Assembly (NCBI GenBank): GCA_038227045.1
Contig: JBBRQD010000009.1
Location: 14,112 to 78,111 of the forward strand
Length of the DNA stretch: 64,000 nucleotides
Direction of reading: 5' to 3'
Source: Planctomycetota bacterium
GTDB taxonomy: Bacteria > Planctomycetota > SZUA-567 > H5-PLA8
In this document: in pieces, positions 1 through 64,000 of the stretch
Layout: each line of letters opens with the position of its first letter
Numbering within the stretch: the first letter of the stretch is position 1
Made by a program: the position numbers and the translations under genes
The notes under the pieces: model-generated
What the model saw: the letters and a program-made list of their open reading frames with translations, nothing else
What the model was told of the DNA's origin: nothing
Databases searched by the model: none

Positions 1-1057
1 TGTCCCCAATTGCGGCACTTTTTGCGCCGGCCGCATAGCGGCACCCTTCGGCAAGTTCGGCCATCGTGTCCCAGTGTTCAACCGACGGACACGTGCTCAT
101 GATCAGCACGTCCGCTTTGTCTTTCGTCGCGGCCCGAACGCGATCCACGGCATCCTGCATTGTCGCCTCGAACATCTTGCCACGCATGCCCGAATTCCAA
201 TCGTTGCCGCCAAACCAGATCGTGACAAGATCCGGTTCCGGCGCCTCCTTCTGCCAGCGGGGAATCAGAATCATGTTCTGGCGCAACTCAGTCCCGCCCA
301 TCGCCGGATTGACAATCGTGACCTCGCTCTTGTACTTCGCGTGAAGTTTTTCTTTAAGCAGCGTCGGCCAATTAATGGGCTTGTTCGCCCAATGCGCATA
401 ATCGGTCAAGGAGTCGCCCATCGTCACAATAGTAATGGGCTTGCCGGCTTGAAGTTTCGCCAGCACGCGTTGAAGCGGCGTCGCGGTGTGTTGTGCAAGA
501 TCAGGGAGCGGTGGCATCATGGGCTCAAGTCGAATGTCGTCGATGGTATACGAATGCGCCGCATAATCGCGCCAGTACCACCACTTCCCAAACCAGAGAG
601 TCCCGAGTTTCGACGGCGCATTACCCTCTTTTCCGAGCGGCAAGGCTTTCGCATTGGAGGTCTCCGGAACAAAATCGCTCCACGGCACAAGAACCTTGGT
701 CCACTCGGTTCCACTAATTGGAAACGCAAACGCGTAGCGAATGCCATAGTCCTCGTTCCAGATGAATTCCATGCCGCCAAGATGATCCGACCCATCGCCT
801 TTGACCCAAAACGAAATGCCAGCCGCCGCATCCCAATCCGCAGCGCCCCTGATTTTACTGATCGCCGCCACATTCCGGCACTCTTTATCAAACGAAAACT
901 TAAGCGCCTTGCCGTCCTTGCCCTCAACGACTTCGATCGCGCACTTTTCCTTCGGCACTTGAAACGTCTGAGCATCCATCGAATCGAGCACGCGGGAATC
1001 GGCGGCGTGCAGCGCGGTTATTGAGCAGGCGACGATGCAGAGAGCGACATATTTCAT
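1..1057 (-). CDS. SGNH/GDSL-family hydrolase with N-terminal beta-sandwich domain (C-terminus beyond window edge)
   Basis: Absent from the ORF track because no stop codon lies in the window. My minus-strand translation from ATG 1057..1055 gives MKYVALCIVACSITALHAADS (signal peptide). It then shows ITIVTMGDSLTDY (block I), VNPAMGGTEL (block II) and IWFGGNDW (block III). The + ORF 74..1024 is Arg-rich antisense noise. Confidence 0.8.
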   Translation of the reverse strand, partial: MKYVALCIVACSITALHAADSRVLDSMDAQTFQVPKEKCAIEVVEGKDGKALKFSFDKECRNVAAISKIRGAADWDAAAGISFWVKGDGSDHLGGMEFIWNEDYGIRYAFAFPISGTEWTKVLVPWSDFVPETSNAKALPLGKEGNAPSKLGTLWFGKWWYWRDYAAHSYTIDDIRLEPMMPPLPDLAQHTATPLQRVLAKLQAGKPITIVTMGDSLTDYAHWANKPINWPTLLKEKLHAKYKSEVTIVNPAMGGTELRQNMILIPRWQKEAPEPDLVTIWFGGNDWNSGMRGKMFEATMQDAVDRVRAATKDKADVLIMSTCPSVEHWDTMAELAEGCRYAAGAKSAAIGD

Positions 1058-1159
1058 GCAAAAAACTCCGTTGAAAAGTGATGGATCCAAAAGAACGCAA
1101 ATCCGTGCTGGCTTGAAACGAATGTTCACGAATAATTCGAGCGCGTCGATCGCAATCAT

Positions 1160-1193
1160 GCATGGATTTGAATGGGTACATTCAAATCCGTGC
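1160..1193 (-). terminator. hairpin about 10 nt downstream of the oxidoreductase stop codon
   Basis: ggatttgaatg-ggta-cattcaaatcc forms an 11-bp perfect stem, extendable to about 15 bp. No U-tract follows, so terminator function is uncertain. Confidence 0.35.
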
Positions 1194-1203
1194 CACCCGC
1201 CAA

Positions 1204-2550
1204 CTACCCCTTAAACTCCCAACCCTTCCGATACTCGCGATGAATGAACTTGTCCGCCTCCGGCGCATTCGTCGCGCGCATGGCCTCAGCGTCCCATTCC
1301 AATTTCTTGCCCACGCGATACGCGACATTCCCAAGGTGATTGGCTTCGGTCAGCCACCCGGCGTATTGGAAATCCGCCAGGCTCTGCTTGCCGGATTTGC
1401 AGCCGTCGATCCATTCGGCGTAATGGCTGGACACGTGCGGAATCGTCGGATCCGGTTTCTTGAAATCGACGAACTGGTTTTCAGGCAGCAGCAGATACTT
1501 GCTGTAATCGGCCAGCAACATGCCTCGGTCGCCGATGAACAAAATGCCGTCACCCCATTTCGGAATGCCGCCCGATTTGAAAATCTCCGGCTTCTCGTCG
1601 CCCTGGTACCAAGTCAATTTCACCGCCGGCATGTCGCCGCGCGGACCGTATTCATAGACCGCGCGCATCGACGCCGGCGCAATCTCCGGATGGGGCGGGG
1701 GACCGAACGCTTCGACGGTGAGCGGCGCGCGCAGCTTCAGCGCCCAGAACGCCAGATCGTTGCGATGGCTGCCGAGATCACTCATCGTCCCATTTCCATA
1801 ATCCCACCAGCGATACCATTTCGGGCCGGGAACATAAATCGGATTGAACGGCCGCTCGACCGCCGGACCTTGCCACAAATCCCAGTCCAAACCATCCGGC
1901 ACCGGCGCGGATTCTTTCGGACGCTCCGTGACGGAGACGAGATCCTTGTTTTTCTTCGCGTCGTCGGCGCTCTGAAAACCCCACGCGCGCGAAACCCAGA
2001 CATGCGCTTCGCGCACGGGCCCGATCGCGTTGTGTTGAACCAATTCGACCACGCGGCGATACGTGTCACCCGCATGAATCTGGATGCCCATCTGAGTGGT
2101 TACGGTGGTCTTCGCCGCCGCCTCGCGAATTTTTCGCGCTTCGAAAATATTGTGAGTCAGCGGCTTTTCGCAATAGACATGCTTGCCGTGCTGCAGAGCC
2201 AGGATCGTCGCAAACGCGTGCGTGTGTTCGCAGGTGCTGATCACCACGGCGTCGAAGTCCTTCGCGTCGTCGAAGACTTTGCGGAAGTCCGAATACTTTT
2301 TCGCGTTCGGATATTTCGCCCCCTGAGCGTCAAGGGCCTTTGAATTGACGTCGCAGAGCGCCACGATGTTCTGCGATTCGACGCCCTTCAAATTCGATCC
2401 GCCGCGCCCGCCGGCGCCGATGATCGCAATGTTGAGTTTGTCGTTCTTCTCGTCCGACCGAACAAGCGACGGACGCAACGCCAAAGCCCCGGCAGCACAC
2501 AGCGCGGCTTTGGAAAACTGACGGCGAGAGAATGTTTTGCTGTGAGTCAT
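1204..2550 (-). CDS. Gfo/Idh/MocA-family oxidoreductase with Tat signal
   Basis: [25 protein letters not shown] is a twin-arginine signal. [12 protein letters not shown] is a Rossmann motif. I trimmed the start to ATG 2550, which has GGAGGC 8 nt upstream. The longer track ORF (to 2739) runs through intergenic repeats. Confidence 0.9.
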
Positions 2551-2607
2551 CACGATGCCTCCAGAAATATGGAAAATAAAACCACAAACGAACAAAGTCA
2601 TCGAATT

Positions 2608-2690
2608 CAGCTTGAGCCCTTTTAAAGGGTGCCACTGGTAGCGGCAGTTTGCAACCAGTGCCGAATCGGAAAAAGCGTGCCAAATTCCAA
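2608..2690 (+). repeat. REP-like hairpin element, family F6, copy A
   Basis: cagcttgagc..gggtgccactggtag-[core]-aaccagtgccgaatcgg..aaattcc. It matches copy B (inverted) and copy C at 7469..7553. Confidence 0.75.
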
Positions 2691-2741
2691 TCGATGCCTT
2701 CGCCGGCACTGAGGACTCCCAAGTGCCGACCGCGGCCAATG

Positions 2742-2820
2742 TGAAATTCTAAAGACCGTTCCCGATTCTCACTGGTAGCAAACTGCCGCTACCACTGGCA
2801 CCCAATTACTGCTCAAGCTG
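2742..2820 (-). repeat. REP-like hairpin element, family F6, copy B (inverted relative to A, giving a REPIN-like doublet)
   Basis: The reverse complement reads cagcttgagcagtaattgggtgccagtggtagcggcagtttgctaccagtgagaatcgggaacgg..gaatttca. Confidence 0.75.
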
Positions 2821-2852
2821 CATTCAAACACTTTTCTGCAATGCTGTATCTT

Positions 2853-2885
2853 CTTTGCGCCTTTGCGTCTCTGCGAGAGAAAAAA
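2853..2885 (+). repeat. short tandem CTTTGCGC-type array ending in GAGAGAAAA (family F1)
   Basis: ctttgcgcctttgcgtctctgcgagagaaaaaa. Similar arrays occur at 4657, 19794, 46271 and 49284. Confidence 0.7.
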
Positions 2886-3842
2886 TTACTTCCCGTCGCA
2901 AATCAAATCGAAACGTTTATTCAATTCGTCGAGCGGCAGATTGCCGCCTTCAATCGTGCCCCAACCATTATAGCCCGCTTCGTCGAGAGCCTTGCGCACC
3001 GCCGGCCATTCGACGCTGCCGTCGCGCAACTGCACGAAACTCTTCTTCCCCAAATCGTAGTCCTTCATGTGCAGTTTGATCAGCAGCCCCCCGAGCGCTT
3101 TGATCCAATCCTGCGGCGGAGCGAATTTCACATGGTTGCCGATATCGAAGTACGCTTTGACCCACGGATTCTTGAACGACGCGACGAAGTGTTTGTAAAT
3201 CTCCGGCTTGACCCAGAGATTGTTCCAGACGTTCTCAAGACCGATCACGATCTTCAATTCTTCGGCCAGCGGGATGAGTTTTTCAACCGCCGCGCGCGAG
3301 GTGTCGATGGCGATATTGTGCGCTTTGATATACTCCTCGTGAGGCGCGTTGTCGCCCTTGACGACGCTCTTGACGTGTCCATTGGCTTCGTCGAAATCGA
3401 TGACGATATCGGCAATCGCGGGCATGCCTTTGGCGTCGATGCGGCAGGGAACGAGCAGAATCGCGTCGGCGCCGTAAGCCTTCGCCGCGCGCAAACTCAG
3501 GCGCGCTTTTTCGAGGGTTGCGTCGACTTTTTTCGGATCGGGGCTGTTAAATTCCATCCAGCCGCGCAGCACGGAATGGACGCGCATGCCCAGTTTCTCG
3601 GCAATCTCCCGCCCCTTCGTGGCTTCCTCTTCCGCGCAGACATTCGTCGTCTCGACGCCCTCGAATCCGGCGGCTTTCAACGACGTCATCTGGGCTTCGG
3701 TAATTTTGCCCACCATCTGAGCTTTATGCAGCTTGGTCTTCAATTCGTCCGCGAAAGCGCGCGTGGACGGCAGCAGCGCGGAAGCGGCGGCGGCCGATGA
3801 AGCCGCCAAAAACGTGCGTCGGGATAACGGCAATGAGCGCAT
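2886..3842 (-). CDS. sugar phosphate isomerase/epimerase (xylose-isomerase-like TIM barrel) with Tat signal
   Basis: MRSLPLSRRTFLAASSAAAASALL is a Tat signal. The rest of the sequence has TIM-barrel family character. I set the start at ATG 3842, which is preceded by GAGGA. Confidence 0.88.
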   Translation of the reverse strand: MRSLPLSRRTFLAASSAAAASALLPSTRAFADELKTKLHKAQMVGKITEAQMTSLKAAGFEGVETTNVCAEEEATKGREIAEKLGMRVHSVLRGWMEFNSPDPKKVDATLEKARLSLRAAKAYGADAILLVPCRIDAKGMPAIADIVIDFDEANGHVKSVVKGDNAPHEEYIKAHNIAIDTSRAAVEKLIPLAEELKIVIGLENVWNNLWVKPEIYKHFVASFKNPWVKAYFDIGNHVKFAPPQDWIKALGGLLIKLHMKDYDLGKKSFVQLRDGSVEWPAVRKALDEAGYNGWGTIEGGNLPLDELNKRFDLICDGK

Positions 3843-3994
3843 TGGAAGTCCTCGATAAGGAGAGAGACAGCCATGCTCTTGAATTGCACGGCGCTCACTG
3901 CTTTTCAGTGCGTACACCGGCGGGTGAAACGTTTTCATGCGGATATGCGCAAAGCTTATGCGACATTGCGCAAAGGGCCGAGGACAGGATTTTT

Positions 3995-4158
3995 AGAGCA
4001 ACCGGACAAAACCCGCGTGCCGAGATTTCGAGCGCGACAGGTTCGGATGCGAGGCGCAGCGAAAAAGACGTATTGGGAAGATACGTCGTTTCGATGCAAC
4101 GAAGCAGACGGGCCTGTCCCGCCGAAATATCGGTGCGTGGGTTTTGTTCGGTTGCTCT
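3995..4158 (+). ncRNA. candidate structured sRNA: 164-nt rod-like hairpin
   Basis: 3995..4030 pairs with 4123..4158 at 35 of 36 positions. 4032..4050 pairs with 4104..4122. The apical hairpin is gacgtat-tgggaag-atacgtc. All six transition-type non-WC pairs are G:U on the + strand and would be A:C on the - strand. No family was recognised. Confidence 0.35.
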
Positions 4159-4604
4159 TAATAATCGTCGGAGCGGCGTTGCGCTTTAATGCGGCTGTGA
4201 GCCTTCTTGGAATCCAATCGCCGTTCGCGGCTGCCCGCGGAAGGGCGCGTCTTGCGCCGGACCTTCGGTTCTTTCATCGCGGCTTCGACAAACGCGCGCA
4301 GTTTTTCCATGCAGGCCATGCGATTGGCGTATTGCGATCGCTCGGCATCGGCCACGATCAGCAGATCGCCATCGACGGTCATGCGATTCTGCTGCGCGGT
4401 CTTGAGCCGATGGACAGCCGCGCCGGACATGCCAACCAGCGCTTCCGGGCGCACGCGCAATTCCGCCTTCGAATTGACCTTGTTGACATTCTGCCCGCCC
4501 GGCCCGCCGGAGCGCGCAAAATGCAAACGCAAATCGTCCGGCCGTGCACTCACGCCCGCCGCAATGGCGACTGATGACGAAGGTGGAGGCGCGGGATCTT
4601 CCAT
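4158..4604 (-). CDS. arfB: alternative ribosome-rescue factor ArfB (peptidyl-tRNA hydrolase, YaeJ family)
   Basis: It has the GGQ motif SGGPGGQNVNKVNSKAELR and a basic C-terminal tail KVRRKTRPSAGSRERRLDSKKAHSRIKAQRR. The start is chosen at internal ATG 4604, giving 148 aa. Confidence 0.85.
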   Translation of the reverse strand: MEDPAPPPSSSVAIAAGVSARPDDLRLHFARSGGPGGQNVNKVNSKAELRVRPEALVGMSGAAVHRLKTAQQNRMTVDGDLLIVADAERSQYANRMACMEKLRAFVEAAMKEPKVRRKTRPSAGSRERRLDSKKAHSRIKAQRRSDDY

Positions 4605-4656
4605 GCGCACACTATAGCTGAAACAAATCATTTTCCATTTCACATTTTCTACACTT

Positions 4657-4693
4657 CCTCTGCGCGCCTCTGCGCCCTCTGCGCGGTTAAAAA
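4657..4693 (+). repeat. CCTCTGCGC x3 tandem array (family F1 variant)
   Basis: cctctgcgcgcctctgcgccctctgcgcggttaaaaa lies in the divergent arfB/fbp intergenic region. Confidence 0.65.
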
Positions 4694-4762
4694 TCCAATT
4701 TGGGTTTCGCCAACCCACATCGATTTGAGTAAGATGCCCGTCCCCAAAAGGAGACGCCCACC

Positions 4763-6703
4763 ATGACTGAATCCACGGCCATTCCGCGCGAACTCGCCGG
4801 TCTGCGCATGCTCGCGAGGCAGTTCCCGAATGTCGATTCCACGCTCGCGGAGATCGCCCGCCTTTCAGCCGAATTGACTCTCCCCAAAGGCACCGTGCAC
4901 GTCATCAGCGACGTTCACGGCGAAGCCAAAAAACTGCGCCATATCATCAACAACGCGTCGGGCACGCTGCGCCCACTGGCCGAGAGCCTCTTCGCCGGGC
5001 GCATGGACGCGAAACAGTTTCAGGATTTCCTCAACCTCGTTTTTTATCCGCATGAATTCAGCGAACGGCTCGAGGCCAGCTTGAGCGATCCGCAGGCGCT
5101 CTGCCTGTTCGCGCAACGCGTGCTGTCCGACATGTTCGAAGTGCTGCGCGTGCTCTGCCGGCGCTATCCGATGAATTACGCCGTCGCCGTTTTCCCCGTG
5201 GAATACCGCGATCTGTTCATTGAAATCCTGCACCAGCCGAGCATGGACCACGGACAGGAATACATCGCCGCGGTCGTCGAAGACATGACGCGCCGCGGCC
5301 GCGTGATGCAGTTGATTCAACACACTTCGCGCGCGATTCGCAAACTCGCGGTCAGCGAAATCGTGCTCGACGGCGATTGCTGGGACCGCGGCCCGCGCGG
5401 CGATCTCGTCGTCGATTATTTGATGAAGCAACTGCGCGTCGCGTTCGTCTGGGGCAATCACGACACCGCCTGGTTCGGCGCCGCGCTGGGACACGACGCG
5501 CTGATCGCCCACGTGCTGCGCCTGTCGCTGCGCTACCGCCGCCTGTCGCAGTTGGAAGAAGGTTACGGGATCACGCTTCAGCCGCTCGAACACCTCGTTC
5601 GCACCGTGTACGGCGACGACCCGGCGGCGAGCTTTGCGCTGAAAGGCACCGGCTTGCGCGACACGGTGACGATGCAGCGGATGCAGAAAGCCGCCGCGAT
5701 CATGCAGTTCAAGCTCGAAGGCCAGATGATCGCGCGCAATCCGGAATGGGAGATGGACCACCGCCGGTTGATGCACCACATCGATCTCAAAGCCGGTACG
5801 ATTGAAATCGACGGCACGAATTACCCTTTGAAAGACACACATTGGCCGACCGTCGATCCATCAAATCCTTACGAACTGTCCGACGACGAAAAGAAGTGCA
5901 TGGCGCGCATCCGCGAATCGTTCCTGCGGAGCGAGAAACTCACCGGCCACGTCACGCACATGATCTCCAATGGAAGCATGTACGTCACGCGCGACGACCA
6001 CCTGATTTTCCACGGCTGCGTGCCGGTCGACGAACAAGGCAAGTTCCTGCCAATGACCGTCGATGGCCAGCCCTACACCGGCCGCGCGCTCTTCGAAGCC
6101 ATCGAACGCGTCGTCTCGCGAGTGCCGGAGAAAAAGGCGCTCAAGGATCTCGACCTGCTCTGGTATCTCTGGAGCGGCCCGCGCTCGCCGCTCTTCGGCA
6201 AAGACCGCATCACGACGCTCGAATCCTCGTTGATCGAAGACAAGGCGACCCATCACGAAACCAAGAATCCGTACTTCAGGCTGATCCACGAAAAAGGATT
6301 CTGCGACACGATACTCGCCGAATTCGGGATGAACACGGAGCGCGGCCTGATCGTCAACGGGCACGTCCCGGTCAAAGTCGAAAAAGGCGAAGATCCCGTC
6401 AAGCGCAGCGGCAAGGCCATCACCATCGACGGCGCATTCTCCGAAGCCTACGGCGATCACGGTTACACGCTGGTGCTGGAAGCGGGCCAAACCTATCTGG
6501 CCGAACACAGCCATTTCGAATCGGTCGAAGCCGCGCTGCGCGACGGAGTGGACATCATCCCCAAAATAACCGCGATCCGAAAATGGGAGCGCCCGCGCCG
6601 TGTGGCGGACACCGAACGCGGCTTGCTGATTCGCGCGGAGATCGAATTGCTGGAGAAATTGGCCGACGCCTATCAGTTGAACGCATTGCGGGAAATACGC
6701 TGA
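4763..6703 (+). CDS. fbp: fructose-1,6-bisphosphatase, class 3
   Basis: The 646-aa length is typical of class III FBPase. Metallophosphoesterase motifs VHVISDVHGE and FVWGNHD are present. AAGGAG lies 7 nt upstream of the ATG. Confidence 0.9.
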   Translation: MTESTAIPRELAGLRMLARQFPNVDSTLAEIARLSAELTLPKGTVHVISDVHGEAKKLRHIINNASGTLRPLAESLFAGRMDAKQFQDFLNLVFYPHEFSERLEASLSDPQALCLFAQRVLSDMFEVLRVLCRRYPMNYAVAVFPVEYRDLFIEILHQPSMDHGQEYIAAVVEDMTRRGRVMQLIQHTSRAIRKLAVSEIVLDGDCWDRGPRGDLVVDYLMKQLRVAFVWGNHDTAWFGAALGHDALIAHVLRLSLRYRRLSQLEEGYGITLQPLEHLVRTVYGDDPAASFALKGTGLRDTVTMQRMQKAAAIMQFKLEGQMIARNPEWEMDHRRLMHHIDLKAGTIEIDGTNYPLKDTHWPTVDPSNPYELSDDEKKCMARIRESFLRSEKLTGHVTHMISNGSMYVTRDDHLIFHGCVPVDEQGKFLPMTVDGQPYTGRALFEAIERVVSRVPEKKALKDLDLLWYLWSGPRSPLFGKDRITTLESSLIEDKATHHETKNPYFRLIHEKGFCDTILAEFGMNTERGLIVNGHVPVKVEKGEDPVKRSGKAITIDGAFSEAYGDHGYTLVLEAGQTYLAEHSHFESVEAALRDGVDIIPKITAIRKWERPRRVADTERGLLIRAEIELLEKLADAYQLNALREIR

Positions 6704-6728
6704 ATCGAATCAATCGAGGGAAATCGTC

Positions 6729-7451
6729 ATGCGGACCGAGTTGAATGCGTGGATGGCGGGATGGGCGTGCATGGTAGCCCTGTCCGCGCACACGGGCGAA
6801 CCTGGCAAACCAGAGGCACCGGACAACGGCTTGGTGGTAATTAATAAAGGAATAACGGGCGTAAACAGCACGTCGCTCCGGGATGCCTTCGAACGCGATG
6901 TGCTCAATGCCAAACCCGACATGGTGCTCATCTATATTGGCATCAACGATTCGCTCAACAATGGTTTTTTCGTTCCGCTCGACAAGTATATCGAAAACGT
7001 AAATTCAATGATTGAACGGGCGCAAGCCGCCGGAATCAAGCCGGTCGTCTGCACAATTCATCATCTGGATTTAACGAAAACGAATCTGTTCGGACGCCGC
7101 GAACCGTTTCCCGACGAAACTCCCGGCGAACGAGTCGACCGCTACAATGCCGCGATTCGAAAACTGGCCGCCGACCGCAAAATCCCGGTCGCCGATTTCG
7201 AAGCCGCCACCGCCAAGTTGAAAAAAGAAGAATTTCTAAGTTCCGACGGGTGCCATCTGATTCCGGCCGGCAATCAACTCCTGGCCAAAACATTCTTCGG
7301 CATCATCGCCCCCTCGCTCAAGGGCGGTGAGAAGATCGTCTGCATCGGAGACAGCATTACCTTCGGCTACCAGAACCCCGGCGCGGGCACATCCACGGGC
7401 GAAACATATCCAGCCAAATTAAAACAACAGCCAATCCCCTCCAAAAAGTAG
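6729..7451 (+). CDS. SGNH hydrolase with permuted motif order (blocks II-III-V-I)
   Basis: After a signal peptide come VVINKGITGVNST (block II), LIYIGINDS (block III) and DGCHLIPAGNQLLA (block V). The canonical block I, KIVCIGDSITFGY, appears only about 30 aa from the C-terminus. Confidence 0.8.
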   Translation: MRTELNAWMAGWACMVALSAHTGEPGKPEAPDNGLVVINKGITGVNSTSLRDAFERDVLNAKPDMVLIYIGINDSLNNGFFVPLDKYIENVNSMIERAQAAGIKPVVCTIHHLDLTKTNLFGRREPFPDETPGERVDRYNAAIRKLAADRKIPVADFEAATAKLKKEEFLSSDGCHLIPAGNQLLAKTFFGIIAPSLKGGEKIVCIGDSITFGYQNPGAGTSTGETYPAKLKQQPIPSKK

Positions 7452-7468
7452 GAGGGAGCCATCGAACA

Positions 7469-7553
7469 CAGTTTGAGCAGTATTATTGGGTGCCACTGGT
7501 AGACATGTACCCATGTCTACCAGTGCGAATCGGAAACGCCCGTCTGAATTTCA
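7469..7553 (+). repeat. REP-like hairpin element, family F6, copy C
   Basis: cagtttgagcagtattattgggtgccactggtagacatg-tacc-catgtctaccagtgcgaatcggaaacg..gaatttca has a 14-bp perfect stem. It lies between convergent gene ends. Confidence 0.75.
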
Positions 7554-7566
7554 AAACGGTCACGGC

Positions 7567-8721
7567 CTACGGTATCGCCATCACCAATCGCAACCCCACA
7601 TTCTTTTCATGAACCGCGGCGTTATTGCTTCCGCGATGGGCCGATTGGCAGCGCTCTGACGGATCCTGCCATGATCCTCCGCGCGTGACGCGTTCCTCCA
7701 CATTCAGCGATTTGTCGAAGTGATCCATGCACCACTGCCGCACGTTCCCGTGCATATCGTAAAGTCCGAATGCGTTCGGCTCTTTCTCTCCAACTGGGTG
7801 CGTGGTCTTGCCGCTGTTCCCTTCGTACCACGCGGCGCGATTCAAATCGGCCTCCGTGTCGCCCGAATAAAAAAGCGTGCGCGTTCCGGCCCGGCACGCA
7901 AACTCCCATTGCTCCTCGGTCGGCAACTCCAGCACCGGCTCGCTCTGCCCGTTTGCCTTGAGCAACTCGCCCGCCTTTTTGCAATAGTCGCGCGCGTTGT
8001 ACCACGTCACGCGCTCCACTGGATTTTGGCCCCCTTTGAACCAGCCCGCGTTGCGTCCAACAACCGCCTCATACTGCTCCTGAGTAACGGAATATTTTCC
8101 CATATAAAACGGACGCGCTAGTGCGACGTTGCGCGCCGGCCGTTCGTTTTCATGCGTGAGAAAATACTCCTTCTGCGCATCGCTCCAGCGCGCATCTTCG
8201 ACGAGCGCCAGCCGCACGCGCGCGATTCCGCCCATGACCAGCCCCCAGGCCAGCGTCATTGCCAGCAATCCGCGCAGCGAAAACGATACCTTGCCCTTTC
8301 GAAACGCATTGATCGCCAAAGCAATAATCAGCGCAGCCACCGCGACGCAACCGCATACGAGAAGCAAGAGTGCGCCATCAAATGTAATGTCAGAATGCGC
8401 CGGACCCTCCGAACCCATCCTGAATTTTCCGGCGGGAATCAGCACAAAATCCATCTGAACTTTATCGCTGAGTTTCAATTGCCGGGTCGGCGGCAGATGC
8501 GCGCGCTTCGCGTAGTTCTCGACAGTCTCTCGCCCGTCCCAGAAGGGATAGGAATGAGCATCTTCAACCGCGACAATTCCGGCGCTGTTTAGAAATAGCA
8601 AAGCGACAAGAAGCATCTCCCTGGCGTTGCGCACTGGCCGAAATTCGGACGGCTCAGGATCGGCTTCTTCTCGCGTCGCGCCCCCCCTTTGCATCGCAAA
8701 TTCAGTAATACGTATCCACAT
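7567..8721 (-). CDS. formylglycine-generating-enzyme (SUMF1/EgtB/PvdO) family protein with internal two-TM insertion
   Basis: FVLIPAGKFRMGS...RPFYMGKYSVTQEQY...NAFGLYDMHGNVRQWC...RGGSWQD. The start is uncertain. ATG 8616 would give a signal-like N-terminus, MLLVALLFLNSAG. Confidence 0.78.
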   Translation of the reverse strand: MWIRITEFAMQRGGATREEADPEPSEFRPVRNAREMLLVALLFLNSAGIVAVEDAHSYPFWDGRETVENYAKRAHLPPTRQLKLSDKVQMDFVLIPAGKFRMGSEGPAHSDITFDGALLLLVCGCVAVAALIIALAINAFRKGKVSFSLRGLLAMTLAWGLVMGGIARVRLALVEDARWSDAQKEYFLTHENERPARNVALARPFYMGKYSVTQEQYEAVVGRNAGWFKGGQNPVERVTWYNARDYCKKAGELLKANGQSEPVLELPTEEQWEFACRAGTRTLFYSGDTEADLNRAAWYEGNSGKTTHPVGEKEPNAFGLYDMHGNVRQWCMDHFDKSLNVEERVTRGGSWQDPSERCQSAHRGSNNAAVHEKNVGLRLVMAIP

Positions 8722-8750
8722 TCAATCAGCGCCCTGACAACCCAAAAACA

Positions 8751-8794
8751 TTCCGCGAATATCCGCGCAAATCCGCATTATCCGCAGTTAAAAA
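8751..8794 (+). repeat. tandem 9-10-nt ATCCGC-type array (family F2)
   Basis: ttccgcgaatatccgcgcaaatccgcattatccgcagttaaaaa. A related array lies at 31512..31555. Confidence 0.6.
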
Positions 8795-8829
8795 GCCGTT
8801 GCCGTTAGCTGTTTCAGCGGCAGACGATT

Positions 8830-9720
8830 TCACTTAATCGTAGCCTTCCCCGGATCGCTCTTAACCCACGCCGTATACCACAAATCGGCGGTCAATTTCG
8901 CGGCGATGCGCGTGCGCTCCAAGACAAACGCCTTGGCCTTTTCCGGCACTTTGTCGAAGCCACCGGCCGCATCCAGTTCATAGCATTCATCGACGCGTGT
9001 GTGTGATTCGTTCATCGTTCGCTCGATAAGTTCCCACACACTTTTATGGTGCACAGCCGTTTGTTTCTCGGCCAGCATCTCCGCCGTAAAACCATTTTTC
9101 TCGGGGAATGCGTCTAGCCGCGCGTGAATGCCCTTCTGGATCGTCTGGCTATTTTCGCCCGGTTTCCCATCGAAATTCACCGTCGTGTGCAGCGGCATCG
9201 CGAGGTCGCCGCAGTAATGCGCGAGCCATCCGGCATACACAATCGCGCGGTGCTTTGCGCCCGCCGATTCCGGGTAAATGCGCACCTGCCGAAACGCCAG
9301 CGTGAGGCGCTCATAGCCTTCTTCGATCGCGTAAGGCAGCGTGCCGCCTTTGCCGATGTCGATGTGTTTCGTCACGTAATGCGTCAGCGCTTCGAAACGG
9401 TGGCGGGGAATGGGCTTGCCGTCGAAGTGTTCGAGGTCGATGAAATGTTCGGGCTGTTCGCTGGCGCGCAACCGCGGCGCCGTCTGGCTCTTCCACTCGT
9501 CAGGCTCGACGGACATTTCAGCGAGTTCCTCCGTCGCGTTGCGGAAGAATTCGGGCACGTCCTCGGGGAGCATCTTGACGGCGGCGGCGGTGCAGACTTT
9601 GTGCCCGCCGCTCCACCACGCCAGCGCGGAACGCTGAAACGCAATCATCGTTGCGGCACTCAATGCCAAAACGCACGCGATCAATGCAAACGGGCGGCGC
9701 GAAGTGTCGAGACATGGCAT
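8830..9720 (-). CDS. S1/P1-nuclease / zinc phospholipase-C-like secreted hydrolase
   Basis: WWSGGHKV, HFIDLEH and WLAHYCGDLAMPLH fit the S1-P1 pattern (WG..GH, HFID, H..GD...PLH). ATG 9720 has AGGAGG 9 nt upstream. The track start at 9753 is a TTG. Confidence 0.62.
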   Translation of the reverse strand: MPCLDTSRRPFALIACVLALSAATMIAFQRSALAWWSGGHKVCTAAAVKMLPEDVPEFFRNATEELAEMSVEPDEWKSQTAPRLRASEQPEHFIDLEHFDGKPIPRHRFEALTHYVTKHIDIGKGGTLPYAIEEGYERLTLAFRQVRIYPESAGAKHRAIVYAGWLAHYCGDLAMPLHTTVNFDGKPGENSQTIQKGIHARLDAFPEKNGFTAEMLAEKQTAVHHKSVWELIERTMNESHTRVDECYELDAAGGFDKVPEKAKAFVLERTRIAAKLTADLWYTAWVKSDPGKATIK

Positions 9721-9819
9721 GGCCGTGCTCCTCCTGATTGCCAAGCGCGGCAAATGACCTGATGCCGGCGAGCGTCCCGAGCTGCTCGCGAATGCAAATT
9801 GTCCCCAGTGCGGCGAACG

Positions 9820-10623
9820 CTATGCTTTCGCGGCCACCGGCGTCTTGGGTGCGGCCGGTTTCGGCGCAACGGGAGCTGGCTTGGGCGCGGCGGCCACAGG
9901 CACGGGCGTCGGAACCGGAACCGTGGGCTTTGGAGCGGGTGTTGGCGCGACGGCCACAGGTGCGGGCACCGGCGCTGGAACCACAGGTTTCGGAGCGGGT
10001 GCTGGCGCGGCAGCGACAGGTGCCGTCACCGCAGGCGGCGCAACCACTGGTTTCGGTGCGGCTGGCGGCGCGGCGGGCGCATGTTTCTGCTTTTCCGCCG
10101 GCTTGTTCTCGATGGCCTGCTTCGGCGCGAGAATCAATCCGACGCGCTTGCCTTCGCGGAACGGAGGGCGTTCGACTTTTGCGCAATCGCCCATCTGCGT
10201 GACGACGCCTTTGAGAATCTGTTCGCCTAGGCTTTGATGCGCAATTTCGCGGCCCTTGTAAATCATCGTGAACTGCACGCGATGGCCTTCTTCGATGAAT
10301 TCTTTGGCGTGCATGACCTTGATTCCCAAATCGTGCGGTCCGATTTTGAAACTCAGGCGCACTTCTTTAAGATCGTGGGCATGGGCCTTCTTGCGGGCCT
10401 TCTGCTCTTTTTTCTGCTCGTGATAAATGTGCTTGCCGTAATCCATGATGCGGCACACGGGCGGTTCGGCTTTCGGCGCAACTTCGACCAGATCGAGTTC
10501 AACTTCCAGCGCCTTGGCACGCCCCTGATCGCCTGTCATGACTCCCAGTTGATCGCCGGTCGATCCGATGACACGGACCGTCTTGGCCTTGATCTCGTGG
10601 TTGATGCGAAGTCTCTCTGTGAT
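9820..10623 (-). CDS. infC: translation initiation factor IF-3, ATC start codon, with about 100-aa Pro/Ala-rich C-terminal extension
   Basis: PPVCRIMDYGK...LKEVRLSFKIGPHDL...HRVQFTMIYKGRE. The frame stays open 28 codons upstream of the track ATG, giving I-TERLRINHEIKAKTVRVIGSTGDQLGV. It reaches an in-frame TAA, contains no ATG/GTG/TTG, and has ATC at 10623..10621 placed 7 nt after AAGGAG. Confidence 0.9.
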   Translation of the reverse strand: MTERLRINHEIKAKTVRVIGSTGDQLGVMTGDQGRAKALEVELDLVEVAPKAEPPVCRIMDYGKHIYHEQKKEQKARKKAHAHDLKEVRLSFKIGPHDLGIKVMHAKEFIEEGHRVQFTMIYKGREIAHQSLGEQILKGVVTQMGDCAKVERPPFREGKRVGLILAPKQAIENKPAEKQKHAPAAPPAAPKPVVAPPAVTAPVAAAPAPAPKPVVPAPVPAPVAVAPTPAPKPTVPVPTPVPVAAAPKPAPVAPKPAAPKTPVAAKA

Positions 10624-10643
10624 GGCATTTCTCCTTTACGTTC

Positions 10644-10678
10644 GGGTTTCAAGTTCCAGGTTCCAGGTTTCAGGTTCT
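10644..10678 (-). repeat. five tandem GRAACCT heptamers in the infC 5' leader (family F4)
   Basis: The minus strand reads agaacct gaaacct ggaacct ggaactt gaaaccc. The array ends about 20 nt before the infC SD and start codon. Confidence 0.8.
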
Positions 10679-10705
10679 CTGAATACCTCGACCTGCTCCA
10701 ATTAC

Positions 10706-10780
10706 GTTCGTAGTTCCGCCTTCAGGCGGTTCGGCGCCAAAGGCGCCAAACGAAGACCGCCTAAAGGCGGAACTACGAAC
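10706..10780. repeat. long palindromic hairpin (family F3 variant) between thrS stop and infC
   Basis: gttcgtagttccgcc...ggcggaactacgaac forms a 15-bp outer stem with further inner pairing. It starts 1 nt after the thrS stop codon. Confidence 0.75.
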
Positions 10781-10781
10781 A

Positions 10782-12758
10782 CTACGCCCTCGTCGCAATC
10801 TCCGTCTTCGCCTTCGCAATAAATTCGGCCAACGGCATCACGCCTAAATCTTTTCGTCCTCGTCCGCGCACCGCAACCGTTCCCGCTGCCGCTTCCCGGT
10901 CTCCGATCACAAGCAAGTACGGGATCTTTGCTTCTTCCGATTCTTTCACGCGCTGCTTGATATTTCCCGTCGCGCTGATGTCCGCTTCGACACGAATGCC
11001 CTCCGCGTGCAACGCCGCGACGGCGCGGTGCGCCGCCTCCTGCGATTGTTCCGAGATGTTCGCCACGCGCACTTGCACCGGCGAAAGCCACAGCGGAAAC
11101 GCGCCCGCGAAATGCTCGATCAAAATCCCCGTGAACCGTTCGAAACTTCCAAACGGCGCGCGATGAATCATCACCGGCCGGTGGCGATTGTTGTCCTGCC
11201 CGATGTATTCGAGCTTAAACCGCTCCGGCAAATTGTAATCGAGCTGCACGGTCCCCAACTGCCATTCGCGCCCGATGCAATCCTTCACCATGAAGTCCAG
11301 CTTCGGCCCGTAGAACGCAGCTTCGCCTTCGACAGCTTCGTGCGGCAGATGCATCTCCGTTGCGACGCGTTTCAAAGTCGCTTCGGCCTTCGTCCAATTC
11401 GCCGGATCGCCCGTGTACTTGTCGCTCTTCGGATCGCGCAAACTCACCTGCACGCGGTAATCGGTCAGCCCCAGCGCGCCGAAGATCGTCTTGACCAAAC
11501 CGACCGTGCTCACGATCTCCGCCTCGACCTGATCGCCCGTGCAGAACAGATGCGCGTCGTCCTGCGTCAATCCTCTTACGCGCGTCATGCCATTTAGTTC
11601 GCCCGATTGTTCATAACGATACACCGTGCCGAACTCCGCGAGGCGAATCGGCAGCTCGCGGTAACTGCGCTGCTCCGCCGCGTAGATCATGCAATGGTGC
11701 GGGCAGTTCATCGGCTTGAGAAGGTATTCTTCGCTCGGATCGATTTCGCTTTTGATCGTCGGGTACTGGCTGTCCTTATAGTACGGAAAGTGGCCGGATG
11801 TCTTGTACAGCGCCACATTGCCGATGTGCGGCGTAAAGACTGGCGAATAACCCCGCCTGGTCAATTCGCCCTGCATCAGATTCTGCAATTCAGTGCGAAT
11901 GATGCCGCCCTTCGGCATCCACAAAATAAGTCCCTGTCCGACCAGCGGGCTCATCGTGAAAAGCCCCATCTGTTTGCCGATCACGCGATGATCGCGTTTC
12001 TTGGCTTCTTCGATCCGCGCGAAATGTTCGTCCAGATCTTTCTTCGAAGGGAACGCCGTGCCGTAAATGCGCTGAAGCTGTTTGTTCTTTTCGTCACCGC
12101 GGAAATACGCGCCGGCGACGGCAGTCAATTTGAACGCGCCAATTCGGCCCGTCGAAGGCACGTGCGGGCCCATGCAAAGATCTTCGAAATCCTTGCCAAC
12201 ATTCGACCCCGTCACATAGAACGATAACACGTCGCCCTTGGCGCTCTTCGCGTTTTCAAGCTTGTACGGATTGCCTTCGGCTTCGATCTTCTTAAAGCCT
12301 TCGTCGCGGCTCATTTCATAGCGCGTCATGGCCCGGTTTTCAGCGACGATCTTCGCCATTTCGGCTTCGATCTTCGGAAAATCGTCGATTGAAATCTTCG
12401 TATCCAGATCGATATCGCCGTAAAATCCATCGTCCACGGGCGGGCCGTAAACCAGTTTCGTATCAGGCCACAAGCGGCAAATCGCTTCAGTCATGACGTG
12501 TTCGGCGGTGTGGCGGATGCAGTACAGCGCGTCGGCGTCAAGTTTGCCGTCGCGGCTCTTGGGCGTGATCACGGAGAACGTGCCGTCTTGAGTAATCGGG
12601 CGCGAAAGGTCGAGCACCTGGCCGTTGAGTTTCACGGCGACGGCGTCAGAGGCGAGACGCTTGCCGATGGATTCGGCGACTTGCAGGCCGGTCGTGCCCG
12701 CGTCGAAGTCGTGGATGGAGTTGTCGGGATAGGTCAGATGAATTGTGGAAATGGACAT
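10782..12758 (-). CDS. thrS: threonine--tRNA ligase
   Basis: It has a TGS domain N-terminus, class II core motifs (HRAPFGSFERF) and an anticodon-binding C-terminus. The thrS-infC order is classical. The start is set at ATG 12758, which is preceded by GAGGA. Confidence 0.95.
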   Translation of the reverse strand: MSISTIHLTYPDNSIHDFDAGTTGLQVAESIGKRLASDAVAVKLNGQVLDLSRPITQDGTFSVITPKSRDGKLDADALYCIRHTAEHVMTEAICRLWPDTKLVYGPPVDDGFYGDIDLDTKISIDDFPKIEAEMAKIVAENRAMTRYEMSRDEGFKKIEAEGNPYKLENAKSAKGDVLSFYVTGSNVGKDFEDLCMGPHVPSTGRIGAFKLTAVAGAYFRGDEKNKQLQRIYGTAFPSKKDLDEHFARIEEAKKRDHRVIGKQMGLFTMSPLVGQGLILWMPKGGIIRTELQNLMQGELTRRGYSPVFTPHIGNVALYKTSGHFPYYKDSQYPTIKSEIDPSEEYLLKPMNCPHHCMIYAAEQRSYRELPIRLAEFGTVYRYEQSGELNGMTRVRGLTQDDAHLFCTGDQVEAEIVSTVGLVKTIFGALGLTDYRVQVSLRDPKSDKYTGDPANWTKAEATLKRVATEMHLPHEAVEGEAAFYGPKLDFMVKDCIGREWQLGTVQLDYNLPERFKLEYIGQDNNRHRPVMIHRAPFGSFERFTGILIEHFAGAFPLWLSPVQVRVANISEQSQEAAHRAVAALHAEGIRVEADISATGNIKQRVKESEEAKIPYLLVIGDREAAAGTVAVRGRGRKDLGVMPLAEFIAKAKTEIATRA

Positions 12759-13120
12759 TCGTTCCTCGTAAGTGGTGTGCAAACCCGCGCCTGTAATTGA
12801 GTGCTAGAAAGCGCAACGCTGTCTACTTGTGCCGGCCGAAGCGAGTGGCGGGCGGGGCGGGTGGGCGTCGAGCGGAAGGAAAAGAAATCCGCGAGCATTA
12901 CTGGACGACTGCCAAACGTGCGCCATCGACCGCCTGAAGCGGGAGGCGCGGGGTGAAGCGCCCGGCAAGTGAAGCCGGGCTAAAACTACCTTTCGAATGC
13001 GGCATGAGCTGTTTCCAGAGCGCCGACGATTGCGCTAACAGACACTTATAATATCGGGGCTGGCTGGCGCAACTTTATATTTGAAGATGTTTGAAGCGAA
13101 AAACATGCGCGCGCCATCGA

Positions 13121-13432
13121 TCAGCGTGGTTGCAAAACCATTTTTTGTTTCCAAGGCGTAATCTTCGCCAATGTTTTAGCGAGCGAATCTTTTGTCTTGG
13201 CCGCGTCATAGTCCATTTGCAAACCGGTCCAAAACTCCTCGGACATGCCGAAGAATCGCGACAGGCGCAGACCCGTATCGGCGCTGACAGCACGCGCTCC
13301 GGACACAATCTCGCCGATGCGCCCTTGCGGCACACCGATTTCCTTCGCAAGCCGGTATGGCGTGATGCTCATCGGCTTCAGGAATTCTTCCAGCAGGATT
13401 TCGCCGGGATGCGGATACGGAACTTTGCGCAT
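13121..13432 (-). CDS. higA: HigA-family antitoxin (XRE HTH)
   Basis: MRKVPYPHPGEILLEEFLKPMSITPYRLAKEIGVPQGRIGEIVSGARAVSADTGLRLSRFFGMSEEFW. The start is trimmed to ATG 13432. Confidence 0.85.
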   Translation of the reverse strand: MRKVPYPHPGEILLEEFLKPMSITPYRLAKEIGVPQGRIGEIVSGARAVSADTGLRLSRFFGMSEEFWTGLQMDYDAAKTKDSLAKTLAKITPWKQKMVLQPR

Positions 13433-13445
13433 AAAAAATATCCCT

Positions 13446-13727
13446 TCAATGATAGTCGGTAATCTCAACGTCCGCCGGACCTTCCGCAGTCCACACGAAA
13501 CAGACGCGGAACGGGTCATTGACCCGAATGCTGTACTGTCCGGCGCGGTCGCCCTTGAGCCGTTCCAATCGGTTACCAGGAGGCACGCGCAAGTCATCAA
13601 GTACCGCGGCCCGATTCAGCATCGCCAATTTGCGCATCGCGACGGACTCGATATTCAAGAAGCGCCGGACCCGCTCACCGCCGAACAAGGCTCCCGTTTC
13701 GGCGCATTTGAACGAGCGGATCGGCAT
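13446..13727 (-). CDS. higB: HigB-family toxin (RelE/ParE superfamily killer protein)
   Basis: MPIRSFKCAETGALF...LRVPPGNRLERLKGDRAGQYSIRVNDPFRVCFVW. It lies 13 nt upstream of higA. Confidence 0.85.
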   Translation of the reverse strand: MPIRSFKCAETGALFGGERVRRFLNIESVAMRKLAMLNRAAVLDDLRVPPGNRLERLKGDRAGQYSIRVNDPFRVCFVWTAEGPADVEITDYH

Positions 13728-13733
13728 GGACGG

Positions 13734-13762
13734 ATAGTAACGCGGCACGTTGGTAATGTCAA
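13734..13762 (-). promoter_or_regulatory. sigma70-like promoter of higBA (TTGACA-17-TACTAT), probably giving a leaderless transcript
   Basis: The minus strand reads TTGACA (13762..13757), a 17-nt spacer, then TACTAT (13739..13734). Only 6 nt separate the -10 element from ATG 13727, and no SD is present. Confidence 0.5.
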
Positions 13763-13836
13763 GCGTTAGTAAGAATTCAGGAAACAGTTCACGTAACTAC
13801 TTTACGTAAATAATCGAGTGCACTGTCCCTGAACGT

Positions 13837-15915
13837 CTACTTCTCCTCCACATCCACAGCGATGCTGTGCAGGTACTTATTTTCCGCCTTCGGCTGATGC
13901 GTGCTGTTGTTGCCATCCGGTTTTCCGGCGTATGTGTCTTTGCCGCCGAAATCGATGAACGCTCCCCATGTGGGACTTTCGCCGCGTGACCGGCCGGGCT
14001 TGTCGCCGTCGACGGGGGCCATGCTGGACAGCGGGCCGGCATACTGGTCGTCGCCGCCGAGTTCCAGAAAAAGGCCCAGACTGTTGTGCAGACCGAGCCC
14101 AAATCCGCTGCCCGTCACCAGGTACTTGTCGTTGCCGCCTTCTTCGAGAAAAATCGACGTCGAAAAATCGTGGGCGGCTCCAAGACGCATGCAATTCGTA
14201 CTTGTGTAGGTGTCATCGCCGCCGCCTTCGGCCAGCAGGCTGAAAGCGTCGTGGGCCGCGGCGCTCTGCGCGTACCACACTCCGCGGTAGGTATCGTTGC
14301 CTTCGCGATCATCCAGAATGCCGATGCCATAAAGATAACCCACGGCCTGCGTAAAAACGCCGCCGTAATAGGTGTCATTGCCCTTCAAATCCAGCAGCAT
14401 GCCGATGCCGCCCGCAAGGCCCTCGCCGTCGATGTAGTCGCGCCGCTGGCCGAAGCCCGCGCCCTGCGCGCAGCTTGAATTGTGCTCCTTGGTTTGATCC
14501 GAGGGATATTTGATGTTGGTGTCGTCAGCGACATAACTGTCGTTGCCGGCGCGGTCGATCAGCAGTCCCACGCCCAGTGTGCAGCCGTAACCTTGTCCTT
14601 CTTGATAGAGGTGGTATTTGTCATTGCCGCCGCCTTTCAACAAAATGCCCACGCCGTACATGCCCGCGCCTTGGCCGAAACTGTCGCAGGTGAACGTGTC
14701 GTCGCCGCCCCAATCGCAGAGTATTCCGACTCCGAACAGCCCCGCGCCCTGAGTCGTGTTGCCTTCGGCGCTGTACGTATCATTGCCCGCCATATCCACC
14801 AGCATGCCGAATCCAAAGACGCCGGCGCCCATGGACGGCTTGCCTTTCGGCGCGATGTAGTGGTCGTTTCCCGCCGTGTCGATGATGATGCCGAAGGGAT
14901 GCTGCAGCCCCCCCGACGCCGCGCCCGTGTGGTACGTGTCGTTGCCGCCGGTGTCGATCACCAGCAGCAGGTGCTCGCCCTCCTTATATTCGTCGTCCGT
15001 CCCTCCGGAGAGAATCACGCGCCCCAGCGGCGTGTCGAGTTCCAGCCGGTAGGTCTCCTTTGGCGGTTCCTTCGCCAGCCACTCCGCGGCCAAGTCTACC
15101 GCGGCGCTCAGATCGATGAGTCCCGCGTACCAGCGGGGAAAGTCGATCTTGCGGGCAAGATCCGCTTCGCGCATGGCATCCTGCATGTCGGCGGGCAACG
15201 TATAGCTGCGCGGATCGACGGCCTTGTCGTCAGGGGGCTTTTCCTGCTGATCGCCGCGCATGATCTGCGCGTACACCTGCTCAAGCAGTTCCGGCGGCAC
15301 GTTGCGAAACGCGGCTTCCCGCCACAGCACCGCGTCGTTGACCGCCGCGAGCACCAGCGCCGCCGCGCGCTGGACCACGGGCGGCACGCTCGCGAGCTTC
15401 TCGCGCGCTTTCGTGTCATTCAGCTTTTCAAACTTTTTGGCAAACAACGCCGGATGCAATTTCTGTTGCGCCTCGCACGTTTCCTGCAGGCGAAGCAGGC
15501 TCTTGAGCAGCGCGCCATCGGATTCGGCGTGCTTTTTGAAAAGATCAATTGGCTTTGGATCGATCAAAGAACGGGCGGAGCCGGAATCCAACAGGTCGGC
15601 CGCAATGTAAAGAACCTCACTTGTATGCAACTCCGCCCGGGTCAGGCCTTCGCGCAAATGGCGCTCGCGGTCAATGGCGCGCAGCGGTTGCTCGCGCCAC
15701 ATGCGGAACGTATTGAGAACAAACGGACATTCGACCCGCTTGTACAGCTCGTTCTTGTCGTACCCGGGACCATCGAGCGGCAACCCGAGCGCCTCGAAAC
15801 ACTGCCGCACCGCCGCCGACTTCCGGATGATGTCTGTAGCGGGCGGCGCTGAAGCCTCGCCCGCCGGCAATAATCCGCAGCAAACGAACCAAGCGAGAAT
15901 AAGTCGTGTGTTCAT
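13837..15915 (-). CDS. secreted repeat protein: helical N-terminal half plus 12 GG(N/D)DxY beta-helix-like repeats
   Basis: The signal peptide is MNTRLILAWFVCCGLLPAGEASA. Repeats GGNDTY, AGNDHY, AGNDTY, GGDDTF, GGNDKY, AGNDSY, KGNDTY, EGNDTY, GGDDTY, GGNDKY, GGDDQY and GGKDTY are spaced about 22-30 aa apart and occupy 13837..14955. Confidence 0.8.
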   Translation of the reverse strand: MNTRLILAWFVCCGLLPAGEASAPPATDIIRKSAAVRQCFEALGLPLDGPGYDKNELYKRVECPFVLNTFRMWREQPLRAIDRERHLREGLTRAELHTSEVLYIAADLLDSGSARSLIDPKPIDLFKKHAESDGALLKSLLRLQETCEAQQKLHPALFAKKFEKLNDTKAREKLASVPPVVQRAAALVLAAVNDAVLWREAAFRNVPPELLEQVYAQIMRGDQQEKPPDDKAVDPRSYTLPADMQDAMREADLARKIDFPRWYAGLIDLSAAVDLAAEWLAKEPPKETYRLELDTPLGRVILSGGTDDEYKEGEHLLLVIDTGGNDTYHTGAASGGLQHPFGIIIDTAGNDHYIAPKGKPSMGAGVFGFGMLVDMAGNDTYSAEGNTTQGAGLFGVGILCDWGGDDTFTCDSFGQGAGMYGVGILLKGGGNDKYHLYQEGQGYGCTLGVGLLIDRAGNDSYVADDTNIKYPSDQTKEHNSSCAQGAGFGQRRDYIDGEGLAGGIGMLLDLKGNDTYYGGVFTQAVGYLYGIGILDDREGNDTYRGVWYAQSAAAHDAFSLLAEGGGDDTYTSTNCMRLGAAHDFSTSIFLEEGGNDKYLVTGSGFGLGLHNSLGLFLELGGDDQYAGPLSSMAPVDGDKPGRSRGESPTWGAFIDFGGKDTYAGKPDGNNSTHQPKAENKYLHSIAVDVEEK

Positions 15916-16065
15916 GCCTGAGATATACACCCGCGCGCGATTTTCATACTGTATTCTGATTCTGAAATCCAGGTGACAGAGCACTCGACTATTTAACGCG
16001 AACAATCGAGCGCCATATACTGTGCCTTCAATTTCTTGTAGTGGCGAAGTGCGTTCTGCGCCCTT

Positions 16066-16920
16066 TTACTGCCCCGTCTTCCGCGCTCGTTTAGCCACAT
16101 ACATAGCCCGATCGGCCTCTTCCCACGCGTGATGCAGATCCCGCGCGGGATCGCGCATTGCGGTTCCGATGGAGGCGCCGATTCCGCGTTTTTTCAAGCG
16201 CTCTTCAATCGCCTTCAGCAGCCGTTTTTCGATATCGGCGTGGCATTCGACCGCCAAAATTCCGAACTCGTCGCCGCCCAAACGCGCCACGAAATCCGTG
16301 CCCCGGCACGCGCGGCTCAGCTCGTCCGCCGTGTCTTTGATCAGCGCGTCTCCCTGCGCATGGCCTGCCGTATCGTTCAGCGCTTTTAAGCCGTCCAGAT
16401 CGATTGAGATGATGCACGCCGATTGGCCAAAGCGGCGGCAGCGCGACTCTTCGGTCACCATGCGCTCGTCCCACGCGCGGCGGTTTCCGACGCCGGTCAA
16501 CGGATCGGTCATGGCCTGCATCTGGGTGAAGACCGCGCGCTTGTAAATGAAGTTGGTCTCGCGGTTCATGTGCCGCAGGCGCTCGGCCATGACCTGCATG
16601 ACCTCGAGGGCAAACCCCGGCGTTTCGACGATCATGGTTTGAAAGCGCGCGCTGTCGATGGAGACCAGTTCGCAGTCGGTCAAGGCCGTCGCGGTGGCGC
16701 TGCGCGGCGCTTGGTCGACCAGCGTCATCTCGCCCAGGATTTCCCCCGTTTGAAAGGCCCCGATGATCAGGTCGTCCGTTTTCAATTCCACCACGCCAGA
16801 CTTGATCACAAACATGTGCTGGCCTTCGTCGCCCTGGCGAAAGATAACGTCTCGCGCTTTGAAAACGAGACAGGTGTCCGTGGTCCGGAGCAAGCCAAGG
16901 CTGTTGGATGTGTGGGCCAT
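16066..16920 (-). CDS. cyclic-nucleotide-binding domain / GGDEF diguanylate cyclase
   Basis: The N-terminal cNMP-binding fold shows FRQGDEGQHMFVIKSGVVEL...GEILGEM. The C-terminal part shows RLGGDEFGIL. GAGGGA lies upstream of the ATG. Confidence 0.9.
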   Translation of the reverse strand: MAHTSNSLGLLRTTDTCLVFKARDVIFRQGDEGQHMFVIKSGVVELKTDDLIIGAFQTGEILGEMTLVDQAPRSATATALTDCELVSIDSARFQTMIVETPGFALEVMQVMAERLRHMNRETNFIYKRAVFTQMQAMTDPLTGVGNRRAWDERMVTEESRCRRFGQSACIISIDLDGLKALNDTAGHAQGDALIKDTADELSRACRGTDFVARLGGDEFGILAVECHADIEKRLLKAIEERLKKRGIGASIGTAMRDPARDLHHAWEEADRAMYVAKRARKTGQ

Positions 16921-16973
16921 CTCAATTCCCTCTAAAAACCGGAATGACGGAGGCGAGCACGCCCCTTAACCGA

Positions 16974-17840
16974 TCACTGTTTTCTCGACGACACCACCGC
17001 GAACGCCGGTCCGTGCGGGTGTTTTGCGTCTTCGAAACTAATGCGCGGGTTTCGGAATCCGAAGAATTCGAGGCATTTCAAAATGTCGCCGCGCGTCATC
17101 CACTGGCTGTGCGGCGCGCTTCCCCCGCAGAATGTCGAATTGCCCAGCGAGGTGAGATATTCCTGGCGATACAGCGTGTGCCGGAAACCCGCGTGTTCCG
17201 CCTCCTTCGAACTCGAAAACTTGACCGCCAAGGCGCGATTTCCGGCAATCGTCTCTTCGTCATAATAATGCGTCCACACATACACATGTTCCGTGCAGCG
17301 CGCGGCCAAAAGCGCGATGACTTCCGCCGGATTTTGCATATGATACAGGACGCCGCTCGCCACACCAATCTCGAATTGGGGGCCGTCCTGCCGCAAATAC
17401 TCGACAAAATCGCCGCACCGAAAATGCACGCGCTGCAACTTAAGCAGATCTTTGACGACAAGGCATTTCATGAACGCGCGCGAGTTCGCTTCAATGGCGA
17501 CAATCTCTTTGGCCCCGCTTTGGGAAAACATGTAGGAATGCCCGCCTTCAAGCGGACCGAGTTCCAACACCGTTTTTCCCGCCACGCCGCCGATTTCGGT
17601 CAAGAACCGCGCGATGGAATTGTCCGCAAACAATGTAATCCCGCCGGCCTTCAGCCCGGAGAAGGGTTCCGGCAACTGCGATACCCATTCGCCGCTGAAG
17701 ATGTCCAGAGCGTTCTGCGCTGAGGGCGCCGTTTTGACGTAACTGTCCAGGATGCGGGATTTGTCCGGTGTCATCTGCCAGCGCAATTTCGCGCGTGAAA
17801 GGGAGTTGCGACATTTCCGAAGTACGTCGCGCATGGCCAT
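16974..17840 (-). CDS. class I SAM-dependent methyltransferase
   Basis: GKTVLELGPLEGGHS is motif I. The protein is 288 aa. Confidence 0.82.
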   Translation of the reverse strand: MAMRDVLRKCRNSLSRAKLRWQMTPDKSRILDSYVKTAPSAQNALDIFSGEWVSQLPEPFSGLKAGGITLFADNSIARFLTEIGGVAGKTVLELGPLEGGHSYMFSQSGAKEIVAIEANSRAFMKCLVVKDLLKLQRVHFRCGDFVEYLRQDGPQFEIGVASGVLYHMQNPAEVIALLAARCTEHVYVWTHYYDEETIAGNRALAVKFSSSKEAEHAGFRHTLYRQEYLTSLGNSTFCGGSAPHSQWMTRGDILKCLEFFGFRNPRISFEDAKHPHGPAFAVVSSRKQ

Positions 17841-17979
17841 CTTCTTTGCCTCTTAAACGTGGAAACGGTGGAATTCAATGTCAGTGCACTCGATTTTTTA
17901 TGTATGCTCCGTCGTTGAACTCTCTAATGCGCGCGGGCAAGCACTCGGAGTTGTTTCTGCAATTTGCTTCGAATTCGCT

Positions 17980-18198
17980 TTAAACCGCCTGCATACGGTT
18001 CGCATAGTCTTCTCCAGAGGTCGGTGAGGGTAAACTCTTTCCATCTTGCTTATAAAGTTCGATCGTTTCGTCGGCGAAAACAGATTGCTGGGACTGGCCA
18101 TGGCAGCCGCCATAAAACAGCCCCGGGCAGCTTCCCACAAAACACTGATCTTCGTCGGACCATTCAACTATTTTTACACAGCGGACATTGTCTTTCAT
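17980..18198 (-). CDS. HicB-like antitoxin domain protein (no adjacent HicA)
   Basis: IVEWSDEDQCFVGSCPGLFYGGCHGQSQQSVFADETIELYKQDGKSLPSP matches the HicB_lk pattern (W..ED..F.g..Pgl...CHG). Confidence 0.6.
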   Translation of the reverse strand: MKDNVRCVKIVEWSDEDQCFVGSCPGLFYGGCHGQSQQSVFADETIELYKQDGKSLPSPTSGEDYANRMQAV

Positions 18199-18281
18199 CG
18201 TCAGCTTGTCCTGACAGAGTCGAAGTTATTCTTACCCCTATAAAAAGACAATACCCAATATACGAAGAAATAGCAATGGCC

Positions 18282-19697
18282 TCACTTATCCGGCCCATTA
18301 TACGGTACCCGATCGAACACATCCGTCCACCCCGCCGCCCGCGGATCGCCTGTTCCCGCTTGCCAGCGTTCCAGCCTTGCAATCAGCGCGCGTTTCGTCG
18401 CGGCGTGCTCGGGCAGTTCCGCGACGTTGACCAGTTGATTCGGGTCTTTCGCCAGATCGTAGAGTTCTTCCGCCGGGCGCTTTTCGCAGGCGAGCTTGAA
18501 GAATTTTGGGATGATGTGTTTTTCGTCGTCGCCGGAAAGTACCACGTCTTTGCTCGGCCCGCCGTCGATATCGCCGAAGGGTCCGACGGATTTCCAGCGC
18601 TGCGGATCGCCCGCGGGCCAGCGTTCGGGCGTGAGATTTCGGATGTACAAAAATTCCCTCGTGCGAATTGCGCGGCAGGGATAGCCCAAGTCTCCGGCGC
18701 GCACATTCGCATGTCGTTCGCGTTCGAGGTATACGACATCGCGGCCTTCGTGCTCGTCTTTTAGCAGAATGTTGAGCAAACTGCGTCCGGTCATGTCGGC
18801 GAGCGGCTGAAGGCCCGCCGCTTCCAGGAACGTGGGCGCGAGATCCGTCGAGTGCGTGAATTCGTCGCTGACGCGCCCGCCCTTTATTTTCTCGGGCCAG
18901 CGAATCGCCAGCGGCATGCGCGTGCCGGAGTCGTACAGATTCGCCTTGCCGCGCGGGAACGGCATGCCATTGTCGCTGGTGATCACGACGATCGTGTTCT
19001 TCGCTCGGCCCGACGCGTCGAGCAGTTTCAAACAATCGCCAACTTCGCGGTCGAAGCGCATCAAGCGCACGTAATAGTCGAGGATGTCGCCGCGTACTTC
19101 GGGCGTGTCGGGCAGAAACGCGGGAACTTCGACGTCTTCGATTTTCATCCCGGATTTAACGCCTTCGCCTTTTTCATACGGCCGGTGAGGATCGCGGCTG
19201 CCGAACCAGAAACAGAATGGTTTGCCGCCAGGAACTGTTTTCAAAAAGTCGTCAAACGTCTTGAAGTCCGGGCCGGCAGGATTGCGCGTGCGCTCGCCGT
19301 TCTGCCCCGGACCCCAGCCTTTGCGCGTGAAGCCAACGGTGTAGCCCGCGTCTTCGAGCACATCCGGATACGTCTTGAATTTAACGGGCAGCGTGCTCCA
19401 CAGGTCCGCGCCGCTCTCCAATCGATGCACCGCCTGCCCCGTCAGAATTGCTCCGCGTGAAGGCGTGCACGAAGGCGATGCACAGAACGCATGTGTAAAA
19501 CGGACGCCCTCGCTCGCAACCTGATCGAAATTCGGAGTCTTGCAGACCTTGTCGCCGTTGGCTGTGAAACTTCGAAAGGACGCGTCGTCCGCGATGCAAA
19601 ATAGGATGTTGGGACGCTCGTCGGCCGCGCGGCTGGCGAGACAAAGCAGCAGAAGTGTTGACAGAAATGCAATCGGAACGAATCGGGACGCTCGCAT
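18282..19697 (-). CDS. sulfatase (formylglycine-dependent arylsulfatase family)
   Basis: It has a signal peptide, NILFCIADD, and the active-site motif SPSCTPSRGAILTGQ (C-x-P-x-R). GGAGG lies upstream. Confidence 0.92.
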   Translation of the reverse strand: MRASRFVPIAFLSTLLLLCLASRAADERPNILFCIADDASFRSFTANGDKVCKTPNFDQVASEGVRFTHAFCASPSCTPSRGAILTGQAVHRLESGADLWSTLPVKFKTYPDVLEDAGYTVGFTRKGWGPGQNGERTRNPAGPDFKTFDDFLKTVPGGKPFCFWFGSRDPHRPYEKGEGVKSGMKIEDVEVPAFLPDTPEVRGDILDYYVRLMRFDREVGDCLKLLDASGRAKNTIVVITSDNGMPFPRGKANLYDSGTRMPLAIRWPEKIKGGRVSDEFTHSTDLAPTFLEAAGLQPLADMTGRSLLNILLKDEHEGRDVVYLERERHANVRAGDLGYPCRAIRTREFLYIRNLTPERWPAGDPQRWKSVGPFGDIDGGPSKDVVLSGDDEKHIIPKFFKLACEKRPAEELYDLAKDPNQLVNVAELPEHAATKRALIARLERWQAGTGDPRAAGWTDVFDRVPYNGPDK

Positions 19698-19793
19698 GAA
19701 ATCGATCCTCCATATAACACTATTGTTTCTTGAAATTGCATAAACCAGCGGCCATTGAATTGTTCAAACGATGCCATATAATTATCGTCGCTG

Positions 19794-19827
19794 TTCTTTA
19801 CGCCTTTGCGCCTTTGCGAGAGAAAAA
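19794..19827 (+). repeat. CTTTGCG-type array ending GAGAGAAAAA (family F1)
   Basis: ttctttacgcctttgcgcctttgcgagagaaaaa lies 20 nt upstream of the nuoA promoter. Confidence 0.7.
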
Positions 19828-19846
19828 TGAAGTTCGCGCGAATTCG

Positions 19847-19874
19847 TTGACACTCGAATGGCTCACGCTATAAA
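19847..19874 (+). promoter_or_regulatory. sigma70-like promoter upstream of nuoA
   Basis: TTGACA (19847..19852), a 16-nt spacer, then TATAAA (19869..19874). It lies about 75 nt upstream of ATG 19949. Confidence 0.55.
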
Positions 19875-19948
19875 GAGAACGCGAATTTAAGGAAAATGTA
19901 GGCAGCGGCTGCGGATTGTTTTTCGCGCGGCGTGATTTGGAGGAAGCG

Positions 19949-20503
19949 ATGCATCCAGATTTGGAAATTGCGCAGTATGGCGCGGCCGGGCTGCTGCTCG
20001 TCTTGGCGCTGGCCTTGACAGGCGGGCTGATGTTTCTGTCGCATTTAGTCAGCGTCAGCAACCCCACCAAAGAAAAACAGATGTCCTACGAGTGCGGCGA
20101 AGACCCCGTCGGCACTGCGTGGCTCCGCTTCAATATTCGCTTTTACGTCGTGGCGCTGGTCTTCGTGCTGTTCGATGTCGAAATGGCGCTGATCTATCCC
20201 ATTGCCGCGATCTTTAAAAACATTACCAGCGATCCCAAAAATTGGATCGGCGCGGTGGCGGTCTTTTCGGAAGTCGCTTTTTTTCTGGCGGTGCTGTTCC
20301 TGGGATTGGTTTATATCTGGGCGAAAGGCGATTTGGGCTGGATCCGGACGTTCAAGCGATCAACGGACCAAGGTTTGCGTTCATGGAAATTGGGCAAGGC
20401 CACGCAGGCGCCGATGATTCCGATCGCGCCATACGATAAGCGTCACGCGGACGTGGAGTCGGCGAACGCCTCCAAAACAGTTCCAGAAGCGAAAGGAATT
20501 TAA
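19949..20503 (+). CDS. nuoA: NADH-quinone oxidoreductase subunit A, with C-terminal extension
   Basis: KQMSYECGEDPVG...FDVEMALIYP. The start is set at ATG 19949, behind GGAGGA. The protein is 184 aa, against the usual 120-145 aa. Confidence 0.9.
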   Translation: MHPDLEIAQYGAAGLLLVLALALTGGLMFLSHLVSVSNPTKEKQMSYECGEDPVGTAWLRFNIRFYVVALVFVLFDVEMALIYPIAAIFKNITSDPKNWIGAVAVFSEVAFFLAVLFLGLVYIWAKGDLGWIRTFKRSTDQGLRSWKLGKATQAPMIPIAPYDKRHADVESANASKTVPEAKGI

Positions 20504-20506
20504 ATT

Positions 20507-21046
20507 ATGGGAGTGATGAGCAACCGCTTTGAGGCGGACAACATCGTCATGACCAACGTGGATACTCTGCTGAATCTGGGCAAGGAGCATTCCATTTGGT
20601 ACCTGCTTTTCGCAACGGCCTGTTGCGGAATCGAGTTGATGCAGACCGGTGCCAGCAAGTTCGATGTCGATCGCTTCGGCATGATTCCGCGCACGACGCC
20701 GCGCCAGGCGGATTTGATGATCGTCGCCGGGACGATCACGCACAAGATGGCCAGCCGCGTCAAGCGGCTCTACGAACAAATGCCCAACCCGAAGTGGGTC
20801 TTGTCGATGGGCTCCTGCGCCAACGCGGGTGGCCCGTTCTGCAAGTTCAGTTACTCGGTGTTGAAAGGCATTGACAAATATATTCCAGTGGACGTCTACG
20901 TCCCCGGCTGTCCGCCGCGTCCGGAAGCGCTGATCGAAGGAGTCTTTAAACTCCGCGAAAAGATCAAGCTCGAGCATGTGCTGCGAAAAGAAGGCAGAGC
21001 GCTGCCCAAGCGCGAGCCGATTATTATCGCGGATCACGCGGCATAG
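20507..21046 (+). CDS. nuoB: NADH-quinone oxidoreductase subunit B
   Basis: FATACCGIE, GSCANAGGPF and VPGCPPRPEAL are the N2 cluster ligand motifs. Confidence 0.95.
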   Translation: MGVMSNRFEADNIVMTNVDTLLNLGKEHSIWYLLFATACCGIELMQTGASKFDVDRFGMIPRTTPRQADLMIVAGTITHKMASRVKRLYEQMPNPKWVLSMGSCANAGGPFCKFSYSVLKGIDKYIPVDVYVPGCPPRPEALIEGVFKLREKIKLEHVLRKEGRALPKREPIIIADHAA

Positions 21047-21088
21047 GAAAGTGGCAGGAAAACGAGATGGGTGTTCGGCTTATCAGAA

Positions 21089-21123
21089 GCGAAATGGCCT
21101 TGCTGTTAAGGCCATTTCGTTTG
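21089..21123 (+). terminator. terminator-like hairpin directly after nuoB
   Basis: gcgaaatggcctt-gctgtt-aaggccatttcg(t) forms a 12-13-bp stem followed by TTTGG. In unit 2 only the 5' arm is kept, and a different hairpin replaces the rest. Confidence 0.45.
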
Positions 21124-21190
21124 GCGGAATGAAACAAACTATTGAACAATCGGAATAGTCAACGTGAAATGGCGCGCCACAGGAGCTTTT

Positions 21191-22795
21191 ATGCAAAAAA
21201 ATTCGACATCATTGAAGTGTTTATGCCAGATTCTCTTGTTGGGTCTGGCAGTGTTGGGATCGCAACTCAGAGCTGCGGACGCCAAAAAGACCACGCCGCG
21301 AGGTGGCACTACCGACGACGCCCAGTTTACATTTCCGAATTTCATCGACGTCTCGGCCTGTGCGGGGTTCTCGCTGCAATGGGTTTCGCAGGGGCTACAA
21401 GTGGACCATGCGACTGGTAACTTCAATACAACGTGGTCGCCGACTGAGCCTAATGTGTTGAATTGTTCGGGGCATTTGGACGCGACGACGCTTACCGCGA
21501 CTTTGAAATGCCCGTCCGGCACGGGCCCGGTGGGAACCATTACTGCGACGGGAAGCAACAATGTTTATACCGGAACGTATACACTTGGCGCAGCTACTGG
21601 TCCCGTCAATATCGTGTTGACTCCAGGCGGCGGTGGCGAAGGTTCGAACAATAAAAAAGAAACCTTGAATGCCACGTTGACGCCCAATCCGGCAAAGGTA
21701 GGCGATACGGTTGTTTTCAAAGGAATACTCACCCCCGACCAAGGGCATGTGGTGACGGCTGCCGATATGGGAACGCTTTCGTTTGGCGACGGTTCTCCTG
21801 ACGTAACGCTGAACGGACTGCAATTCATTCCTCAATTTAAGGAACCCGGTTTCAGCCATGTGTATCAAAGCGAGGGTGTTTTTGATATTCATCTTCATTT
21901 GTTCAACACGTCGAACCCGCTCGACTCGGGAGCCGATTTCGATTTCTTTGAAGTGGTGGGTTCGGCCCCGGTGGCGGTCAACGGCGCGACAGGGGTGAAC
22001 GTGACGTCGAGTGTCAGCGGCGGGGGTGCGGTCGGACTGCAAATTCACGCTCAGTTATTGAGCGGGGCGGCCGACGCCACGACATCCTTTGAAGATGCCG
22101 GAGGTAATCCGGTTCCGCCGGCGGGCGGGACTCTGCAAGGGTTCACGGTTGGACAGACGGTCGCCGGGTCCGGATTAGTAGTGGGTTCAACGAATGTGTT
22201 GGATGCCGTCGGAACGACCATTGGACAAATTCGAAAAACGGTGGGTGTCTCGGATACTCTCGCGGGTGTTCCGAACGGACTGGCGAATCCGGCCAGTACG
22301 GCGTTGAGCGTTAAGAGCCTAAAGGGAAAATTCACGTTCAATCAGTCGAAATCGGATGACGTGGCCTTCAGCGCTCAATTCATGTTGCCGCCGGGTTTCA
22401 GTTTCGCGCGATCCGGAGCCAACGAGATGCAGTTCAGCATGGGTAACGTGGTCGACACCGTGCAGCTCGACACGAAAGGCAATTTAAAGTCGGCGAGCCG
22501 GGGCCGGATCACGAAATTGAGTGTCAAGATTCCAAAGCTCGCGCAGGGTGTGGCGGTGGGCGGAGAGCCAGCCAAGCTGACCGCGCAATTCAGCGCCACA
22601 GGCATGACGGGTTCCGGCTTCAACACCGAGGGCATAACATCCCAGCGTGGAACCAATGAAACGGGCAAGGTCTTGACGCGTTTTATTCAAGTCAACATGC
22701 TCTTCGCCGGTGTGGCATACGAAGTTTTGGCACCGGTCAACTATGTGATTTCGCCGGACAGCTCTTTTGGTTCGATCGCAGGCAGGCACCAATAG
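21191..22795 (+). CDS. secreted PKD-like-domain protein, paralog 1 (inserted in nuo operon)
   Basis: ATG 21191 lies 5 nt after AGGAG. The signal peptide is MQKNSTSLKCLCQILLLGLAVLGSQLRAADA. The PKD-like segment reads LTPNPAKVGDTVVFKG...FGDGSP...HVYQSEGVFDIHLHL. Confidence 0.85.
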   Translation: MQKNSTSLKCLCQILLLGLAVLGSQLRAADAKKTTPRGGTTDDAQFTFPNFIDVSACAGFSLQWVSQGLQVDHATGNFNTTWSPTEPNVLNCSGHLDATTLTATLKCPSGTGPVGTITATGSNNVYTGTYTLGAATGPVNIVLTPGGGGEGSNNKKETLNATLTPNPAKVGDTVVFKGILTPDQGHVVTAADMGTLSFGDGSPDVTLNGLQFIPQFKEPGFSHVYQSEGVFDIHLHLFNTSNPLDSGADFDFFEVVGSAPVAVNGATGVNVTSSVSGGGAVGLQIHAQLLSGAADATTSFEDAGGNPVPPAGGTLQGFTVGQTVAGSGLVVGSTNVLDAVGTTIGQIRKTVGVSDTLAGVPNGLANPASTALSVKSLKGKFTFNQSKSDDVAFSAQFMLPPGFSFARSGANEMQFSMGNVVDTVQLDTKGNLKSASRGRITKLSVKIPKLAQGVAVGGEPAKLTAQFSATGMTGSGFNTEGITSQRGTNETGKVLTRFIQVNMLFAGVAYEVLAPVNYVISPDSSFGSIAGRHQ

Positions 22796-22803
22796 GAACG
22801 GAC

Positions 22804-22834
22804 ATGGAATTCGACAACATCGCAAATATCGTCA
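22804..22834 (+). pseudogene. duplicated 5' fragment of nuoC (first 10 codons, MEFDNIANIV)
   Basis: It is a 31-nt exact copy of the nuoC start. It continues into unrelated sequence as a 57-codon ORF that ends at 22974. Confidence 0.65.
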
Positions 22835-22896
22835 TGGCAAAGAAAGTGGGATGGGCCTCTGGCCCATCAAAAAGCGAAATGGCCTTGCCTCTGTTC

Positions 22897-22921
22897 ACCC
22901 CTCCCCCCTTGGGGAGAGGGG
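22897..22921. repeat. CCCCTC..GGGGAGAGGGG palindromic hairpin (family F7)
   Basis: cccctccccccttggggagagggg. Related copies lie at 46097..46120 and 46232..46253. Confidence 0.6.
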
Positions 22922-22970
22922 AACTGAACGTATTGAAAAATCGGAATGCAATAGTGTCCCAGGAGCTCCT

Positions 22971-24578
22971 ATGAAACAGCGTTCGACAACAACACAGTTT
23001 TTTTGTCGGATATTCCTGCTTTGCCTGGCCGCGTTAGGATCGCAACTCGTCGCTGCGGATGCCAAAAAGACTGCACCGCGAGGGAACGGATCCACCGACA
23101 GCGCCCAGTTTACATTTCCGAGTTTCATCGACGTCTCGGCCTGTGCGGGGTTCTCGTTGCAATGGAGTTCGCAGGGTCTCCAGGTGGACCATGCGACCGG
23201 CGACTTCAATACAACGTGGTCTCCGACCGAGCCTAATGTGTTGAATTGTTCGGGGCACTTGGACGCGACGACGCTTACCGCGACTTTGAAATGCCCATCT
23301 GGCACGGGCCCGGTCGGAACCATTAATGCGACGGGAAGCAACAATGTTTATACCGGAACTTACACACTCGGCGCGGCGACGGGTCCTGTCAATATCGTGT
23401 TGACTCCAGGCGGTGGTGGGGGTGGCGGCGGCGGTGGCCATCCGACCGTGACTGCCGCGTTGACGCCCAATCCGGCAAATGTGGGGGATACAGTTGTTTT
23501 TAAAGGGACGATCACCCCGCCGCAAGGCAATGTGATTACGTCCACGGCCATGGGAACGGTGACATTCGGCGATGGTTCTCCCGCAGTCACTTTGGAAGCG
23601 CTGCAATTCATTGCGCAATTCAAACAAACCGGTTTCGAACACGTGTACCAAAGCGCAGGTGTGTTCAACGTGCACCTTTATTTGTTTGACACAACGGACC
23701 CGCCCGGTCAGGGAGATAATATCGATTACTTTGAAGTGGTGGGTAACGCCCCGGCGGCGGTGAACGGTGCAAACGGATTGAACGTGACGGCGAGCGTCAG
23801 CGGCGGCGGAGCGGTCGGGCTGCAAATCCACGCACAGTTATTGGCCGGAGCAGCCGATGCCACCACATCCTTTGAAGATGCCGGAGGCAATCCGGTTCCG
23901 CCAGCGGGCGGGACTCTGCAAGGGTTCACGGTTGGACAGACGGTCGCAGGATCCGGATTAGTAGTGGGATCAACGAATGTGCTGGATGCCACGAGCACGA
24001 CCATCGGACAAATTCGCAAGACCGTGGGCATTTCAGACATGCTCGCGGGCGTTCCGAACGGACTGGCGAATCCGGCCAGCACGGCGTTGAGCGTCAAGAG
24101 CCTCAAAGGAAAATTTACCTTTAATCAGTCGAAATCGGACATTGTGTCTTTCAGCGCTCAATTCATGTTGCCGCCGGGTTTCAGTTTCGCGCGATCCGGA
24201 GCCAACGAGATGCAGTTCAGCATGGGCAACGTGGTCGACACCGTGCAGCTCGACACGAAAGGCAATTTAAAGTCGGCGAGCCGGGGCCGGATCACGAAAT
24301 TGAGTGTCAAGATTCCGAAGCTTCCGCAGGGCGTGGCGGTGGGCGGAGAGCCAGCCAAACTGACCGCGCAATTCAGCGCCACAGGCATGACGGGTTCCGG
24401 CTTCAACACCGAGGGCATTACGTCCCTGCGTGGAACCAATGAAACGGGCAAGGTCTTGACGCGTTTTATTCAAGTCAACATGCTCTTCGCCGGCGTGGCA
24501 TACGAAGTTTTGGCACCGGTCAACTATGTGATTTCGCCGGACAGCTCGTTTGGTTCAATCGCAGGCAGGCATCAATAG
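22971..24578 (+). CDS. secreted PKD-like-domain protein, paralog 2
   Basis: ATG 22971 lies 5 nt after AGGAG. The signal peptide is MKQRSTTTQFFCRIFLLCLAALGSQLVAADA. The protein is collinear with paralog 1. The track ORF start at 22767 is an artefact that reads through the duplication junction. Confidence 0.85.
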   Translation: MKQRSTTTQFFCRIFLLCLAALGSQLVAADAKKTAPRGNGSTDSAQFTFPSFIDVSACAGFSLQWSSQGLQVDHATGDFNTTWSPTEPNVLNCSGHLDATTLTATLKCPSGTGPVGTINATGSNNVYTGTYTLGAATGPVNIVLTPGGGGGGGGGGHPTVTAALTPNPANVGDTVVFKGTITPPQGNVITSTAMGTVTFGDGSPAVTLEALQFIAQFKQTGFEHVYQSAGVFNVHLYLFDTTDPPGQGDNIDYFEVVGNAPAAVNGANGLNVTASVSGGGAVGLQIHAQLLAGAADATTSFEDAGGNPVPPAGGTLQGFTVGQTVAGSGLVVGSTNVLDATSTTIGQIRKTVGISDMLAGVPNGLANPASTALSVKSLKGKFTFNQSKSDIVSFSAQFMLPPGFSFARSGANEMQFSMGNVVDTVQLDTKGNLKSASRGRITKLSVKIPKLPQGVAVGGEPAKLTAQFSATGMTGSGFNTEGITSLRGTNETGKVLTRFIQVNMLFAGVAYEVLAPVNYVISPDSSFGSIAGRHQ

Positions 24579-24586
24579 GAACGGAC

Positions 24587-25156
24587 ATGGAATTCGACAA
24601 CATCGCAAATATCGTCAAAGCGGGCTGGCCGAGCGTCACGACGCCGAAAGTGGACGCCGGCGATTCGTTCATGTTGGTCCCGGCGGACGACGCACACGCG
24701 GTGTTGAAATTTCTGAAGGAAGACGAAGACCTGTTCTTCGACAGCCTGATGTGCCTCAGCGGTGCCGACACCGGCCGCGAATTGTGGGTCGTCTATTCGC
24801 TGCACAGCATGACGCATTTCCACAAGGCGAGCGTAAAAGTGGTCTTGCCGCGTGAAAACCCGGAGTGTGACACGGTCTCCGATCTGTGGGCTATGGCGAA
24901 TTTTTTCGAACGCGAGGCGTACGATTTGTACGGCATCCAGTTCAAAGGCCACCCCGACTTGCGGCGCATCATCAATCCGCCAGATTGGATCGGCTGGCCC
25001 GGCCGCAAGGATTACGAATACCCCGCCGACTACCACGGCGTCCCAACGCTGCGCGAGGACCAATTTTTCGCCGACTCGGTCGGTGCGGGCAACGAAGACC
25101 GCGAAGAAAAAGAGAAGGCGATGCTGGAGAAGTTGGGGCTGGTCGAGAAGAAATAA
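24587..25156 (+). CDS. nuoC: NADH-quinone oxidoreductase subunit C
   Basis: NFFEREAYDLYGIQFKGHPDLRRI is the 30-kDa subunit signature. Confidence 0.93.
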   Translation: MEFDNIANIVKAGWPSVTTPKVDAGDSFMLVPADDAHAVLKFLKEDEDLFFDSLMCLSGADTGRELWVVYSLHSMTHFHKASVKVVLPRENPECDTVSDLWAMANFFEREAYDLYGIQFKGHPDLRRIINPPDWIGWPGRKDYEYPADYHGVPTLREDQFFADSVGAGNEDREEKEKAMLEKLGLVEKK

Positions 25157-25159
25157 CGA

Positions 25160-25282
25160 CCTCGCACAAAGGCACGAAGAACACAAAGAAGCACAAAGAG
25201 GAGAGAGTTAAGGGCAGAGATTTTGAATTGAATTTGTTGTTTTGTTTGTGGTGCCTTTTGTTCTCTGAGCCTTTGTGCGAGG
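25160..25282. repeat. imperfect 123-nt palindrome in the nuoC-nuoD spacer
   Basis: The arms cctcgcacaaaggc (25160..25173) and gcctttgtgcgagg (25269..25282) are exact complements. The interior is partly complementary (cacaaag / ctttgt runs). Confidence 0.6.
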
Positions 25283-25385
25283 GGCCTTAATGCGCAATGT
25301 GCAACTTATGTAACGCAATTGCGGTGATTGAATCGGTCTTTGTAGTTCGCAACTCAATTCGTTTCGCTGGAAGGAATTACGACCC

Positions 25386-26603
25386 ATGCCGATGGTCGCT
25401 GAAAATTTAGTCGAAGTCGAAGTGGCCGACACCAAAGGCCGCATGAACTCCGAGGAGATGGTGCTCTCCATGGGGCCGCATCACCCGTCCACTCACGGCG
25501 TGTTGCGCCTCGAAGTCGTCACCGATGGCGAGGTCTGCGTCTCCTGCCGGCCGGATATCGGCTACCTGCATCGGGCCATCGAAAAGATCGGCGAGTACGT
25601 CGATTATCGCCAGTTCATGCCCTACACCGACCGCGTCGATTACGTCTGCTCGATGAATTCCAACCACGCCTACGCGCTGGGCGTCGAGAAACTGGGCGGC
25701 ATCAAAGTGCCGCTGCGCGCGGAACTGATGCGCGTGATGGTCGCCGAACTCAACCGCATCTCCAGCCACATGGTCTGCGTCGGCGCGCTGGCCATGGACA
25801 TGGGCGCGTACACGCCCTTTCTGCATGGCCTGTGCCACCGCGAACGCGTCAACGACATCTTCGAAGAAGTCTGCGGCGCGCGTCTCACTTATAATTACAT
25901 GACTATAGGCGGAGTCGCCTACGATGCGCCGCCGGGATTCATCGAAAAGTGCGACGAGTTCGCCGATTATCTCTGGCCGCGCATGGTTGAGTTCAACGAA
26001 CTCATCACGTCCAATTCGATCTTCAAAGACCGCCTCTGCAATGTCGGCATCTGTCCGCGCGACAAGGCCATCAACTGGGGTCTCGTCGGTCCCAATCTGC
26101 GCGGTTCGGGCGTCAAGTGGGACATCCGCAAAGACGAACCGTATTCAATCTACGACAAACTGAAATTCGACGTGCCCATCGGCGACGGCGGCGTTCCGCA
26201 CGGCAGCAATCCGGACGGCACGCTGGGCGACAGCTACGACCGCTACGTCGTGCGCGTCAAGGAAGTCTTCGAATCGATCAAGATCATCAAGCAAGTCTGC
26301 GTGATGATGCGCGAAAACGAAAAATTGCCCGCCGATCACCCGGACCGCTTGTCACAGGCCAAATTGCCAGGCCGCTTGAGAGTCAAGCGCGGCGAAGCCT
26401 ACGTCCGCAGCGAAAATCCGCGCGGCGAAACCGGCTATTACATCATCAGCGACGGCACGGACAAACCGGTGCGCATGAAAATCCGCACAGGCTCGTTCAC
26501 TGCGCTCGGCTGCTTCGAGGAAGTCACGCGCGGATTGCTCATCGGCGATGTGATCGCAGTGATTGGGAGCTTCGACATTGTATTGCCGGAGGTGGACAGG
26601 TAA
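25386..26603 (+). CDS. nuoD: NADH-quinone oxidoreductase subunit D
   Basis: MGPHHPSTHGVLRL...YTDRVDY...HRAIEK; 405 aa. Confidence 0.95.
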   Translation: MPMVAENLVEVEVADTKGRMNSEEMVLSMGPHHPSTHGVLRLEVVTDGEVCVSCRPDIGYLHRAIEKIGEYVDYRQFMPYTDRVDYVCSMNSNHAYALGVEKLGGIKVPLRAELMRVMVAELNRISSHMVCVGALAMDMGAYTPFLHGLCHRERVNDIFEEVCGARLTYNYMTIGGVAYDAPPGFIEKCDEFADYLWPRMVEFNELITSNSIFKDRLCNVGICPRDKAINWGLVGPNLRGSGVKWDIRKDEPYSIYDKLKFDVPIGDGGVPHGSNPDGTLGDSYDRYVVRVKEVFESIKIIKQVCVMMRENEKLPADHPDRLSQAKLPGRLRVKRGEAYVRSENPRGETGYYIISDGTDKPVRMKIRTGSFTALGCFEEVTRGLLIGDVIAVIGSFDIVLPEVDR

Positions 26604-26604
26604 C

Positions 26605-26892
26605 GTGTTGAAGAAAGTAATCACAACCGGACTAATGCTCCTACTTATTTCGTTGTCCGGCTGCGGCGGCAATTCGATGCAGGACATCACGACCAAGGCC
26701 GAAAAAGCCAAGACCCGCGCGCAACTTGAAGCGGCTCTGGGCAAGCCGGATAAGTTTGAGAAAGCAAAATTGGGCGTGTCGTTCGAATCGTGGCGGTACA
26801 CGGCGACGGACGGAGAAGTCGAATTCGGGATCGTCAACGACAAGGTTATCACTGTTGGAACGATGCCGAAGAAAAAAGAGCAAAAACAGTAG
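26605..26892 (+). CDS. small lipoprotein encoded between nuoD and nuoH
   Basis: GTG 26605 lies 1 nt after the nuoD stop and 11 nt after GGAGG. The sequence VLKKVITTGLMLLLISLSGCGG carries a lipobox (LSGC). The remainder is Lys-rich and soluble. Confidence 0.6.
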   Translation: MLKKVITTGLMLLLISLSGCGGNSMQDITTKAEKAKTRAQLEAALGKPDKFEKAKLGVSFESWRYTATDGEVEFGIVNDKVITVGTMPKKKEQKQ

Positions 26893-26920
26893 CGAATTTT
26901 AAAGAGGGAATCAACCGGAC

Positions 26921-28396
26921 ATGCCATTTCTCAACGATCTCTTCACGCATTGGAACTTCGGCCCGCTCTGGGTGTACTGGGGGCCGGTGTTTGCCGTTGT
27001 GATTCCCTGCTTGGTGGTTTTCCTCGGCATTCAGGCCGTCGCGGGGTTGAGCACTTATGTCGAGCGCAAAATCGCCGCCGATATTCAGCGCCGCGTCGGG
27101 CCCAACAAATGCAACTTCGGCTCGCTGCTCGGCGCCTTTGCGCGCGCCACGGTCGCCAACGGAAAGAGCGCTCATGCCGGGATGACGGGAAAGTTGATGG
27201 CGTTCGCGCTGACACCCGCCGTGCCGCTCCTCGATCTCGTCGATAAAGTCGCCTTGCGCTTCGCGCCCGGCGTGATGATTTTTCTCGCCGACGGCATCAA
27301 GCTGATCATGAAGGAAGACATTATCCCCGATCCGGCCGACAAGCCGCTCTTCAAAATCGCGCCGACCATCGTGCTCGCCGCGGCTCTGGGCGCGCTGGCC
27401 GTACTGCCCTATTCGGACGCGTGGTACGTCGCGGATTTCAACATCGGAATCTTCTACATCGCCGCGGTCACCAGCATCGAAGTGCTGGGAATCCTGATGG
27501 CCGGCTGGGCCAGCAACAATAAATGGGCGCTGCTGGGCGGAATGCGTTCGGCCGCGCAAATCGTGTCCTACGAACTCCCCGTCGGCCTGTCGATCCTCAC
27601 CGGCATCGCGATCAGCGGCACGTTGTCCATGCAGGGCATGACCTACGAACAGTTCGGATTTGTGGACAATAGCGGTTCGATGGCGACCGGCTGGTTCTGG
27701 CAATGGAATGTTTTTCATCCGGCCATGTTCGTGCTCTTCCCGGTCTATTTCCTCTCCGCGCTCGCCGAATGCAACCGCACGCCGTTCGATATTCCCGAAG
27801 CGGAATCGGAACTCGTCTCCGGCTACCACACCGAATATTGCGGCATGCGCTTCGCCTTTTTCTTCATGGCCGAATACGCGATGATGTGCGTGACCTGCGC
27901 GATCGCCGTCACGCTGTTTCTGGGCGGCTGGGCGACGGGCATCGGCTTTATCGAGAATCTATTGATGTCGTCAGGCCCGGAATTCGTGAACGGCGTGATG
28001 ACGAAACCGCCGCAATTCGCCTGGTACGGCACGCTGATTCATCTCGGCGTATTCTGCGCCAAGACCTATTTCCTCGTCTTCATCATGATGTGGATTCGCT
28101 GGACTCTGCCGCGTTTTCGCGTCGATCAGATGATGACCGTCTGCTGGAAAAAGCTGATCCCGCTCTCGATGATGTGCTTCGGCGGAGTCTGCGTGTGGCA
28201 GCTTGTCCGCATGATGATCCTGGCGCGCGGCGGCGGCGAAACGCTCGCCACGCTGACATTCTGGCTGCGCCTGCTGTTCGCGTTCGCGGTCGTCGGAGCG
28301 GTGGTGTGGTACTTCACGAAGCCTTTGACGAAAGAACAGATCGATCAGCGCGAAATGTTGGCGAAGGCCAATATGAACATGGGCGCGGCACTTTAA
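26921..28396 (+). CDS. nuoH: NADH-quinone oxidoreductase subunit H, enlarged (491 aa)
   Basis: YVERKIAADIQRRVGPN...LADGIKLIMKEDIIP...LAECNRTPFDIPEAESELVSGYHTEY. An extra block of about 55 aa lies between GPN and ADGIKL, and there are further insertions. Confidence 0.92.
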   Translation: MPFLNDLFTHWNFGPLWVYWGPVFAVVIPCLVVFLGIQAVAGLSTYVERKIAADIQRRVGPNKCNFGSLLGAFARATVANGKSAHAGMTGKLMAFALTPAVPLLDLVDKVALRFAPGVMIFLADGIKLIMKEDIIPDPADKPLFKIAPTIVLAAALGALAVLPYSDAWYVADFNIGIFYIAAVTSIEVLGILMAGWASNNKWALLGGMRSAAQIVSYELPVGLSILTGIAISGTLSMQGMTYEQFGFVDNSGSMATGWFWQWNVFHPAMFVLFPVYFLSALAECNRTPFDIPEAESELVSGYHTEYCGMRFAFFFMAEYAMMCVTCAIAVTLFLGGWATGIGFIENLLMSSGPEFVNGVMTKPPQFAWYGTLIHLGVFCAKTYFLVFIMMWIRWTLPRFRVDQMMTVCWKKLIPLSMMCFGGVCVWQLVRMMILARGGGETLATLTFWLRLLFAFAVVGAVVWYFTKPLTKEQIDQREMLAKANMNMGAAL

Positions 28397-28417
28397 AAAC
28401 GAAGCGGGAATTAATCG

Positions 28418-29122
28418 ATGATCCGATTCATGCAGGACATTTTTGACGGAATGAAGACATTCATGTCGGGGATGAAAGTCACCGGCGGCTACCTGGTCGA
28501 TTCGAACATCAAATCGAAGGAGGCCGCGACCACCGTGACCGTTCTCTACGACGGTTCGGAGGCATTGGCGAAGGAAGTCAAACTCGCCGACCGCTTCCGC
28601 GGGCATCTGCACAACGACATCGAACGTTGCATCGTCTGCAAAGCCTGCGCGAACGTCTGCCCGATCGACTGCTTCTGGATCGACGGCGAAAAGACCGAAT
28701 CGAACAAACTGCGCCCCAGCCGTTTCGACATCGATCTGTTGAAGTGCATGTACTGCGGGCTGTGCGTCTTCGCCTGTCCGACCGGTTGTTTGACGATGAC
28801 CAAGGAATGGTGGGGTTCGACATTCAACAACACCGACGGCACGAATCTACACGGGCAACTGAAGCGGTTCGGAGTCGGCTACTACACGCCGGAGAAAAAA
28901 GAGCAAGTCGAGCGCAAGCGCATAGAAGCCGCCGAAGCTAAGAAGAAAGCCGCCGCCGCCGCAGCAGCAGCGAAAGCCGCCGCCGCAGCAAAGGTTGCTG
29001 CAGCCGCGCCCGCCGCCGCGGCGAAATCGGCCGCGCCTGCAGCCGTCCCGGCGACAACAGCTCCAGCCGCCGCGACGGCAAAGGTCGCGGAAGTACCGAA
29101 GCCCGACGCGCCAAAAGCGTAA
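28418..29122 (+). CDS. nuoI: NADH-quinone oxidoreductase subunit I with Ala/Lys/Pro-rich C-terminal tail
   Basis: CIVCKACANVCP and CMYCGLCVFACP are the two 4Fe-4S motifs. The tail begins KKKAAAAAAAAKAAAAAKVAAAAPAAAAKSAAPAAVPATT. Confidence 0.92.
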   Translation: MIRFMQDIFDGMKTFMSGMKVTGGYLVDSNIKSKEAATTVTVLYDGSEALAKEVKLADRFRGHLHNDIERCIVCKACANVCPIDCFWIDGEKTESNKLRPSRFDIDLLKCMYCGLCVFACPTGCLTMTKEWWGSTFNNTDGTNLHGQLKRFGVGYYTPEKKEQVERKRIEAAEAKKKAAAAAAAAKAAAAAKVAAAAPAAAAKSAAPAAVPATTAPAAATAKVAEVPKPDAPKA

Positions 29123-29878
29123 TTATTTCATCATCTCGGCAAGCACCGGCTTCACCGCCGTGGCCCAGGCTTCGTAACCCTTCGTCTTCAGGTGCACATA
29201 ATCGGGTTGATAAAGTTCCTTGTCGAGATCGATGACGCCGGTTGCATCCGTGAATTTAGCGCCCATGTCGAGAAATCGAATGGCCGCGCCATCGTCCAGT
29301 TTCGCGGTCTGAGCGTTGATTTGTTTGATCTTCTCGCGAATCCCGTCGGTGTTGTTTTTTTGAGCGGGCAGGATTCCCAGCACAAGCACCTTGGCGTTTG
29401 GCAGTTTTTTGCGGATCGACTCGACGATTTTCTTGGTGCCGTCGGCGATCTTCTCCGGCTTGTCGTTGGACCACAGATTGTTGCCGCCGATCTCCAGCAC
29501 CACGGTTTTCGGAGCCAGGCCGTCGAGTTCGCCGTTGTCGATGCGCCAGAGAATCTGCTGCGTGCGGTCGCCGCCGACGCTGAAATTGGCCATCTTGTAG
29601 GCATCGAAATGAGTCTTCCACAGATCCTTCTGAGCCGAGTCGCCCCAGCCTTGCAGGACCGAGTCGCCGAGAAAAAGCAGTTCGATGCCGCCCTGTTTTG
29701 CGCGCTCAAGATACGCCTTGTGAAAGTCGTTCCACGCCCGCGGGCTCTTCTCGAAGTAGCCGCGCTCGGCAACAGTCGGATCCTGCTCTTTCGGCGGCGG
29801 TGCCACAGGATCCTCGCCGGCACGCAGAAGGGTTGCGAGAGTGAGAGCGGCAATGCCAAGCGTCAATCGTGAATTCAT
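29123..29878 (-). CDS. SGNH/GDSL hydrolase (PAF-acetylhydrolase-like), secreted
   Basis: MNSRLTLGIAALTLATLL is followed by LLFLGDSVLQGWG (I), FSVGGDRTQQ (II), VLEIGGNNL (III) and DYVHLKTKGY (V). Only the last 251 aa of the 473-aa track ORF are used. Its stop codon abuts the nuoI stop codon with no gap. Confidence 0.85.
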   Translation of the reverse strand: MNSRLTLGIAALTLATLLRAGEDPVAPPPKEQDPTVAERGYFEKSPRAWNDFHKAYLERAKQGGIELLFLGDSVLQGWGDSAQKDLWKTHFDAYKMANFSVGGDRTQQILWRIDNGELDGLAPKTVVLEIGGNNLWSNDKPEKIADGTKKIVESIRKKLPNAKVLVLGILPAQKNNTDGIREKIKQINAQTAKLDDGAAIRFLDMGAKFTDATGVIDLDKELYQPDYVHLKTKGYEAWATAVKPVLAEMMK

Positions 29879-29995
29879 GTCACAAACCTCTGAAGCAAGG
29901 TGCGAGGAGCGATTCGTCATTTGTCGTTTTCGAACGGACAGTATCGTAGTAGATTTGCATTTCGCCGCAATGGACGGCACGCGGGAAGACGCATC

Positions 29996-30265
29996 ATGGC
30001 TCAACCTCAACTGGTCTACGTCTGCGAAATCTGCCAGACGATTCTGCACGAACACCACTGCAAAGCCGTCTGCCCGAATTGCGGCCGCATGTTCGACTGC
30101 AGCGATTTGGCCGCGATGCACGCCAACGCCAGTTTCGACACGGCAAGCGGAGACCTCACAATCCGCCCCGGAAGCGATCCCCGCGACTGGCTGCCGAATG
30201 CCGGGAATGCTAATGGCGATACAGTGAAAAATAGGTCGGAAGATCCGAACGCGAATCTGCCGTGA
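29996..30265 (+). CDS. small zinc-ribbon protein (hypothetical)
   Basis: MAQPQLVYVCEICQTILHEHHCKAVCPNCGRMFDC contains CxxC...CxxC. The start is chosen at the internal ATG. Confidence 0.45.
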   Translation: MAQPQLVYVCEICQTILHEHHCKAVCPNCGRMFDCSDLAAMHANASFDTASGDLTIRPGSDPRDWLPNAGNANGDTVKNRSEDPNANLP

Positions 30266-30349
30266 AGTCTGAATTCTAGTGACGCTTTTCAGTTGCAATG
30301 CTATAATGCATTTTGACGTTTCCAGCGGTCGCGAACACGGAGATTCACA

Positions 30350-31493
30350 GTGCAATTCAATTATTCGGACGTAAAGCAGCAGCTCAAGGATATCCACGGC
30401 AGCCTCGTTCAGTTGCGGGGGTCGCTTTGACGTTCCCGCACGCGAAAAACGCCAGCAGGAAATCGAAAAATTGATGGAAGGCGCTGAATTCTGGAACGAC
30501 AACCAGAAGGCGCAGGGCCTGATCGCCGAACTCAAAACAATCAAAGCGTTGATCGGCGAATTGCCCGGCTACGAACAGCAGGGGATGGATCTGCTCGAAT
30601 TTCTTCAGATGGCCGAAGTAGATTCTGACGAAGCGACGGCGGAACAGGTCGCGGGGGATTGCCGCGCGCTTGCCGGCACCGTTCGCGGCTATGAATTGAA
30701 GTGCCAACTCACCGGCAAGAACGATCACCGCAACGCGTTCATTTCGTTTCAGGCCGGAAATGGCGGGACCGATGCGAAAGATTGGACCGACATGATCATG
30801 CGCATGTACGTGCGCTGGGCCGAAAAAAAGGGCTACAAAGTTCATTTCTTCGACGTGGATTTCAACGAAGCCGCGGGCATTAATTCGGCGATTTTGAAAA
30901 TCGAAGGTCCGTACGCATTCGGTTATCTAAAAGGAGAAATCGGCGTGCACCGGCTGGTGCGCATTTCGCCGTTCAACTCGGAAGGCAAGCGGCAGACCAG
31001 TTTCGCGGCGGTGGACGTGACGCCTGAATTTGAACCCGGCGACACCGAAATCATAATTCCGGACGCCGACATCGAACGCAGCACCTGCCGTTCCGGCGGC
31101 GCGGGCGGGCAGCACGTGAACAAGACCGAATCGGTCGTGCTGCTCAAGCACATCCCGACCGGCATCACGGTGCGCTGCCAGATTGAGCGCAGCCAGGTGC
31201 GCAACGGCCAGCTCGCAATGGAAATGCTGAAAGCAAAACTCGCGCGCCTGAAAGACCTCGAACGCGAAGCCGAGAACAAACAGAATTACAACGACAAAGT
31301 AGAAATCAACTTCGGCAGCCAGATCCGCTCATACACCTTAAATCCCTACACAATGGTCAACGATCACCGCACGGAATTGAAGGAACCGAACGCAGCAAAA
31401 GTCCTCGACGGCGATCTCGATCCGTTCATCGATGCGTATTTAAATTGGAAGATGGCGGGAGATCGGAAGAAGGCGATGGAAGCGAAGAAATAG
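30350..31493 (+). CDS. prfB: peptide chain release factor 2, requires programmed +1 frameshift (30350..30427 joined to 30429..31493)
   Basis: Frame 0 runs from GTG 30350 and gives [26 protein letters not shown], then TGA. The +1 frame continues [24 protein letters not shown]...SPF...[13 protein letters not shown]. Confidence 0.93.
30413..30431 (+). promoter_or_regulatory. RF2 autoregulatory +1 frameshift site
   Basis: gcgggggtcgCTTTGAC carries the SD-like GGGGG element 3 nt before CTT TGA C. This is the same layout as the E. coli prfB site. Confidence 0.9.
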
Positions 31494-31511
31494 ATCAAAA
31501 CAAATTAATCA

Positions 31512-31555
31512 ATTAGCGGTAATTTGCGTTAATCCGCGCTCATCTGCGATTTAGT
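31512..31555 (+). repeat. tandem 9-10-nt array (family F2)
   Basis: attagcggtaatttgcgttaatccgcgctcatctgcgatttag. Confidence 0.55.
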
Positions 31556-31591
31556 TTAAGTTTGAAAAACGGTTGGCACTCGAAAGTTAAA

Positions 31592-33562
31592 ATGAACCTC
31601 TTCGACGGCGGAGATGCCGAAATCTACGACATCCAAACCAAAGCCACCGGCCCCACCGGTGCGCTCCCGCTGACGCCCGAAATGTTGAAAACGTGGTCGT
31701 CCGGCGACCTCTTCGGTCTCTCACAGAATGCCGGGATGGGCTGGGATCCCGCCGCGGTGGCGCTCGAACCGTTTCTCATTCTCAGCACGCAGGGTGGTCT
31801 GCGCGCGGATGACGGCTCGCCCGTCGCGCTTGGCTTTCATACGGGACATTGGGAAATCGGGCTGCTCGTCAAGGAAGCCGCCGACGAATTGAAACGCCTC
31901 GGCACGGTGCCATTCGCTGGAAGCGTCTCCGATCCCTGCGACGGGCGGACGCAAGGCACGCCTGGAATGATGGACAGTTTGCCGTACCGCAACGACGCCG
32001 CAATCGTGTTGCGCAGATTAATTCGTTCGCTGCCACGCCGCAAAGGCGTGATCGGCGTCGCGACCTGCGACAAGGGCTTACCGGCGATGATGCTGGCGCT
32101 GGCAGGCGCGAAAGATTTGCCGAGCGTCCTCGTGCCTGGAGGCGTGACGCTTCCGGCAATTGACGGCGAAGACGCCGGAAAAATTCAGAGCATCGGCGCG
32201 CGTTACGCGCACGGCTCGATCTCGCTCGAAGACGCCTCCGAGCAAGGCTGCCGAACCTGCGCGACGCCCGGCGGAGGCTGTCAATTTCTCGGCACCGCCG
32301 CGACGGCGCAAGTAGTCGCGGAAGCGCTGGGAATGGCCCCTCCGCATTCGGCGCTCGCGCCATCGGGACAGCCGGTCTGGCGCGAAATCGCGCGCCGCGC
32401 CGCGCGCTGCGTCGCGGGTCTCGCCGCGAAAAAACTCGCGACGAAAGACATTCTGACCGACGCCTCGATTCGCAACGCCATGACCGTGCACGCGGCGTTC
32501 GGCGGTTCGACGAATTTGTTGCTGCACATTCCAGCAATCGCATTCGCGGCGGGATTGCGGCGGCCAACCGTGGACGATTGGCGCGCGGTCAACGCAAAAG
32601 TCCCACGCCTGGTCAGCGTGCTGCCGAACGGGCCGGTCGATCACGCCACGGTCCGCGTGTTCCTCGCAGGCGGCGTACCCGAAGTCATGCTGCATCTGCG
32701 CACGTTGAATCTGCTCGACGAACGCGTCTTGACCGTGACCGGCGAACCGCTCGCGCGCGTGCTGGACGAATGGCAGAATTCGGAGCGTCGAAAACGCATG
32801 CGCGCGAAACTCCTCGAACTCGACGGCGTCGATCCGGACGATGTGATCATGAGTCCGTCGCGTGCGCGCGAACGTGGATTGACCAGTACGGTGACGTTTC
32901 CGAAGGGCAACCTCGCGCCGGAAGGTTCACTCATCAAAAGCACGTCGATTGATCCGAACGTCGTCGATGCGGACGGCGTCTACAGAAAAACCGGACCCGC
33001 CCGCGTCTTCACGCGCGAACGCGATGCGGTGGCGGCGATCAAAGGACAATTCGGCGAACCCGTCAAAGCCGGCGACGTGCTGGTGCTGATCGGGCGCGGG
33101 CCGATGGGCGCGGGGATGGAAGAGATTTACCAGATCACCTCCGCGCTGAAATTCCTGCCCTTCGGCAAACACGTCGCGGTCCTCACCGACGCCCGCTTCT
33201 CCGGCGTTTCAACGGGCGCCTGCATTGGCCACATCGGGCCGGAGGCGCTAACGGGCGGACCCATCGGAAAACTGTGCGACGGGGATGTGATCGAAGTAAT
33301 CGTAGATAGATTAAAGCTCGAAGGCTCCATAAATTTCATAGGCAGCGGCGGTCAGAAATTCGATGCAATTGAAGGTGCGAAAATTCTTGCCTCAAGAACG
33401 CCGCACCCGGGCCTCGCACCAGACCCCGGTCTGCCCGACGACACGCGCCTCTGGGCGGCGTTACAGGCGGTGGGAGGTGGCACGTGGGGCGGTTGCGTGT
33501 ATGATGTCGATGCGATCGTCAATGCCTTGGGGCAGAAAAAAAGTTCGGAGTTCAGCCTTTAA
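31592..33562 (+). CDS. YjhG/YagF-family D-xylonate dehydratase (IlvD/Edd superfamily)
   Basis: It is collinear with E. coli YjhG as I recall that sequence: [85 protein letters not shown] and [21 protein letters not shown]. The last 6 codons and the stop lie inside an F3 repeat arm. Confidence 0.9.
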
Positions 33563-33613
33563 GTTGTCTTGGGTGCAATCAAAGTCTCGCAGCCTGAAGG
33601 CTGAACTTCGAAC
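33543..33613. repeat. F3 hairpin element (gttcggagttcagcc ... ggctgaacttcgaac)
   Basis: The left arm at 33543..33559 overlaps the dehydratase stop codon. The right arm is at 33590..33613. Confidence 0.7.
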
Positions 33614-33637
33614 ACGAAAATCCGAGATTCGTTCAAT

Positions 33638-33862
33638 ATGCCGAATGAAATACGTCATCCTATAATTTTTGCTGCTGGCTTGATCACACTTGGGATCAGC
33701 GGAGTGATGTTCTTCGTCGCAGCGGCGCTGTTCACGGCGAAGACTGTGACACCCCTATGGGACTGGATCGGATTCGTTTCGTTCTGGGGTTTAATTCCCG
33801 TTGGGATTCTGGGTACTTTCATTGTATTGCTATCGGTCTTTTTACCGGGCGGACGGGAATGA
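33638..33862 (+). CDS. small two-TM membrane protein (hypothetical)
   Basis: Two hydrophobic helices are present: IIFAAGLITLGISGVMFFVAAALF and FVSFWGLIPVGILGTFIVLLSVF. Confidence 0.45.
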   Translation: MPNEIRHPIIFAAGLITLGISGVMFFVAAALFTAKTVTPLWDWIGFVSFWGLIPVGILGTFIVLLSVFLPGGRE

Positions 33863-33925
33863 CAGGCGCCGTCCCCAGTGTTCGAAACTGTTTTTCTTTG
33901 GACGTAAAAAACAAACTCATCCACT

Positions 33926-35452
33926 ATGCAAAACCAAGATGCGACGCCAACCGAACACCCGCTGACCCTCTTGATCGTCGAAGACGATCAGGCCATGCGG
34001 CAGATGTGCATCTCCCTATTTGAGCGCGAAGGCTACGCGGCCGAAGGCGCATCGAGCATGGCAGAGGCGTATGAACGCGTCGTCAATCCGCGCGAAAAGC
34101 CGCCAGTCAGCCTTGTGTTGAGCGACGTAAAACTGGCTCGTGACGGCCTCGAAAGCGGCATCGAATTGCTGCGCAAAATCAAGGCGGTTAAACCCGAGTT
34201 GCCGATGCTGCTGATGACCGGGTATGCCAATGTTCAAGACGCTGTTGAAGCGATGAAACTCGGCGCGGCCGATTACGTCACCAAGCCCTTCGAACGCGCG
34301 GAACTCATCAACAAGGTTCAGGCGCAACTGAAAGTCCGCGCGCTTGAAAGCGAAGTCAAAACGCTGCGCGAAGCGCTCGAAGATAAATTCGGAATCAAGG
34401 GATTTATCGGCGCAAGCGCCGGGATGCGCGCGGTCTGCGAGCGCATAGAGGCCGCGGGCCGCTCGATGGCCACGGTGCTGATCACCGGCGAAAGCGGCAC
34501 CGGAAAAGAGCTCGTCGCGCGGGCGATCCATCACAAAAGCGTTCGCAACGAAAAGCCGTTCGTTCCAGTCAACTGCGCGGCGATGCCGGAAGCCTTGATC
34601 GAATCCGAATTGTTCGGACACGAATCCGGTTCGTTCACCGGCGCGACAAAAGAGGGCATCGGCCTCTTTCGCGCCGCGCACGGCGGCACGATTTTTCTCG
34701 ATGAAGTGGCCGATATGCCGAAAGACGTACAGGCGAAACTGCTGCGCGTATTGCAGGATAAGCGCGTGCGCCCGGTGGGTTCGACGAAGGAAATTCCCGT
34801 CGATGTGCGGGTCATCGCGGCGACCAATCTGAACATCGAGCGTGAGCGCGCCGCGCAGGGCGAAAACACACTGCGCGACGACGTCTATTTTCGGCTCTCC
34901 GTGATCCGCATCGAACTGCCGCCCTTGCGCGAACGGCCCGGCGACATGCCGTTGCTCATCCAGCATTTTCTGGCCAAGCACGCCAAAAGCGCAGGCCGCC
35001 GCATGCGCCGCATCGCCTCGAACGCAATGGACGCGATGCTCAGGTACGAGTGGCCGGGAAACGTGCGCGAACTGGAAAGTGCGATTGAAAGTGCCTACGC
35101 GCTGGGCCGGACCGACGAACTGCTTCCGGAAGATTTGCCGCGCCAGATCACGGCGGCACCGCGCGCGCCCATTTCGCAAGGTTCGCAAGGAGCGCTCTCG
35201 TCCGAAGCGCCGGCAATTTCACCATCTGTTGCGGCACCGGCCGTCCCCGCGCAATTCGCGCCGCCAGCGATCGGCGTGTTGGAGAGTTTCAAACTGGACG
35301 CGCTCGAAAAAGACGCACTGCTCCGCGCGCTGCACGCCGCTCACGGAAACAAGAGCAAGGCCGCGGAACTATTGGGAGTTTCGCGCAAGCGCCTGTACCG
35401 CATGTTGCACGATTACGGTTTCGAAAAAGACACCGGCGAAGACCCAGCGTAA
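33926..35452 (+). CDS. sigma-54-dependent response regulator (NtrC family)
   Basis: It has a REC domain (LLIVEDD...VLSDVKL), an AAA+ domain (GESGTGKE, ESELFGHESGSFTGA) and a C-terminal Fis-type HTH (NKSKAAELLGVSRKRLYRML). Confidence 0.93.
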   Translation: MQNQDATPTEHPLTLLIVEDDQAMRQMCISLFEREGYAAEGASSMAEAYERVVNPREKPPVSLVLSDVKLARDGLESGIELLRKIKAVKPELPMLLMTGYANVQDAVEAMKLGAADYVTKPFERAELINKVQAQLKVRALESEVKTLREALEDKFGIKGFIGASAGMRAVCERIEAAGRSMATVLITGESGTGKELVARAIHHKSVRNEKPFVPVNCAAMPEALIESELFGHESGSFTGATKEGIGLFRAAHGGTIFLDEVADMPKDVQAKLLRVLQDKRVRPVGSTKEIPVDVRVIAATNLNIERERAAQGENTLRDDVYFRLSVIRIELPPLRERPGDMPLLIQHFLAKHAKSAGRRMRRIASNAMDAMLRYEWPGNVRELESAIESAYALGRTDELLPEDLPRQITAAPRAPISQGSQGALSSEAPAISPSVAAPAVPAQFAPPAIGVLESFKLDALEKDALLRALHAAHGNKSKAAELLGVSRKRLYRMLHDYGFEKDTGEDPA

Positions 35453-35489
35453 AAAACTGTATTTATCCCGGAGGGATTAAAGAGATTAG

Positions 35490-35564
35490 CCGGTGGTTGA
35501 GGCCGTACCCGGCCGACACCACCGGAATACGCGAATTGAACGTTTCGCACCCCGGCAGGGGTGC
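35490..35564. terminator. GC-rich hairpins between convergent ntrC-like and FHA genes
   Basis: ccggtggt..ggccg-tacc-cggcc..accaccgg lies at 35490..35525 and gcacccc-ggca-ggggtgc at 35547..35564. No clear U-tracts are present. Confidence 0.3.
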
Positions 35565-35588
35565 CAGCAATTGCGCGATGAACCGTAG

Positions 35589-36257
35589 TTAAAAATTCAG
35601 AACCTTCAAATAAATCGCCAGTCCGAATGCAAGCGACGCGGCGGCGAAGAATCCCAATATAAAAAAGAGCCAGCGCACAAGTGGTTCGTAACTCGACGAA
35701 GACGCGTCGGACTTTGCGGCCTTGTTGACGGCGTCGGCATAATCCCGCGCTTTGGCTCCGGTCGGCGGTTTGCGCTCCGTCACCTTCGAGGGTTCGCCTT
35801 CGTCGTCAACGGCTTCGAGTTTCCCCGAGCGAAGCTGCTGCATTTTTTTCTGGAGCTTCTGGCCATCCATGATGAACGTCGGTTCCGAAAACGCCTCGCT
35901 TTCAGCCGCCGGTGCGGGTTCCGCCGCCGGCGTCACTTTGGATTGTGCTTTCGCGGGTTGCTTCTGGGTCTCGTTGTTGAAGATCAAAATGATCACGCCG
36001 AGAGCAATGCGGTCGCCCTGATTCAGATAATGTTCGGCGATCATTCGCCCGTTAACGAAGGTGTGGTTCGCCGAGTCCAAATCGATTATCTTGAATGTTG
36101 CGCCGGATTCGACGATTTCACAGTGCGTGCCGGAGATGCCGAGAAAATCGAATGCCAGTTTGCATTTGCTGTGGCTGCGTCCAATGACCATGGGGCCGTC
36201 GCCAAGCGGGAGCGTGCGGGGTTCCTTGTTGGGTTCCATGACGGTAATTGAAGCCAT
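35589..36257 (-). CDS. FHA-domain protein with C-terminal TM anchor
   Basis: MVIGRSHSKCKLAFDFLGISGTHCEIV...HTFVNGRMI...GDRIALG is followed by a C-terminal WLFFILGFFAAASLAFGLAIYL. Confidence 0.85.
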   Translation of the reverse strand: MASITVMEPNKEPRTLPLGDGPMVIGRSHSKCKLAFDFLGISGTHCEIVESGATFKIIDLDSANHTFVNGRMIAEHYLNQGDRIALGVIILIFNNETQKQPAKAQSKVTPAAEPAPAAESEAFSEPTFIMDGQKLQKKMQQLRSGKLEAVDDEGEPSKVTERKPPTGAKARDYADAVNKAAKSDASSSSYEPLVRWLFFILGFFAAASLAFGLAIYLKVLNF

Positions 36258-36471
36258 GTGAAAAGAAATCCTTGTGACGCATCAAAAATGCCGCAGCTCG
36301 AAATTGCCGCGCAACCGGTATACGAAAAAGTGGGTTCGTTTTCTATCGCGTTTTTACATGGCGCGTTGACAAGATTTTAAGGCCTCCCTCATCCGATGAG
36401 ATGCTCCGTGCGCTGGACATTGATCGCTTGACGCTATATAAGTTTGCTTCCAAATTACGGAGAAATCCACT

Positions 36472-36792
36472 GTGGCGTCAGAAGAATCCATTGGTTACGT
36501 ATTGACCGTCTATACCGGCATCGGCCTGCCTCCCGACCGGAGCGATTTCGAAGACAAGATAAAGGCCGAGAAAGCATTCACGGACGCGAAAGCGTACTCG
36601 ATTCTCTGGCAGTCGCGCACGATCACGCAGGGCGTGGGATGGATCAAGCTCAAGGAAAAGGAAGCGCCGCCGACCGCGCCGCCAGCTCCCCCTGCCGCGC
36701 CTCCCGCTCCGGCCGCGCCGGCCGCCGCAAAACCACCGGTGCCCGCAATGGTCAAGGCTGTCGCGCCAGCGGTACCCGCGCCCAAACCCTAA
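36472..36792 (+). CDS. hypothetical small protein with Pro/Ala-rich tail
   Basis: It has a GTG start 10 nt after GGAG and a balanced N-terminal 65 aa. The tail reads APPTAPPAPPAAPPAPAAPAAAKPPVPA. Confidence 0.5.
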   Translation: MASEESIGYVLTVYTGIGLPPDRSDFEDKIKAEKAFTDAKAYSILWQSRTITQGVGWIKLKEKEAPPTAPPAPPAAPPAPAAPAAAKPPVPAMVKAVAPAVPAPKP

Positions 36793-36813
36793 CCCCTAAA
36801 CCAGGAATCTATC

Positions 36814-37875
36814 ATGTCCGTTGCGTTTCAACCTTATGGAGTCTGGACGGCGCTGGCCACCCCATTTCTGGAAGACGGCAATCTGAATCTTGATGCGTTC
36901 AAGCGGACTGTCGCATTCCAGATCGCCGAAGGCATCACCGGCATTGTTCCGGCTGGCACCACCGGCGAATCGCCCACGTTGCGCTGGTCCGAGCACAATC
37001 TGGTCATTGAAGAAGCCATCGCCTGCGCCAACGGCCGCGTGGGCGTGCTCGCGGGAACCGGCTCAAACAGCACCGAGGAAGCCATCGAAGCCACCCGCCA
37101 CGCGCAGCAAGCCGGTGTGAGCGCGGCGCTGGTCGTCGATTGCTATTACAACGGGCCGTCAAGTCTCGAACTGCGCACCGAATATTACGAAGCGATCGCC
37201 AGCAGCGTGCCCGGAATTCCGCTGGTCCCGTACATCATTCCAGGACGCTGCGGCACCGAAATGAACGCCGCAGACCTGGCGATCCTGCACAACGATCCCG
37301 TCACGTTTCCAGCGGTAAAACAAGCCACCGGCAACCTCGAGCGCATGCGCCTGGACCGCGAACTCTGCGGCCCGGAACTGGCGATCATGTCCGGCGACGA
37401 CGATATGACGCTGGCGATGATGAAAGACGGCGCGATTCGCGCGTCGGGCGTCATCTCCGTCATGAGCAACATCGTGCCGGGAGCCCTTTCGCGGATGGTC
37501 AAGGCCATGAGCAAAGGCGACGGAAAGACCGCGGATCAGATCGCCGCGCAATTGGCGCCGCTGTTCAAAATGGTCGGCTGCAAAATCGCCGCAACGCGCC
37601 GCCTCAAAGACGGTCGTTCAATCGAGGTCGAAGACAAATTCCGCAATCCCGTTCCCGTCAAAACGATGATGGCCGGTCTGGGAATGGGCGTCGGCCCGTG
37701 CCGCCGGCCTCTGGGAATGATGACGCCCGGCGGCGTCCAAGCCTGCCGCGACGCGCTAAGGGCAGTCTTCGAAACCGCGCCAGAAGTGCTGACGCCGATC
37801 GAAGCCGCCTTCGGCGTGAAGATCGGCGATCGCCTGAAGAACGACGAAATCTGGTCGCGCCTGGCACGAAAGTAG
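36814..37875 (+). CDS. dihydrodipicolinate synthase (DapA/NAL) family lyase
   Basis: GIVPAGTTGESPTL is present. At 353 aa it is longer than canonical DapA. AGGA lies upstream. Confidence 0.88.
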   Translation: MSVAFQPYGVWTALATPFLEDGNLNLDAFKRTVAFQIAEGITGIVPAGTTGESPTLRWSEHNLVIEEAIACANGRVGVLAGTGSNSTEEAIEATRHAQQAGVSAALVVDCYYNGPSSLELRTEYYEAIASSVPGIPLVPYIIPGRCGTEMNAADLAILHNDPVTFPAVKQATGNLERMRLDRELCGPELAIMSGDDDMTLAMMKDGAIRASGVISVMSNIVPGALSRMVKAMSKGDGKTADQIAAQLAPLFKMVGCKIAATRRLKDGRSIEVEDKFRNPVPVKTMMAGLGMGVGPCRRPLGMMTPGGVQACRDALRAVFETAPEVLTPIEAAFGVKIGDRLKNDEIWSRLARK

Positions 37876-37885
37876 TCCCGTACCG

Positions 37886-38659
37886 CTACCGCGCCGTCCA
37901 CCCGCCATCAATGACAATCGTCTGCCCGGTGATATTCCGCGCGTCACGGCTCATCAGGAATTCGGTCGTCGCCGCGATTTCGTCGATGGTGATGAAGGCC
38001 TTTTTGGGCATCGGTTCGAGCATGATTTTCTCGATCACATCCTGTTCGGAAAGTCCGTGCGACTTGGCTTGCGCCGTGATTTGAGCGTCGACGAGCGGTG
38101 TGCGGACATACGCCGGACAAATCGTATTGATGGTGATGTCTGTGTCGCCCGTCTCCAGCGCAACGACCTTGGAAAACCCCAGCAAACCGTGCTTCGCCGC
38201 GACGTACGCCGATTTGAATGGCGACGCGATCAGCGCATGAATCGATCCGATATTGACGATGCGCCCAAACCCATTTTTTCGCATGACAGGCAACGCGGAC
38301 TGCGTCATCAAAAAAGCGCCCTTCAGCATCACATCGAAAAGCAGATCCCAGCGCTCTTCCGGAAATTCCGGCACCGGCGCGACAAACTGAAGGCCGGCAT
38401 TATTGATAAGCACATCGACGCGCTCCGCCCCGAGCGTTGCATAGAGAGCGCGAATTTGCGGCGCGGAGGCGATGTCCACGGTATGCGTCGTCGCGCGAAC
38501 CGCATCGCCCCCCAACGCATCGACCGTTTCGCGCAATCCTTGAGGATTCAAATCCACGAGAAAAAGACGGTGCCCTTTTGCGCCCAAACAGCAAGCCAGG
38601 CCGCGGCCGAGTCCACTGCCGGCGCCAGTGATTAAAATGTTAAGCGAAGTTGGGTTCAT
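37886..38659 (-). CDS. SDR-family oxidoreductase, 3-hydroxybutyrate dehydrogenase-like
   Basis: ILITGAGSGLGRG, NAG and YVAAKHG are present, with a C-terminal DGGWTAR. Confidence 0.88.
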   Translation of the reverse strand: MNPTSLNILITGAGSGLGRGLACCLGAKGHRLFLVDLNPQGLRETVDALGGDAVRATTHTVDIASAPQIRALYATLGAERVDVLINNAGLQFVAPVPEFPEERWDLLFDVMLKGAFLMTQSALPVMRKNGFGRIVNIGSIHALIASPFKSAYVAAKHGLLGFSKVVALETGDTDITINTICPAYVRTPLVDAQITAQAKSHGLSEQDVIEKIMLEPMPKKAFITIDEIAATTEFLMSRDARNITGQTIVIDGGWTAR

Positions 38660-38717
38660 GCTGATAACTACACCACGCGAGCGCAGTGATTCGCGTCTCC
38701 GCCGAGGGATTAATCCA

Positions 38718-38745
38718 TTGACGCTTCAACAACCCCGGCTATGAC
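38718..38745 (+). promoter_or_regulatory. sigma70-like promoter (TTGACG-16-TATGAC)
   Basis: The -10 element overlaps the track ORF start at 38741. This supports the downstream start at 38801. Confidence 0.4.
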
Positions 38746-38800
38746 TTTGGCAGCGAAAACGACATTCGCGCTTCATACACAACATCTGGATTCGCCAGGC

Positions 38801-39451
38801 ATGAAATACAATTATCTGATCATCGGTTTAGCGCTGCAAGTCGGAGCCATCGCGATGGCCTATGTAAGTAATCGCATATTATACGCCATTGCTTGGCTAT
38901 TTATCCTGGTTGTCTGCTTTCCGGTGTTTTTTGTAAGTCCGTTTTATCTGATGAGAACGGGCCTTCCGCTGGTGATTCGCCTGATCCTCAGTTTTTGGAT
39001 TCTTGCTTTTCCAATTTATTGGTCAGCGTTGTTGATCTACGATTGGAATCGCGTACCCACGGAAGTGTTTCTGATTCCAGATGGATACCGCGGACTTGTG
39101 ACAGTCATTCTGGATCAACCCGACGGCGTTCCCGTGGAGCACGAGGGGAAAAAATTCATCTTCAGGGTTGGCGCCGATGGAAAATTGAAAACTCAAATGC
39201 GTCAGCCCACGTTCTCCAACACGGAATGTGTCGATGCCTTGTTCAATCAAAGGGAGTATTATTGGATAAACGCTTCGGGTGCCAAAGTGAAACTGAATTA
39301 TCCGACGCCGTTGGACGGCGATGCCCTTGCGCCGGATCAAGTCATCATCACCCAAGTCCCTGGTCCAGCGGAAACGCAGAATCTGAACGCCATTCATCTT
39401 TTGATTGGCACCATATCCGATTTTAGAAAATATTTGGACGGCTTGAAATAG
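38801..39451 (+). CDS. hypothetical membrane protein (4 TM plus soluble C-terminal domain), AT-rich gene
   Basis: MKYNYLIIGLALQVGAIAMAY... is followed by further TM segments. The gene is visibly more AT-rich than its neighbours; this was judged by eye, not computed. Confidence 0.6.
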   Translation: MKYNYLIIGLALQVGAIAMAYVSNRILYAIAWLFILVVCFPVFFVSPFYLMRTGLPLVIRLILSFWILAFPIYWSALLIYDWNRVPTEVFLIPDGYRGLVTVILDQPDGVPVEHEGKKFIFRVGADGKLKTQMRQPTFSNTECVDALFNQREYYWINASGAKVKLNYPTPLDGDALAPDQVIITQVPGPAETQNLNAIHLLIGTISDFRKYLDGLK

Positions 39452-39533
39452 AATTCCGCGCGGAATTCGTGTAACCAATCTTCCGGTTCGCACATACTTT
39501 ATCGAGACGATTCAAACTATTTCGGAGACCGCA

Positions 39534-40463
39534 ATGTTGAAACGCCTGTCGATATGCTGCCTGGTCACGGCCGCATGTATTGCCGCCGATCAAGCGCTTG
39601 TAGCGGAGAAGGCCGCAGCGTTTCCTGCCCGTGTCACGATTGAAGTGCGCGGCGACTATCGGTATATCGTATCGAACGGCATTCCCGATCACGAACCAGG
39701 TAGGTTTCCAAATCCCGGAAACCCCAACACAATAGCTGAACAAAAATACGAATTTCGCGTTCCATTGCACCCCAAAGAATCCGAAACGTCACGCCGGGCC
39801 GGGCCGATTTTGTTCGGCGTGGCACTCAACGGCGTGCCTTTCGATCCCGGCACCGCCGAACTCTGGAACGGTAATTTCGCCTGGCGTTACGAAGCGATCA
39901 ACGGAGGAATCAACCTGGGTTTGGATCGGCACAACGCCCACGTCCAACCCGGCGGCAAGTACCATTACCATTCGCTGCCCACGGAGTTGATCGACAAAAT
40001 TTCCGTCGACAAACAGAAAACAGTGCTGGTCGGTTACGCCGCCGATGGCTTCCCGATTTATTCGCAGTACGGATACAACGATCTAAAGGATGTAAAAAGC
40101 GGAGTACGCAAGATGCAATCGGGCTACAAATTGAAACAGGGTGATCGGCCCGCCAGCGGCCCACCCGGAAAATACGACGGCCGATTTGGAGCGGACTGGG
40201 AATATGTAAAAGGTGCGGGCGATCTGGACGCGTGCAATGGCAGAATCGGCGCGACCCCCGAATATCCCGAAGGCATTTACCATTACTACATCACCGAAGA
40301 ATTTCCGTTCATCGCGCGCCAGTTCAAGGGCGAACCCGATCCAAGCTTTCAGAAAAAAGACGGCCCACCGCGTGGGCCGCGTCCCGGCCCTCCAGGCGGT
40401 CCACCCGGCGGATTTGGTTTCTTTCCTCCTCCACCTCCAGGCGGTCCGACTCCGGATCGGTAA
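39534..40463 (+). CDS. YHYH-domain secreted protein with Gly/Pro-rich tail
   Basis: It has a signal peptide, GGKYHYHSLP, GIYHYYITEEFPF and the tail GPPRGPRPGPPGGPPGGFGFFPPPPPGGP. Confidence 0.8.
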   Translation: MLKRLSICCLVTAACIAADQALVAEKAAAFPARVTIEVRGDYRYIVSNGIPDHEPGRFPNPGNPNTIAEQKYEFRVPLHPKESETSRRAGPILFGVALNGVPFDPGTAELWNGNFAWRYEAINGGINLGLDRHNAHVQPGGKYHYHSLPTELIDKISVDKQKTVLVGYAADGFPIYSQYGYNDLKDVKSGVRKMQSGYKLKQGDRPASGPPGKYDGRFGADWEYVKGAGDLDACNGRIGATPEYPEGIYHYYITEEFPFIARQFKGEPDPSFQKKDGPPRGPRPGPPGGPPGGFGFFPPPPPGGPTPDR

Positions 40464-41255
40464 ATGAAAAATGGTAAATGGAAAATGTTTGTAAATCGTC
40501 GCTCCAGTCAAACACACTGTAATAGAGTGGCTCCTGCCTTCGCGGCCTTGATCCTGTCCATCTGCGTGACCGGCATTCCCGCCCAGGCACATCCGCTGTC
40601 GCAGGGCCGCGTGGAAATGCTGATTGATGCGCACAAAATTACGCTCAAATTGGTTGTAACCGTCGAAGAAATCATCGTCCAGCAATCGCTCTCCTCGGGC
40701 AACGACGACAAGTTTCCAATCTCGTCGGAGAATTATCAAAAGCACGGTACATATCTCCTGCGGCACTTCTATCTGAACGCCGACGGCAAACGCCTTGACG
40801 GCAGGATCGTCAAAATCGAAGAACCCAGCGAACGATCCTTCCATCCGCTCGATATGGGCCGTGCCTGGGCCACGTATGAAATCGAGTATGCCGTCGGCGC
40901 GCTGCCCGACGCGCTCGTATTATCGCAAAACGTTCTCAACGAAATTGACTTCGAGCCGGGAAATCGCTGGGAAGTTTCATACATATCGAGCGTTCATCAG
41001 GCCGGACAGAGCAAGCAAGAGAACCTGTACTTGAGCAGTTCGACGCCGCTGAATTTCCCATGCGCCCGAAACACGCCATCCATGACACCAGCGCCGGAGA
41101 ATACGCAATCGCCTCCCGCATCCGCCAATTTGCTGTCCAACGCAACAAAGCCCACCGTCGATGCCTCGTCCAAGACACATCTCGTCGCATTTATTGCGCT
41201 CTGTTTAAGCGCCCTCTACCTGCTCGCAACGCTTCGCAAGAGACGTGCGAATTAA
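40464..41255 (+). CDS. hypothetical secreted/anchored protein; predicted mature N-terminus begins with His
   Basis: The ATG directly abuts the YHYH stop (TAAATG). The signal ...VTGIPAQA is followed by HPLSQGRVEML. A C-terminal TM, HLVAFIALCLSALYLLATL, is followed by RKRRAN. Confidence 0.65.
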   Translation: MKNGKWKMFVNRRSSQTHCNRVAPAFAALILSICVTGIPAQAHPLSQGRVEMLIDAHKITLKLVVTVEEIIVQQSLSSGNDDKFPISSENYQKHGTYLLRHFYLNADGKRLDGRIVKIEEPSERSFHPLDMGRAWATYEIEYAVGALPDALVLSQNVLNEIDFEPGNRWEVSYISSVHQAGQSKQENLYLSSSTPLNFPCARNTPSMTPAPENTQSPPASANLLSNATKPTVDASSKTHLVAFIALCLSALYLLATLRKRRAN

Positions 41256-41387
41256 TCGAACGATCACAGTCTTTTATCTATTTTAATATTTTTCAGTAGC
41301 GACGCATTTTGTGTTTTTCATCCGAATCTCCCGGTGTATTTCAAGTTTGGAGATCGACGGCGAAATAACGCGGAAGCGATTCAACCC

Positions 41388-44300
41388 ATGCCCGAGTTGC
41401 GCTCCATGGCCGATCACGTGCGACGACGCAAATCTTTGCTTTTACACGCCACGATTGCGTTCGCCCTGTTGCTGCCGGGAATGGCCCGGTGTGGCGACGT
41501 CGATTACCTCAAAGACATCAAGCCTATTCTAAAAAATCGCTGTTTTGCCTGCCATGGCGCGCTCAAGCAAAAATCGGGTCTGCGTCTCGACACCATCGCG
41601 GCGATGCGCAAGGGCGGGGAAGAGGGCAACATTCTCGCTCCGGATACGCTCTCGCTCGTGAAGCGGGTAGCAAATCCGGACGAGCACGAACGCATGCCGC
41701 CCGAAGGCGCTCCGTTGTCAGCCGAACAAATTGCCAAGCTGAAAGAGTGGATTTCGGGCGGGTGCAAAGGGCCGGCCGATGAACAGCCCGAACCCGATCC
41801 GCGGCTGCATTGGGCCTACCAATCGCCCAAGCGCGCCAACGGGGACGTCGACTCGCTAATGGCCGCGCGTCTCAGCGCAAAAAAATTGAAGCCTCAAGCC
41901 GAAGCAGCGCCAGAATTGTGGCTGCGCCGCGCGTATCTAGATTTGATCGGCATTCCGCCCACCCCGGAACAAATTCGTGCGTTTCAAAAAGCCTCTTCCA
42001 TCAATGCGGACACAGCGAGAAATCAAACGGTCGACACGCTGCTGAGTTCTCCGCAGTACGGCGAGCGTTGGGCGCGACATTTTATGGATATCTGGCGCTA
42101 TTGCGACTGGTATGGTCTGGACGCGGAGCTTCGTCAAAGCCAAAAACACATCTGGCACTGGCGCGACTGGATCGTCGAATCGGTCAATGCAGACAAGGGC
42201 TACGATCGCATGATCGTCGAGATGCTCGCCGCCGACGAAGAAACGCCCGAGAACCGCGACGCGTTGCGCGCGACGGGTTTTCTCGCGCGCAACTATTACC
42301 TCTTCAATCGCACCACGTGGCTCGACGATGTCATCGAACACACCAACCGCGCGTTCCTCGGCGTGACGATGCAATGCTGCAAGTGCCACGATCACAAGTA
42401 CGATCCGATCGAGCAAGCCGACTACTACCGCATGAGGGCGATCTTTGAGCCGTATCATGTGCGGCTCGACGCCTGGCCCGGCGAAACCGATTTCGAAAAG
42501 AACGGCTTGCCGCGCGCATTCGACCTGCATCTCGACCGCGCCACGTACCGGCACATCCGCGGCGACGACAAAATCGAAGACAAAGCGCATCCATTGGCGC
42601 CCGGAATTCCGACGGTGCTCTCGTTCGCCGAATTCAAAGTCGCTCCCATCGCATTGCCCGCCGCCGCGTTCGCTCCGGGACTACAGCAGTTCGTTATCGA
42701 CGACCAACTCGCCGCGGCCGAACGCGAGATTTCCACCGCGCGTGAGGCTCTCGATAAAGCGCGCAAGACTCTCGCTGAATTTCAGCACAAACAGCCCGGC
42801 GCAAAATCGCCCGCCGCGACAACTCCAAAGACCCTTGCTCAGGACGACTTCAATGTCGCCAAGCCCGACCTGTGGCAGACCATTAAAGGAGACTGGCGCT
42901 ACGCGGACGGAGTCCTGCGGCAACACGAAGTTGGCTTGGAATCGCGCCGCATTCAACTGCGCGCAAACCCGCCCGTGGATTTTGCCGCGAGTCTCACGTT
43001 TACGATTCGCGGCGGCGAAGTATACAAATCCGTCGGTCTCGCGTTCGATGTCGACTTGGACGACGACGTGAATGTGTACATGAGCGCCTTCAAAGGCGGT
43101 TCGAAGGTTCAGGTTGCCATGGCGAAGCAGGGTAAGAGCACGTATCCTTCGGACGGAATGCAGGCGCGCGCCGTGCTGCCGAACACGAAATATCAAATGG
43201 AAGTGCAAGTGCGCGGCCAGCTCGTCAACGTCAGCATCGATGGCAAACCCGCGCTCGCGTACAACCTGCCGCAAGCCCGCCGCCCAGGATCCATGCAAAT
43301 CATCGCGTTCGACGCCGACGTGGAATTCTGCGGCTTCACGCTGATTGAATTGCCCACGGATGCGGCGCTGCGAAATCCGAACGAAAAAGCCGCCGCAACC
43401 TTGACGCTCGCCGACGCCGAGGCTGGCGCGTCCATCGCCGAAAAAGCGCTGGCGATGGCACAGACCAAGCCGGCGCTGTTCCGAGCCGTTTTCGCCGCGG
43501 ATCAAGCCCGCGCGCAAAAGCCCGCGCCGGCAAACCTTTCAGAGCTGCTCACCGTAGCCGCGAAAGCGGAAGCGGGCATAAAACTCATTGAAGCCGAAAT
43601 TGAATTCGCCAATGCTCAACAACAGATGCTGGTCGCAAAGAAAAAGGAAGAAGCTGAAAAGAAGCTGAAAGCCGCCGAACAAACGCTCGCGGCCGCCCGG
43701 AAAAAAGCGGAAGCGCCAGGCGATATATACACATCATTCCACGCGTCGTTGAAAGCTAAAGACGGGCCGGAAGAAAAGACCAACGCCGATGTTCAGCGCT
43801 ACCCCGAAACAAGCACGGGACGCCGCCTCGCGTTCGCGCGCTGGGTCGCCGACGCGCGCAATCCGCTCACCGCCCGCGTCCTGGTGAATCACCTGTGGAC
43901 GCGGCACTTCGGCGCGTCGCTGGTGCCCGACGTCAGCGACTTCGGGCGGCGCTGCCCACCGCCCGCGTACCAGGACGTGCTCGACACGCTGGCCGTCGAT
44001 TTCATGGAACACGGCTGGAGCCTCAAGCGGCTTCATAAGCAGATGCTGCTCAGCCGCCTCTATCGCACAAGTTCGTCCGTCGCCGGAGCCGATGCCGCCA
44101 CGCTCGCCGCCGATCCCGACAACACCTTCTTATGGCGCATGAATCCGCGCCGTCTCGAATCGCAGGCGATCCGCGATTCATTGTTGTTTGTCGTGGGCAA
44201 ACTCGACCTGCATATTGGTGGCCCCAGCATTGAAGTTGCCAGCGAATCCAGCAATCGCCGCTCGCTCTATTACGTGCAAAGCGCCAACGACGAGCACCGC

Positions 44301-44639
44301 TTCCTGGGCGCATTTGACAACGCAAGCGTGCTTGAATGCTACCGCCGCCAAGAAAGCATTGTTCCGCAGCAGGCCCTTGCGCTCGCAAACAGCAAACTGT
44401 CACGCGAATGCGCCGACGCTCTGGCCGCGCGGACAGCGAAGCTCGACGAAAACGCATTCGTGGACGAGGCATTCTTAAGTCTGCTCGGCAGGCCGCCCAC
44501 AAAAGAAGAATCGAAAGTCTGCTCGGAGAGCCTGGCAACGTTGTCTGGCCTGACGCCATCAAAACCCGACGCTCAACGCACGCGCGCACTGTTTCTGCAA
44601 GCGTTGATGAGTCACAACGATTTCATTACACTCCGATGA
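41388..44639 (+). CDS. PSCyt/DUF1549/DUF1553 (PSD1) family protein with inserted LamG/DUF1080-like domain
   Basis: [18 protein letters not shown] is the planctomycete cytochrome-c motif. DUF1549-like [15 protein letters not shown] and a central [17 protein letters not shown] beta-sandwich are present. C-terminal DUF1553-like sequence follows. The start could be 41388 or 41406. Confidence 0.85.
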
Positions 44640-46078
44640 AAAACAATCTCCTGACCGAACTCCACCGCCTGCAAAGCCGCCGGCGCTTCCTCGAACGCAT
44701 GGGCCTGAGTTTCAGCGGTCTCGCTTTGCAGGCCATGATGGTTCGCGACGCGATGGCTGACGAAGCAATTAAGCCCGCCAACCCGCCGAAAGCGAAGCGC
44801 GTGATCTGGCTGTTCATGCGCGGCGGCGTCAGTCACATGGAAAGCTTCGATCCGAAACCCGCGATCAACAAATACGCTGGCAAATCGATTCCGGAAACAC
44901 CCTACAAGGACGTGCAGTCCCCGGAGAAACTCAAGAAAGTGCGCGTGGTCGTGGTGAACGACGCAAACGGCAAACAGCGCAACGTCATCTACCCGCTGCA
45001 AGTCGGCTGGAAAAAGTATGGCCAATGCGGCGTGGAAATCAGCGACTGGTTCCCGCACATCGGCTCGTGCGCGGACGACATCGCGTTCATCCGCAGCATG
45101 TGGACCACCGACGACAACCACGGCGCGCAGGTTCAGTTCCACAGCGGCCGCCACATGCTCGAGCCGCGCGTGCCGACGATCGGCGCGTGGGTGACCTATG
45201 GCCTCGGCTCGATGACCGAAGACCTGCCGTCCTTCGTCAACATGGGGCCGCGCTATTTCGATACGCGCGACGGCCACTACCTTGGCCCGGCGTTCGACGC
45301 CGTCAACTTGCGCGTCGATCCAAAGAATCCGCTCACCTTCGCCGCGCCGGAAGTGCCGCTCGACAAAGCCGAGCAGACCGCTCAATTCGATCTCGTTCAG
45401 CGACTCGATCAACTCGCCGCAAAAGAATACCCGGACGACAAGGCGATGCTTGCGCGCATGAAGAGCTACCAACTTGCGTTCAAAATGCAGACCGCCGTGC
45501 CGGAGACGATGAACCTCGACGCCGAAAGTACCGCGACGAAGGCGCTCTATGGACTCGACAACAAGGACACGGAACCGTTCGCGCGCCAGCTCATCGTCGC
45601 GCGGCGCCTGGCCGAGCGCGGCGTGCGCTTCATTCAGATTCAGCACGGCGACGGCGCGGCCGGAGCATGGGATTCGCATTCGGGCCTGAAAGTCAATCAC
45701 ACCAAACTCGCGACGCAGGTGGACAAACCGATTTCGGGCCTCTTAAAAGATCTGAAACAACGCGGCCTGCTCGACGACACGCTCGTGGTCTTCGCAACAG
45801 AATTCGGCCGCACCCCGGGTTCGCAGGGCAGCGACGGCCGCGATCATCACCCCTACGGTTTCAGCGTCTGGATGGCCGGCGGCGGCATCAAGGGCGGCAC
45901 CATTCACGGCGCAACAGACGAACTCGGCTTCCACGCCGTCGAGCATCCGCACTACGTCACCGACGTCCACGCAACAATCATGCATCTCCTCGGCCTCGAC
46001 CCCCGAAAGCTCGAAGTCCCCGGGCGCAAACGATTGGACAGAGACTTCGGAAACGTAATCGCAGAAGTGCTCGCTTAG
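44636..46078 (+). CDS. DUF1501 (sulfatase-like) protein with Tat signal
   Basis: [31 protein letters not shown]. The start overlaps the upstream stop as [23 protein letters not shown] is present. Confidence 0.92.
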
Positions 46079-46096
46079 AAAAGAGCCGCGACCGCG

Positions 46097-46253
46097 CCCC
46101 CTCTCCCCCCGGGAGAGGGCCGACGAGCAGCCGTATCGCTCGCGGGGCGAGGGAGATCGTTGACTAATCAGCGCATATTGATTAAATCAGCGACCTCCCT
46201 CACCCCGGACTACGCTTGCGCTCCGTCTCGACCCTCTCCCGGGAGAAGAGGGC
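46097..46253. repeat. two F7 palindromic hairpins (46097..46120 and 46232..46253) flanking a short spacer
   Basis: The two hairpins are ccctctcccccc-gggagaggg and ccctctccc-gggagaagaggg. Confidence 0.6.
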
Positions 46254-46270
46254 AACAGCATCAAGCCTTT

Positions 46271-46304
46271 CTCTTTGCGCCTCTGCGTCTTTGCGAGAGA
46301 AAAT
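46271..46304 (+). repeat. F1 array
   Basis: ctctttgcgcctctgcgtctttgcgagagaaaat lies 40 nt upstream of ATG 46344. Confidence 0.7.
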
Positions 46305-46343
46305 AATGCGGTGTATACAATCCCGGCCACCGGAAATCCTCGA

Positions 46344-49154
46344 ATGCGTCGTCCACTCCTCGCTGCTCTGCTGATATGCGTCGCCGTCTCAACACACGCT
46401 GAAAATTTCTCAGGCGCAATCACGCTCGAACTCGTGGATGGAATCTTCACCAAGCGCGAAAACACCGACGCCAAACCCTGTGACTTGACGCTCGACATTT
46501 CCTGCGAGAATGGCAAGTGGAGCACCGAACTCTGGGGGTACAGCGCACCGCTCAGCCGATTTTGGCACAGCGGCGAATTGGCCAGCGCCGCCGGAGACGC
46601 GGACGGCGAACTTCATCTCGCTGCGAAAATGTCCGTTAGCCGCGACGTGGGCCACGATGTCGGCGATGCCGAATACAAAATCGACCTCAAGCGAACCGGC
46701 CCCGCAAGTCCGATGCTCGAAGGTAAATTCGAAGGCTCGTTCCGGGGTGAGAAACTCAAGGGCATCGTCATTGGCCGGATCAAGCCGCTCCCCGCAAAGG
46801 TACCGGGTTTTGAGGAAGTGACATCCGGCGAGCACCCCCGGCTGCTTTTCCGAAAAAAGGAAATTCCGATGCTCCGCGAAAAAGCGAAGACTCCCGCCGG
46901 ACTGGCGATACTTGCTCAATTGCGCGAGAAACTCCAATCCCCCGCCGCGCCACGCGAAAAATCGGTTCATGCCACCGCCTTCGGATTGCTCTACATTCTC
47001 AGCGGCGACAAGCAGCAGGCAGAAGCTGCAATGAACATCGTCGAAGCCGCTCTCCGCGACGATTTCTGCACTAACCGCTACCTGTCGTCCGACGCGCTGA
47101 TCGGCGTCGCACTTGCGTACGATCTGTGCTATGACGCCTGGACCCCCGAATACCGCGCCGTCGTGTCCGCTTTTATCGACGATCGCGTCCGCTACATGAT
47201 CGTCTCCGACGGTTACGATCCGTTGCGGGAAGGCAGCGCACCCAGCGCCCTCGATTACGATCAGAATCCCGGCAGCGAGTGGCAGGCAAAAGTGCGCGGC
47301 GCGGCGGCTTTCGCGGCGCTCGCGATCGCTCACGATCCCAGCAATACGCCGCCCGAACCCCAGCCGCCGCAAGTCCGGACGATCGAGCCACTGGCGGACT
47401 TGGACCTTGGACGCGGCCTGCCCTTGAATAAAATCGAACACGATATCATTCCGGGGCGCTGGCTTTTCACGGGACCGTTCTCCCCGCCGGACAAAAACGC
47501 GTGGGGGCCGCAGCCGCCGCAAGGGCTGCTGGATTATTTGGAATCCATCGGCGGGCACCGGCACCTGCGCGCCGACATCGGGACGCGCGCGCGGGCATTC
47601 GGCATGACGCGCGATTTCACCGCGCTGCCGCCGCTGTCGTTCGGCAAATATATCGCCGACAGAAGCGTCATCGACCCGGGCGCGCTGACAAATTTCACCG
47701 CGCCGAGCGTCTGTTATTTTTACACGGCAATCGAGAACGATCGCGCGCGGCCCGTGAAAGTTCTCACGAATGTCGGATGGCGCATTCCACAGATGGCGCT
47801 GTGGCTTTCGGGGCAGGATATTAAGAAAGGCGACTTGCTTCAACTCGCACCCGGACGGCACACGTTGCTGGTTCGCGTCGCGCTGGAGCAGCCGCAGCCT
47901 TATCTGATTTGCCCGCGTTTGTACCTGCTCAGCGATGAGGAGTTCAAAACTGAAACCGACGATCGGATTGCGGAGTGGCAGGCAAAAAAGAAGGAACAGG
48001 AAACAGGCGGCAACCGGTTTGAAAAAGTCATGCGAAGCGAGACAGTGGCCGAGCACGCGCTTCAGCGGTTTCTCGAACGCGGGCTGTTTGATTGCCTCGA
48101 CGATTCAAACCCGGCGCTGCCCGCAACGCTGGGGCGAAGCCTTCTACCATTTCTGATTGCCCATCGAAACGTCAAAGGCGCCGATTTCACAACCGGCACA
48201 CCCGGCGAAATGATTGTGGATTTCTGTCTGATGCAAACGATCGCTGACCGCGCAAAACCGTCAGCCGTGGTGCGGCCTGAATGGGTCGCGCCGGGAATGA
48301 GTGCGTCGTGCGTGGAAACGTCGCGCCCATTTATTGCAAATGCAATCGATCGGTTTTGGGGCATGCGCGGAGACAAGAGTTTCGGAATCGCCGCGCCTCA
48401 ACAAGGGGTGTTTGCCATGACCAATTTGCTCCACGCCTCGGAGACGGGCGAAGCCTTTGAATTTCCGAAGACGTTTAAAGATCCCAGTGGCACCGTCTGG
48501 GTTTTCAGAAATGTCTGGAAAGATGCCGACGACATTGCCGCCACGGTGAACCTGTCGGCACTCCAACCCAAACGCGTGAACAGAGAAACGTTGGGTTCCG
48601 CATTTCTGAAAATCGCCGGTCTCGGTTCGCGCTGGCAATTGCGCGAAAACCTCGAACACGATCTGCCCGCCGCGAACCGCGAGCACACCGTCGTCCCGCC
48701 GCGCAATTGTGTTTCCGATTTGCGGCCGGACGGCTCCGGCTTCGTCACTGAAAATGGACGCGATCGAAACACGTCGTTTGCGGCCGACTATAGCGGCGCG
48801 TCCGGTGCTCCCGCCATCTTCGTGATCGCCTGCAAATCGGAGAGCGCCACCTTTTGGACGCTCGACGCCGGTATGAATTGCGCCGTGAGCATCGGCGACC
48901 AGGGCTTCACCGTGACCGCCCAATCCGGCACGCGCCTGCAAGGCCGCTTCTCCACGACGCCCGAGAAGCTTCACACGCGCGAACTCTCGAACGTCATTGA
49001 GGTTTCGTGCAAAAGCGATTTCACGCTCACGCTGACGCTGGCCAAAGGCACCGTTCCGGAAGCCACCTTCGACGGCACCGGAAAAGATCTGAAAATTCAC
49101 ATTGGGCCGCAACAAATATCGTTCGACGCGGAAAAAATTATATTTGCCAAATAA
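46344..49154 (+). CDS. large secreted hypothetical protein, possibly with heparinase II/III- or alginate-lyase-like alpha/alpha region
   Basis: The signal peptide is MRRPLLAALLICVAVSTHA. HPRLLFRKKEIPMLREKAKTPAG and AFGLLYILSGDKQQAEAA resemble the N-terminal part of that lyase family. This is weak motif-level evidence only. Confidence 0.75.
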   Translation: MRRPLLAALLICVAVSTHAENFSGAITLELVDGIFTKRENTDAKPCDLTLDISCENGKWSTELWGYSAPLSRFWHSGELASAAGDADGELHLAAKMSVSRDVGHDVGDAEYKIDLKRTGPASPMLEGKFEGSFRGEKLKGIVIGRIKPLPAKVPGFEEVTSGEHPRLLFRKKEIPMLREKAKTPAGLAILAQLREKLQSPAAPREKSVHATAFGLLYILSGDKQQAEAAMNIVEAALRDDFCTNRYLSSDALIGVALAYDLCYDAWTPEYRAVVSAFIDDRVRYMIVSDGYDPLREGSAPSALDYDQNPGSEWQAKVRGAAAFAALAIAHDPSNTPPEPQPPQVRTIEPLADLDLGRGLPLNKIEHDIIPGRWLFTGPFSPPDKNAWGPQPPQGLLDYLESIGGHRHLRADIGTRARAFGMTRDFTALPPLSFGKYIADRSVIDPGALTNFTAPSVCYFYTAIENDRARPVKVLTNVGWRIPQMALWLSGQDIKKGDLLQLAPGRHTLLVRVALEQPQPYLICPRLYLLSDEEFKTETDDRIAEWQAKKKEQETGGNRFEKVMRSETVAEHALQRFLERGLFDCLDDSNPALPATLGRSLLPFLIAHRNVKGADFTTGTPGEMIVDFCLMQTIADRAKPSAVVRPEWVAPGMSASCVETSRPFIANAIDRFWGMRGDKSFGIAAPQQGVFAMTNLLHASETGEAFEFPKTFKDPSGTVWVFRNVWKDADDIAATVNLSALQPKRVNRETLGSAFLKIAGLGSRWQLRENLEHDLPAANREHTVVPPRNCVSDLRPDGSGFVTENGRDRNTSFAADYSGASGAPAIFVIACKSESATFWTLDAGMNCAVSIGDQGFTVTAQSGTRLQGRFSTTPEKLHTRELSNVIEVSCKSDFTLTLTLAKGTVPEATFDGTGKDLKIHIGPQQISFDAEKIIFAK

Positions 49155-49224
49155 CGCCTACGCATCCGGGTGTACTCAACAAAACAATCGGTAACCAGAT
49201 AATTCAACGCGAGAGGACGCAAAG

Positions 49225-49280
49225 GTTCGGAGTTCAGCCTTCAGGCTGATATGGGTGCAGCCTGAAGGCTGAACTCCAAA
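49225..49280. repeat. F3 hairpin element, near-perfect copy
   Basis: gttcggagttcagccttcaggctg-atatgggtg-cagcctgaaggctgaactccaaac has a 24-bp stem with 1 mismatch. It is flanked by inverted F1-like sequence. Confidence 0.8.
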
Positions 49281-49283
49281 CAA

Positions 49284-49320
49284 TTCTCTGCGCACCTCTG
49301 CGTCCTCTTGCGGTAAAAAA
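49284..49320 (+). repeat. F1 array variant abutting the moxR SD
   Basis: ttctctgcgcacctctgcgtcctcttgcggtaaaaaa. Confidence 0.6.
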
Positions 49321-49330
49321 CGGAGGTTCC

Positions 49331-50398
49331 ATGGCTGCAACGCCTGCAAATCCTGAACTAAGCGCCGACGACGAAAAAGCCGTCAAGCGCCTGCGCGACG
49401 CCCGAGACAAAATCGTCGGCGAACTGCAGAAAGTCATCGTCGGCCAAACTGATGTCATCGACGAAATGATGATCGCGATCTTTGCGCGCGGACATTGCCT
49501 GCTCGTCGGCGTGCCCGGCCTCGCGAAGACGCTCCTCGTCAGCACGCTTGCCAAGACGATGTCGCTGTCCTTCAAGCGCATTCAGTTCACGCCCGACTTG
49601 ATGCCGTCCGACATCACCGGCACTGAAATCCTGCAGGACGATCCGGAAACCGGCCACCGCAAGTTCATGTTCGCCAAAGGCCCGATCTTCGCCAACCTGG
49701 TTCTCGCCGACGAAATCAATCGAACGCCGCCGAAGACTCAAGCCGCGCTCCTCGAAGCCATGCAGGAAAAAAAGGTCTCTGCCGCCGGCGAAGATTACGT
49801 TCTCGACGAACCGTTCTTCGTGCTCGCGACGCAAAATCCAATCGAACAGGAAGGCACCTATCCGCTCCCCGAAGCGCAGTTGGACCGCTTCCTCTTCAAC
49901 ATCTTCGTCGACTACCCGAATTGGGACGAAGAAATCCAAATCATGAAGCGCGTCACCGGCGCGGCCGAATCGCAGCTCGAATCGGTGCTGCACAAGGAAG
50001 ACATCATCGCGCTGCAGAAGCTCGTTCGCCGCACGCCCGTCGCCGATCACATTTTCAACTACGCCGCGAAACTCGTCCGCTCGACACGCCCGAAGGAACC
50101 CGATGCGCCGGCGTTCATCAAGGACTGGCTCACCTTCGGCGCCGGGCCGCGCGCCAGCCTCAATTTGATTCTCGCCGGGAAAGCCCGCGCCATTTTGCGC
50201 GGCCGCTTCCACGTCTCAATCGATGATATCAAGGCCGTCGCGCTGCCGGTTTTGCGCCACCGCATCATCCCTAATTTCGCCGCGCAGTCCGAAGGACTGA
50301 GCACCGACGATATCGTTAAAAAACTAATTGAAACGATCCCCTCCGACGAGCGCCTCTACGATGCAAGCCGAAGCAAAGAAAAATCCGCGGTATCTTGA
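49331..50398 (+). CDS. MoxR-family AAA+ ATPase
   Basis: HCLLVGVPGLAKT is Walker A and LADEINR is Walker B. GGAGG lies 5 nt upstream. Confidence 0.95.
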   Translation: MAATPANPELSADDEKAVKRLRDARDKIVGELQKVIVGQTDVIDEMMIAIFARGHCLLVGVPGLAKTLLVSTLAKTMSLSFKRIQFTPDLMPSDITGTEILQDDPETGHRKFMFAKGPIFANLVLADEINRTPPKTQAALLEAMQEKKVSAAGEDYVLDEPFFVLATQNPIEQEGTYPLPEAQLDRFLFNIFVDYPNWDEEIQIMKRVTGAAESQLESVLHKEDIIALQKLVRRTPVADHIFNYAAKLVRSTRPKEPDAPAFIKDWLTFGAGPRASLNLILAGKARAILRGRFHVSIDDIKAVALPVLRHRIIPNFAAQSEGLSTDDIVKKLIETIPSDERLYDASRSKEKSAVS

Positions 50399-51275
50399 AC
50401 CGGCGGTGCTGCAGAAGCTCGGCAGCCTCGACCTGATCGCGCGCGAAGTGGTCGAAGGCGTCCGCGTCGGCATGCACAAAAGCCCGCTGCGCGGCTTCAG
50501 CACCGAATTCGCCCAGCACCGCCAGTACGTGCCCGGCGACGAGTTGCGCCACGTCGACTGGCGCGTCTATGGACGCACCGGCCGATACTACTTGAAGCTC
50601 TACGAAGCCGAAACGAATTTCACCGCCAACCTGCTGCTCGACGCCAGCCGCTCGATGCATTACGGTTCCGGCCCGGTCAACAAGCTCGAATACGCAAAAT
50701 ACATGGCCGCAAGCCTGGCGTATTTGATCATCGAACAGCGCGATTCGGTGGGTCTCGCGGTCTTCGATTCGGTGCTGAAACAATACATCGCGCCCAAGAG
50801 CACGATGTCGGTCGTCCGCAACATCGCCGCCGAATTGGAGAAGGTCAAGCCCGAGCCGCGCACGAACATCGCCGCGCTGCTGCATGAATTCGCCAACCGC
50901 ATCACGCGCCGCGGCTTCGTGGTTCTGTTCTCCGATTTACTCGACAATACCGAAGAGTTCCTGAAGGGCCTCGATCATCTGCGGTATCGCGGCCACAACG
51001 TCTGCGTATTTCATTTGATGGACCCGTTTGAATTGGAATTTCCATTCGACGGCTCGATGAAATTTGTCGGCCTCGAAAACGACGGCGAGATCGTCACGCA
51101 GCCCAAACGCGTGCGCGCGCGGTACCTCGAAGAAGTTCAAAAATTCCTGCGGCACGTCAAGACGTCGTGCGAACGCCGGCAGGTCGATTACGTGTTGGTG
51201 AATACCGCCAAGCCGCTCGATGGCGTGCTGTCGGCGTATTTGCTCAGCCGTTACAGAACGCTTTCGGCGAGATAA
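50361..51275 (+). CDS. DUF58-domain protein (vWA-like, MoxR partner)
   Basis: GMHKSPLRGFSTEFAQHRQYVPGDELRHVDWRVYGRT is the DUF58 signature. It overlaps the moxR 3' end by 38 nt. Confidence 0.9.
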   Translation: MQAEAKKNPRYLEPAVLQKLGSLDLIAREVVEGVRVGMHKSPLRGFSTEFAQHRQYVPGDELRHVDWRVYGRTGRYYLKLYEAETNFTANLLLDASRSMHYGSGPVNKLEYAKYMAASLAYLIIEQRDSVGLAVFDSVLKQYIAPKSTMSVVRNIAAELEKVKPEPRTNIAALLHEFANRITRRGFVVLFSDLLDNTEEFLKGLDHLRYRGHNVCVFHLMDPFELEFPFDGSMKFVGLENDGEIVTQPKRVRARYLEEVQKFLRHVKTSCERRQVDYVLVNTAKPLDGVLSAYLLSRYRTLSAR

Positions 51276-51279
51276 AAAA

Positions 51280-51347
51280 AGCCGCGCACGTAAGTAAGCG
51301 GCATTACTACACGGCACATTTTTAGCCGCTTACTGACGTGCGCGGCT
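51280..51347. repeat. F5 palindromic element, copy 1
   Basis: agccgcgcacgtaagtaagcggc-[22-nt loop]-gccgcttactgacgtgcgcggct has 23-bp arms with 1 mismatch. Confidence 0.8.
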
Positions 51348-51362
51348 CTGGAATGAGACTGA

Positions 51363-52478
51363 ATGATGACAATCGGAGCAATTAATGTGAGAAGACAAGG
51401 ATTGAGCGTTGCATCGCTCTGCCTCCTTCTATTGCTCTCATCGCGGATATGCCGCGCCGATTCTGTCGTGACCGCAAAGGAGCGCTTCGAAGGCTCTTTG
51501 ATTCTCAAGGACGGGCAGTTGCTCGTGGCTGAAAATCCGGTTGCGTGGAAGGATGTCAGCTACCTTATTAGAGACAACGCGCCGCAGACGATCAGTTCCT
51601 CCCGCATGATTCGCTTGAAGAACGGCGAGGTCTGGGCGACTGAAATCTCCGGTTTCATCGGCAAGAAACTGAGCATCGATTCGCCGCTCTTCGGATCGCA
51701 GCGCATCGACTCCGCGATTCTCGCCAGCATCGATTTTAGCCAGAATCTCGAATTGAATTCAAGCCGCCCCTCCACGCTGTACCGCGACGGTGCCCAGCCG
51801 ATTCCCGGCGACATTCTCTGGATCGATCGCGAAAAAATCGGCATGAATACGGCGTTGGGATCACTGACGCTCGCCCGCGAAAACGCACTGCGTTTCGTCT
51901 TCTCAATCGACAATAAAGATGCCGGCATGGCGCTCGATGAAATCCGCCTGCGTGACGGGAGCGTCTTCAAAGGCAAAGCTGAACTCAATGGCTCGAACAT
52001 CGAACTGACGCACGCCATCCTCGGCAAACTCGCATTTCCGCTCAACGCGGTCTGGTCTGCTCAACGCTATTCTTCTGCCGCCGCCAAAGTCGCGGGATTC
52101 GCGCCCGAAAATGTTCAATTCGTTCCGCTCATCGCCACAAAAATGGTGCCTGAAACCGCCGCTGAAAACGAAACCGGAATCTGGGGCGTCAAACTGTGGC
52201 CGGGCACAATCGCGAAACTTCCGATTCCCGAACGTGCCGAAAAAACGATCTTCCGCACGAGCCTCAAAAACGTGGCCGATGCGCGCAGCGGCGCGTCGGT
52301 AAAGATTTCGGCCGGAGGTAAAGTGCTCTTCGAGAAAGCACTTTCCGGCTCCCGCGGCGAATGGCTTTCGCTGGAATTGCCCAAAACAAAAGAACTCGAA
52401 ATAGAAGTGAATTTCGCCGGGGCATTGCGCTTTCCGGCTGGCGTCGTTTTGAGCGAAGCGCAACTGGTGTCTGAGTAA
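51363..52478 (+). CDS. secreted hypothetical protein, C-terminal NPCBM/NEW2-like beta-sandwich
   Basis: The signal is LCLLLLLSSRICRADS. The C-terminus reads FRTSLKNVADARSGASVKISAGGKVLFEKALSG...LSLELPKTKELEIEVNFAG. Confidence 0.72.
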   Translation: MMTIGAINVRRQGLSVASLCLLLLLSSRICRADSVVTAKERFEGSLILKDGQLLVAENPVAWKDVSYLIRDNAPQTISSSRMIRLKNGEVWATEISGFIGKKLSIDSPLFGSQRIDSAILASIDFSQNLELNSSRPSTLYRDGAQPIPGDILWIDREKIGMNTALGSLTLARENALRFVFSIDNKDAGMALDEIRLRDGSVFKGKAELNGSNIELTHAILGKLAFPLNAVWSAQRYSSAAAKVAGFAPENVQFVPLIATKMVPETAAENETGIWGVKLWPGTIAKLPIPERAEKTIFRTSLKNVADARSGASVKISAGGKVLFEKALSGSRGEWLSLELPKTKELEIEVNFAGALRFPAGVVLSEAQLVSE

Positions 52479-52482
52479 ACTG

Positions 52483-54714
52483 ATGACTTTTTTGAATCCA
52501 CTATGGCTTTGGGGTTGGCTTGCGCTCGGTGGCATCAGCGTGCCCATCATTATCCACCTGCTCAACAAGCTGCGTCACAAGCAGACCGACTGGGCCGCGA
52601 TGGAATTTTTGCGCAAAGCACTGCTCGTTCGCTCGCGCCGCATCCGCATCGAAGACATCCTTTTGCTGATTCTGCGCTGCCTCGCGATCGCGCTGGTGGC
52701 CTTTGCATTGGTCCGTCCAACGCTCAGCGCCTCCAGCGCCAAACTGCTCGGCGGCGGTCAAAGCGGCATCGTGATCGGACTCGACGGCTCCTTTAGCATG
52801 GCGCACGGCGTGACGGGCGCGTCGCGTTTCGACCGCGCCAAGCAGCGGCTCGATGAAATTCTCGGCACCATCACACCGGGCAGCCCGGTGACGCTCGTCG
52901 AAATGGGCAGCCGTCCGCGCATTCTGATGCGCAACGTCGGCTACGAGAAGAATCACTTCGCCGAAATCATCGCGGGCACGAAAGTCCTCCCGGAAAAAAT
53001 GAATCTCGAACCGTGCCTCGAAGAACTCGAAACGCTCATGGCCGAAATTCACGCGGCGTCGAAAGAATGCTACCTGATCAGCGACGCGCAGATCAAATCA
53101 TGGGAGGCGCTCTCGGACAAATCGAAAAAATCGATGCAGACGTTGAGCAACCTCGGCAAGCTCTTCGTCATTTCCACTGCGAGCGACGACTTCGAGAACG
53201 CGGCGCTCACGCGCTTTGAATTGGGCTCCGGTGCACTGCGCAAAGGCGCGACCGCGCGCTATGTCGCCGAAGTTCGCAACTTCGGCCAGCGCCCGATGCA
53301 GGAGGTGTCCGTCAGCCTCTCGGCAAACGACAAGATGATCGATCAGCGAGTCATCGCGCGGCTCAACGCCGGGCAGAGTGAAGTCGTGACGCTCTTTTTC
53401 CAATGTGCCGAAGCCGGCGATGTGCGCCTGACCGCCAGCCTCGGCCCGGACGCGTTGGTCATAGACAACACCCGGCACGCTGTCGCGCACGTCCGCGAAC
53501 AGGTGCGCGTGCTGCTCGTCGACGGCGAACCCTCGCCGCTGCCGTTTCAGAGCGAAACCGACTACCTCATGACCGCGCTCTTTCCGAAGAAAACAGCAGC
53601 GAGCCAGTCGATCACCGTGCAGCATGTCACAACGGCGGAACTCCCGACGCAGCCCTTCGCGGACTACGATATTGCGGTGCTGGCTAACGTCGCGGAATTG
53701 CCCGCTGAGCAAACGCGCGCATTGCACGCATTCGTCGAACGCGGCGGCGGACTGTTCATCTTCGTGGGAAAGAAGCTCACGCCGCAAGCGTTCAACACGT
53801 GGACTCAATCGGCCCAATTAGCACCGCTCGAAATCGGCGACGAGGTCGGCGACCCATCCGCGAAAAATGCGGGACAGTCGATCGACGCAAAATTTTCATC
53901 GCACCCGCTGGCCCAGAAAATCGCGTCGCTTCCATCGAAGATCGTCGACACGCCCCGCGTGCGCCGCTACTTCAGTTCCAAGCTGCTACCCGAAGGCCAG
54001 GAGATTCTGCGCATAGCGTCCGGGACAGGCATCGTCGGGTCTGACGTGCCGTTGCTTGCCGAACGCAAAGTCGGCCGTGGCAAAGTCCTCATGTTTACCA
54101 CGACCGCCGACCGCGAATGGACCGATTTGCCGATCCATCCGCTCTACTTAATTCTGCTCCACGAAGGCATCGGTTCGATGCTGGTGCAAGCCAATGAACG
54201 TCCGTTCGTCGTTGGCGATCCGTTGTTGCTTCAACTGCCGGGCCGCAGTGTCCAGGCTGCGTATTCGATCAAAAACCCAGCCGGCGAAAAGACCGAAGTC
54301 ACGCTCACCGACCGCGGCGGCGTTCCCACGCTCGAATACCCGCGTACCGATCTGCAAGGGTTTTACGAAATCCAGGCCGCCGGTGAAACCGCCGTGACGC
54401 TCATGGCGGCCAACGTGGACACCAGCGAATCCGACGTGCGCAGCCTGCGCGGCCCGGCGCTCAACACCGCGCTCGCCGGTGTCCCCGCGACAATCCTCAC
54501 CGACGATTCCGACGTCGTGCGGCTCATCACCGAATCGCGCCTTGGCCGGGAACTTTGGACCGAAATTCTGATATTGGCGCTGGCCGTTTTCCTCATCGAA
54601 TCTTTGCTGGCAAAGCGCTACTCAAAAGTCGTCACGGCAGAAGTCGCTCCATTGGGACGAAAATTGACCGCAGCGGAAATCTTGTCGGGAAGCGCCGAGA
54701 AAGTCGGAGTGTAA
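52483..54714 (+). CDS. BatA-type N-terminal double-TM domain protein with large extracytoplasmic region
   Basis: MTFLNPLWLWGWLALGGISVPIIIHLLNKLRHKQTDWAAMEFL matches the TIGR02226-like motif. The C-terminal TM is ILILALAVFLIESLLAKRY. Confidence 0.86.
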   Translation: MTFLNPLWLWGWLALGGISVPIIIHLLNKLRHKQTDWAAMEFLRKALLVRSRRIRIEDILLLILRCLAIALVAFALVRPTLSASSAKLLGGGQSGIVIGLDGSFSMAHGVTGASRFDRAKQRLDEILGTITPGSPVTLVEMGSRPRILMRNVGYEKNHFAEIIAGTKVLPEKMNLEPCLEELETLMAEIHAASKECYLISDAQIKSWEALSDKSKKSMQTLSNLGKLFVISTASDDFENAALTRFELGSGALRKGATARYVAEVRNFGQRPMQEVSVSLSANDKMIDQRVIARLNAGQSEVVTLFFQCAEAGDVRLTASLGPDALVIDNTRHAVAHVREQVRVLLVDGEPSPLPFQSETDYLMTALFPKKTAASQSITVQHVTTAELPTQPFADYDIAVLANVAELPAEQTRALHAFVERGGGLFIFVGKKLTPQAFNTWTQSAQLAPLEIGDEVGDPSAKNAGQSIDAKFSSHPLAQKIASLPSKIVDTPRVRRYFSSKLLPEGQEILRIASGTGIVGSDVPLLAERKVGRGKVLMFTTTADREWTDLPIHPLYLILLHEGIGSMLVQANERPFVVGDPLLLQLPGRSVQAAYSIKNPAGEKTEVTLTDRGGVPTLEYPRTDLQGFYEIQAAGETAVTLMAANVDTSESDVRSLRGPALNTALAGVPATILTDDSDVVRLITESRLGRELWTEILILALAVFLIESLLAKRYSKVVTAEVAPLGRKLTAAEILSGSAEKVGV

Positions 54715-54721
54715 AGAGTGA

Positions 54722-54749
54722 AAACCTGAAACCTGAAACCTGAAACCTT
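54722..54749 (+). repeat. four tandem (G)AAACCT heptamers (family F4) in the leader of the next gene
   Basis: aaacctg aaacctg aaacctg aaacctt ends 15 nt before ATG 54765. Confidence 0.8.
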
Positions 54750-54764
54750 TTTTAGTGGGAATCG

Positions 54765-57155
54765 ATGTTCAATAAATTGCTGGGCCTTGGTGAGTCGGAC
54801 GTGGTGACTCACTTCCAAGTTTACTTCCGCCGCGACTGGCCGTTCGCCGTCGCGCTGCTGCTGATCGTGGGGGCCATCGTGTTCTCCTTCTTTCAGTATC
54901 GCGGCGAAAAAGGCGTCTCGCGTTTTCTGCGAACGCTCCTGGCCACGCTGCGCGCCGCGCTGATCGCATCGATTGTGCTGGTCCTCTGGCAGCCCGTCAT
55001 GGCGCTGGATTTGTCCTCGCAGTTGCGCGGCGTCGTGCTCGTGCTCATGGACGTGTCGGAAAGCATGGCCATCGGCGATGCGCGCAACACAAAAGAGGAT
55101 CAGGAAGACGCCGCGCTGGCGCTCGGCAAAATCAAGTACGAGCAGCAAGGCCCCGGCAGCCAGCTTACCGAACAGATCAAAAAAGAAGTCGCGGCAGTCC
55201 CGCGCATCGATATCGCAAAGGGAATTTTGCAGAACAAGGAACTCGACCTGATCGAGAAATTCGGACAAGATCAGAAAGTCCGGCTGTTCGCATTCGGTGA
55301 AAATCTGCTGCCCGCGAATCAGGAAGGCGCCACGGCTGAATTCCTGCAGAAAGCCAAAGCATCGTCCAAGGCCACCGCACTGGGGTCGGCGATCGAAGAC
55401 GCCGTGGCGCAATACGGCGGACAGCCGATTGTCGGCGTCGTGCTGCTCACCGACGGCGGCTCGAACAAAGGTCTCGATCCCGTCGAAGCCGCGACGGAAT
55501 TAAAGAAGCGGAAAATTCCGCTTTTTCCTGTCGGCATCGGTTTCCCCGAACCGCCGGATGTTCAGGTTCAGAACATCGTCGTTCAGGAAACCGCGTTCAA
55601 CAAAGATCACGTGCCCGTGCGCGTGCAGTTGCAGTCCAAAGGTTTTCGCAATCAGCCGGCGGTACTGCGCTTGTCGCTCGATGGCCTGGAGATCGCAAGC
55701 AAGCCGATCGCGCTGACGGGCCAGACGCAATTCGAAGAAATCACCTTTGAGCCGGAAGGCAAATCGGGCACGGTAAAACTCGAAGCGTCCGTCCCGGCGC
55801 TGCCCGGCGAAACGGTCGTCGACAACAACAAGCTTGCGACGACCATGACGGTGATCGATGAGAAAATCAAAGTGCTCTACGTCGAAGGCGCGCCGCGCTG
55901 GGAGTACCGCTACCTCCGCGCCGTGCTGCTCCGCGACACCCGCCTGGATGTGAAATTTCTGATGACCGAAGGCGATCCGAATCTCGCGAAATTTTCGCCG
56001 CAGTATCTCTCGCGTTTTCCCGAGGACGCCGCCGACGCGTTCAACTTCGATCTCGTGATCCTCGGCGACGTGCCGTCTAGCTATTTCAACAGCTCGCAGA
56101 TGCAGCGCATCGACGAACTCGTAAAAAATCGCAGCGGTTCGCTGCTACTGCTCGCCGGCCCGATGTACGCCCCCGCGACTTATGGCGGCACGCCGATTGA
56201 ACAGATGCTGCCCGTGAAACTTGGCGTCGAAGAAAAGCAATTGCTGAGCGAAGATGTGTACCCGGTCGTCACGGCGGCGGGCTATCAGAGCGCCGCGGTC
56301 GCGCTCGAGACGTCCAACGACAAGAACGACACGCTCTGGTCGATCGTGCGCCCGCTCCATCACGTGCCCAGCCTCACCGGAGCGAAGCCCGGCGCGACGG
56401 TGCTCGCCGAATTGTCGGACGGGCTGCGGCGCAATGAATCGTATCCGCTCATCGCGTGGAGCCGTTACGGCAGCGGCAAGTCGTTCTTCGTCGGTTCTGA
56501 CCAATTGTGGCGCCTGCGCTTCAAACGCGGCGACAAATACCATTCGCGTTTCTGGGGCCAGGTCATCCGCTTCCTCACGCTCTCCCGATTGATGGGCGGC
56601 AACAAGCGCGTCCAACTTCAGACCGACCGCACCGCGTGCCAGGCGCACGACCGCGTGCAGATTTTTGCGACTGTTGTCAACGAAGCTTACGAGCCGATTC
56701 AGGCGCAGACGTACACCGCTTATGTCGAACGCGCGGGCGCGCCCGACCCCCTCGGGAAAGGGGCCATCGCGGTGAAACTCGACGCCGTTCCGCAAAAGCC
56801 CGGCTTCTTCCAGGGCGCTTACATTCCTGAAGAAGACGGGCGCTACCTCATTCGCCCCGCAAACGAAGAAGTCGCCTCCGCCAACAAATTGGAAATTGAA
56901 GTCACGACCGTACCGCTCGAGCAGCGCGAACCAGCGATGCAGGAACGTGCATTAAAAGAACTCGCCCAGATTTCCGGCGGGCGCTATTTCACGATCAAGG
57001 AACTCCCACAATTGACCAAGGCAATCAAAAAAGAAACGCGCTCGACGACAGTCCGGAAAGAAAAAGAGTTGTTCGATTTGCCCGTGGTCTTCGTGCTGAT
57101 TGTGCTGCTCGGCGGGACCGAATGGTTTATCCGCAGGCGGCACGATCTGGCGTAG
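54765..57155 (+). CDS. membrane protein with vWA-like MIDAS motif (Bat-cluster)
   Basis: N-terminal TMs are followed by VLVLMDVSESMAIGD (DxSxS). A C-terminal TM, LPVVFVLIVLLGGTEWFIRRRHD, is present. Confidence 0.83.
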   Translation: MFNKLLGLGESDVVTHFQVYFRRDWPFAVALLLIVGAIVFSFFQYRGEKGVSRFLRTLLATLRAALIASIVLVLWQPVMALDLSSQLRGVVLVLMDVSESMAIGDARNTKEDQEDAALALGKIKYEQQGPGSQLTEQIKKEVAAVPRIDIAKGILQNKELDLIEKFGQDQKVRLFAFGENLLPANQEGATAEFLQKAKASSKATALGSAIEDAVAQYGGQPIVGVVLLTDGGSNKGLDPVEAATELKKRKIPLFPVGIGFPEPPDVQVQNIVVQETAFNKDHVPVRVQLQSKGFRNQPAVLRLSLDGLEIASKPIALTGQTQFEEITFEPEGKSGTVKLEASVPALPGETVVDNNKLATTMTVIDEKIKVLYVEGAPRWEYRYLRAVLLRDTRLDVKFLMTEGDPNLAKFSPQYLSRFPEDAADAFNFDLVILGDVPSSYFNSSQMQRIDELVKNRSGSLLLLAGPMYAPATYGGTPIEQMLPVKLGVEEKQLLSEDVYPVVTAAGYQSAAVALETSNDKNDTLWSIVRPLHHVPSLTGAKPGATVLAELSDGLRRNESYPLIAWSRYGSGKSFFVGSDQLWRLRFKRGDKYHSRFWGQVIRFLTLSRLMGGNKRVQLQTDRTACQAHDRVQIFATVVNEAYEPIQAQTYTAYVERAGAPDPLGKGAIAVKLDAVPQKPGFFQGAYIPEEDGRYLIRPANEEVASANKLEIEVTTVPLEQREPAMQERALKELAQISGGRYFTIKELPQLTKAIKKETRSTTVRKEKELFDLPVVFVLIVLLGGTEWFIRRRHDLA

Positions 57156-57163
57156 GAAGTCAA

Positions 57164-57228
57164 GAGCCGCGCACGTAAGTTAGCGGCCAAAACCGTGTAA
57201 TAAGGCCGCTTACTTACGTGCGCGGCTC
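57164..57228. repeat. F5 palindromic element, copy 2 (loop inverted relative to copy 1)
   Basis: gagccgcgcacgtaagttagcggcc-aaaaccgtgtaataa-ggccgcttacttacgtgcgcggctc. Confidence 0.8.
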
Positions 57229-57241
57229 AGGGAATGCATCA

Positions 57242-58873
57242 ATGGCAGCAGAGGCAATCACATCCGAACGCGGCGGCGTCGAAGTCAAGCTTCGACGGGC
57301 TTGGCACAGGGAGCGGCGTTTCTACCACACGCGCGGACTCTGCCACACCCTCGTTTGGCTCATCGCGCTGATTCTGCTGGACTTCGCCATCGACTGGCTG
57401 CTCGAAGTCCCGGGCTATGCGCGCGTGTTGCTACTGCTCATTAATGTCGGCACCATTTCGTGGGTCGTCTACCGCAATTGGATACGGTATCTGAAGCCGT
57501 ACGACCGCACGCGCGTTGCGCTGGAAGTCGAACGCCGCCACCCGGAACTCGAAAGCCTGCTCGTCTCGTATGTCCAATTCGGCACCGGGACGTCTGCCGT
57601 GGACGCGTCCCCTTCGCTGGTTCGCGCGATGGAACGGCAGGCGCTCGATGTCACCGGGCCCCTCGATTTCCGCGACATTATTAATTTCGGGCAACTCAAA
57701 CGCATCTTCGTCGTCTCCGCGCTGGTGTTCCTTTTCTTCTGCGGTTTGAGCGTCAGGTGGTCCGACTATTTTCAAGTCCTCGTGCTGCGGCTTTTCAATC
57801 CAGGTTCGGAAGCGAAGTACCCGACGCGCACTCATATTGTTGCGATGTCCGGAAACATCATCATTCGCCAGGGAGACACGGCGACCTTGACCGTCAAAGC
57901 CGACGGGCTGATTCCCGCGCAGGGAACGCTCTATTATCAGCCCAAGGATGCAGATTGGAAAAAACTTCCTGTCGCAGTCAACGAGAAGGATGAACTCAGT
58001 TACGCCTTCCCCAACGTCTTCGAAGGCTTCGCGTACTACGTGCGCATCGGCGACGCGAAGACTGAAAAGTACACCGTCTCGGTCGTACCGCCGCCGCGTG
58101 TAACGGATGCAACGCTTAAACTTCAATTTCCCAAGTACACGAACATGAAGGAGAAAAGCATCGGCAATCTCAGTCCCGACGTGCTGGAAGGCACGGACGT
58201 GTCGTGGCAACTGCGCGTCGATCCGGCCGTTTCAAAAGCGGAGATGCTCCTGGAAGGCGGGGCGGTGACGCCGTTGGTACTGAGCGAAAATGGGCATGTC
58301 GTCGCCTACAAAACGACCGCGAAGAGTTCGTTCAATTATCAATTCCGCTGGACGGAGAGCGTCCACGGTTACAGCTACGACGAAGGCGTTCAGCATTTTC
58401 TTCGCGTGGTCCCGGACGTCGCGCCCGAAGTGGACATCATTCAGCCCTACGGTGACGAAAAGGCCACGGTCAATAAGAAAGTCACGATAAGTTTCAGAGC
58501 CATTGATGATTTTGGCGTCGTCAAGGCTTGGCTGGCGTATTCAATAAATGAAGGCGAGGAAAAAAAGGTTCCGATTCAATCGTTCAGCGGCAAGCCGCTC
58601 GAAGCGCTGAGCTGGAAACTCAAAGACAGCATCCAGAGTCTGAAGGAGAACGATGTCGTCGCGTACGCGATTGAAGTTCACGACAACTACGACGGCAAGG
58701 ACGGTCCGCATGTTGGCCGCTCGCAAACACGCCGTGTCACGATCCTGAGTCTCGCCGAATACGAGAAGTACGTCTACGAAACGCTGGCGAATCTGACGGG
58801 CGAAATTAAGAAATCGAAAGACGCGGAAGTTGAAGCGTCCGAACAGGTCAAAGTGTTGAAGGTCGGAGAATGA
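57242..58873 (+). CDS. DUF4175-like membrane protein
   Basis: RRFYHTRGLCHTLVWLIALILLDFAIDWLLE is followed by further TMs and a large beta-rich C-terminal region. Confidence 0.78.
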   Translation: MAAEAITSERGGVEVKLRRAWHRERRFYHTRGLCHTLVWLIALILLDFAIDWLLEVPGYARVLLLLINVGTISWVVYRNWIRYLKPYDRTRVALEVERRHPELESLLVSYVQFGTGTSAVDASPSLVRAMERQALDVTGPLDFRDIINFGQLKRIFVVSALVFLFFCGLSVRWSDYFQVLVLRLFNPGSEAKYPTRTHIVAMSGNIIIRQGDTATLTVKADGLIPAQGTLYYQPKDADWKKLPVAVNEKDELSYAFPNVFEGFAYYVRIGDAKTEKYTVSVVPPPRVTDATLKLQFPKYTNMKEKSIGNLSPDVLEGTDVSWQLRVDPAVSKAEMLLEGGAVTPLVLSENGHVVAYKTTAKSSFNYQFRWTESVHGYSYDEGVQHFLRVVPDVAPEVDIIQPYGDEKATVNKKVTISFRAIDDFGVVKAWLAYSINEGEEKKVPIQSFSGKPLEALSWKLKDSIQSLKENDVVAYAIEVHDNYDGKDGPHVGRSQTRRVTILSLAEYEKYVYETLANLTGEIKKSKDAEVEASEQVKVLKVGE

Positions 58874-60231
58874 CTATGATGAAACGCATCGTTTTCTGTT
58901 TGCTGATCGCAAGCGCCGTCAGTGCGGCCGCCGGAGAGGCGCGTCCGGCGCGCGGCGAACAGGCGCTGGCCGAAGAGCAGCGTCAGTTGCAGGTCAACAC
59001 GCGCCTTGGCTCGGTAAGTTCGAAGCTTGCGTCGCTCGCGGACGATATCCGGTCCAACGAACTCACGAAGGAACTGCACGCCGACAGGCTCGTCTCGATG
59101 AGTTCGTCGGTGACTGCGATCAACAAAACGAATGTGCTCGGCGCGGCGGACGCGTTCGGCAAAGCGCGCAAGGAGATGCCAAAGTTCAAGCCGCATGTGG
59201 ACGTGGCGGACAAGGAAATTCAGACCGCGGTCGTGGAATTGGACAAACTCTTGAAAGGCTCGCCCAACGCGGAACTCGAAAGTTTGCTCGCGGAACTTCG
59301 CGTCATCATCAAAAAGCAGGAGCAGCGCAAGAAAGAGACGAGCGCCTGGGGCAAGCAACTCCTCGAAGGCCAGGCGGCGGACGACAATCAGCGTCTGGAA
59401 CTGGCGCTGCTGCAAAGCCAGATTCTCCCCCGAATTCAGACTTTTCACGAGCGCTTGAAAGCGTCCGCGAAAGATGAAACCGACGAAGGGGCGAAAGTCA
59501 AAATGGTGCAGGCCGACGCGTTGATGGTTCAAAAGCCAACGAAGGGAATGCTGGAAAGCAGCGTGCAGAATATCCGCGAAAAGCAGCCGATCCCGGCCGT
59601 CGCGCAACAGGACAAGGTTCTCGAAGTCCTTCACGAAGTCGAAAAGATTCTGGAAGACGAGTCAACGGTGGCGCTCTCCGACTTCGCGGATTTGGAGAAA
59701 GCCATGAAAGACCTGGAATCGCTGAAAAACGAACTCGAAGCCGCCACGCCGCAGGAATTTCAGGCGCAGTTGCAAAATTTCCAGAGCCAGCAGGCGGATG
59801 TTAACGCGGCGCTGGCGAACATCGATGTCGCGGCGTTGCAGACCGCGCTGGCCGAAGCCGCACAGCATTTGGGCAACGGCGAACAAGCTCAAGCCGCCGC
59901 AGCCGACGCCGCCGCGCTCGCCGCGCTGCACGCGGCGCTGGAGGCTGGCAAGGAGCCGGGAACGGAACCAGGCACCGAACCGGAAATAGGAATTGGAATC
60001 GGGCCGCCCGAACTGGCCGTGATTCCGCATCAAAGCCTCGATCCGAAGGAAATGCCCCGCATGATTGCCAATTCCAAAACGGCCGAAGGCGAGCGCAAAG
60101 GCCCCAACAAAGCGCTCATCGGCGCATTGAATCCGCGCGAGCAGGAAGCGTTGCAGGAGAATTACGCGCGCGAATTGCCCGCCGAATACAAAGGGCTGCT
60201 TGAAGAATACTATGAAGCGCTTTCGAAGTAA
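58870..60231 (+). CDS. secreted coiled-coil protein (hypothetical)
   Basis: The start overlaps the upstream stop as ATGA. The signal is MKRIVFCLLIASAVSAAAG. Long E/K/Q/A-rich heptad-like stretches follow. Confidence 0.75.
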   Translation: MTMMKRIVFCLLIASAVSAAAGEARPARGEQALAEEQRQLQVNTRLGSVSSKLASLADDIRSNELTKELHADRLVSMSSSVTAINKTNVLGAADAFGKARKEMPKFKPHVDVADKEIQTAVVELDKLLKGSPNAELESLLAELRVIIKKQEQRKKETSAWGKQLLEGQAADDNQRLELALLQSQILPRIQTFHERLKASAKDETDEGAKVKMVQADALMVQKPTKGMLESSVQNIREKQPIPAVAQQDKVLEVLHEVEKILEDESTVALSDFADLEKAMKDLESLKNELEAATPQEFQAQLQNFQSQQADVNAALANIDVAALQTALAEAAQHLGNGEQAQAAAADAAALAALHAALEAGKEPGTEPGTEPEIGIGIGPPELAVIPHQSLDPKEMPRMIANSKTAEGERKGPNKALIGALNPREQEALQENYARELPAEYKGLLEEYYEALSK

Positions 60232-60250
60232 CCGCGGAGAAAGTGAACGA

Positions 60251-61264
60251 ATGAATAGACTGGTTGTCGCAATATCGTTTTCCGTGATCCTTGCGTGCGG
60301 AGGCGCTCGCGCGGAGAATGCGTCCGGCGTCGGAGTGGCCGAACTGTCTCCGGCGGCGGAGATCGCGATTGAAAAAGGCTTGAGTTTCCTCGCCAATACG
60401 CAAAATCCGGACGGGAGCTGGGGCACGACCTACCCGATGGCCGACACCGCCGTGTCGCTCATGGCGTTCATGTTGAAAGGTAATTTTCCAAAGCGCGGAA
60501 AATACGGCGCGGTGCTTGAAAAAGCCACGGTGTTCATGATCAAGCGCGGCGTCGAAGGCAAAGGTTTTCTGGGCGGCACGCAGCAGGGCATGTACGAGCA
60601 CGGGCTGGGGCTGCTGGCGCTGTCCGAAGTCTGGGGCGAAAGCGATCACCGCAAGGAAATCCGCGACGTGCTGAAAATGGGCGTTGACGTCACGCTCCGC
60701 GCGCAAAGCCCTGAAGGCGGCTGGCGCTATGGACCGCAGCCGGCCGACGCCGACATCTCCGCCACCGTCATGCATCTGGTTGCGCTTACGTCGGCGAAGG
60801 AAGCGGGCATTCTCGTCCCCGATCAAACGCTGCAACGCGCGGTTCAGTATGTCAAACGCTGCCAGTCCGCCAACGGCGGCGGCGGATTCGGCTATCAGCC
60901 CGGAGGAGCGCCCGGATTCGCGCGCACGTCGGCGGGAGTCATGTCGCTGATGATGAGCGGCCAGAAGAATTCGCAAAGCGTTCAGCACGGCCTCGAGTAC
61001 CTGGTCAAGTACAACGATGGCAAGTTCAGCAATGTCGAGTACTACAACTACGCCCACTATTACGCAATACAAAGCATGTACCAGGCGGGCGACGCGTACT
61101 ATCAGCCGTGGTATGCGCGCATTCGCGATGCGCTCCTGGCGCGCGCGAAAGCCGATGGAGGCTGGCCCGCCGGAAACAGCGGTTCCAGCCCGCAGTTTGC
61201 CACAGCGCTCTCAATCCTTGTGTTGGGAGTCCCCTATCGATTCCTGCCGATTTATCAACGATGA
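60251..61264 (+). CDS. prenyltransferase/squalene-oxidase-repeat (alpha/alpha toroid) secreted protein
   Basis: The repeats are QNPDGSWG, QSPEGGWRYGP, QSANGGGGFGYQPG and KADGGWP. The signal is MNRLVVAISFSVILACGGARA. Confidence 0.83.
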   Translation: MNRLVVAISFSVILACGGARAENASGVGVAELSPAAEIAIEKGLSFLANTQNPDGSWGTTYPMADTAVSLMAFMLKGNFPKRGKYGAVLEKATVFMIKRGVEGKGFLGGTQQGMYEHGLGLLALSEVWGESDHRKEIRDVLKMGVDVTLRAQSPEGGWRYGPQPADADISATVMHLVALTSAKEAGILVPDQTLQRAVQYVKRCQSANGGGGFGYQPGGAPGFARTSAGVMSLMMSGQKNSQSVQHGLEYLVKYNDGKFSNVEYYNYAHYYAIQSMYQAGDAYYQPWYARIRDALLARAKADGGWPAGNSGSSPQFATALSILVLGVPYRFLPIYQR

Positions 61265-63093
61265 AAAGCGCGCTGACAATTCTCGTTTTCGCCGCATCCG
61301 CATTCGCCGCCGAGGGGCGAGTGGTCTCCGATTCCGCGGGCGTCGAACGCGCTTTGAACAGTCTCGACAACGCCGATTGGATACTCCAATGGGAGGCCAT
61401 CCACGATCTGGCCGAGCAGCGCGCCGAATTGGCCGTGCCTAAGCTTCAATCGATGCTCTCGGCTAAAAACGAACCGTGGCTGCGCAGCCAGGCGCTCGCG
61501 GCGCTGGCCGGAATTCGTGGCAAGGAAATACTCGACTCCGCGCAGGAACTGGCGAAATCACAGGACGCCGTGTTGCGCGCCGGCGCGTTCAAAGCGCTGG
61601 GCGCGATCGGTTCCGACGCGGCGCTTCCCGCAATCGAGGCCGCGGTCAAGGATGCCGATCCCGGCGTGCGGGGCGAGGCGCTGGTGGCGCTGGCAAAAAT
61701 TTCGCACGAAAAATCGTGGCCCACGGTCAGCCTGGCGCTCGCCAGCGACGACCCGCGCTCCGGAATTCTGGCGCTGCCTTTCGTTGGGGGAGACGCGGCG
61801 CGAGACAAGCTTCTGGCGTTGCTGGATCACAAAGACAAGCCGACGCGCCTGGCGGTCATTGCGGCATTGAAACAAGCGCGGCTACCCGAAACGCTCAAGC
61901 CGCTCGTGAAGCGCCTGTTAAAGGAGGGCGACAGAGCCGCGCAGGACGCGATTCAGGGAGCGCTGGGCGCATTTCCCGCGCGCGCGCGCGCCGCGGCTGT
62001 CGTTGAGTTGCTCGCCGCAAATGAAATCGTGTTGAACGATCTGACGCTCGATCTGTTGAGCGGATCCGCCGAACCCGACACGTGCGCCGCGCTGGTCAGA
62101 CTCCTTCCGCAACTCGAAGCAGGCAACGGCTGGCTACTTGCCCGGACGATAAGGATCGTGGCCTCCTGTGACGCCGATCAATACGCACCGCTGTTTACGA
62201 ATTATCTAAAAAGCGGCAAAGCCGACGTGCGCCTCGCGGCCATTGAGGGGATGGGCAAATGCCGCAAGCTCGATCGTTTCGCACTGCTTAAGCCGTTGAT
62301 TACGGACTCAGACGCGCGCATCAGTGAAACGGTATTCAACGCGATTCGCGTCGCCACGCGCTGGGCGCCCGACGAAGGCATCGTCAGTTACCTCAACGAC
62401 GCATTGGTCAGCAAAGAAAAAAACGTCTTTAAAAATGCCGTGTCACTGCTGCGCGACCGGCTTCCGTCCGCGGAATTTCCGAAAGCACTGGCGCTGCTGA
62501 AGCCGCATCTGTCCGGTGCAAGCACGGAACTTCGAGACCTCTGCGTGCAGGCTCTGACGCAGGCCGCCGATCCGGAAGGCGCGCGGCAGATCGCCGCCGC
62601 TCAGGGCTGCATTTCGCAGTGGCACGTGCTAGGACCGTTGACCGAGAAGTCTGGCGATGCAGCGATCGAGTCATTCGCGCCGCCGGAGAAGGACGTCGAT
62701 TTTACTAAGAAATTCAAGTTCGGCGAAGAACCGGAAATCGCTTGGGCCGGTTACGATCTCGACCGGACCGATGGCTGGATGGATATGCAGTCGAGTGCTG
62801 GCGACGAAAAGGGATCGAGCGGCTGCGCGCTGGCCATTTTCAAAATCGCGCGCGCGCAAACGGCCGTCGCGCAAATCACAACCGAAGGCGACTTTGTTTT
62901 TTTTGTCAATGGAATGAAGCTCGCCGCCGAAGGCAAAGCAAGCACGGTGGACGTTCAATTGAAAGACGGAATAAATCGCGTGCTGGCGAAGGCCACGCGG
63001 AACGATCCGCGCGGACGCATTGCGTTCCGCTTTCGACTTGCCGACAAGCAGGGCGGGGCGATTGAATCGACGGAAACAGCGAAGACTAAATAA
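61261..63093 (+). CDS. HEAT-repeat secreted protein with C-terminal beta-sandwich domain
   Basis: The start overlaps the upstream stop as ATGA. The signal is MKSALTILVFAASAFAAEG. PBS/HEAT-like units recur (WLRSQALAALAGI, AVLRAGAFKALGAIG, PGVRGEALVALAKI, ADVRLAAIEGMGK). Confidence 0.83.
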   Translation: MKSALTILVFAASAFAAEGRVVSDSAGVERALNSLDNADWILQWEAIHDLAEQRAELAVPKLQSMLSAKNEPWLRSQALAALAGIRGKEILDSAQELAKSQDAVLRAGAFKALGAIGSDAALPAIEAAVKDADPGVRGEALVALAKISHEKSWPTVSLALASDDPRSGILALPFVGGDAARDKLLALLDHKDKPTRLAVIAALKQARLPETLKPLVKRLLKEGDRAAQDAIQGALGAFPARARAAAVVELLAANEIVLNDLTLDLLSGSAEPDTCAALVRLLPQLEAGNGWLLARTIRIVASCDADQYAPLFTNYLKSGKADVRLAAIEGMGKCRKLDRFALLKPLITDSDARISETVFNAIRVATRWAPDEGIVSYLNDALVSKEKNVFKNAVSLLRDRLPSAEFPKALALLKPHLSGASTELRDLCVQALTQAADPEGARQIAAAQGCISQWHVLGPLTEKSGDAAIESFAPPEKDVDFTKKFKFGEEPEIAWAGYDLDRTDGWMDMQSSAGDEKGSSGCALAIFKIARAQTAVAQITTEGDFVFFVNGMKLAAEGKASTVDVQLKDGINRVLAKATRNDPRGRIAFRFRLADKQGGAIESTETAKTK

Positions 63094-63117
63094 GAAGGAT
63101 GAAAGCAGCCTCTCGTG

Positions 63118-64000
63118 ATGCGATTTGCACTGCTCTGTTTTATCTTTTCGTGCATAACTGGCAGCTTCTGCGCCGCAGGTGCCGACGATGGCCCCATTGC
63201 AATTGAATGGAAGGAAAATTGGGACGCCACGTACGCCGCCAACCGCCAGCGCTGGGAGAAGGAAATCCCGCCGAAAGGCAAAAAGCCCGACTACACGTTT
63301 CAGAACCGGCTCATCTTTCTGCTCGAATCGCTGATTGAAAAATGGCCAGGCGAAAAGGTCAAACGCTCTGCCGCTTACACCGAACTGGCCGAATTGCTGA
63401 CGCAGATCAATGCGCGCGGCCGGGCCTGCGGTATTCTGAAGAAGGTCGTCGAAGAATCGCGCGGCCAGCCGGACGCGGCGCTGCAAGCGCTTCTCGGCAT
63501 CATGCGGATTTTGCCGAAACACTATGATACCGACGAGGCGCGGCAGTGGCAGGAATATGCTGCGCGCCGTTTGATCGCCTTGAACCGCGTCGGTTATCTG
63601 TCCTCCAACAATCCGACCTATGGCGACGCGTTGGAATGTTTGTTGATTGTGTGCAGTGCGCAAGGCCGCTTCCTCGAAGCCTCTCAGACGCTCGAATTGC
63701 TGAAATTTCAAAACCGCCCGGATGACCGCGTGAAGTTTCAGGAAGCGGAACTTTATTTCCGGCTTGGACACATCGATCAGGCACTGCGCGCATATCAGGA
63801 ACTTTCGTTTTTCAAACAGGATCATCAGATTCAGCAGCGCATCGCCCAACTTTCGTCGCACCGCTGGACTTCCACCGCGCAACAGGAACAGGCCTTCAGT
63901 CCGGAGTACGACAAGAAGTGGCAAAACATCGCTCCAAATCTTGTGGATAATTTCAACGAAGCCGACGCGCTTTTGCGAGACGACGCGGAAGGCAAGAGCA
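63118..64000 (+). CDS. secreted helical-repeat (TPR-like) protein, 3' end beyond the window
   Basis: It is absent from the ORF track because there is no stop in the window. My translation reads MRFALLCFIFSCITGSFCAAGADD...LELLKFQNRPDDRVKFQEAELYFRLGHIDQALRAYQEL and is open to nt 64000. Confidence 0.75.
   Translation, partial: MRFALLCFIFSCITGSFCAAGADDGPIAIEWKENWDATYAANRQRWEKEIPPKGKKPDYTFQNRLIFLLESLIEKWPGEKVKRSAAYTELAELLTQINARGRACGILKKVVEESRGQPDAALQALLGIMRILPKHYDTDEARQWQEYAARRLIALNRVGYLSSNNPTYGDALECLLIVCSAQGRFLEASQTLELLKFQNRPDDRVKFQEAELYFRLGHIDQALRAYQELSFFKQDHQIQQRIAQLSSHRWTSTAQQEQAFSPEYDKKWQNIAPNLVDNFNEADALLRDDAEGKS

Follow-up and report, generated by a model that had tools for sequence, protein, structure and literature searches.

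Genes unrelated to the core subunits of complex I have been described within its operons, and P-side proteins have been described as parts of the complex itself. The nqo/nuo clusters of Paracoccus denitrificans and Rhodobacter capsulatus contain scattered unidentified reading frames (URFs) that are transcribed with the operon. Supernumerary subunits on the P side are found in eukaryotes, namely the mitochondrial CHCH-domain subunits NDUFA8, NDUFB7, NDUFS5 and NDUFB10 and the lumenal PnsL subcomplex of chloroplast NDH, which lie opposite the redox arm and some of which are held by disulfides. To our knowledge, no bacterial complex I has a large periplasmic subunit.

Here, we describe a gene, X, present in two copies (X1 and X2) between nuoB and nuoC in a 64,000-nt stretch of a Planctomycetota metagenomic contig (the window). 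Like the URFs, X is lineage-specific, unrelated to the 14 core subunits and embedded in a complex I operon; the URFs, however, are small, mostly cytoplasmic or membrane proteins of alphaproteobacteria, whereas X encodes a predicted exported, multi-domain protein of 534 aa, keeps its place between nuoB and nuoC across a Planctomycetota clade and occurs here in two copies. Like the eukaryotic P-side accessories, X is predicted to be exported and carries two conserved Cys, but it consists of Ig-like beta sandwiches with no sequence or fold relation to them, and it is known from sequence rather than as a member of a complex. We consider it rather probable that X is a lineage-specific envelope gene, co-transcribed with the nuo genes, inserted once and here duplicated and recombined, and that its product is not a stoichiometric part of complex I.

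Gene order and the conserved position of X

The genes nuoA, nuoB, nuoC, nuoD, nuoH and nuoI were named by their Pfam and NCBIfam matches, and the order in the window is nuoA-nuoB-X1-X2-nuoC-nuoD-lipoprotein-nuoH-nuoI (Table 1). The two copies of X reported by the first-pass annotation between nuoB and nuoC correspond to two open reading frames with 86% protein identity. The small lipoprotein is the second predicted exported product of the cluster and matched no Pfam family. The spacer between nuoC and nuoD (229 nt) holds an inverted repeat, and 22 nt related to this repeat occur in the X-nuoC spacer of one relative, L001.

Table 1. Features of the nuo cluster in the window
Feature	Position	Strand	Description
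Sigma-70-like promoter match	19755..19782	+	TTGAAT-16-TATAAT, upstream of nuoA; consensus match, putative function
nuoA	19949..20503	+	Pfam Oxidored_q4, E 5e-31; start set by 184-aa orthologs
nuoB	20507..21046	+	Pfam Oxidored_q6 and NCBIfam NuoB, 236 bits
Leader 1 (nuoB-X1 spacer)	21047..21190	+	16-bp hairpin; AGGAG ribosome-binding site 5 nt before X1 ATG
X1	21191..22795	+	Predicted exported protein, 534 aa
Duplication junction block	22790..22834	+	45 nt, identical to 24573..24617; X stop, nuoC ribosome-binding site and first 31 nt of nuoC (22804..22834)
Chimeric 56-codon ORF	22804..22974	+	Begins at duplicated nuoC start codon; its TGA overlaps X2 ATG (ATGA)
Leader 2	22835..22970	+	Two 17-nt blocks in common with leader 1; hairpins 22850..22868 and C-rich 22898..22921; AGGAG before X2 ATG
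X2	22971..24578	+	Second copy, 535 aa; 86% protein identity to X1
nuoC, complete	24587..25156	+	Pfam Complex1_30kDa, E 5.5e-38
Inverted repeat	25160..25282		38-nt arms, in nuoC-nuoD spacer; REP/MITE-like look
nuoD	25386..26603	+	Pfam Complex1_49kDa, E 2e-85
Small lipoprotein gene	26605..26892	+	MLKKVITTGLMLLLISLSGC...; lipobox LSGC
nuoH	26921..28396	+	Enlarged, 491 aa; Pfam NADHdh, E 2e-102
nuoI	28418..29122	+	Ala/Lys/Pro-rich tail; last gene of cluster

Comparison of nuoB-nuoC synteny across relatives revealed that every full-length X homolog found is linked to nuo: the homologs, from about ten uncultured Planctomycetota lineages, all lie between nuoB and nuoC and are single-copy throughout. 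The earlier proposal that the order nuoB-X-nuoC is ancestral is thus borne out by some ten independent lineages with one X at this place. The position is unchanged where X identity has dropped to 47%, and is strictly kept between lineages that have reached saturation at synonymous sites (dS above 1.4). The shortest spacers, in L007 and L008, are 22 nt (nuoB-X) and 10 nt (X-nuoC). A related genome, L015, has the order nuoA-B-C-D-lipoprotein-H-I without X, retaining the small lipoprotein gene even so. Probably, a single insertion in the ancestor of this uncultured clade put X between nuoB and nuoC, and purifying selection on the protein would have held it there since.

The promoter match upstream of nuoA is the sole plus-strand match in 19.5-29.5 kb. 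A crude consensus scan, blind to non-sigma-70 promoters, detected neither a promoter-like site nor a plus-strand terminator-like site in leaders 1 and 2; together with the gene spacing, it suggests that X is co-transcribed with the nuo genes, in which case transcription would start from the promoter upstream of nuoA and each X would be translated from its own ribosome-binding site. No Rfam family was matched. The hairpin at which the first-pass annotation had considered that transcripts might terminate does exist in leader 1 (21087..21122, a perfect 16-bp stem; fold of -45 kcal/mol, z -3.0), but it was rejected as an intrinsic terminator: its tail is GGCGGAAUG, with no U-tract, the terminator scan did not report it, and its position is not conserved, as relatives have different hairpins or none there and it is absent where spacers measure 22-25 nt.

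Domains and possible role of the X protein

X1 comprises a signal peptide (residues ~1-30), an N-domain (41-144), a Gly-rich linker, a PKD domain (158-256) and a C-terminal module (261-530), in agreement with the signal peptide, Cys-containing N-domain, PKD and beta-rich C-terminus described earlier. The PKD domain of X1 scores 26.5 bits, above the Pfam cut-off of 23.5 (PF00801 / PF18911), and that of X2, 65% identical to X1 across this segment, scores 20.2 bits and falls below it. In a search of PDB sequences, the X family profile matched the PKD domains of ColH (E 2.5e-12), and Pfam and NCBIfam yielded nothing besides PKD. The N-domain is a new beta domain, restricted to the X subfamily, that holds the two conserved Cys, which likely form a disulfide; neither it nor the last ~180 residues matched Pfam, NCBIfam or PDB sequences. 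The AF2 model is all-beta (pLDDT 88.5), and its fold matches are strings of Ig/FN3/PKD domains, for example in S-layer, adhesin and tail-fibre proteins, with overall TM-scores so low (~0.15) that only the domain class is in common.

The predicted Sec-type signal peptide suggests that X is exported. Several more specific assignments were considered and rejected. An autotransporter or outer-membrane beta-barrel found no Pfam match, and the top fold matches of the whole model were Ig-like sandwiches rather than barrels. The protein ends in ...GRHQ (GRxx in relatives), which departs from a C-terminal aromatic beta-signal. No type IX secretion C-terminal sorting domain (TIGR04183 and related, ~80-100 aa) was matched in NCBIfam at E <= 0.1, and the signal region of X1 (...LLLGLAVLGSQLRAADAKK) has no lipobox Cys.

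The C-terminal module (~270 aa, with no Pfam model) places X in a wider family of secreted Planctomycetota proteins. A profile search returned 399 cluster representatives with PKD plus module, 132 of them below 1e-30; nearly all the matches listed end within a few residues of the protein C-terminus, and X likewise has a PKD domain followed by the conserved module at its extreme C-terminus. Residues F383, D389, G418, G476 and G481 are invariant in alignments A2 and A3. The N-terminal parts of family members vary, with Kelch, Big_9, cadherin-like and G8 domains among them. All four members carrying an organism name are Planctomycetota, and both distant members with readable neighbourhoods lie away from nuo genes.

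Substitution patterns also bear on the role of X. The protein is 47% identical where NuoB and NuoD are 97% and 95% identical, respectively, and its rate of change is five to ten times that of the Nuo proteins. With dN/dS of 0.03-0.43 in all segments of X1 and X2, both copies are under purifying selection. The GC3 of X (62-64%) differs from that of nuoB, nuoC, nuoD and nuoH (76-80%).

The first-pass annotation had offered two options, a lineage-specific accessory component or a hitch-hiking gene; the evidence leans, without settling the matter, to a hitch-hiking envelope gene. Most likely, the X protein belongs to the envelope, in the periplasm or at the surface, and its gene takes advantage of the operon's constitutive expression; the protein would have no role in complex I. 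Some observations weigh against this assignment: strict conservation of position would also be expected from a functional link to complex I; the small lipoprotein, a second exported protein kept in the cluster, hints at deliberate periplasmic partners; and the duplication was seen on one metagenomic contig only.

The alternative that survives best, although we regard it as unlikely, is a genuine accessory role in the complex I of this lineage: X would be a supernumerary subunit that faces the periplasm, or would help to assemble or stabilise the complex, with X1 and X2 as isoforms, and the protein would dock onto the membrane arm from the P side, perhaps alongside the small lipoprotein. Such a role would account for the invariable nuoB-nuoC location of full-length homologs down to 47% identity, and is consistent with the tight spacing (10-25 nt) in several lineages, the purifying selection on the protein, the subfamily-specific N-domain with its two conserved Cys, the second conserved exported protein in the cluster and the enlarged NuoH. 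However, L015 has the operon and the lipoprotein without X. The fast change of X and the swapping of its allele segments between lineages are what exposed envelope proteins typically show and subunits with fixed interfaces do not. Furthermore, the ending formed by the PKD domain and C-terminal module is generic and shared by many unrelated secreted proteins, stoichiometric subunits are seldom tandemly duplicated, and the GC3 of X is below that of the nuo genes. Searches of Pfam and NCBIfam linked X neither to any of the 14 core subunits nor to an accessory subunit described in bacteria, and PDB sequence and fold searches returned only Ig/PKD-type matches. We would give slightly less credence still to the fuller proposal that X represents the first case, in a bacterial complex I, of a large supernumerary subunit facing the periplasm or of a dedicated assembly factor, with two isoforms that differ in PKD; its gene would then lie within the block for the Q module, and the small lipoprotein could be a second P-side partner.

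Tandem duplication and mosaic history of X1 and X2

The 31-nt start of nuoC (atggaattcgacaacatcgcaaatatcgtca) has two exact occurrences in all, 22804..22834 and 24587..24617. This repeat had been recognised in the first-pass annotation, and the exact match in fact reaches 14 nt further left, for a total of 45 nt (Table 1); it stops at nuoC nt 31, after which leader-like sequence follows. The units 21047..22834 and 22835..24617 are 83% identical over 1792 alignment columns, with a register that is constant at 1783 nt from 21311 onward. These collinear direct units, with the 45-nt repeat at a junction that joins the 3' boundary of one unit to the 5' boundary of the next, bear out the proposed head-to-tail duplication. 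As for its breakpoints, the right one is as sharp as had been claimed, on the first base of codon 11 in nuoC, but the left one can be placed only within ~10 nt of the nuoB stop because the two leaders are so diverged, and might fall within the final codons of nuoB. Leader 2 had been described as a diverged copy of leader 1; this holds only loosely, through the two shared blocks and a short common start (gaaagtgg..gatggg). The ATGA overlap suggests that the chimeric ORF created at the junction may be translationally coupled to X2. Unequal exchange would have duplicated, head to tail, a unit made up of the end of nuoB or its leader, X and the initial 31 nt of nuoC.

It is very improbable, in our judgement, that the tandem is an assembly artefact in which the X alleles of two co-occurring strains were placed in series. 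The duplication is known from one metagenomic contig, X1 and X2 were each found on this contig only in a 5.8-billion-protein collection, and the junction 32-mer was not found in the JGI metagenome and GTDB genome collections; in addition, the other lineages are all single-copy, and the PKD segment of X2 is as near L001 as the flanking genes are, like a second strain's allele. On the other hand, nt 31 of nuoC is joined to a sequence (tggcaaagaaagtggg...) that is expected in no single-copy genome and is not identical to any other sequence in the window, so that no shared k-mer could make the join. Leader 2 is distinct and internally coherent, and it has hairpins and a ribosome-binding site of its own; a difference of 17% between the copies means that errors of repeat collapse or expansion do not apply; and the N-domains of X1 and X2 are mutually closest, unlike that of L001, which fits paralogs in one genome.

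The two copies have diverged unevenly. The mismatch density is 27% over 21611-22010 and 3% over 22361-22834, and dS between the copies drops from 0.75 in the PKD segment to 0.20 at the C-terminal end, against a species baseline of 0.17-0.21 between the window and L001. Segment trees that include the orthologs from two sister genomes, L001 and L003, conflict strongly: the PKD segment gives ((X2,L001) 99%, L003) 99% with X1 outside, the N-domain gives ((X1,X2) 87%, L003) 100% with L001 outside, and the C-terminal end (180 codons) groups X1 and X2 as sisters (98%). X1 and X2 are therefore mosaic, and their PKD segments split before the divergence from the sister genomes. In L001, a divergent N-domain allele sits within flanks that are otherwise near-identical, which shows that alleles have been exchanged at this locus even where X is single-copy. 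The plain model of a recent duplication in place, with point mutation only thereafter and a faster middle domain, would suit the 95-98% identical unit ends and the exact 45-mer at the junction, but is the least credible account, since the PKD segment of X1 falls outside (X2, L001, L003) with 97-100% bootstrap and has no long branch (nucleotide identity to the outgroup L007 of 64.6% vs 60.3% for X2), and the dS contrast between PKD and C-terminal end cannot be explained by relaxed or positive selection on the protein.

The conflicting trees imply either an old duplication partly homogenised by gene conversion or the import of a foreign allele segment. In the reading that we prefer, segmental recombination would have reshaped X1 and X2 after the duplication: the N-domain and the last 475 nt would have stayed similar, most likely through gene conversion between the copies, and the signal peptide, linker and PKD segments would be old or imported alleles.

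Comparison with surface proteins

As in PKD-containing surface and S-layer proteins (for example, Methanosarcina surface-layer protein 1L0Q, SbsB 4AQ1 and the PKD domains of collagenase ColH), X has a PKD domain detected by sequence and is modelled as a string of Ig-like domains; unlike them, it has an N-domain and last ~180 residues that find no counterpart, and its fold resemblance stays at TM ~0.15. In its history, the X1/X2 pair resembles tandem surface-protein paralogs under concerted evolution, with homogenised flanks, a diverged centre and conflicting segment trees, whereas it differs from them in that the array lies inside an essential respiratory operon and its junction keeps a fragment of nuoC.

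A predicted exported protein within the nuo operon

The nuo cluster of the window (19949..29122) comprises nuoA, B, C, D, H and I only, and between nuoB and nuoC it carries two tandem copies (X1 and X2) of X, a gene for a predicted exported protein. The nuoB-nuoC-nuoD block is among the most conserved bacterial gene neighbourhoods, its genes being fused in some lineages, so the clade-wide fixation of a 1.6-kb exported-protein gene inside it is unusual.

Features of the nuo region and associated elements (window coordinates)
Feature	Coordinates	Strand	Basis
Sigma-70-like promoter match	19755..19782	+	
nuoA	19949..20503	+	ORF listing, family scans
nuoB	20507..21046	+	ORF listing, family scans
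Hairpin in nuoB-X1 spacer	21087..21122		
X1, 534 aa	21191..22795	+	ORF listing, family scans
Chimeric 56-codon ORF	22804..22974	+	
C-rich hairpin, first copy	22898..22921		
X2, 535 aa	22971..24578	+	ORF listing, family scans
nuoC	24587..25156	+	ORF listing, family scans
Inverted repeat in nuoC-nuoD spacer	25160..25282		
nuoD	25386..26603	+	ORF listing, family scans
Small lipoprotein ORF	26605..26892	+	ORF listing
nuoH	26921..28396	+	ORF listing, family scans
nuoI	28418..29122	+	ORF listing, family scans
C-rich hairpin, second copy	46098..46124		

In 14-gene nuo operons, nuoEFG are placed between nuoD and nuoH; a family scan of the window cluster found none of them there, and family scans of the whole 64 kb found no nuoJ-N. 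The nuoD-nuoH gap is occupied by the small lipoprotein ORF (95 aa, signal MLKKVITTGLMLLLISLSGC), which matches no Pfam family and is kept in four X-bearing loci (L001, L004, L013 and L021) as well as in L015, a related genome with the same nuo cluster. In NuoH (491 aa), about 55 aa are inserted after RRVGPN, and the protein is extended at its C-terminus by a stretch containing one more hydrophobic segment; NuoI ends in an Ala/Lys/Pro-rich tail of about 70 aa. Directly after nuoI comes a minus-strand GDSL lipase gene. The DNA derives from a Planctomycetota member, and other genes in the window include PSCyt1/PSCyt2/PSD1, DUF1501, BatA and sulfatase genes.

The close X family is small: 9 proteins, 2 of them from the window, were found in 5.8 billion clusters, and DNA scans added a few more. 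In GTDB genomes, a single-protein scan found no X, while an alignment-based scan did. All homologs with flanking sequence lie between nuoB and nuoC, and those outside the window, from uncultured Planctomycetota, are always single copies. Identity to X1 is 82% in L001/L002, 79% in L003, 61% in L007, 55% in L010 and in L011+L013, 52% in L008, L009 and L020, and 47% in the L004 group (L004-6, L012, L014, L021 and L022; one species). L015, in which NuoB, NuoC and NuoD are 93%, 80% and 91% identical to those of the window, carries this cluster too, small lipoprotein included, with a nuoB-nuoC spacer of 200 nt and no X. In the NuoC tree, X-bearing lineages group apart from L015 (bootstrap 59%). By these sequence comparisons, X was likely gained once; its loss in L015, instead of absence from the start, is a possible alternative. 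Within the L015 spacer (5800..6000), a GTGCA-N-TTTTGCAC palindrome occurs three times alongside two hairpins, an arrangement that may serve as a binding array for a regulator. L009 has two additional small ORFs between nuoC and nuoD (1898..2616), of 144 and 84 aa and without Pfam matches, another hint that insertions are tolerated in the operon of this clade.

In 19.5-29.5 kb, the plus strand has a single sigma-70-like promoter match, located upstream of nuoA. Across the same interval, no plus-strand terminator-like site was found in leader 1 (the nuoB-X1 spacer) or leader 2 (22835..22970), and no Rfam family matched. Both X1 and X2 have an AGGAG site 5 nt upstream of the ATG. In L007 and L008, the nuoB-X spacer (22 nt) and the X-nuoC spacer (10-11 nt) are so short that there is no space for independent signals. 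The leader 1 hairpin has a perfect 16-bp stem; it was ruled out as a conserved terminator or attenuator, having neither a U-tract nor conservation. Spacers of other genomes hold differing, unrelated hairpins or inverted repeats, such as a long inverted repeat in L001 and a C-rich hairpin, CCCCTCTCCCC/GGGGAGAGGGG, in L003 (9910..9935). The C-rich hairpin (CCCCTCYCCCC - loop - GGGGAGAGGGG) is found in leader 2, in L003 and in the L004 X-nuoC spacer, that is, in different nuo-operon spacers in different genomes, and its second window copy lies elsewhere. Since these hairpins differ among the spacers of the genomes and recur elsewhere, they look like dispersed REP-like elements rather than conserved regulators. 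The inverted repeat in the 229-nt nuoC-nuoD spacer (38-nt arms, 82% complementary, 47-nt loop) likewise looks like a REP/MITE-type element moving within the operon between genomes, and a related 22-nt piece sits in the L001 X-nuoC spacer. That long L001 spacer was ruled out as the remnant of a second X copy, as only an inverted-repeat element lies inside it.

Domain architecture of X and a wider secreted family

The first-pass annotation had described X as a signal peptide, a Cys-containing N-domain, a PKD/Ig-like middle and a beta-rich C-terminus, and this architecture is borne out by the sequence, Pfam and an AlphaFold2 (AF2) model. The N-terminus is predicted to be a typical Sec signal: it begins with basic residues, continues with about 16 hydrophobic ones and includes the conserved motif ..QLxAADA..; no lipobox was found in this region. 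The N-domain (residues 41-144) has no Pfam match; every ortholog keeps two of its Cys, and only the closest orthologs a third. A Gly-rich linker leads to the PKD domain (residues 158-256), which was identified by Pfam and by the ColH PKD domains in the PDB, and the C-terminal module spans residues 261-530. With 9 close homologs only, AF2 did not yield a usable model of the C-terminal half (pLDDT 50); the run on a 58-sequence alignment, used instead, produced an all-beta model (pLDDT 88.5, pTM 0.71). The first part of the C-terminal module is PKD-like in 5 of 24 members, and the last ~180 residues of X have no sequence match in Pfam, NCBIfam or the PDB. Whole-model Foldseek searches returned only Ig/FN3/PKD strings (fibronectin, complement C3, S-layer SbsB, mastigoneme and phage tail fibres) with TM-scores of ~0.15, so the likeness is limited to domain class. 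An autotransporter barrel and a T9SS sorting domain were both considered for the C-terminal module and rejected.

Word-indexed searches with the 58-sequence alignment or with the C-terminal module alone recovered little beyond the close family, as the candidates were dominated by PKD words. The wider distribution comes from an annotation-free, exhaustive profile search, together with the few members that could be named or located. This search gave 399 cluster representatives (132 below 1e-30), proteins of 250-2179 aa in which the PKD domain and C-terminal module form the extreme C-terminus, and whose N-terminal parts include Kelch propellers, Big_9, cadherin-like, G8 and PQQ-like domains. All four members from named organisms belong to the Planctomycetota. 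Judged by its sequence, X is a short member of this large family of predicted exported proteins with a common C-terminal ending. The C-terminal module, about 270 aa long and shared by secreted proteins of about 400 Planctomycetota clusters, appears to represent a domain family that has not been described before; it may be a sorting or anchoring signal, in a phylum about whose envelope biology little is known.

The window contains no other member of this family. Two distant members with readable neighbourhoods lie away from nuo, beside a conserved PatA_N/PEGA/PQQ_2 gene: P0169 (L018 3538..7844) and P0138 (L019 3480..7748) are divergent to a conserved gene pair encoding a 300-aa unknown protein and a 1114-aa PatA_N/PEGA/PQQ_2 protein. 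The family may thus have a second conserved partnership, with this pair. Linkage to nuo is, by the neighbourhoods seen, limited to the subfamily carrying the X N-domain.

Tandem duplication and mosaic history of X1 and X2

The first-pass annotation had proposed a head-to-tail duplication with one breakpoint just after the nuoB stop and the other inside nuoC codon 11. Units 21047..22834 and 22835..24617 do align as two copies (83% identity overall), with a register constant at 1783 nt from 21311 onward. The first 31 nt of nuoC occur exactly twice (22804..22834 and 24587..24617), and the exact repeat reaches 14 nt further leftward to 45 nt (22790..22834 = 24573..24617). The two-copy observation is real and well beyond chance. 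The right breakpoint is sharp and follows nuoC nt 31. Leader 2, described as a diverged copy of leader 1, resembles it only where it opens (gaaagtgg..gatggg) and across two blocks of 17 nt, and because of this slight resemblance the left breakpoint can be placed only to within ~10 nt of the nuoB stop. The junction also creates the chimeric ORF, in which the duplicated nuoC start and ribosome-binding site lead into MEFDNIANIV followed by 46 aa from leader 2, and its TGA overlaps the X2 ATG as ATGA. Translation of X2 could be coupled to this nuoC-type start, or the overlap could be a coincidence.

The species baseline is dS 0.17-0.21 between the window and L001 (nuoA, B, C, D and H) and 0.24-0.6 between the window and L003 (flanking genes). 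Within X, the segments disagree. In the N-domain, dS is 0.26 between X1 and X2 and 0.9 between either copy and L001, and the NJ tree reads ((X1,X2) 87%, L003) 100% with L001 outside. In the PKD domain, X2 and L001 are orthologous (dS 0.20), X1 is distant from both X2 (0.75) and L003 (0.98), and the tree becomes ((X2,L001) 99%, L003) 99% with X1 outside. The C-terminal 180 codons again pair X1 with X2 (dS 0.20; NJ 98%). Mismatch density between the copies is 27% over 21611-22010 and 3% over 22361-22834. The X1 PKD segment has no long branch, and its identity to the outgroup L007 is 64.6% versus 60.3% for X2. Positive selection behind this diverged segment was ruled out, as its dN/dS is 0.29 and dS itself is elevated. 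Across all segments of both copies, dN/dS is 0.03-0.43, which argues that X1 and X2 both encode working proteins.

Two histories fit these data. The duplication may predate the L003 split, with gene conversion having homogenised the N-domain and 3' end here and sister lineages having collapsed to one copy; alternatively, the duplication may be younger and a divergent allele segment may have been imported afterwards. The L001 N-domain is about as deep (dS 0.9) as the X1 PKD split, which the older duplication would also predict. In L001, the closest sister genome, the X N-domain (5574..5924) stands at dS ~0.9 from the window, versus ~0.2 for the flanking nuo genes, and branches outside the window and L003; a divergent N-domain inside near-identical flanks indicates that allele exchange does occur at the X locus, in a single-copy genome. 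It is very improbable that the second copy is an assembly artefact or chimera, since the sequences joined at the junction share no k-mer and the X1 and X2 N-domains are mutual closest relatives, even though this junction was found in no other assembly searched. A recent duplication followed by point mutation alone, the plain form of the earlier model, is contradicted by the mosaic dS and the conflicting segment trees and was rejected. The locus offers an apparent example of a tandem pair shaped by concerted evolution and by exchange of alleles.

Possible role of X and comparison with known systems

With modest confidence, we regard X as a predicted envelope protein that would be co-expressed with the nuo operon and lie outside the enzyme. 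That it is instead an accessory subunit or assembly factor of complex I seems unlikely to us, although such a role would suit its position, unchanged across saturated synonymous divergence, the tight spacing, the subfamily-specific N-domain with conserved Cys, and the second conserved exported protein of the cluster, the lipoprotein. It agrees poorly with the membership of X in a generic exported-protein family and with its far faster evolution (47% identical where NuoB is 97% and NuoD 95%). Alleles of X have been exchanged between lineages and the gene has been duplicated with a diversified middle domain, and both features are typical of exposed proteins. The related L015 operon does without X, and the same operon accepts other insertions, namely REP-like elements and the two extra ORFs of L009. 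GC3 is 62-64% in X1 and X2, below the 76-80% of nuoB, C, D and H (other window genes, 68-73%). Should X bind complex I, bacteria would have in it an equivalent of the P-side accessory subunits, which to our knowledge occur only in mitochondria and chloroplasts; should it not, the locus would keep its value as a clean natural case of a foreign gene frozen in an essential operon, for the evolution of its tandem pair and for the C-terminal module.

No account of such an arrangement turned up in the literature searched, and Pfam, NCBIfam, PDB sequence and fold searches revealed no homology of X to any described complex I subunit. Mitochondrial complex I and chloroplast NDH have P-side accessory subunits, to which X is alike in predicted topology only. 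Unrelated reading frames are present inside the nuo/nqo operons of Paracoccus and Rhodobacter, and X has its operon embedding in common with these. We file X under what is known, as a case of a complex I operon with a lineage-specific gene lodged inside it, here combined with a tandem duplication that probably evolves by conversion.

Follow-up and report, generated by a model that had tools for sequence, protein, structure and literature searches.

Does the run of genes that follows a MoxR-type ATPase near the end of this planctomycete sequence form a single conserved unit, and what might its many membrane and secreted products do together? The first-pass annotation of the window (the whole stretch of DNA analysed, 64,000 nucleotides) had described a cluster of at least ten genes in the same orientation. 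This description is borne out: all ten (g1 to g10) were located on the plus strand at or very near the positions first assigned to them, from 49331 past the window end. Extension beyond position 64000, a check named at that stage, placed the 3' end of the cluster at window-equivalent 69351 on the public contig L001, which matches the window without a difference for 12,675 bp and has a convergent ORF beyond g10. The region is a single conserved operon-like cluster, as first observed, and its earlier interpretation is partly supported. With moderate confidence, we read it as a conserved operon-like PVC expansion of a Bat/Cmd-type cluster, in which MoxR and DUF58 serve an inner-membrane-anchored periplasmic assembly.

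Layout and conservation of the cluster

The junctions are as they were first read: ATGA start/stop overlaps at 58870 (g6/g7) and 61261 (g8/g9), a 38-nt overlap at 50361 (g1/g2), and a 4-nt gap at 52479-52482 (g3/g4). Across orthologous loci, the median intergenic distances range from -29 to +48 nt, 4-nt overlaps are frequent, and the g1/g2 overlap recurs (median -29 nt). Short gene spacing is seen across lineages.

Synteny of the late genes with the MoxR core in other genomes, on which the earlier interpretation had been made to depend, was observed in two surveys with different anchors (denominators are testable loci). With g6 as the anchor, 36 GTDB species genomes were compared; all 36 loci are collinear with the same order and strand, an arrangement far beyond chance; g1 is present in 24/24, g2 in 25/25, g3 in 25/26, g4 in 28/28, g5 in 30/30, g8 in 17/17, and g9 in 13/16. 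With g8 as the anchor, 80 metagenome loci were compared, and we found g7 in 38/43, g6 in 20/24, both g4 and g5 in 12/15, g9 in 45/53, and g10 in 22/30, the core standing alongside g8 in about 80-85% of testable loci. The gene order is kept across two phyla, Planctomycetota and Verrucomicrobiota.

In about 15-20% of the g8-anchored loci (L052, L054, L058, and L108) the late module g7-g10 occurs apart from the core, and g10 is often inverted, yet even then it remains adjacent. Therefore the cluster is modular and not one indivisible unit. A locus on plasmid 1 of Gemmatirosa kalamazoonensis (Gemmatimonadota) encodes MoxR-DUF58-BatA_N/vWA and an unsplit DUF4175 protein of 1268 aa, and g3, g8, g9, and g10 are absent from it. 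Since this locus is core-only and its DUF4175 is unsplit, the latter four genes are add-ons, found here only in PVC-type loci. We read the cluster as the form into which the widespread envelope cluster MoxR-DUF58-BatA_N/vWA-DUF4175 ('Bat/Cmd-type') has been expanded in the PVC lineage. To the Bat-type MoxR/vWA core it adds the four secreted proteins g3, g8, g9, and g10, which are PVC-specific in the loci compared.

Several junctions contain hairpins or repeats. A REP-like hairpin of type A with 24-bp arms (49225..49281) lies in the 176-nt gap 5' of g1, nested in a larger inverted repeat, with related copies at 10706 and 33543; the gap folds at -80.1 kcal/mol, and no T-run follows the hairpin. 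The first copy of a type-B hairpin, with 23-bp arms (51280..51347; -42.9 kcal/mol), occupies the g2/g3 gap; no U-tail follows it on the plus strand, and the closest relative (L002) has no such hairpin between these two genes. The second copy, with 25-bp arms (57164..57228; -50.6 kcal/mol), lies in the g5/g6 gap, and a perfect heptamer repeat (AAACCTG, 3.9 copies, then T6) at 54722..54748 in the g4/g5 gap. The intergenic hairpins are genome-specific and REP-like; as they have no U-tails and are conserved neither in sequence nor in position even in the closest relative, they do not mark functional boundaries.

The modular distribution bears on a rival explanation, which takes the Bat/Cmd-type core (g1-g6) and the periplasmic late module (g7-g10, perhaps with g3) as adjoining but separable, their link often being just shared regulation or genomic inertia and the late module having its own job. 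In its favour, loci L052 and L054 hold g7-g8-(extra gene)-g9-g10 next to GH141-like and DUF4838/GH2-like genes, and the 7.7 kb upstream contain no core gene; L058 and L108 likewise are without the core, and the inverted g10 of many loci, the Gemmatirosa core without g3, g8, g9, and g10, and the hairpins at g2/g3 and g5/g6 point the same way. However, core and late genes are collinear and adjacent in every g6-anchored and most g8-anchored loci of two phyla, short or negative spacing is common, and g7, a regular companion of the late genes, supplies the C-terminal half of the DUF4175 protein begun by g6, to which it is joined by the ATGA overlap. We consider two separate modules rather unlikely and retain the single PVC expansion as the preferred reading.

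Domain composition and topology of the ten proteins

The first two genes encode a predicted cytoplasmic pair. The MoxR-type AAA+ ATPase g1 (49331..50398; AAA_3, PF07726, 210.8 bits; AAA_lid_2) has intact Walker A (GVPGLAKT) and Walker B (LVLADE) motifs and no TM segment, and g2 (50361..51275; DUF58, PF01882, 157.5 bits) is a cytoplasmic vWA-like protein. Their median identities to orthologues are 74% and 68%, respectively. The MIDAS motif DxSxS occurs in g2 (DASRS), g4 (DGSFS), and g5 (DVSES).

The g3 gene (51363..52478) was counted in the first-pass annotation and left undescribed there. Its all-beta product has a signal peptide, small beta repeats, and, at the C-terminus, a putative sandwich domain of CBM51/NPCBM-like type. 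The protein has no Pfam or NCBIfam match; PF08305 is carried by its distant profile matches (P0087 and P0088), and its orthologue in L021 reaches 21.1 bits on the NPCBM model, under the cutoff of 23.9 (E 3e-4). With an AF2 model of pLDDT 54 overall and about 80 in the C-terminal domain, Foldseek aligned the CBM51 structure 2vmh at an rmsd of 2.1 Å over 100 columns. Relatives of g3 comprise 179 cluster representatives at E<=1e-30.

A BatA-type double-TM protein is present as announced earlier, but it is the product of the fourth gene, not the third. In g4 (52483..54714) the BatA_N double-TM region (PF07584, 61.6 bits; TIGR02226, 66.9 bits), with a positive-rich loop between its two N-terminal TMs, is followed by a periplasmic vWA domain (VWA_2), CARDB/Ig domains, a GATase1-like/ThuA-like region (DUF7408), and a C-terminal TM. 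The g5 protein (54765..57155) has two N-terminal TMs, a vWA domain, an Ig domain, a GATase1-like domain highly conserved among orthologues, and a C-terminal TM; it matches VWA and GATase1_like, has no BatA_N match of its own, and is a distant paralogue of g4 (collinear, 23% identity, E 8e-4). A class I glutamine amidotransferase was considered for both proteins and rejected: the nucleophilic Cys of the triad is not conserved in the GATase1-like region of g5 (370-610) or g4 (340-560) among 26-28 orthologues, and the GATase1-like Pfam matches score under cutoff. For g4 and g5 alike, prediction places the vWA domain in the periplasm; that of the Borrelia homologue BB0173 is periplasmic by experiment (PMC5700661).

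The DUF4175-like membrane protein of the first-pass annotation is g6, albeit with a weak match (PF13779, 23.0 bits against a cutoff of 27.3, profile positions 217-332); that g7 is the other half of the same protein had been overlooked. Most g6 homologues have a precomputed PF13779 match, and g7 orthologues match profile positions 647-760 (38.8 and 31.1 bits, cutoff 27.3), the window g7 itself having no match; therefore g6 and g7 together cover a split DUF4175. The N-terminal half, g6 (57242..58873), consists of a TM hairpin, a conserved cytosolic segment of about 70 aa, a third TM, three periplasmic Ig/FN3-like domains, and a C-terminal helix; its AF2 model (pLDDT 86.7) finds structures of the Ig/FN3/MG type. 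Its true start is most likely ATG 57242 rather than GTG 57218, which falls within the second type-B hairpin, and the public gene call concurs. The g6 homologue P0047 carries a PA14/GLEYA insertion. The C-terminal half, g7 (58870..60231), has a signal peptide, is helical, varies from 453 to 1235 aa across orthologues, and ends in the conserved motif YARELPxEYRxLLExYYEALSK.

A scan for TM segments and signal peptides confirmed that all the late proteins carry one or the other. Five proteins are predicted to be secreted (g3, g7, g8, g9, and g10), and g4, g5, and g6 are predicted inner-membrane proteins with their bulk in the periplasm. The predicted alpha/alpha toroid of the terpene-cyclase/prenyltransferase repeat type proved to be g8 (60251..61264), a secreted single toroid matching SQHop_cyclase_C and Prenyltrans. 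With a median identity of 55% (48-80%) it is the third best conserved protein of the cluster; its C-terminal LPIYQR is invariant, and invariant polar and aromatic residues in MYEHG, GGWRY, and DADIS suggest a pocket. As a class II terpene or squalene-hopene cyclase, g8 was rejected: it is a single toroid of 337 aa versus the two-domain beta-gamma enzymes of about 600 aa, it scores 50.3 bits on TIGR01787 against a cutoff of 322.7, the DxDD motif of class II cyclases was not found in it (the conserved motif being DADIS), and its matches to PDB structures arise solely from repeated generic QW-type segments.

For g9 (61261..63093), secreted, the HEAT part of the proposed HEAT and beta-sandwich architecture stands, with four HEAT_2 repeats; the C-terminal beta domain gives only weak GH2_N2 and PA14 hints (E 0.03-0.3). 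The secreted g10 (63118..64000 in the window) does have TPRs, as was proposed for a protein running off the window, but is far bigger than was supposed: the first 294 codons lie in the window, and the full-length protein on contig L001 has 2077 aa and also contains PQQ_2 propellers and CBM9-like and GH2_N-like parts.

Possible function of the assembly

In the preferred reading, a PVC expansion with a periplasmic assembly served by MoxR and DUF58, the g4, g5, and g6/g7 proteins would make up a periplasmic scaffold anchored in the inner membrane. Its elements would be vWA/MIDAS domains, strings of Ig domains, GATase1-like domains without catalytic function, and a helical stalk, and the partners g3, g8, g9, and g10, with their solenoid, toroid, and lectin-like folds, would dock on it. 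As g4 and g5 are predicted to carry their vWA domains in the periplasm, and MoxR and DUF58 are assigned to the cytoplasm, the classical MoxR-vWA contact cannot apply directly, and coupling across the membrane would have to run via cytosolic loops. MoxR might act through DUF58, as a MIDAS adaptor, on the g4 cytosolic loop and the g6 cytosolic segment, thereby assembling, remodelling, or resetting the periplasmic complex; this mode may be likened to that of CbbQ-CbbO, NorQ-NorD, and Rea1 acting on a dedicated client. The cytoplasm-facing parts are the most conserved, in keeping with the high conservation of g1 and g2: columns conserved at >=90% make up 27-45% of the TM hairpin and cytosolic loop of g4 versus 2-12% of its periplasmic domains, and 21% of the cytosolic segment of g6 versus 5-8% of its Ig domains. 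We infer, in line with the first-pass annotation, that the late assembly may be built or remodelled by the MoxR/vWA chaperone pair. Counted against the preferred reading were, besides the membrane between MoxR/DUF58 and the vWA domains, the loci whose late module has no core nearby, the absence of g9 from 3/16 and of g10 from 8/30 testable loci, the low confidence of the g3 model, and the long hairpins, which could attenuate transcription at two of the internal junctions.

A glycan ligand is hinted at by the lectin-like modules. A rival explanation is a periplasmic glycan-handling machine: within the enlarged PVC periplasm, polysaccharide or cell-wall glycan would be bound, held, or processed, with the toroid g8 as an enzyme and MoxR/vWA as an assembly factor only. 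The CBM51/NPCBM-like domain of g3, the CBM9-like and GH2_N-like parts of g10, the weak GH2_N2/PA14-like hint in g9, the PA14/GLEYA insertion of P0047, and the glycoside-hydrolase-like genes adjoining the separated late module of L054 are all consistent with such a machine, as are the unusually high conservation of g8 and its possible pocket residues. Nevertheless, every carbohydrate-module match is under or near its family threshold, the conserved block contains no glycoside hydrolase, lyase, or transporter gene, g8 is without DxDD and resembles solved structures through generic repeats, and the core cluster is present in many lineages without carbohydrate modules. We consider a glycan-handling machine unlikely.

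A more speculative reading, to which we assign a low probability, is a PVC-specific AAA+-powered trans-envelope machine that binds or processes envelope glycan. MoxR with its DUF58 adaptor would pull on the g4 cytosolic loop and the g6 cytosolic segment, so that ATP energy would cross the inner membrane into a periplasm-spanning assembly of Ig strings, DUF4175 helical stalk, vWA/MIDAS sites, toroid, HEAT/TPR solenoids, and propellers. Such a machine would be a functional counterpart of the proton-motive-force-driven Tol/Ton-type systems, but run by cytoplasmic ATP hydrolysis, and, if real, would also account for the whole Bat/Cmd cluster class.

Comparison with known systems

The likeness of the first genes to the Bat core holds at the domain level (MoxR, DUF58, BatA_N, and MIDAS vWA proteins). 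In common with the Bat operons (B. fragilis BatI, Borrelia bb0170-bb0176, and Leptospira bat), a MoxR AAA+ gene comes first and DUF58 next, followed by two membrane-anchored vWA/MIDAS proteins with a BatA_N-type anchor and a vWA domain predicted on the periplasmic side, and then by possible counterparts of the alpha-solenoid (TPR) partners. The vWA proteins here are, however, more than twice as long, with extra Ig and GATase1-like domains; none of the ten proteins matches BatD (PF13584) at E<=0.01, no BatE-type SH3 domain was detected in them, and the TPRs of g10 and HEAT repeats of g9 recall BatC/BatE in architectures far from those short proteins. Present instead are the split DUF4175, the toroid, the HEAT protein, the giant TPR-propeller protein, and the CBM51-like protein. 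The source MAGs of the loci are named as Brocadiia, Kiritimatiellae, Pirellulales, and Opitutia, groups that together span anaerobes and aerobes, and none of the ten proteins has a redox domain. A literal aerotolerance or oxidative-stress system, to which the shared domains, the name Bat, and the phenotype first described in B. fragilis (cited in PMC5700661) would point, is very unlikely. A Leptospira study also reports that the proposed oxidative-stress role of Bat proteins was not found (PMC3557215), and the phenotypes available for analogy are therefore heterogeneous.

A ternary MoxR-vWA-beta-propeller system for NTP-dependent conflict or defence, suggested by a weak bpMoxR match of g1 and the nearby propeller protein g10, is highly improbable and already disfavoured, as g1 scores 210.8 bits on AAA_3 versus 41.9 on bpMoxR, no effector or VMAP-type domains accompany it, the propeller protein is secreted, a PADLOC scan of the neighbourhood gave only generic HEAT matches on g9, and the gene order is constant over loci of two phyla, unlike mobile defence islands. 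The three components do share one neighbourhood, as in the described ternary systems (Kaur et al. 2020, PMC7159879), but the bpMoxR clade, cytoplasmic effector-linked vWA proteins, and mobile distribution of those systems do not apply here.

The cluster resembles CbbQ-CbbO (Rubisco activase), NorQ-NorD, and RavA-ViaA in that a MoxR-class AAA+ protein is encoded beside a MIDAS-bearing vWA-fold adaptor, here DUF58. In the logic proposed for these pairs, a dedicated client is brought in by the adaptor and remodelled at the expense of ATP. Their clients are soluble or cytoplasm-facing enzymes, whereas the presumed clients here are mainly periplasmic membrane proteins, and no enzyme client is evident.

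The Gemmatirosa cluster shares the same first genes, the long vWA and GATase1-like architecture, and the adjoining DUF4175; it differs in that its DUF4175 is a single protein instead of g6 and g7, and its g5-like gene is elsewhere in the locus. The 'cmd' operon of Rhizobium leguminosarum (RL3499-RL3502) appears to be of the same general MoxR-DUF58-BatA_N/vWA-DUF4175 core type. A defect in envelope and cell morphology is associated with these genes, according to a passage of PMC5700661 that summarises the work. The Gac/Rsm-regulated Arc2 cluster of P. aeruginosa (PA4317-PA4323), found in Pseudomonadaceae and Xanthomonadaceae, is likewise a multi-gene cluster that combines a MoxR-like ATPase with a vWF-domain protein, the comparison here covering these two components, and is implicated in protection from interbacterial antagonism (PMC8926400). 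By analogy, the physiological role of the cluster described here would most likely be maintenance or protection of the cell envelope.

Gene content, extent and intergenic elements

The plus strand from position 49331 to the end of the window holds ten genes (g1 to g10, all on this strand), as the first-pass annotation had proposed in counting at least ten co-oriented genes; its count took in g3 as well, which it left undescribed. The core, g1 to g6, opens with a MoxR-class AAA+ ATPase (g1, 49331-50398; AAA_3 210.8 bits, AAA_lid_2) with intact Walker A (GVPGLAKT) and Walker B (LVLADE) motifs, followed by a DUF58 protein (g2, 50361-51275; 157.5 bits) whose DxSxS motif reads DASRS; neither has a TM segment or a signal peptide in a sequence scan. 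The next gene, g3 (51363-52478), encodes a signal-peptide protein that matches no Pfam or NCBIfam family. The g4 product (52483-54714) combines a BatA_N/TIGR02226 double-TM domain, a VWA_2 domain (DGSFS), CARDB, a DUF7408/ThuA/GATase1-like region and a C-terminal TM, and in that of g5 (54765-57155) a vWA domain (DVSES) and a GATase1-like region follow two N-terminal TMs and precede a C-terminal one; g4 and g5 are collinear distant paralogues (23% identity over ~450 residues, E 8e-4). The start of g6, which has a weak DUF4175 match, is most likely ATG 57242 and not GTG 57218, since the latter lies inside a hairpin and the ATG is used in the public gene call.

The late module comprises a secreted helical protein (g7, 58870-60231), a secreted single alpha/alpha toroid (g8, 60251-61264; SQHop_cyclase_C 47.1 bits, Prenyltrans 32.8 bits), a protein with four HEAT_2 stretches and a C-terminal domain (g9, 61261-63093), and g10, which starts at 63118. 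The junctions described earlier, namely a 38-nt g1/g2 overlap, a 4-nt gap between g3 and g4, and ATGA overlaps at g6/g7 and g8/g9, were all recovered. The Logan contig L001, identical to the window over 12,675 bp, extends the region past 64000: g10 there encodes a protein of 2077 aa that combines TPR with two PQQ_2/BamB-like propeller regions and parts resembling CBM9 and GH2_N, and the gene ends at window-equivalent 69351, where a convergent ORF starts. Therefore, the cluster in this genome consists of g1 to g10 and spans ~20 kb.

Upstream of it lie a 959-aa ORF without a family match and a PSCyt1/PSCyt2/PSD1 and DUF1501 pair. The ORF (46275-49154; TTG start in the longest frame, no Pfam match) has a conserved counterpart in the closest relative, L002, alone (42% identity), and falls outside the conserved cluster. 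The pair (41334-46078), made up of a PSCyt1/PSCyt2/PSD1 protein of 1101 aa and, after it, a DUF1501 protein, is a hallmark of PVC genomes (PMC3542564). The longest DUF1501 ORF overlaps the gene upstream by ~300 nt, so that its true start probably lies further downstream.

The F5 elements of the first-pass annotation were taken to be the long intergenic hairpins. One palindrome, with GCCGCGCACGTAAGTAAGCGGC arms and stems of 23-25 bp, occurs in two copies, in the g2/g3 gap (51280-51347; -43 kcal/mol) and the g5/g6 gap (57164-57228; -51 kcal/mol). A different palindrome, with GTTCGGAGTTCAGCCTTCAGGCTG-type arms of 24-25 bp, lies upstream of g1 (49225-49281) and has relatives at 10706-10780 and 33543-33613, making three copies in the 64-kb window. 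No T-run follows the hairpins on the plus strand; a terminator scan gave no enrichment over shuffled sequence, nor any plus-strand site in the intergenic gaps; and Rfam gave no hairpin family, the only hairpin match being a sub-threshold one to a miRNA model. In L002 (69-88% protein identity) equally strong hairpins of unrelated sequence occupy the g4/g5 and g5/g6 gaps. Thus the hairpins behave like genome-specific REP-type elements settled in the larger gaps, and are not markers of conserved functional boundaries; they may tune mRNA stability or attenuate read-through. The copy numbers of the two palindromes suggest that the genome carries families of REP-like intergenic elements. The 50-nt g4/g5 gap contains a perfect (AAACCTG) x3.9 tandem repeat followed by T6 (54722-54748); the strong hairpin at this junction in L002 is unrelated to it in sequence, and g4/g5 gaps fold strongly in several other loci, in a rough survey that is used qualitatively only, since unaligned N-terminal coding sequence and high G+C contaminate it.

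Synteny of the late genes with the MoxR core

The linkage of the late genes to the MoxR core, on which the first-pass annotation had staked its reading, was surveyed from two anchors, and the late genes are syntenic with the core. A profile of ten g6 homologues, run against one genome per GTDB species, gave 36 loci in the Planctomycetota (Phycisphaerae, Brocadiia, Pirellulales, Planctomycetaceae) and Verrucomicrobiota (Opitutia, Puniceicoccaceae, Verrucomicrobiales, Kiritimatiellae). Gene order and strand, mapped by tblastn with all window proteins, are identical in 36/36. Among loci whose contig extends far enough, g1 is present in 24/24, g2 in 25/25, g3 in 25/26, g4 in 28/28, g5 in 30/30, g7 in 25/28, g8 in 17/17 and g9 in 13/16. 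All three loci lacking a g7 tblastn match have an ORF at the g7 position; the L030 and L025 ORFs match the DUF4175 profile in its C-terminal part, and blastp links the L030 and L036 ORFs to g7. Gaps of 1-3 kb between g7 and g8 in the tblastn maps raised the suspicion of inserted genes, which ORF maps ruled out: the length of g7 itself ranges between 453 and 1235 aa. The genes on either side of the block vary between loci, and the 959-aa ORF is shared with L002 only, hence the block begins at g1. Over all loci the median intergenic distances range from -29 to +48 nt, start-codon choice being approximate, with many 4-nt overlaps.

A g8 profile run against metagenome contigs found at least 485 relatives. 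In the best 80 loci of these, g7 accompanies g8 in 38/43, g6 in 20/24, g4 and g5 in 12/15, and g9 in 45/53; g10 lies downstream in 22/30, on the same strand in 18. Over both surveys, inversion of g10 is frequent, though the gene stays adjacent. The exceptions L052 and L054 have the order g7-g8-(extra gene)-g9-g10 next to genes of GH141-like and DUF4838/GH2-like type; no gene of the core lies within 7.7 kb, and the core is absent from L058 and L108 too; the late part is thus separable in a minority of lineages. It is on these split loci that a reading of the cluster as two separable modules draws, one which we consider unlikely given the co-occurrence recovered from both anchors.

Two side observations concern individual contigs. 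In L052 and L054, as in L053 and L055 of the same lineage, the extra gene is a minus-strand 488-aa ORF between g8 and g9, the neighbours being GH141-like and DUF4838/GH2_N genes. The full PVC-type cluster also occurs in six MAG contigs titled 'uncultured Anaerolineales bacterium' (L007, L010, L011, L014, L015, L017), whose identities to the window resemble those of Planctomycetota MAGs; this suggests mislabelled taxonomy or mis-binning and not an occurrence in Chloroflexota.

A probable split DUF4175 protein, secreted subunits and sequence constraint

Judged by profile matches, g6 and g7 are probably the two halves of one DUF4175 protein. PF13779 is matched in its N-terminal and middle part by g6, weakly, and by most g6 homologues, and g7 orthologues match profile positions 647-760 (38.8 and 31.1 bits; gathering score 27.3), while Gemmatirosa kalamazoonensis has an unsplit 1268-aa DUF4175 protein directly after MoxR-DUF58-BatA_N/vWA. 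The AlphaFold model of g6 (pLDDT 86.7) consists of a TM hairpin, a ~70-residue cytosolic helical segment, a third TM, three Ig/FN3/MG-like sandwiches and a terminal helix; Foldseek returned only generic Ig strings for it, complement MG domains among them. The C-terminal end of g7 bears the strongly conserved motif YARELPxEYRxLLExYYEALSK. DUF4175 would thus be splittable exactly between its membrane/Ig half and its helical half. L031 has two tandem g7-like genes (11719-14772; 582 and 414 aa), each ending in ...ELPREYRDLL.AYYELLSRQ, as if the C-terminal half of DUF4175 had been duplicated locally. In the 732-aa g6 homologue P0047 (L023, 1939-4137), PA14 and GLEYA matches inserted in the periplasmic part are a further hint of carbohydrate binding.

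The claim that all late proteins carry signal peptides or TM segments holds: g7 to g10, like g3, have signal-peptide-like N-terminal segments, and g6 has TMs in its model. In the sequence scan, g4 and g5 each show a pair of TMs at the N-terminus and a single one at the C-terminus, and the g4 double-TM domain presumably follows the N-out, loop-in topology of the TIGR02226 family description. Its inter-TM loop is Lys/Arg-rich, which fits this topology and the periplasmic vWA domain mapped experimentally in Borrelia BB0173 (PMC5700661). Conservation was scored per region as columns at least 90% conserved among 26-29 orthologues. By this measure the TM hairpin and cytosolic loop of g4 are its most conserved parts (27-45% of columns, against 2-12% for the periplasmic domains), as is the cytosolic segment of g6 (21%, against 5-8% for the Ig domains). 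The strongest constraint in both thus falls on cytoplasm-facing segments, where a cytoplasmic ATPase could act; in g5 it falls instead on the periplasmic GATase1-like domain (35%). Amidotransferase activity of the g4 and g5 GATase1-like domains was ruled out, since no conserved Cys is present among 26-28 orthologues.

On the evidence of homology searches, g3 is a real, unannotated family without a Pfam or NCBIfam model: among 1.84 billion cluster representatives, an exhaustive HMMER search recovered 179 matches over the full length at E<=1e-30, in two length classes. Word-indexed searches found 5, then 8 proteins, even with a 21-sequence profile; because of this the structure prediction rested on a 7-row alignment (pLDDT 54), with only the C-terminal domain usable. 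A PDB sequence search with the g3 profile gave no significant solved relative. Three weak but concordant lines place the C-terminal domain as CBM51/NPCBM-like: distant profile matches carry PF08305, an orthologue scores 21.1 bits to NPCBM, and Foldseek matches the domain, from the pLDDT 54 model, to CBM51 2vmh at 2.1 A. Verrucomicrobial orthologues have an extra N-terminal module of ~200 aa with an EF-hand match. The verrucomicrobial and Pirellulales-type g3 proteins of L020-L024, L030, L036 and L037 measure 550-616 aa and share the module motif WGH[IV]x[VLI]D; those of L020 and L021 contain an EF-hand-like DxDxDG segment.

The toroid g8 ranks third in conservation among the proteins of the cluster (median 55% identity), with invariant MYEHG, GGWRY and DADIS motifs and an invariant C-terminal LPIYQR; this C-terminus may be a docking peptide. 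Its last residues, LGVPYRFLPIYQR-COOH (61225-61264), are invariant or nearly so in 15/15 aligned orthologues, unusual in a secreted protein. A terpene cyclase was ruled out for g8, as it is a single 337-aa toroid without DxDD and scores far under the family cutoffs. The lectin-like modules suggest a putative glycan ligand; the further step, to a glycan-handling machine with g8 as its enzyme, we regard as quite improbable.

Proposed role and comparison with known systems

A MoxR-class ATPase works on a dedicated client together with a vWA-fold adaptor that bears a MIDAS, established cases being CbbQ-CbbO, NorQ-NorD and Rea1 (summarised in PMC8926400 and PMC3495828). DUF58 is the only cytoplasmic MIDAS protein of the cluster, and the g4 loop and g6 segment are the only cytoplasm-exposed, strongly constrained surfaces of the membrane subunits. 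For these reasons we propose that MoxR and DUF58 would engage these two segments. They would assemble or remodel an inner-membrane-anchored periplasmic scaffold of g4, g5 and g6/g7, on which g3, g8, g9 and g10 would dock.

Mutant phenotypes in Bacteroides, Rhizobium, Francisella, Riemerella and Pseudomonas vaguely indicate envelope or stress roles for such systems. By analogy, envelope maintenance or protection is the most likely physiological role: the Rhizobium RL3499-RL3502 mutant has envelope and morphology defects (as cited in PMC5700661), and P. aeruginosa PA4317-23 has a protective role (PMC8926400). A literal aerotolerance system is disfavoured, as BatD and any redox domain are absent from the cluster and a Leptospira study (PMC3557215) did not find such a role. 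A MoxR-vWA-propeller conflict system is rejected, given the wrong MoxR clade, a negative PADLOC scan and a gene order constant in all loci of two phyla.

The freely accessible literature, as far as it was searchable, gave no description of the extended cluster in PVC taxa, and the PVC genome-content paper of Kamneva et al. 2012 does not mention it. Three apparent leads were set aside: the Akkermansia mucin utilisation loci, linked through the phrase 'periplasmic protein complex' (MUL1 is Sus-like, MUL2 a type-IV-pilus locus); the operon of Zhang and Aravind 2012, of a different, MoxR-vWA-transglutaminase type; and the DUF4175 of the A. baumannii AdvA paper, where the match covers a short N-terminal stretch of a division protein and is uninformative here.

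MoxR-DUF58-BatA/vWA clusters count among the most widely distributed gene neighbourhoods in bacteria still without a molecular function. The PVC version fixes a larger invariant set of partners, namely a lectin-like protein, a HEAT protein, a TPR-propeller giant and a very well conserved toroid whose C-terminal peptide is invariant, and so offers testable handles on that function. It also defines at least one sizeable family (g3) lacking a Pfam or NCBIfam model and, for PVC biology, marks a predicted conserved envelope system. Comparative genomics here makes the old MoxR-vWA question more tractable, the mechanism still being a proposal. Compared with known systems, the cluster is a MoxR-vWA cluster of the Bat (Bacteroides aerotolerance) or Cmd (Rhizobium RL3499-RL3502) type whose fixed extra partners and probably split DUF4175 were encountered here in PVC-type loci only.
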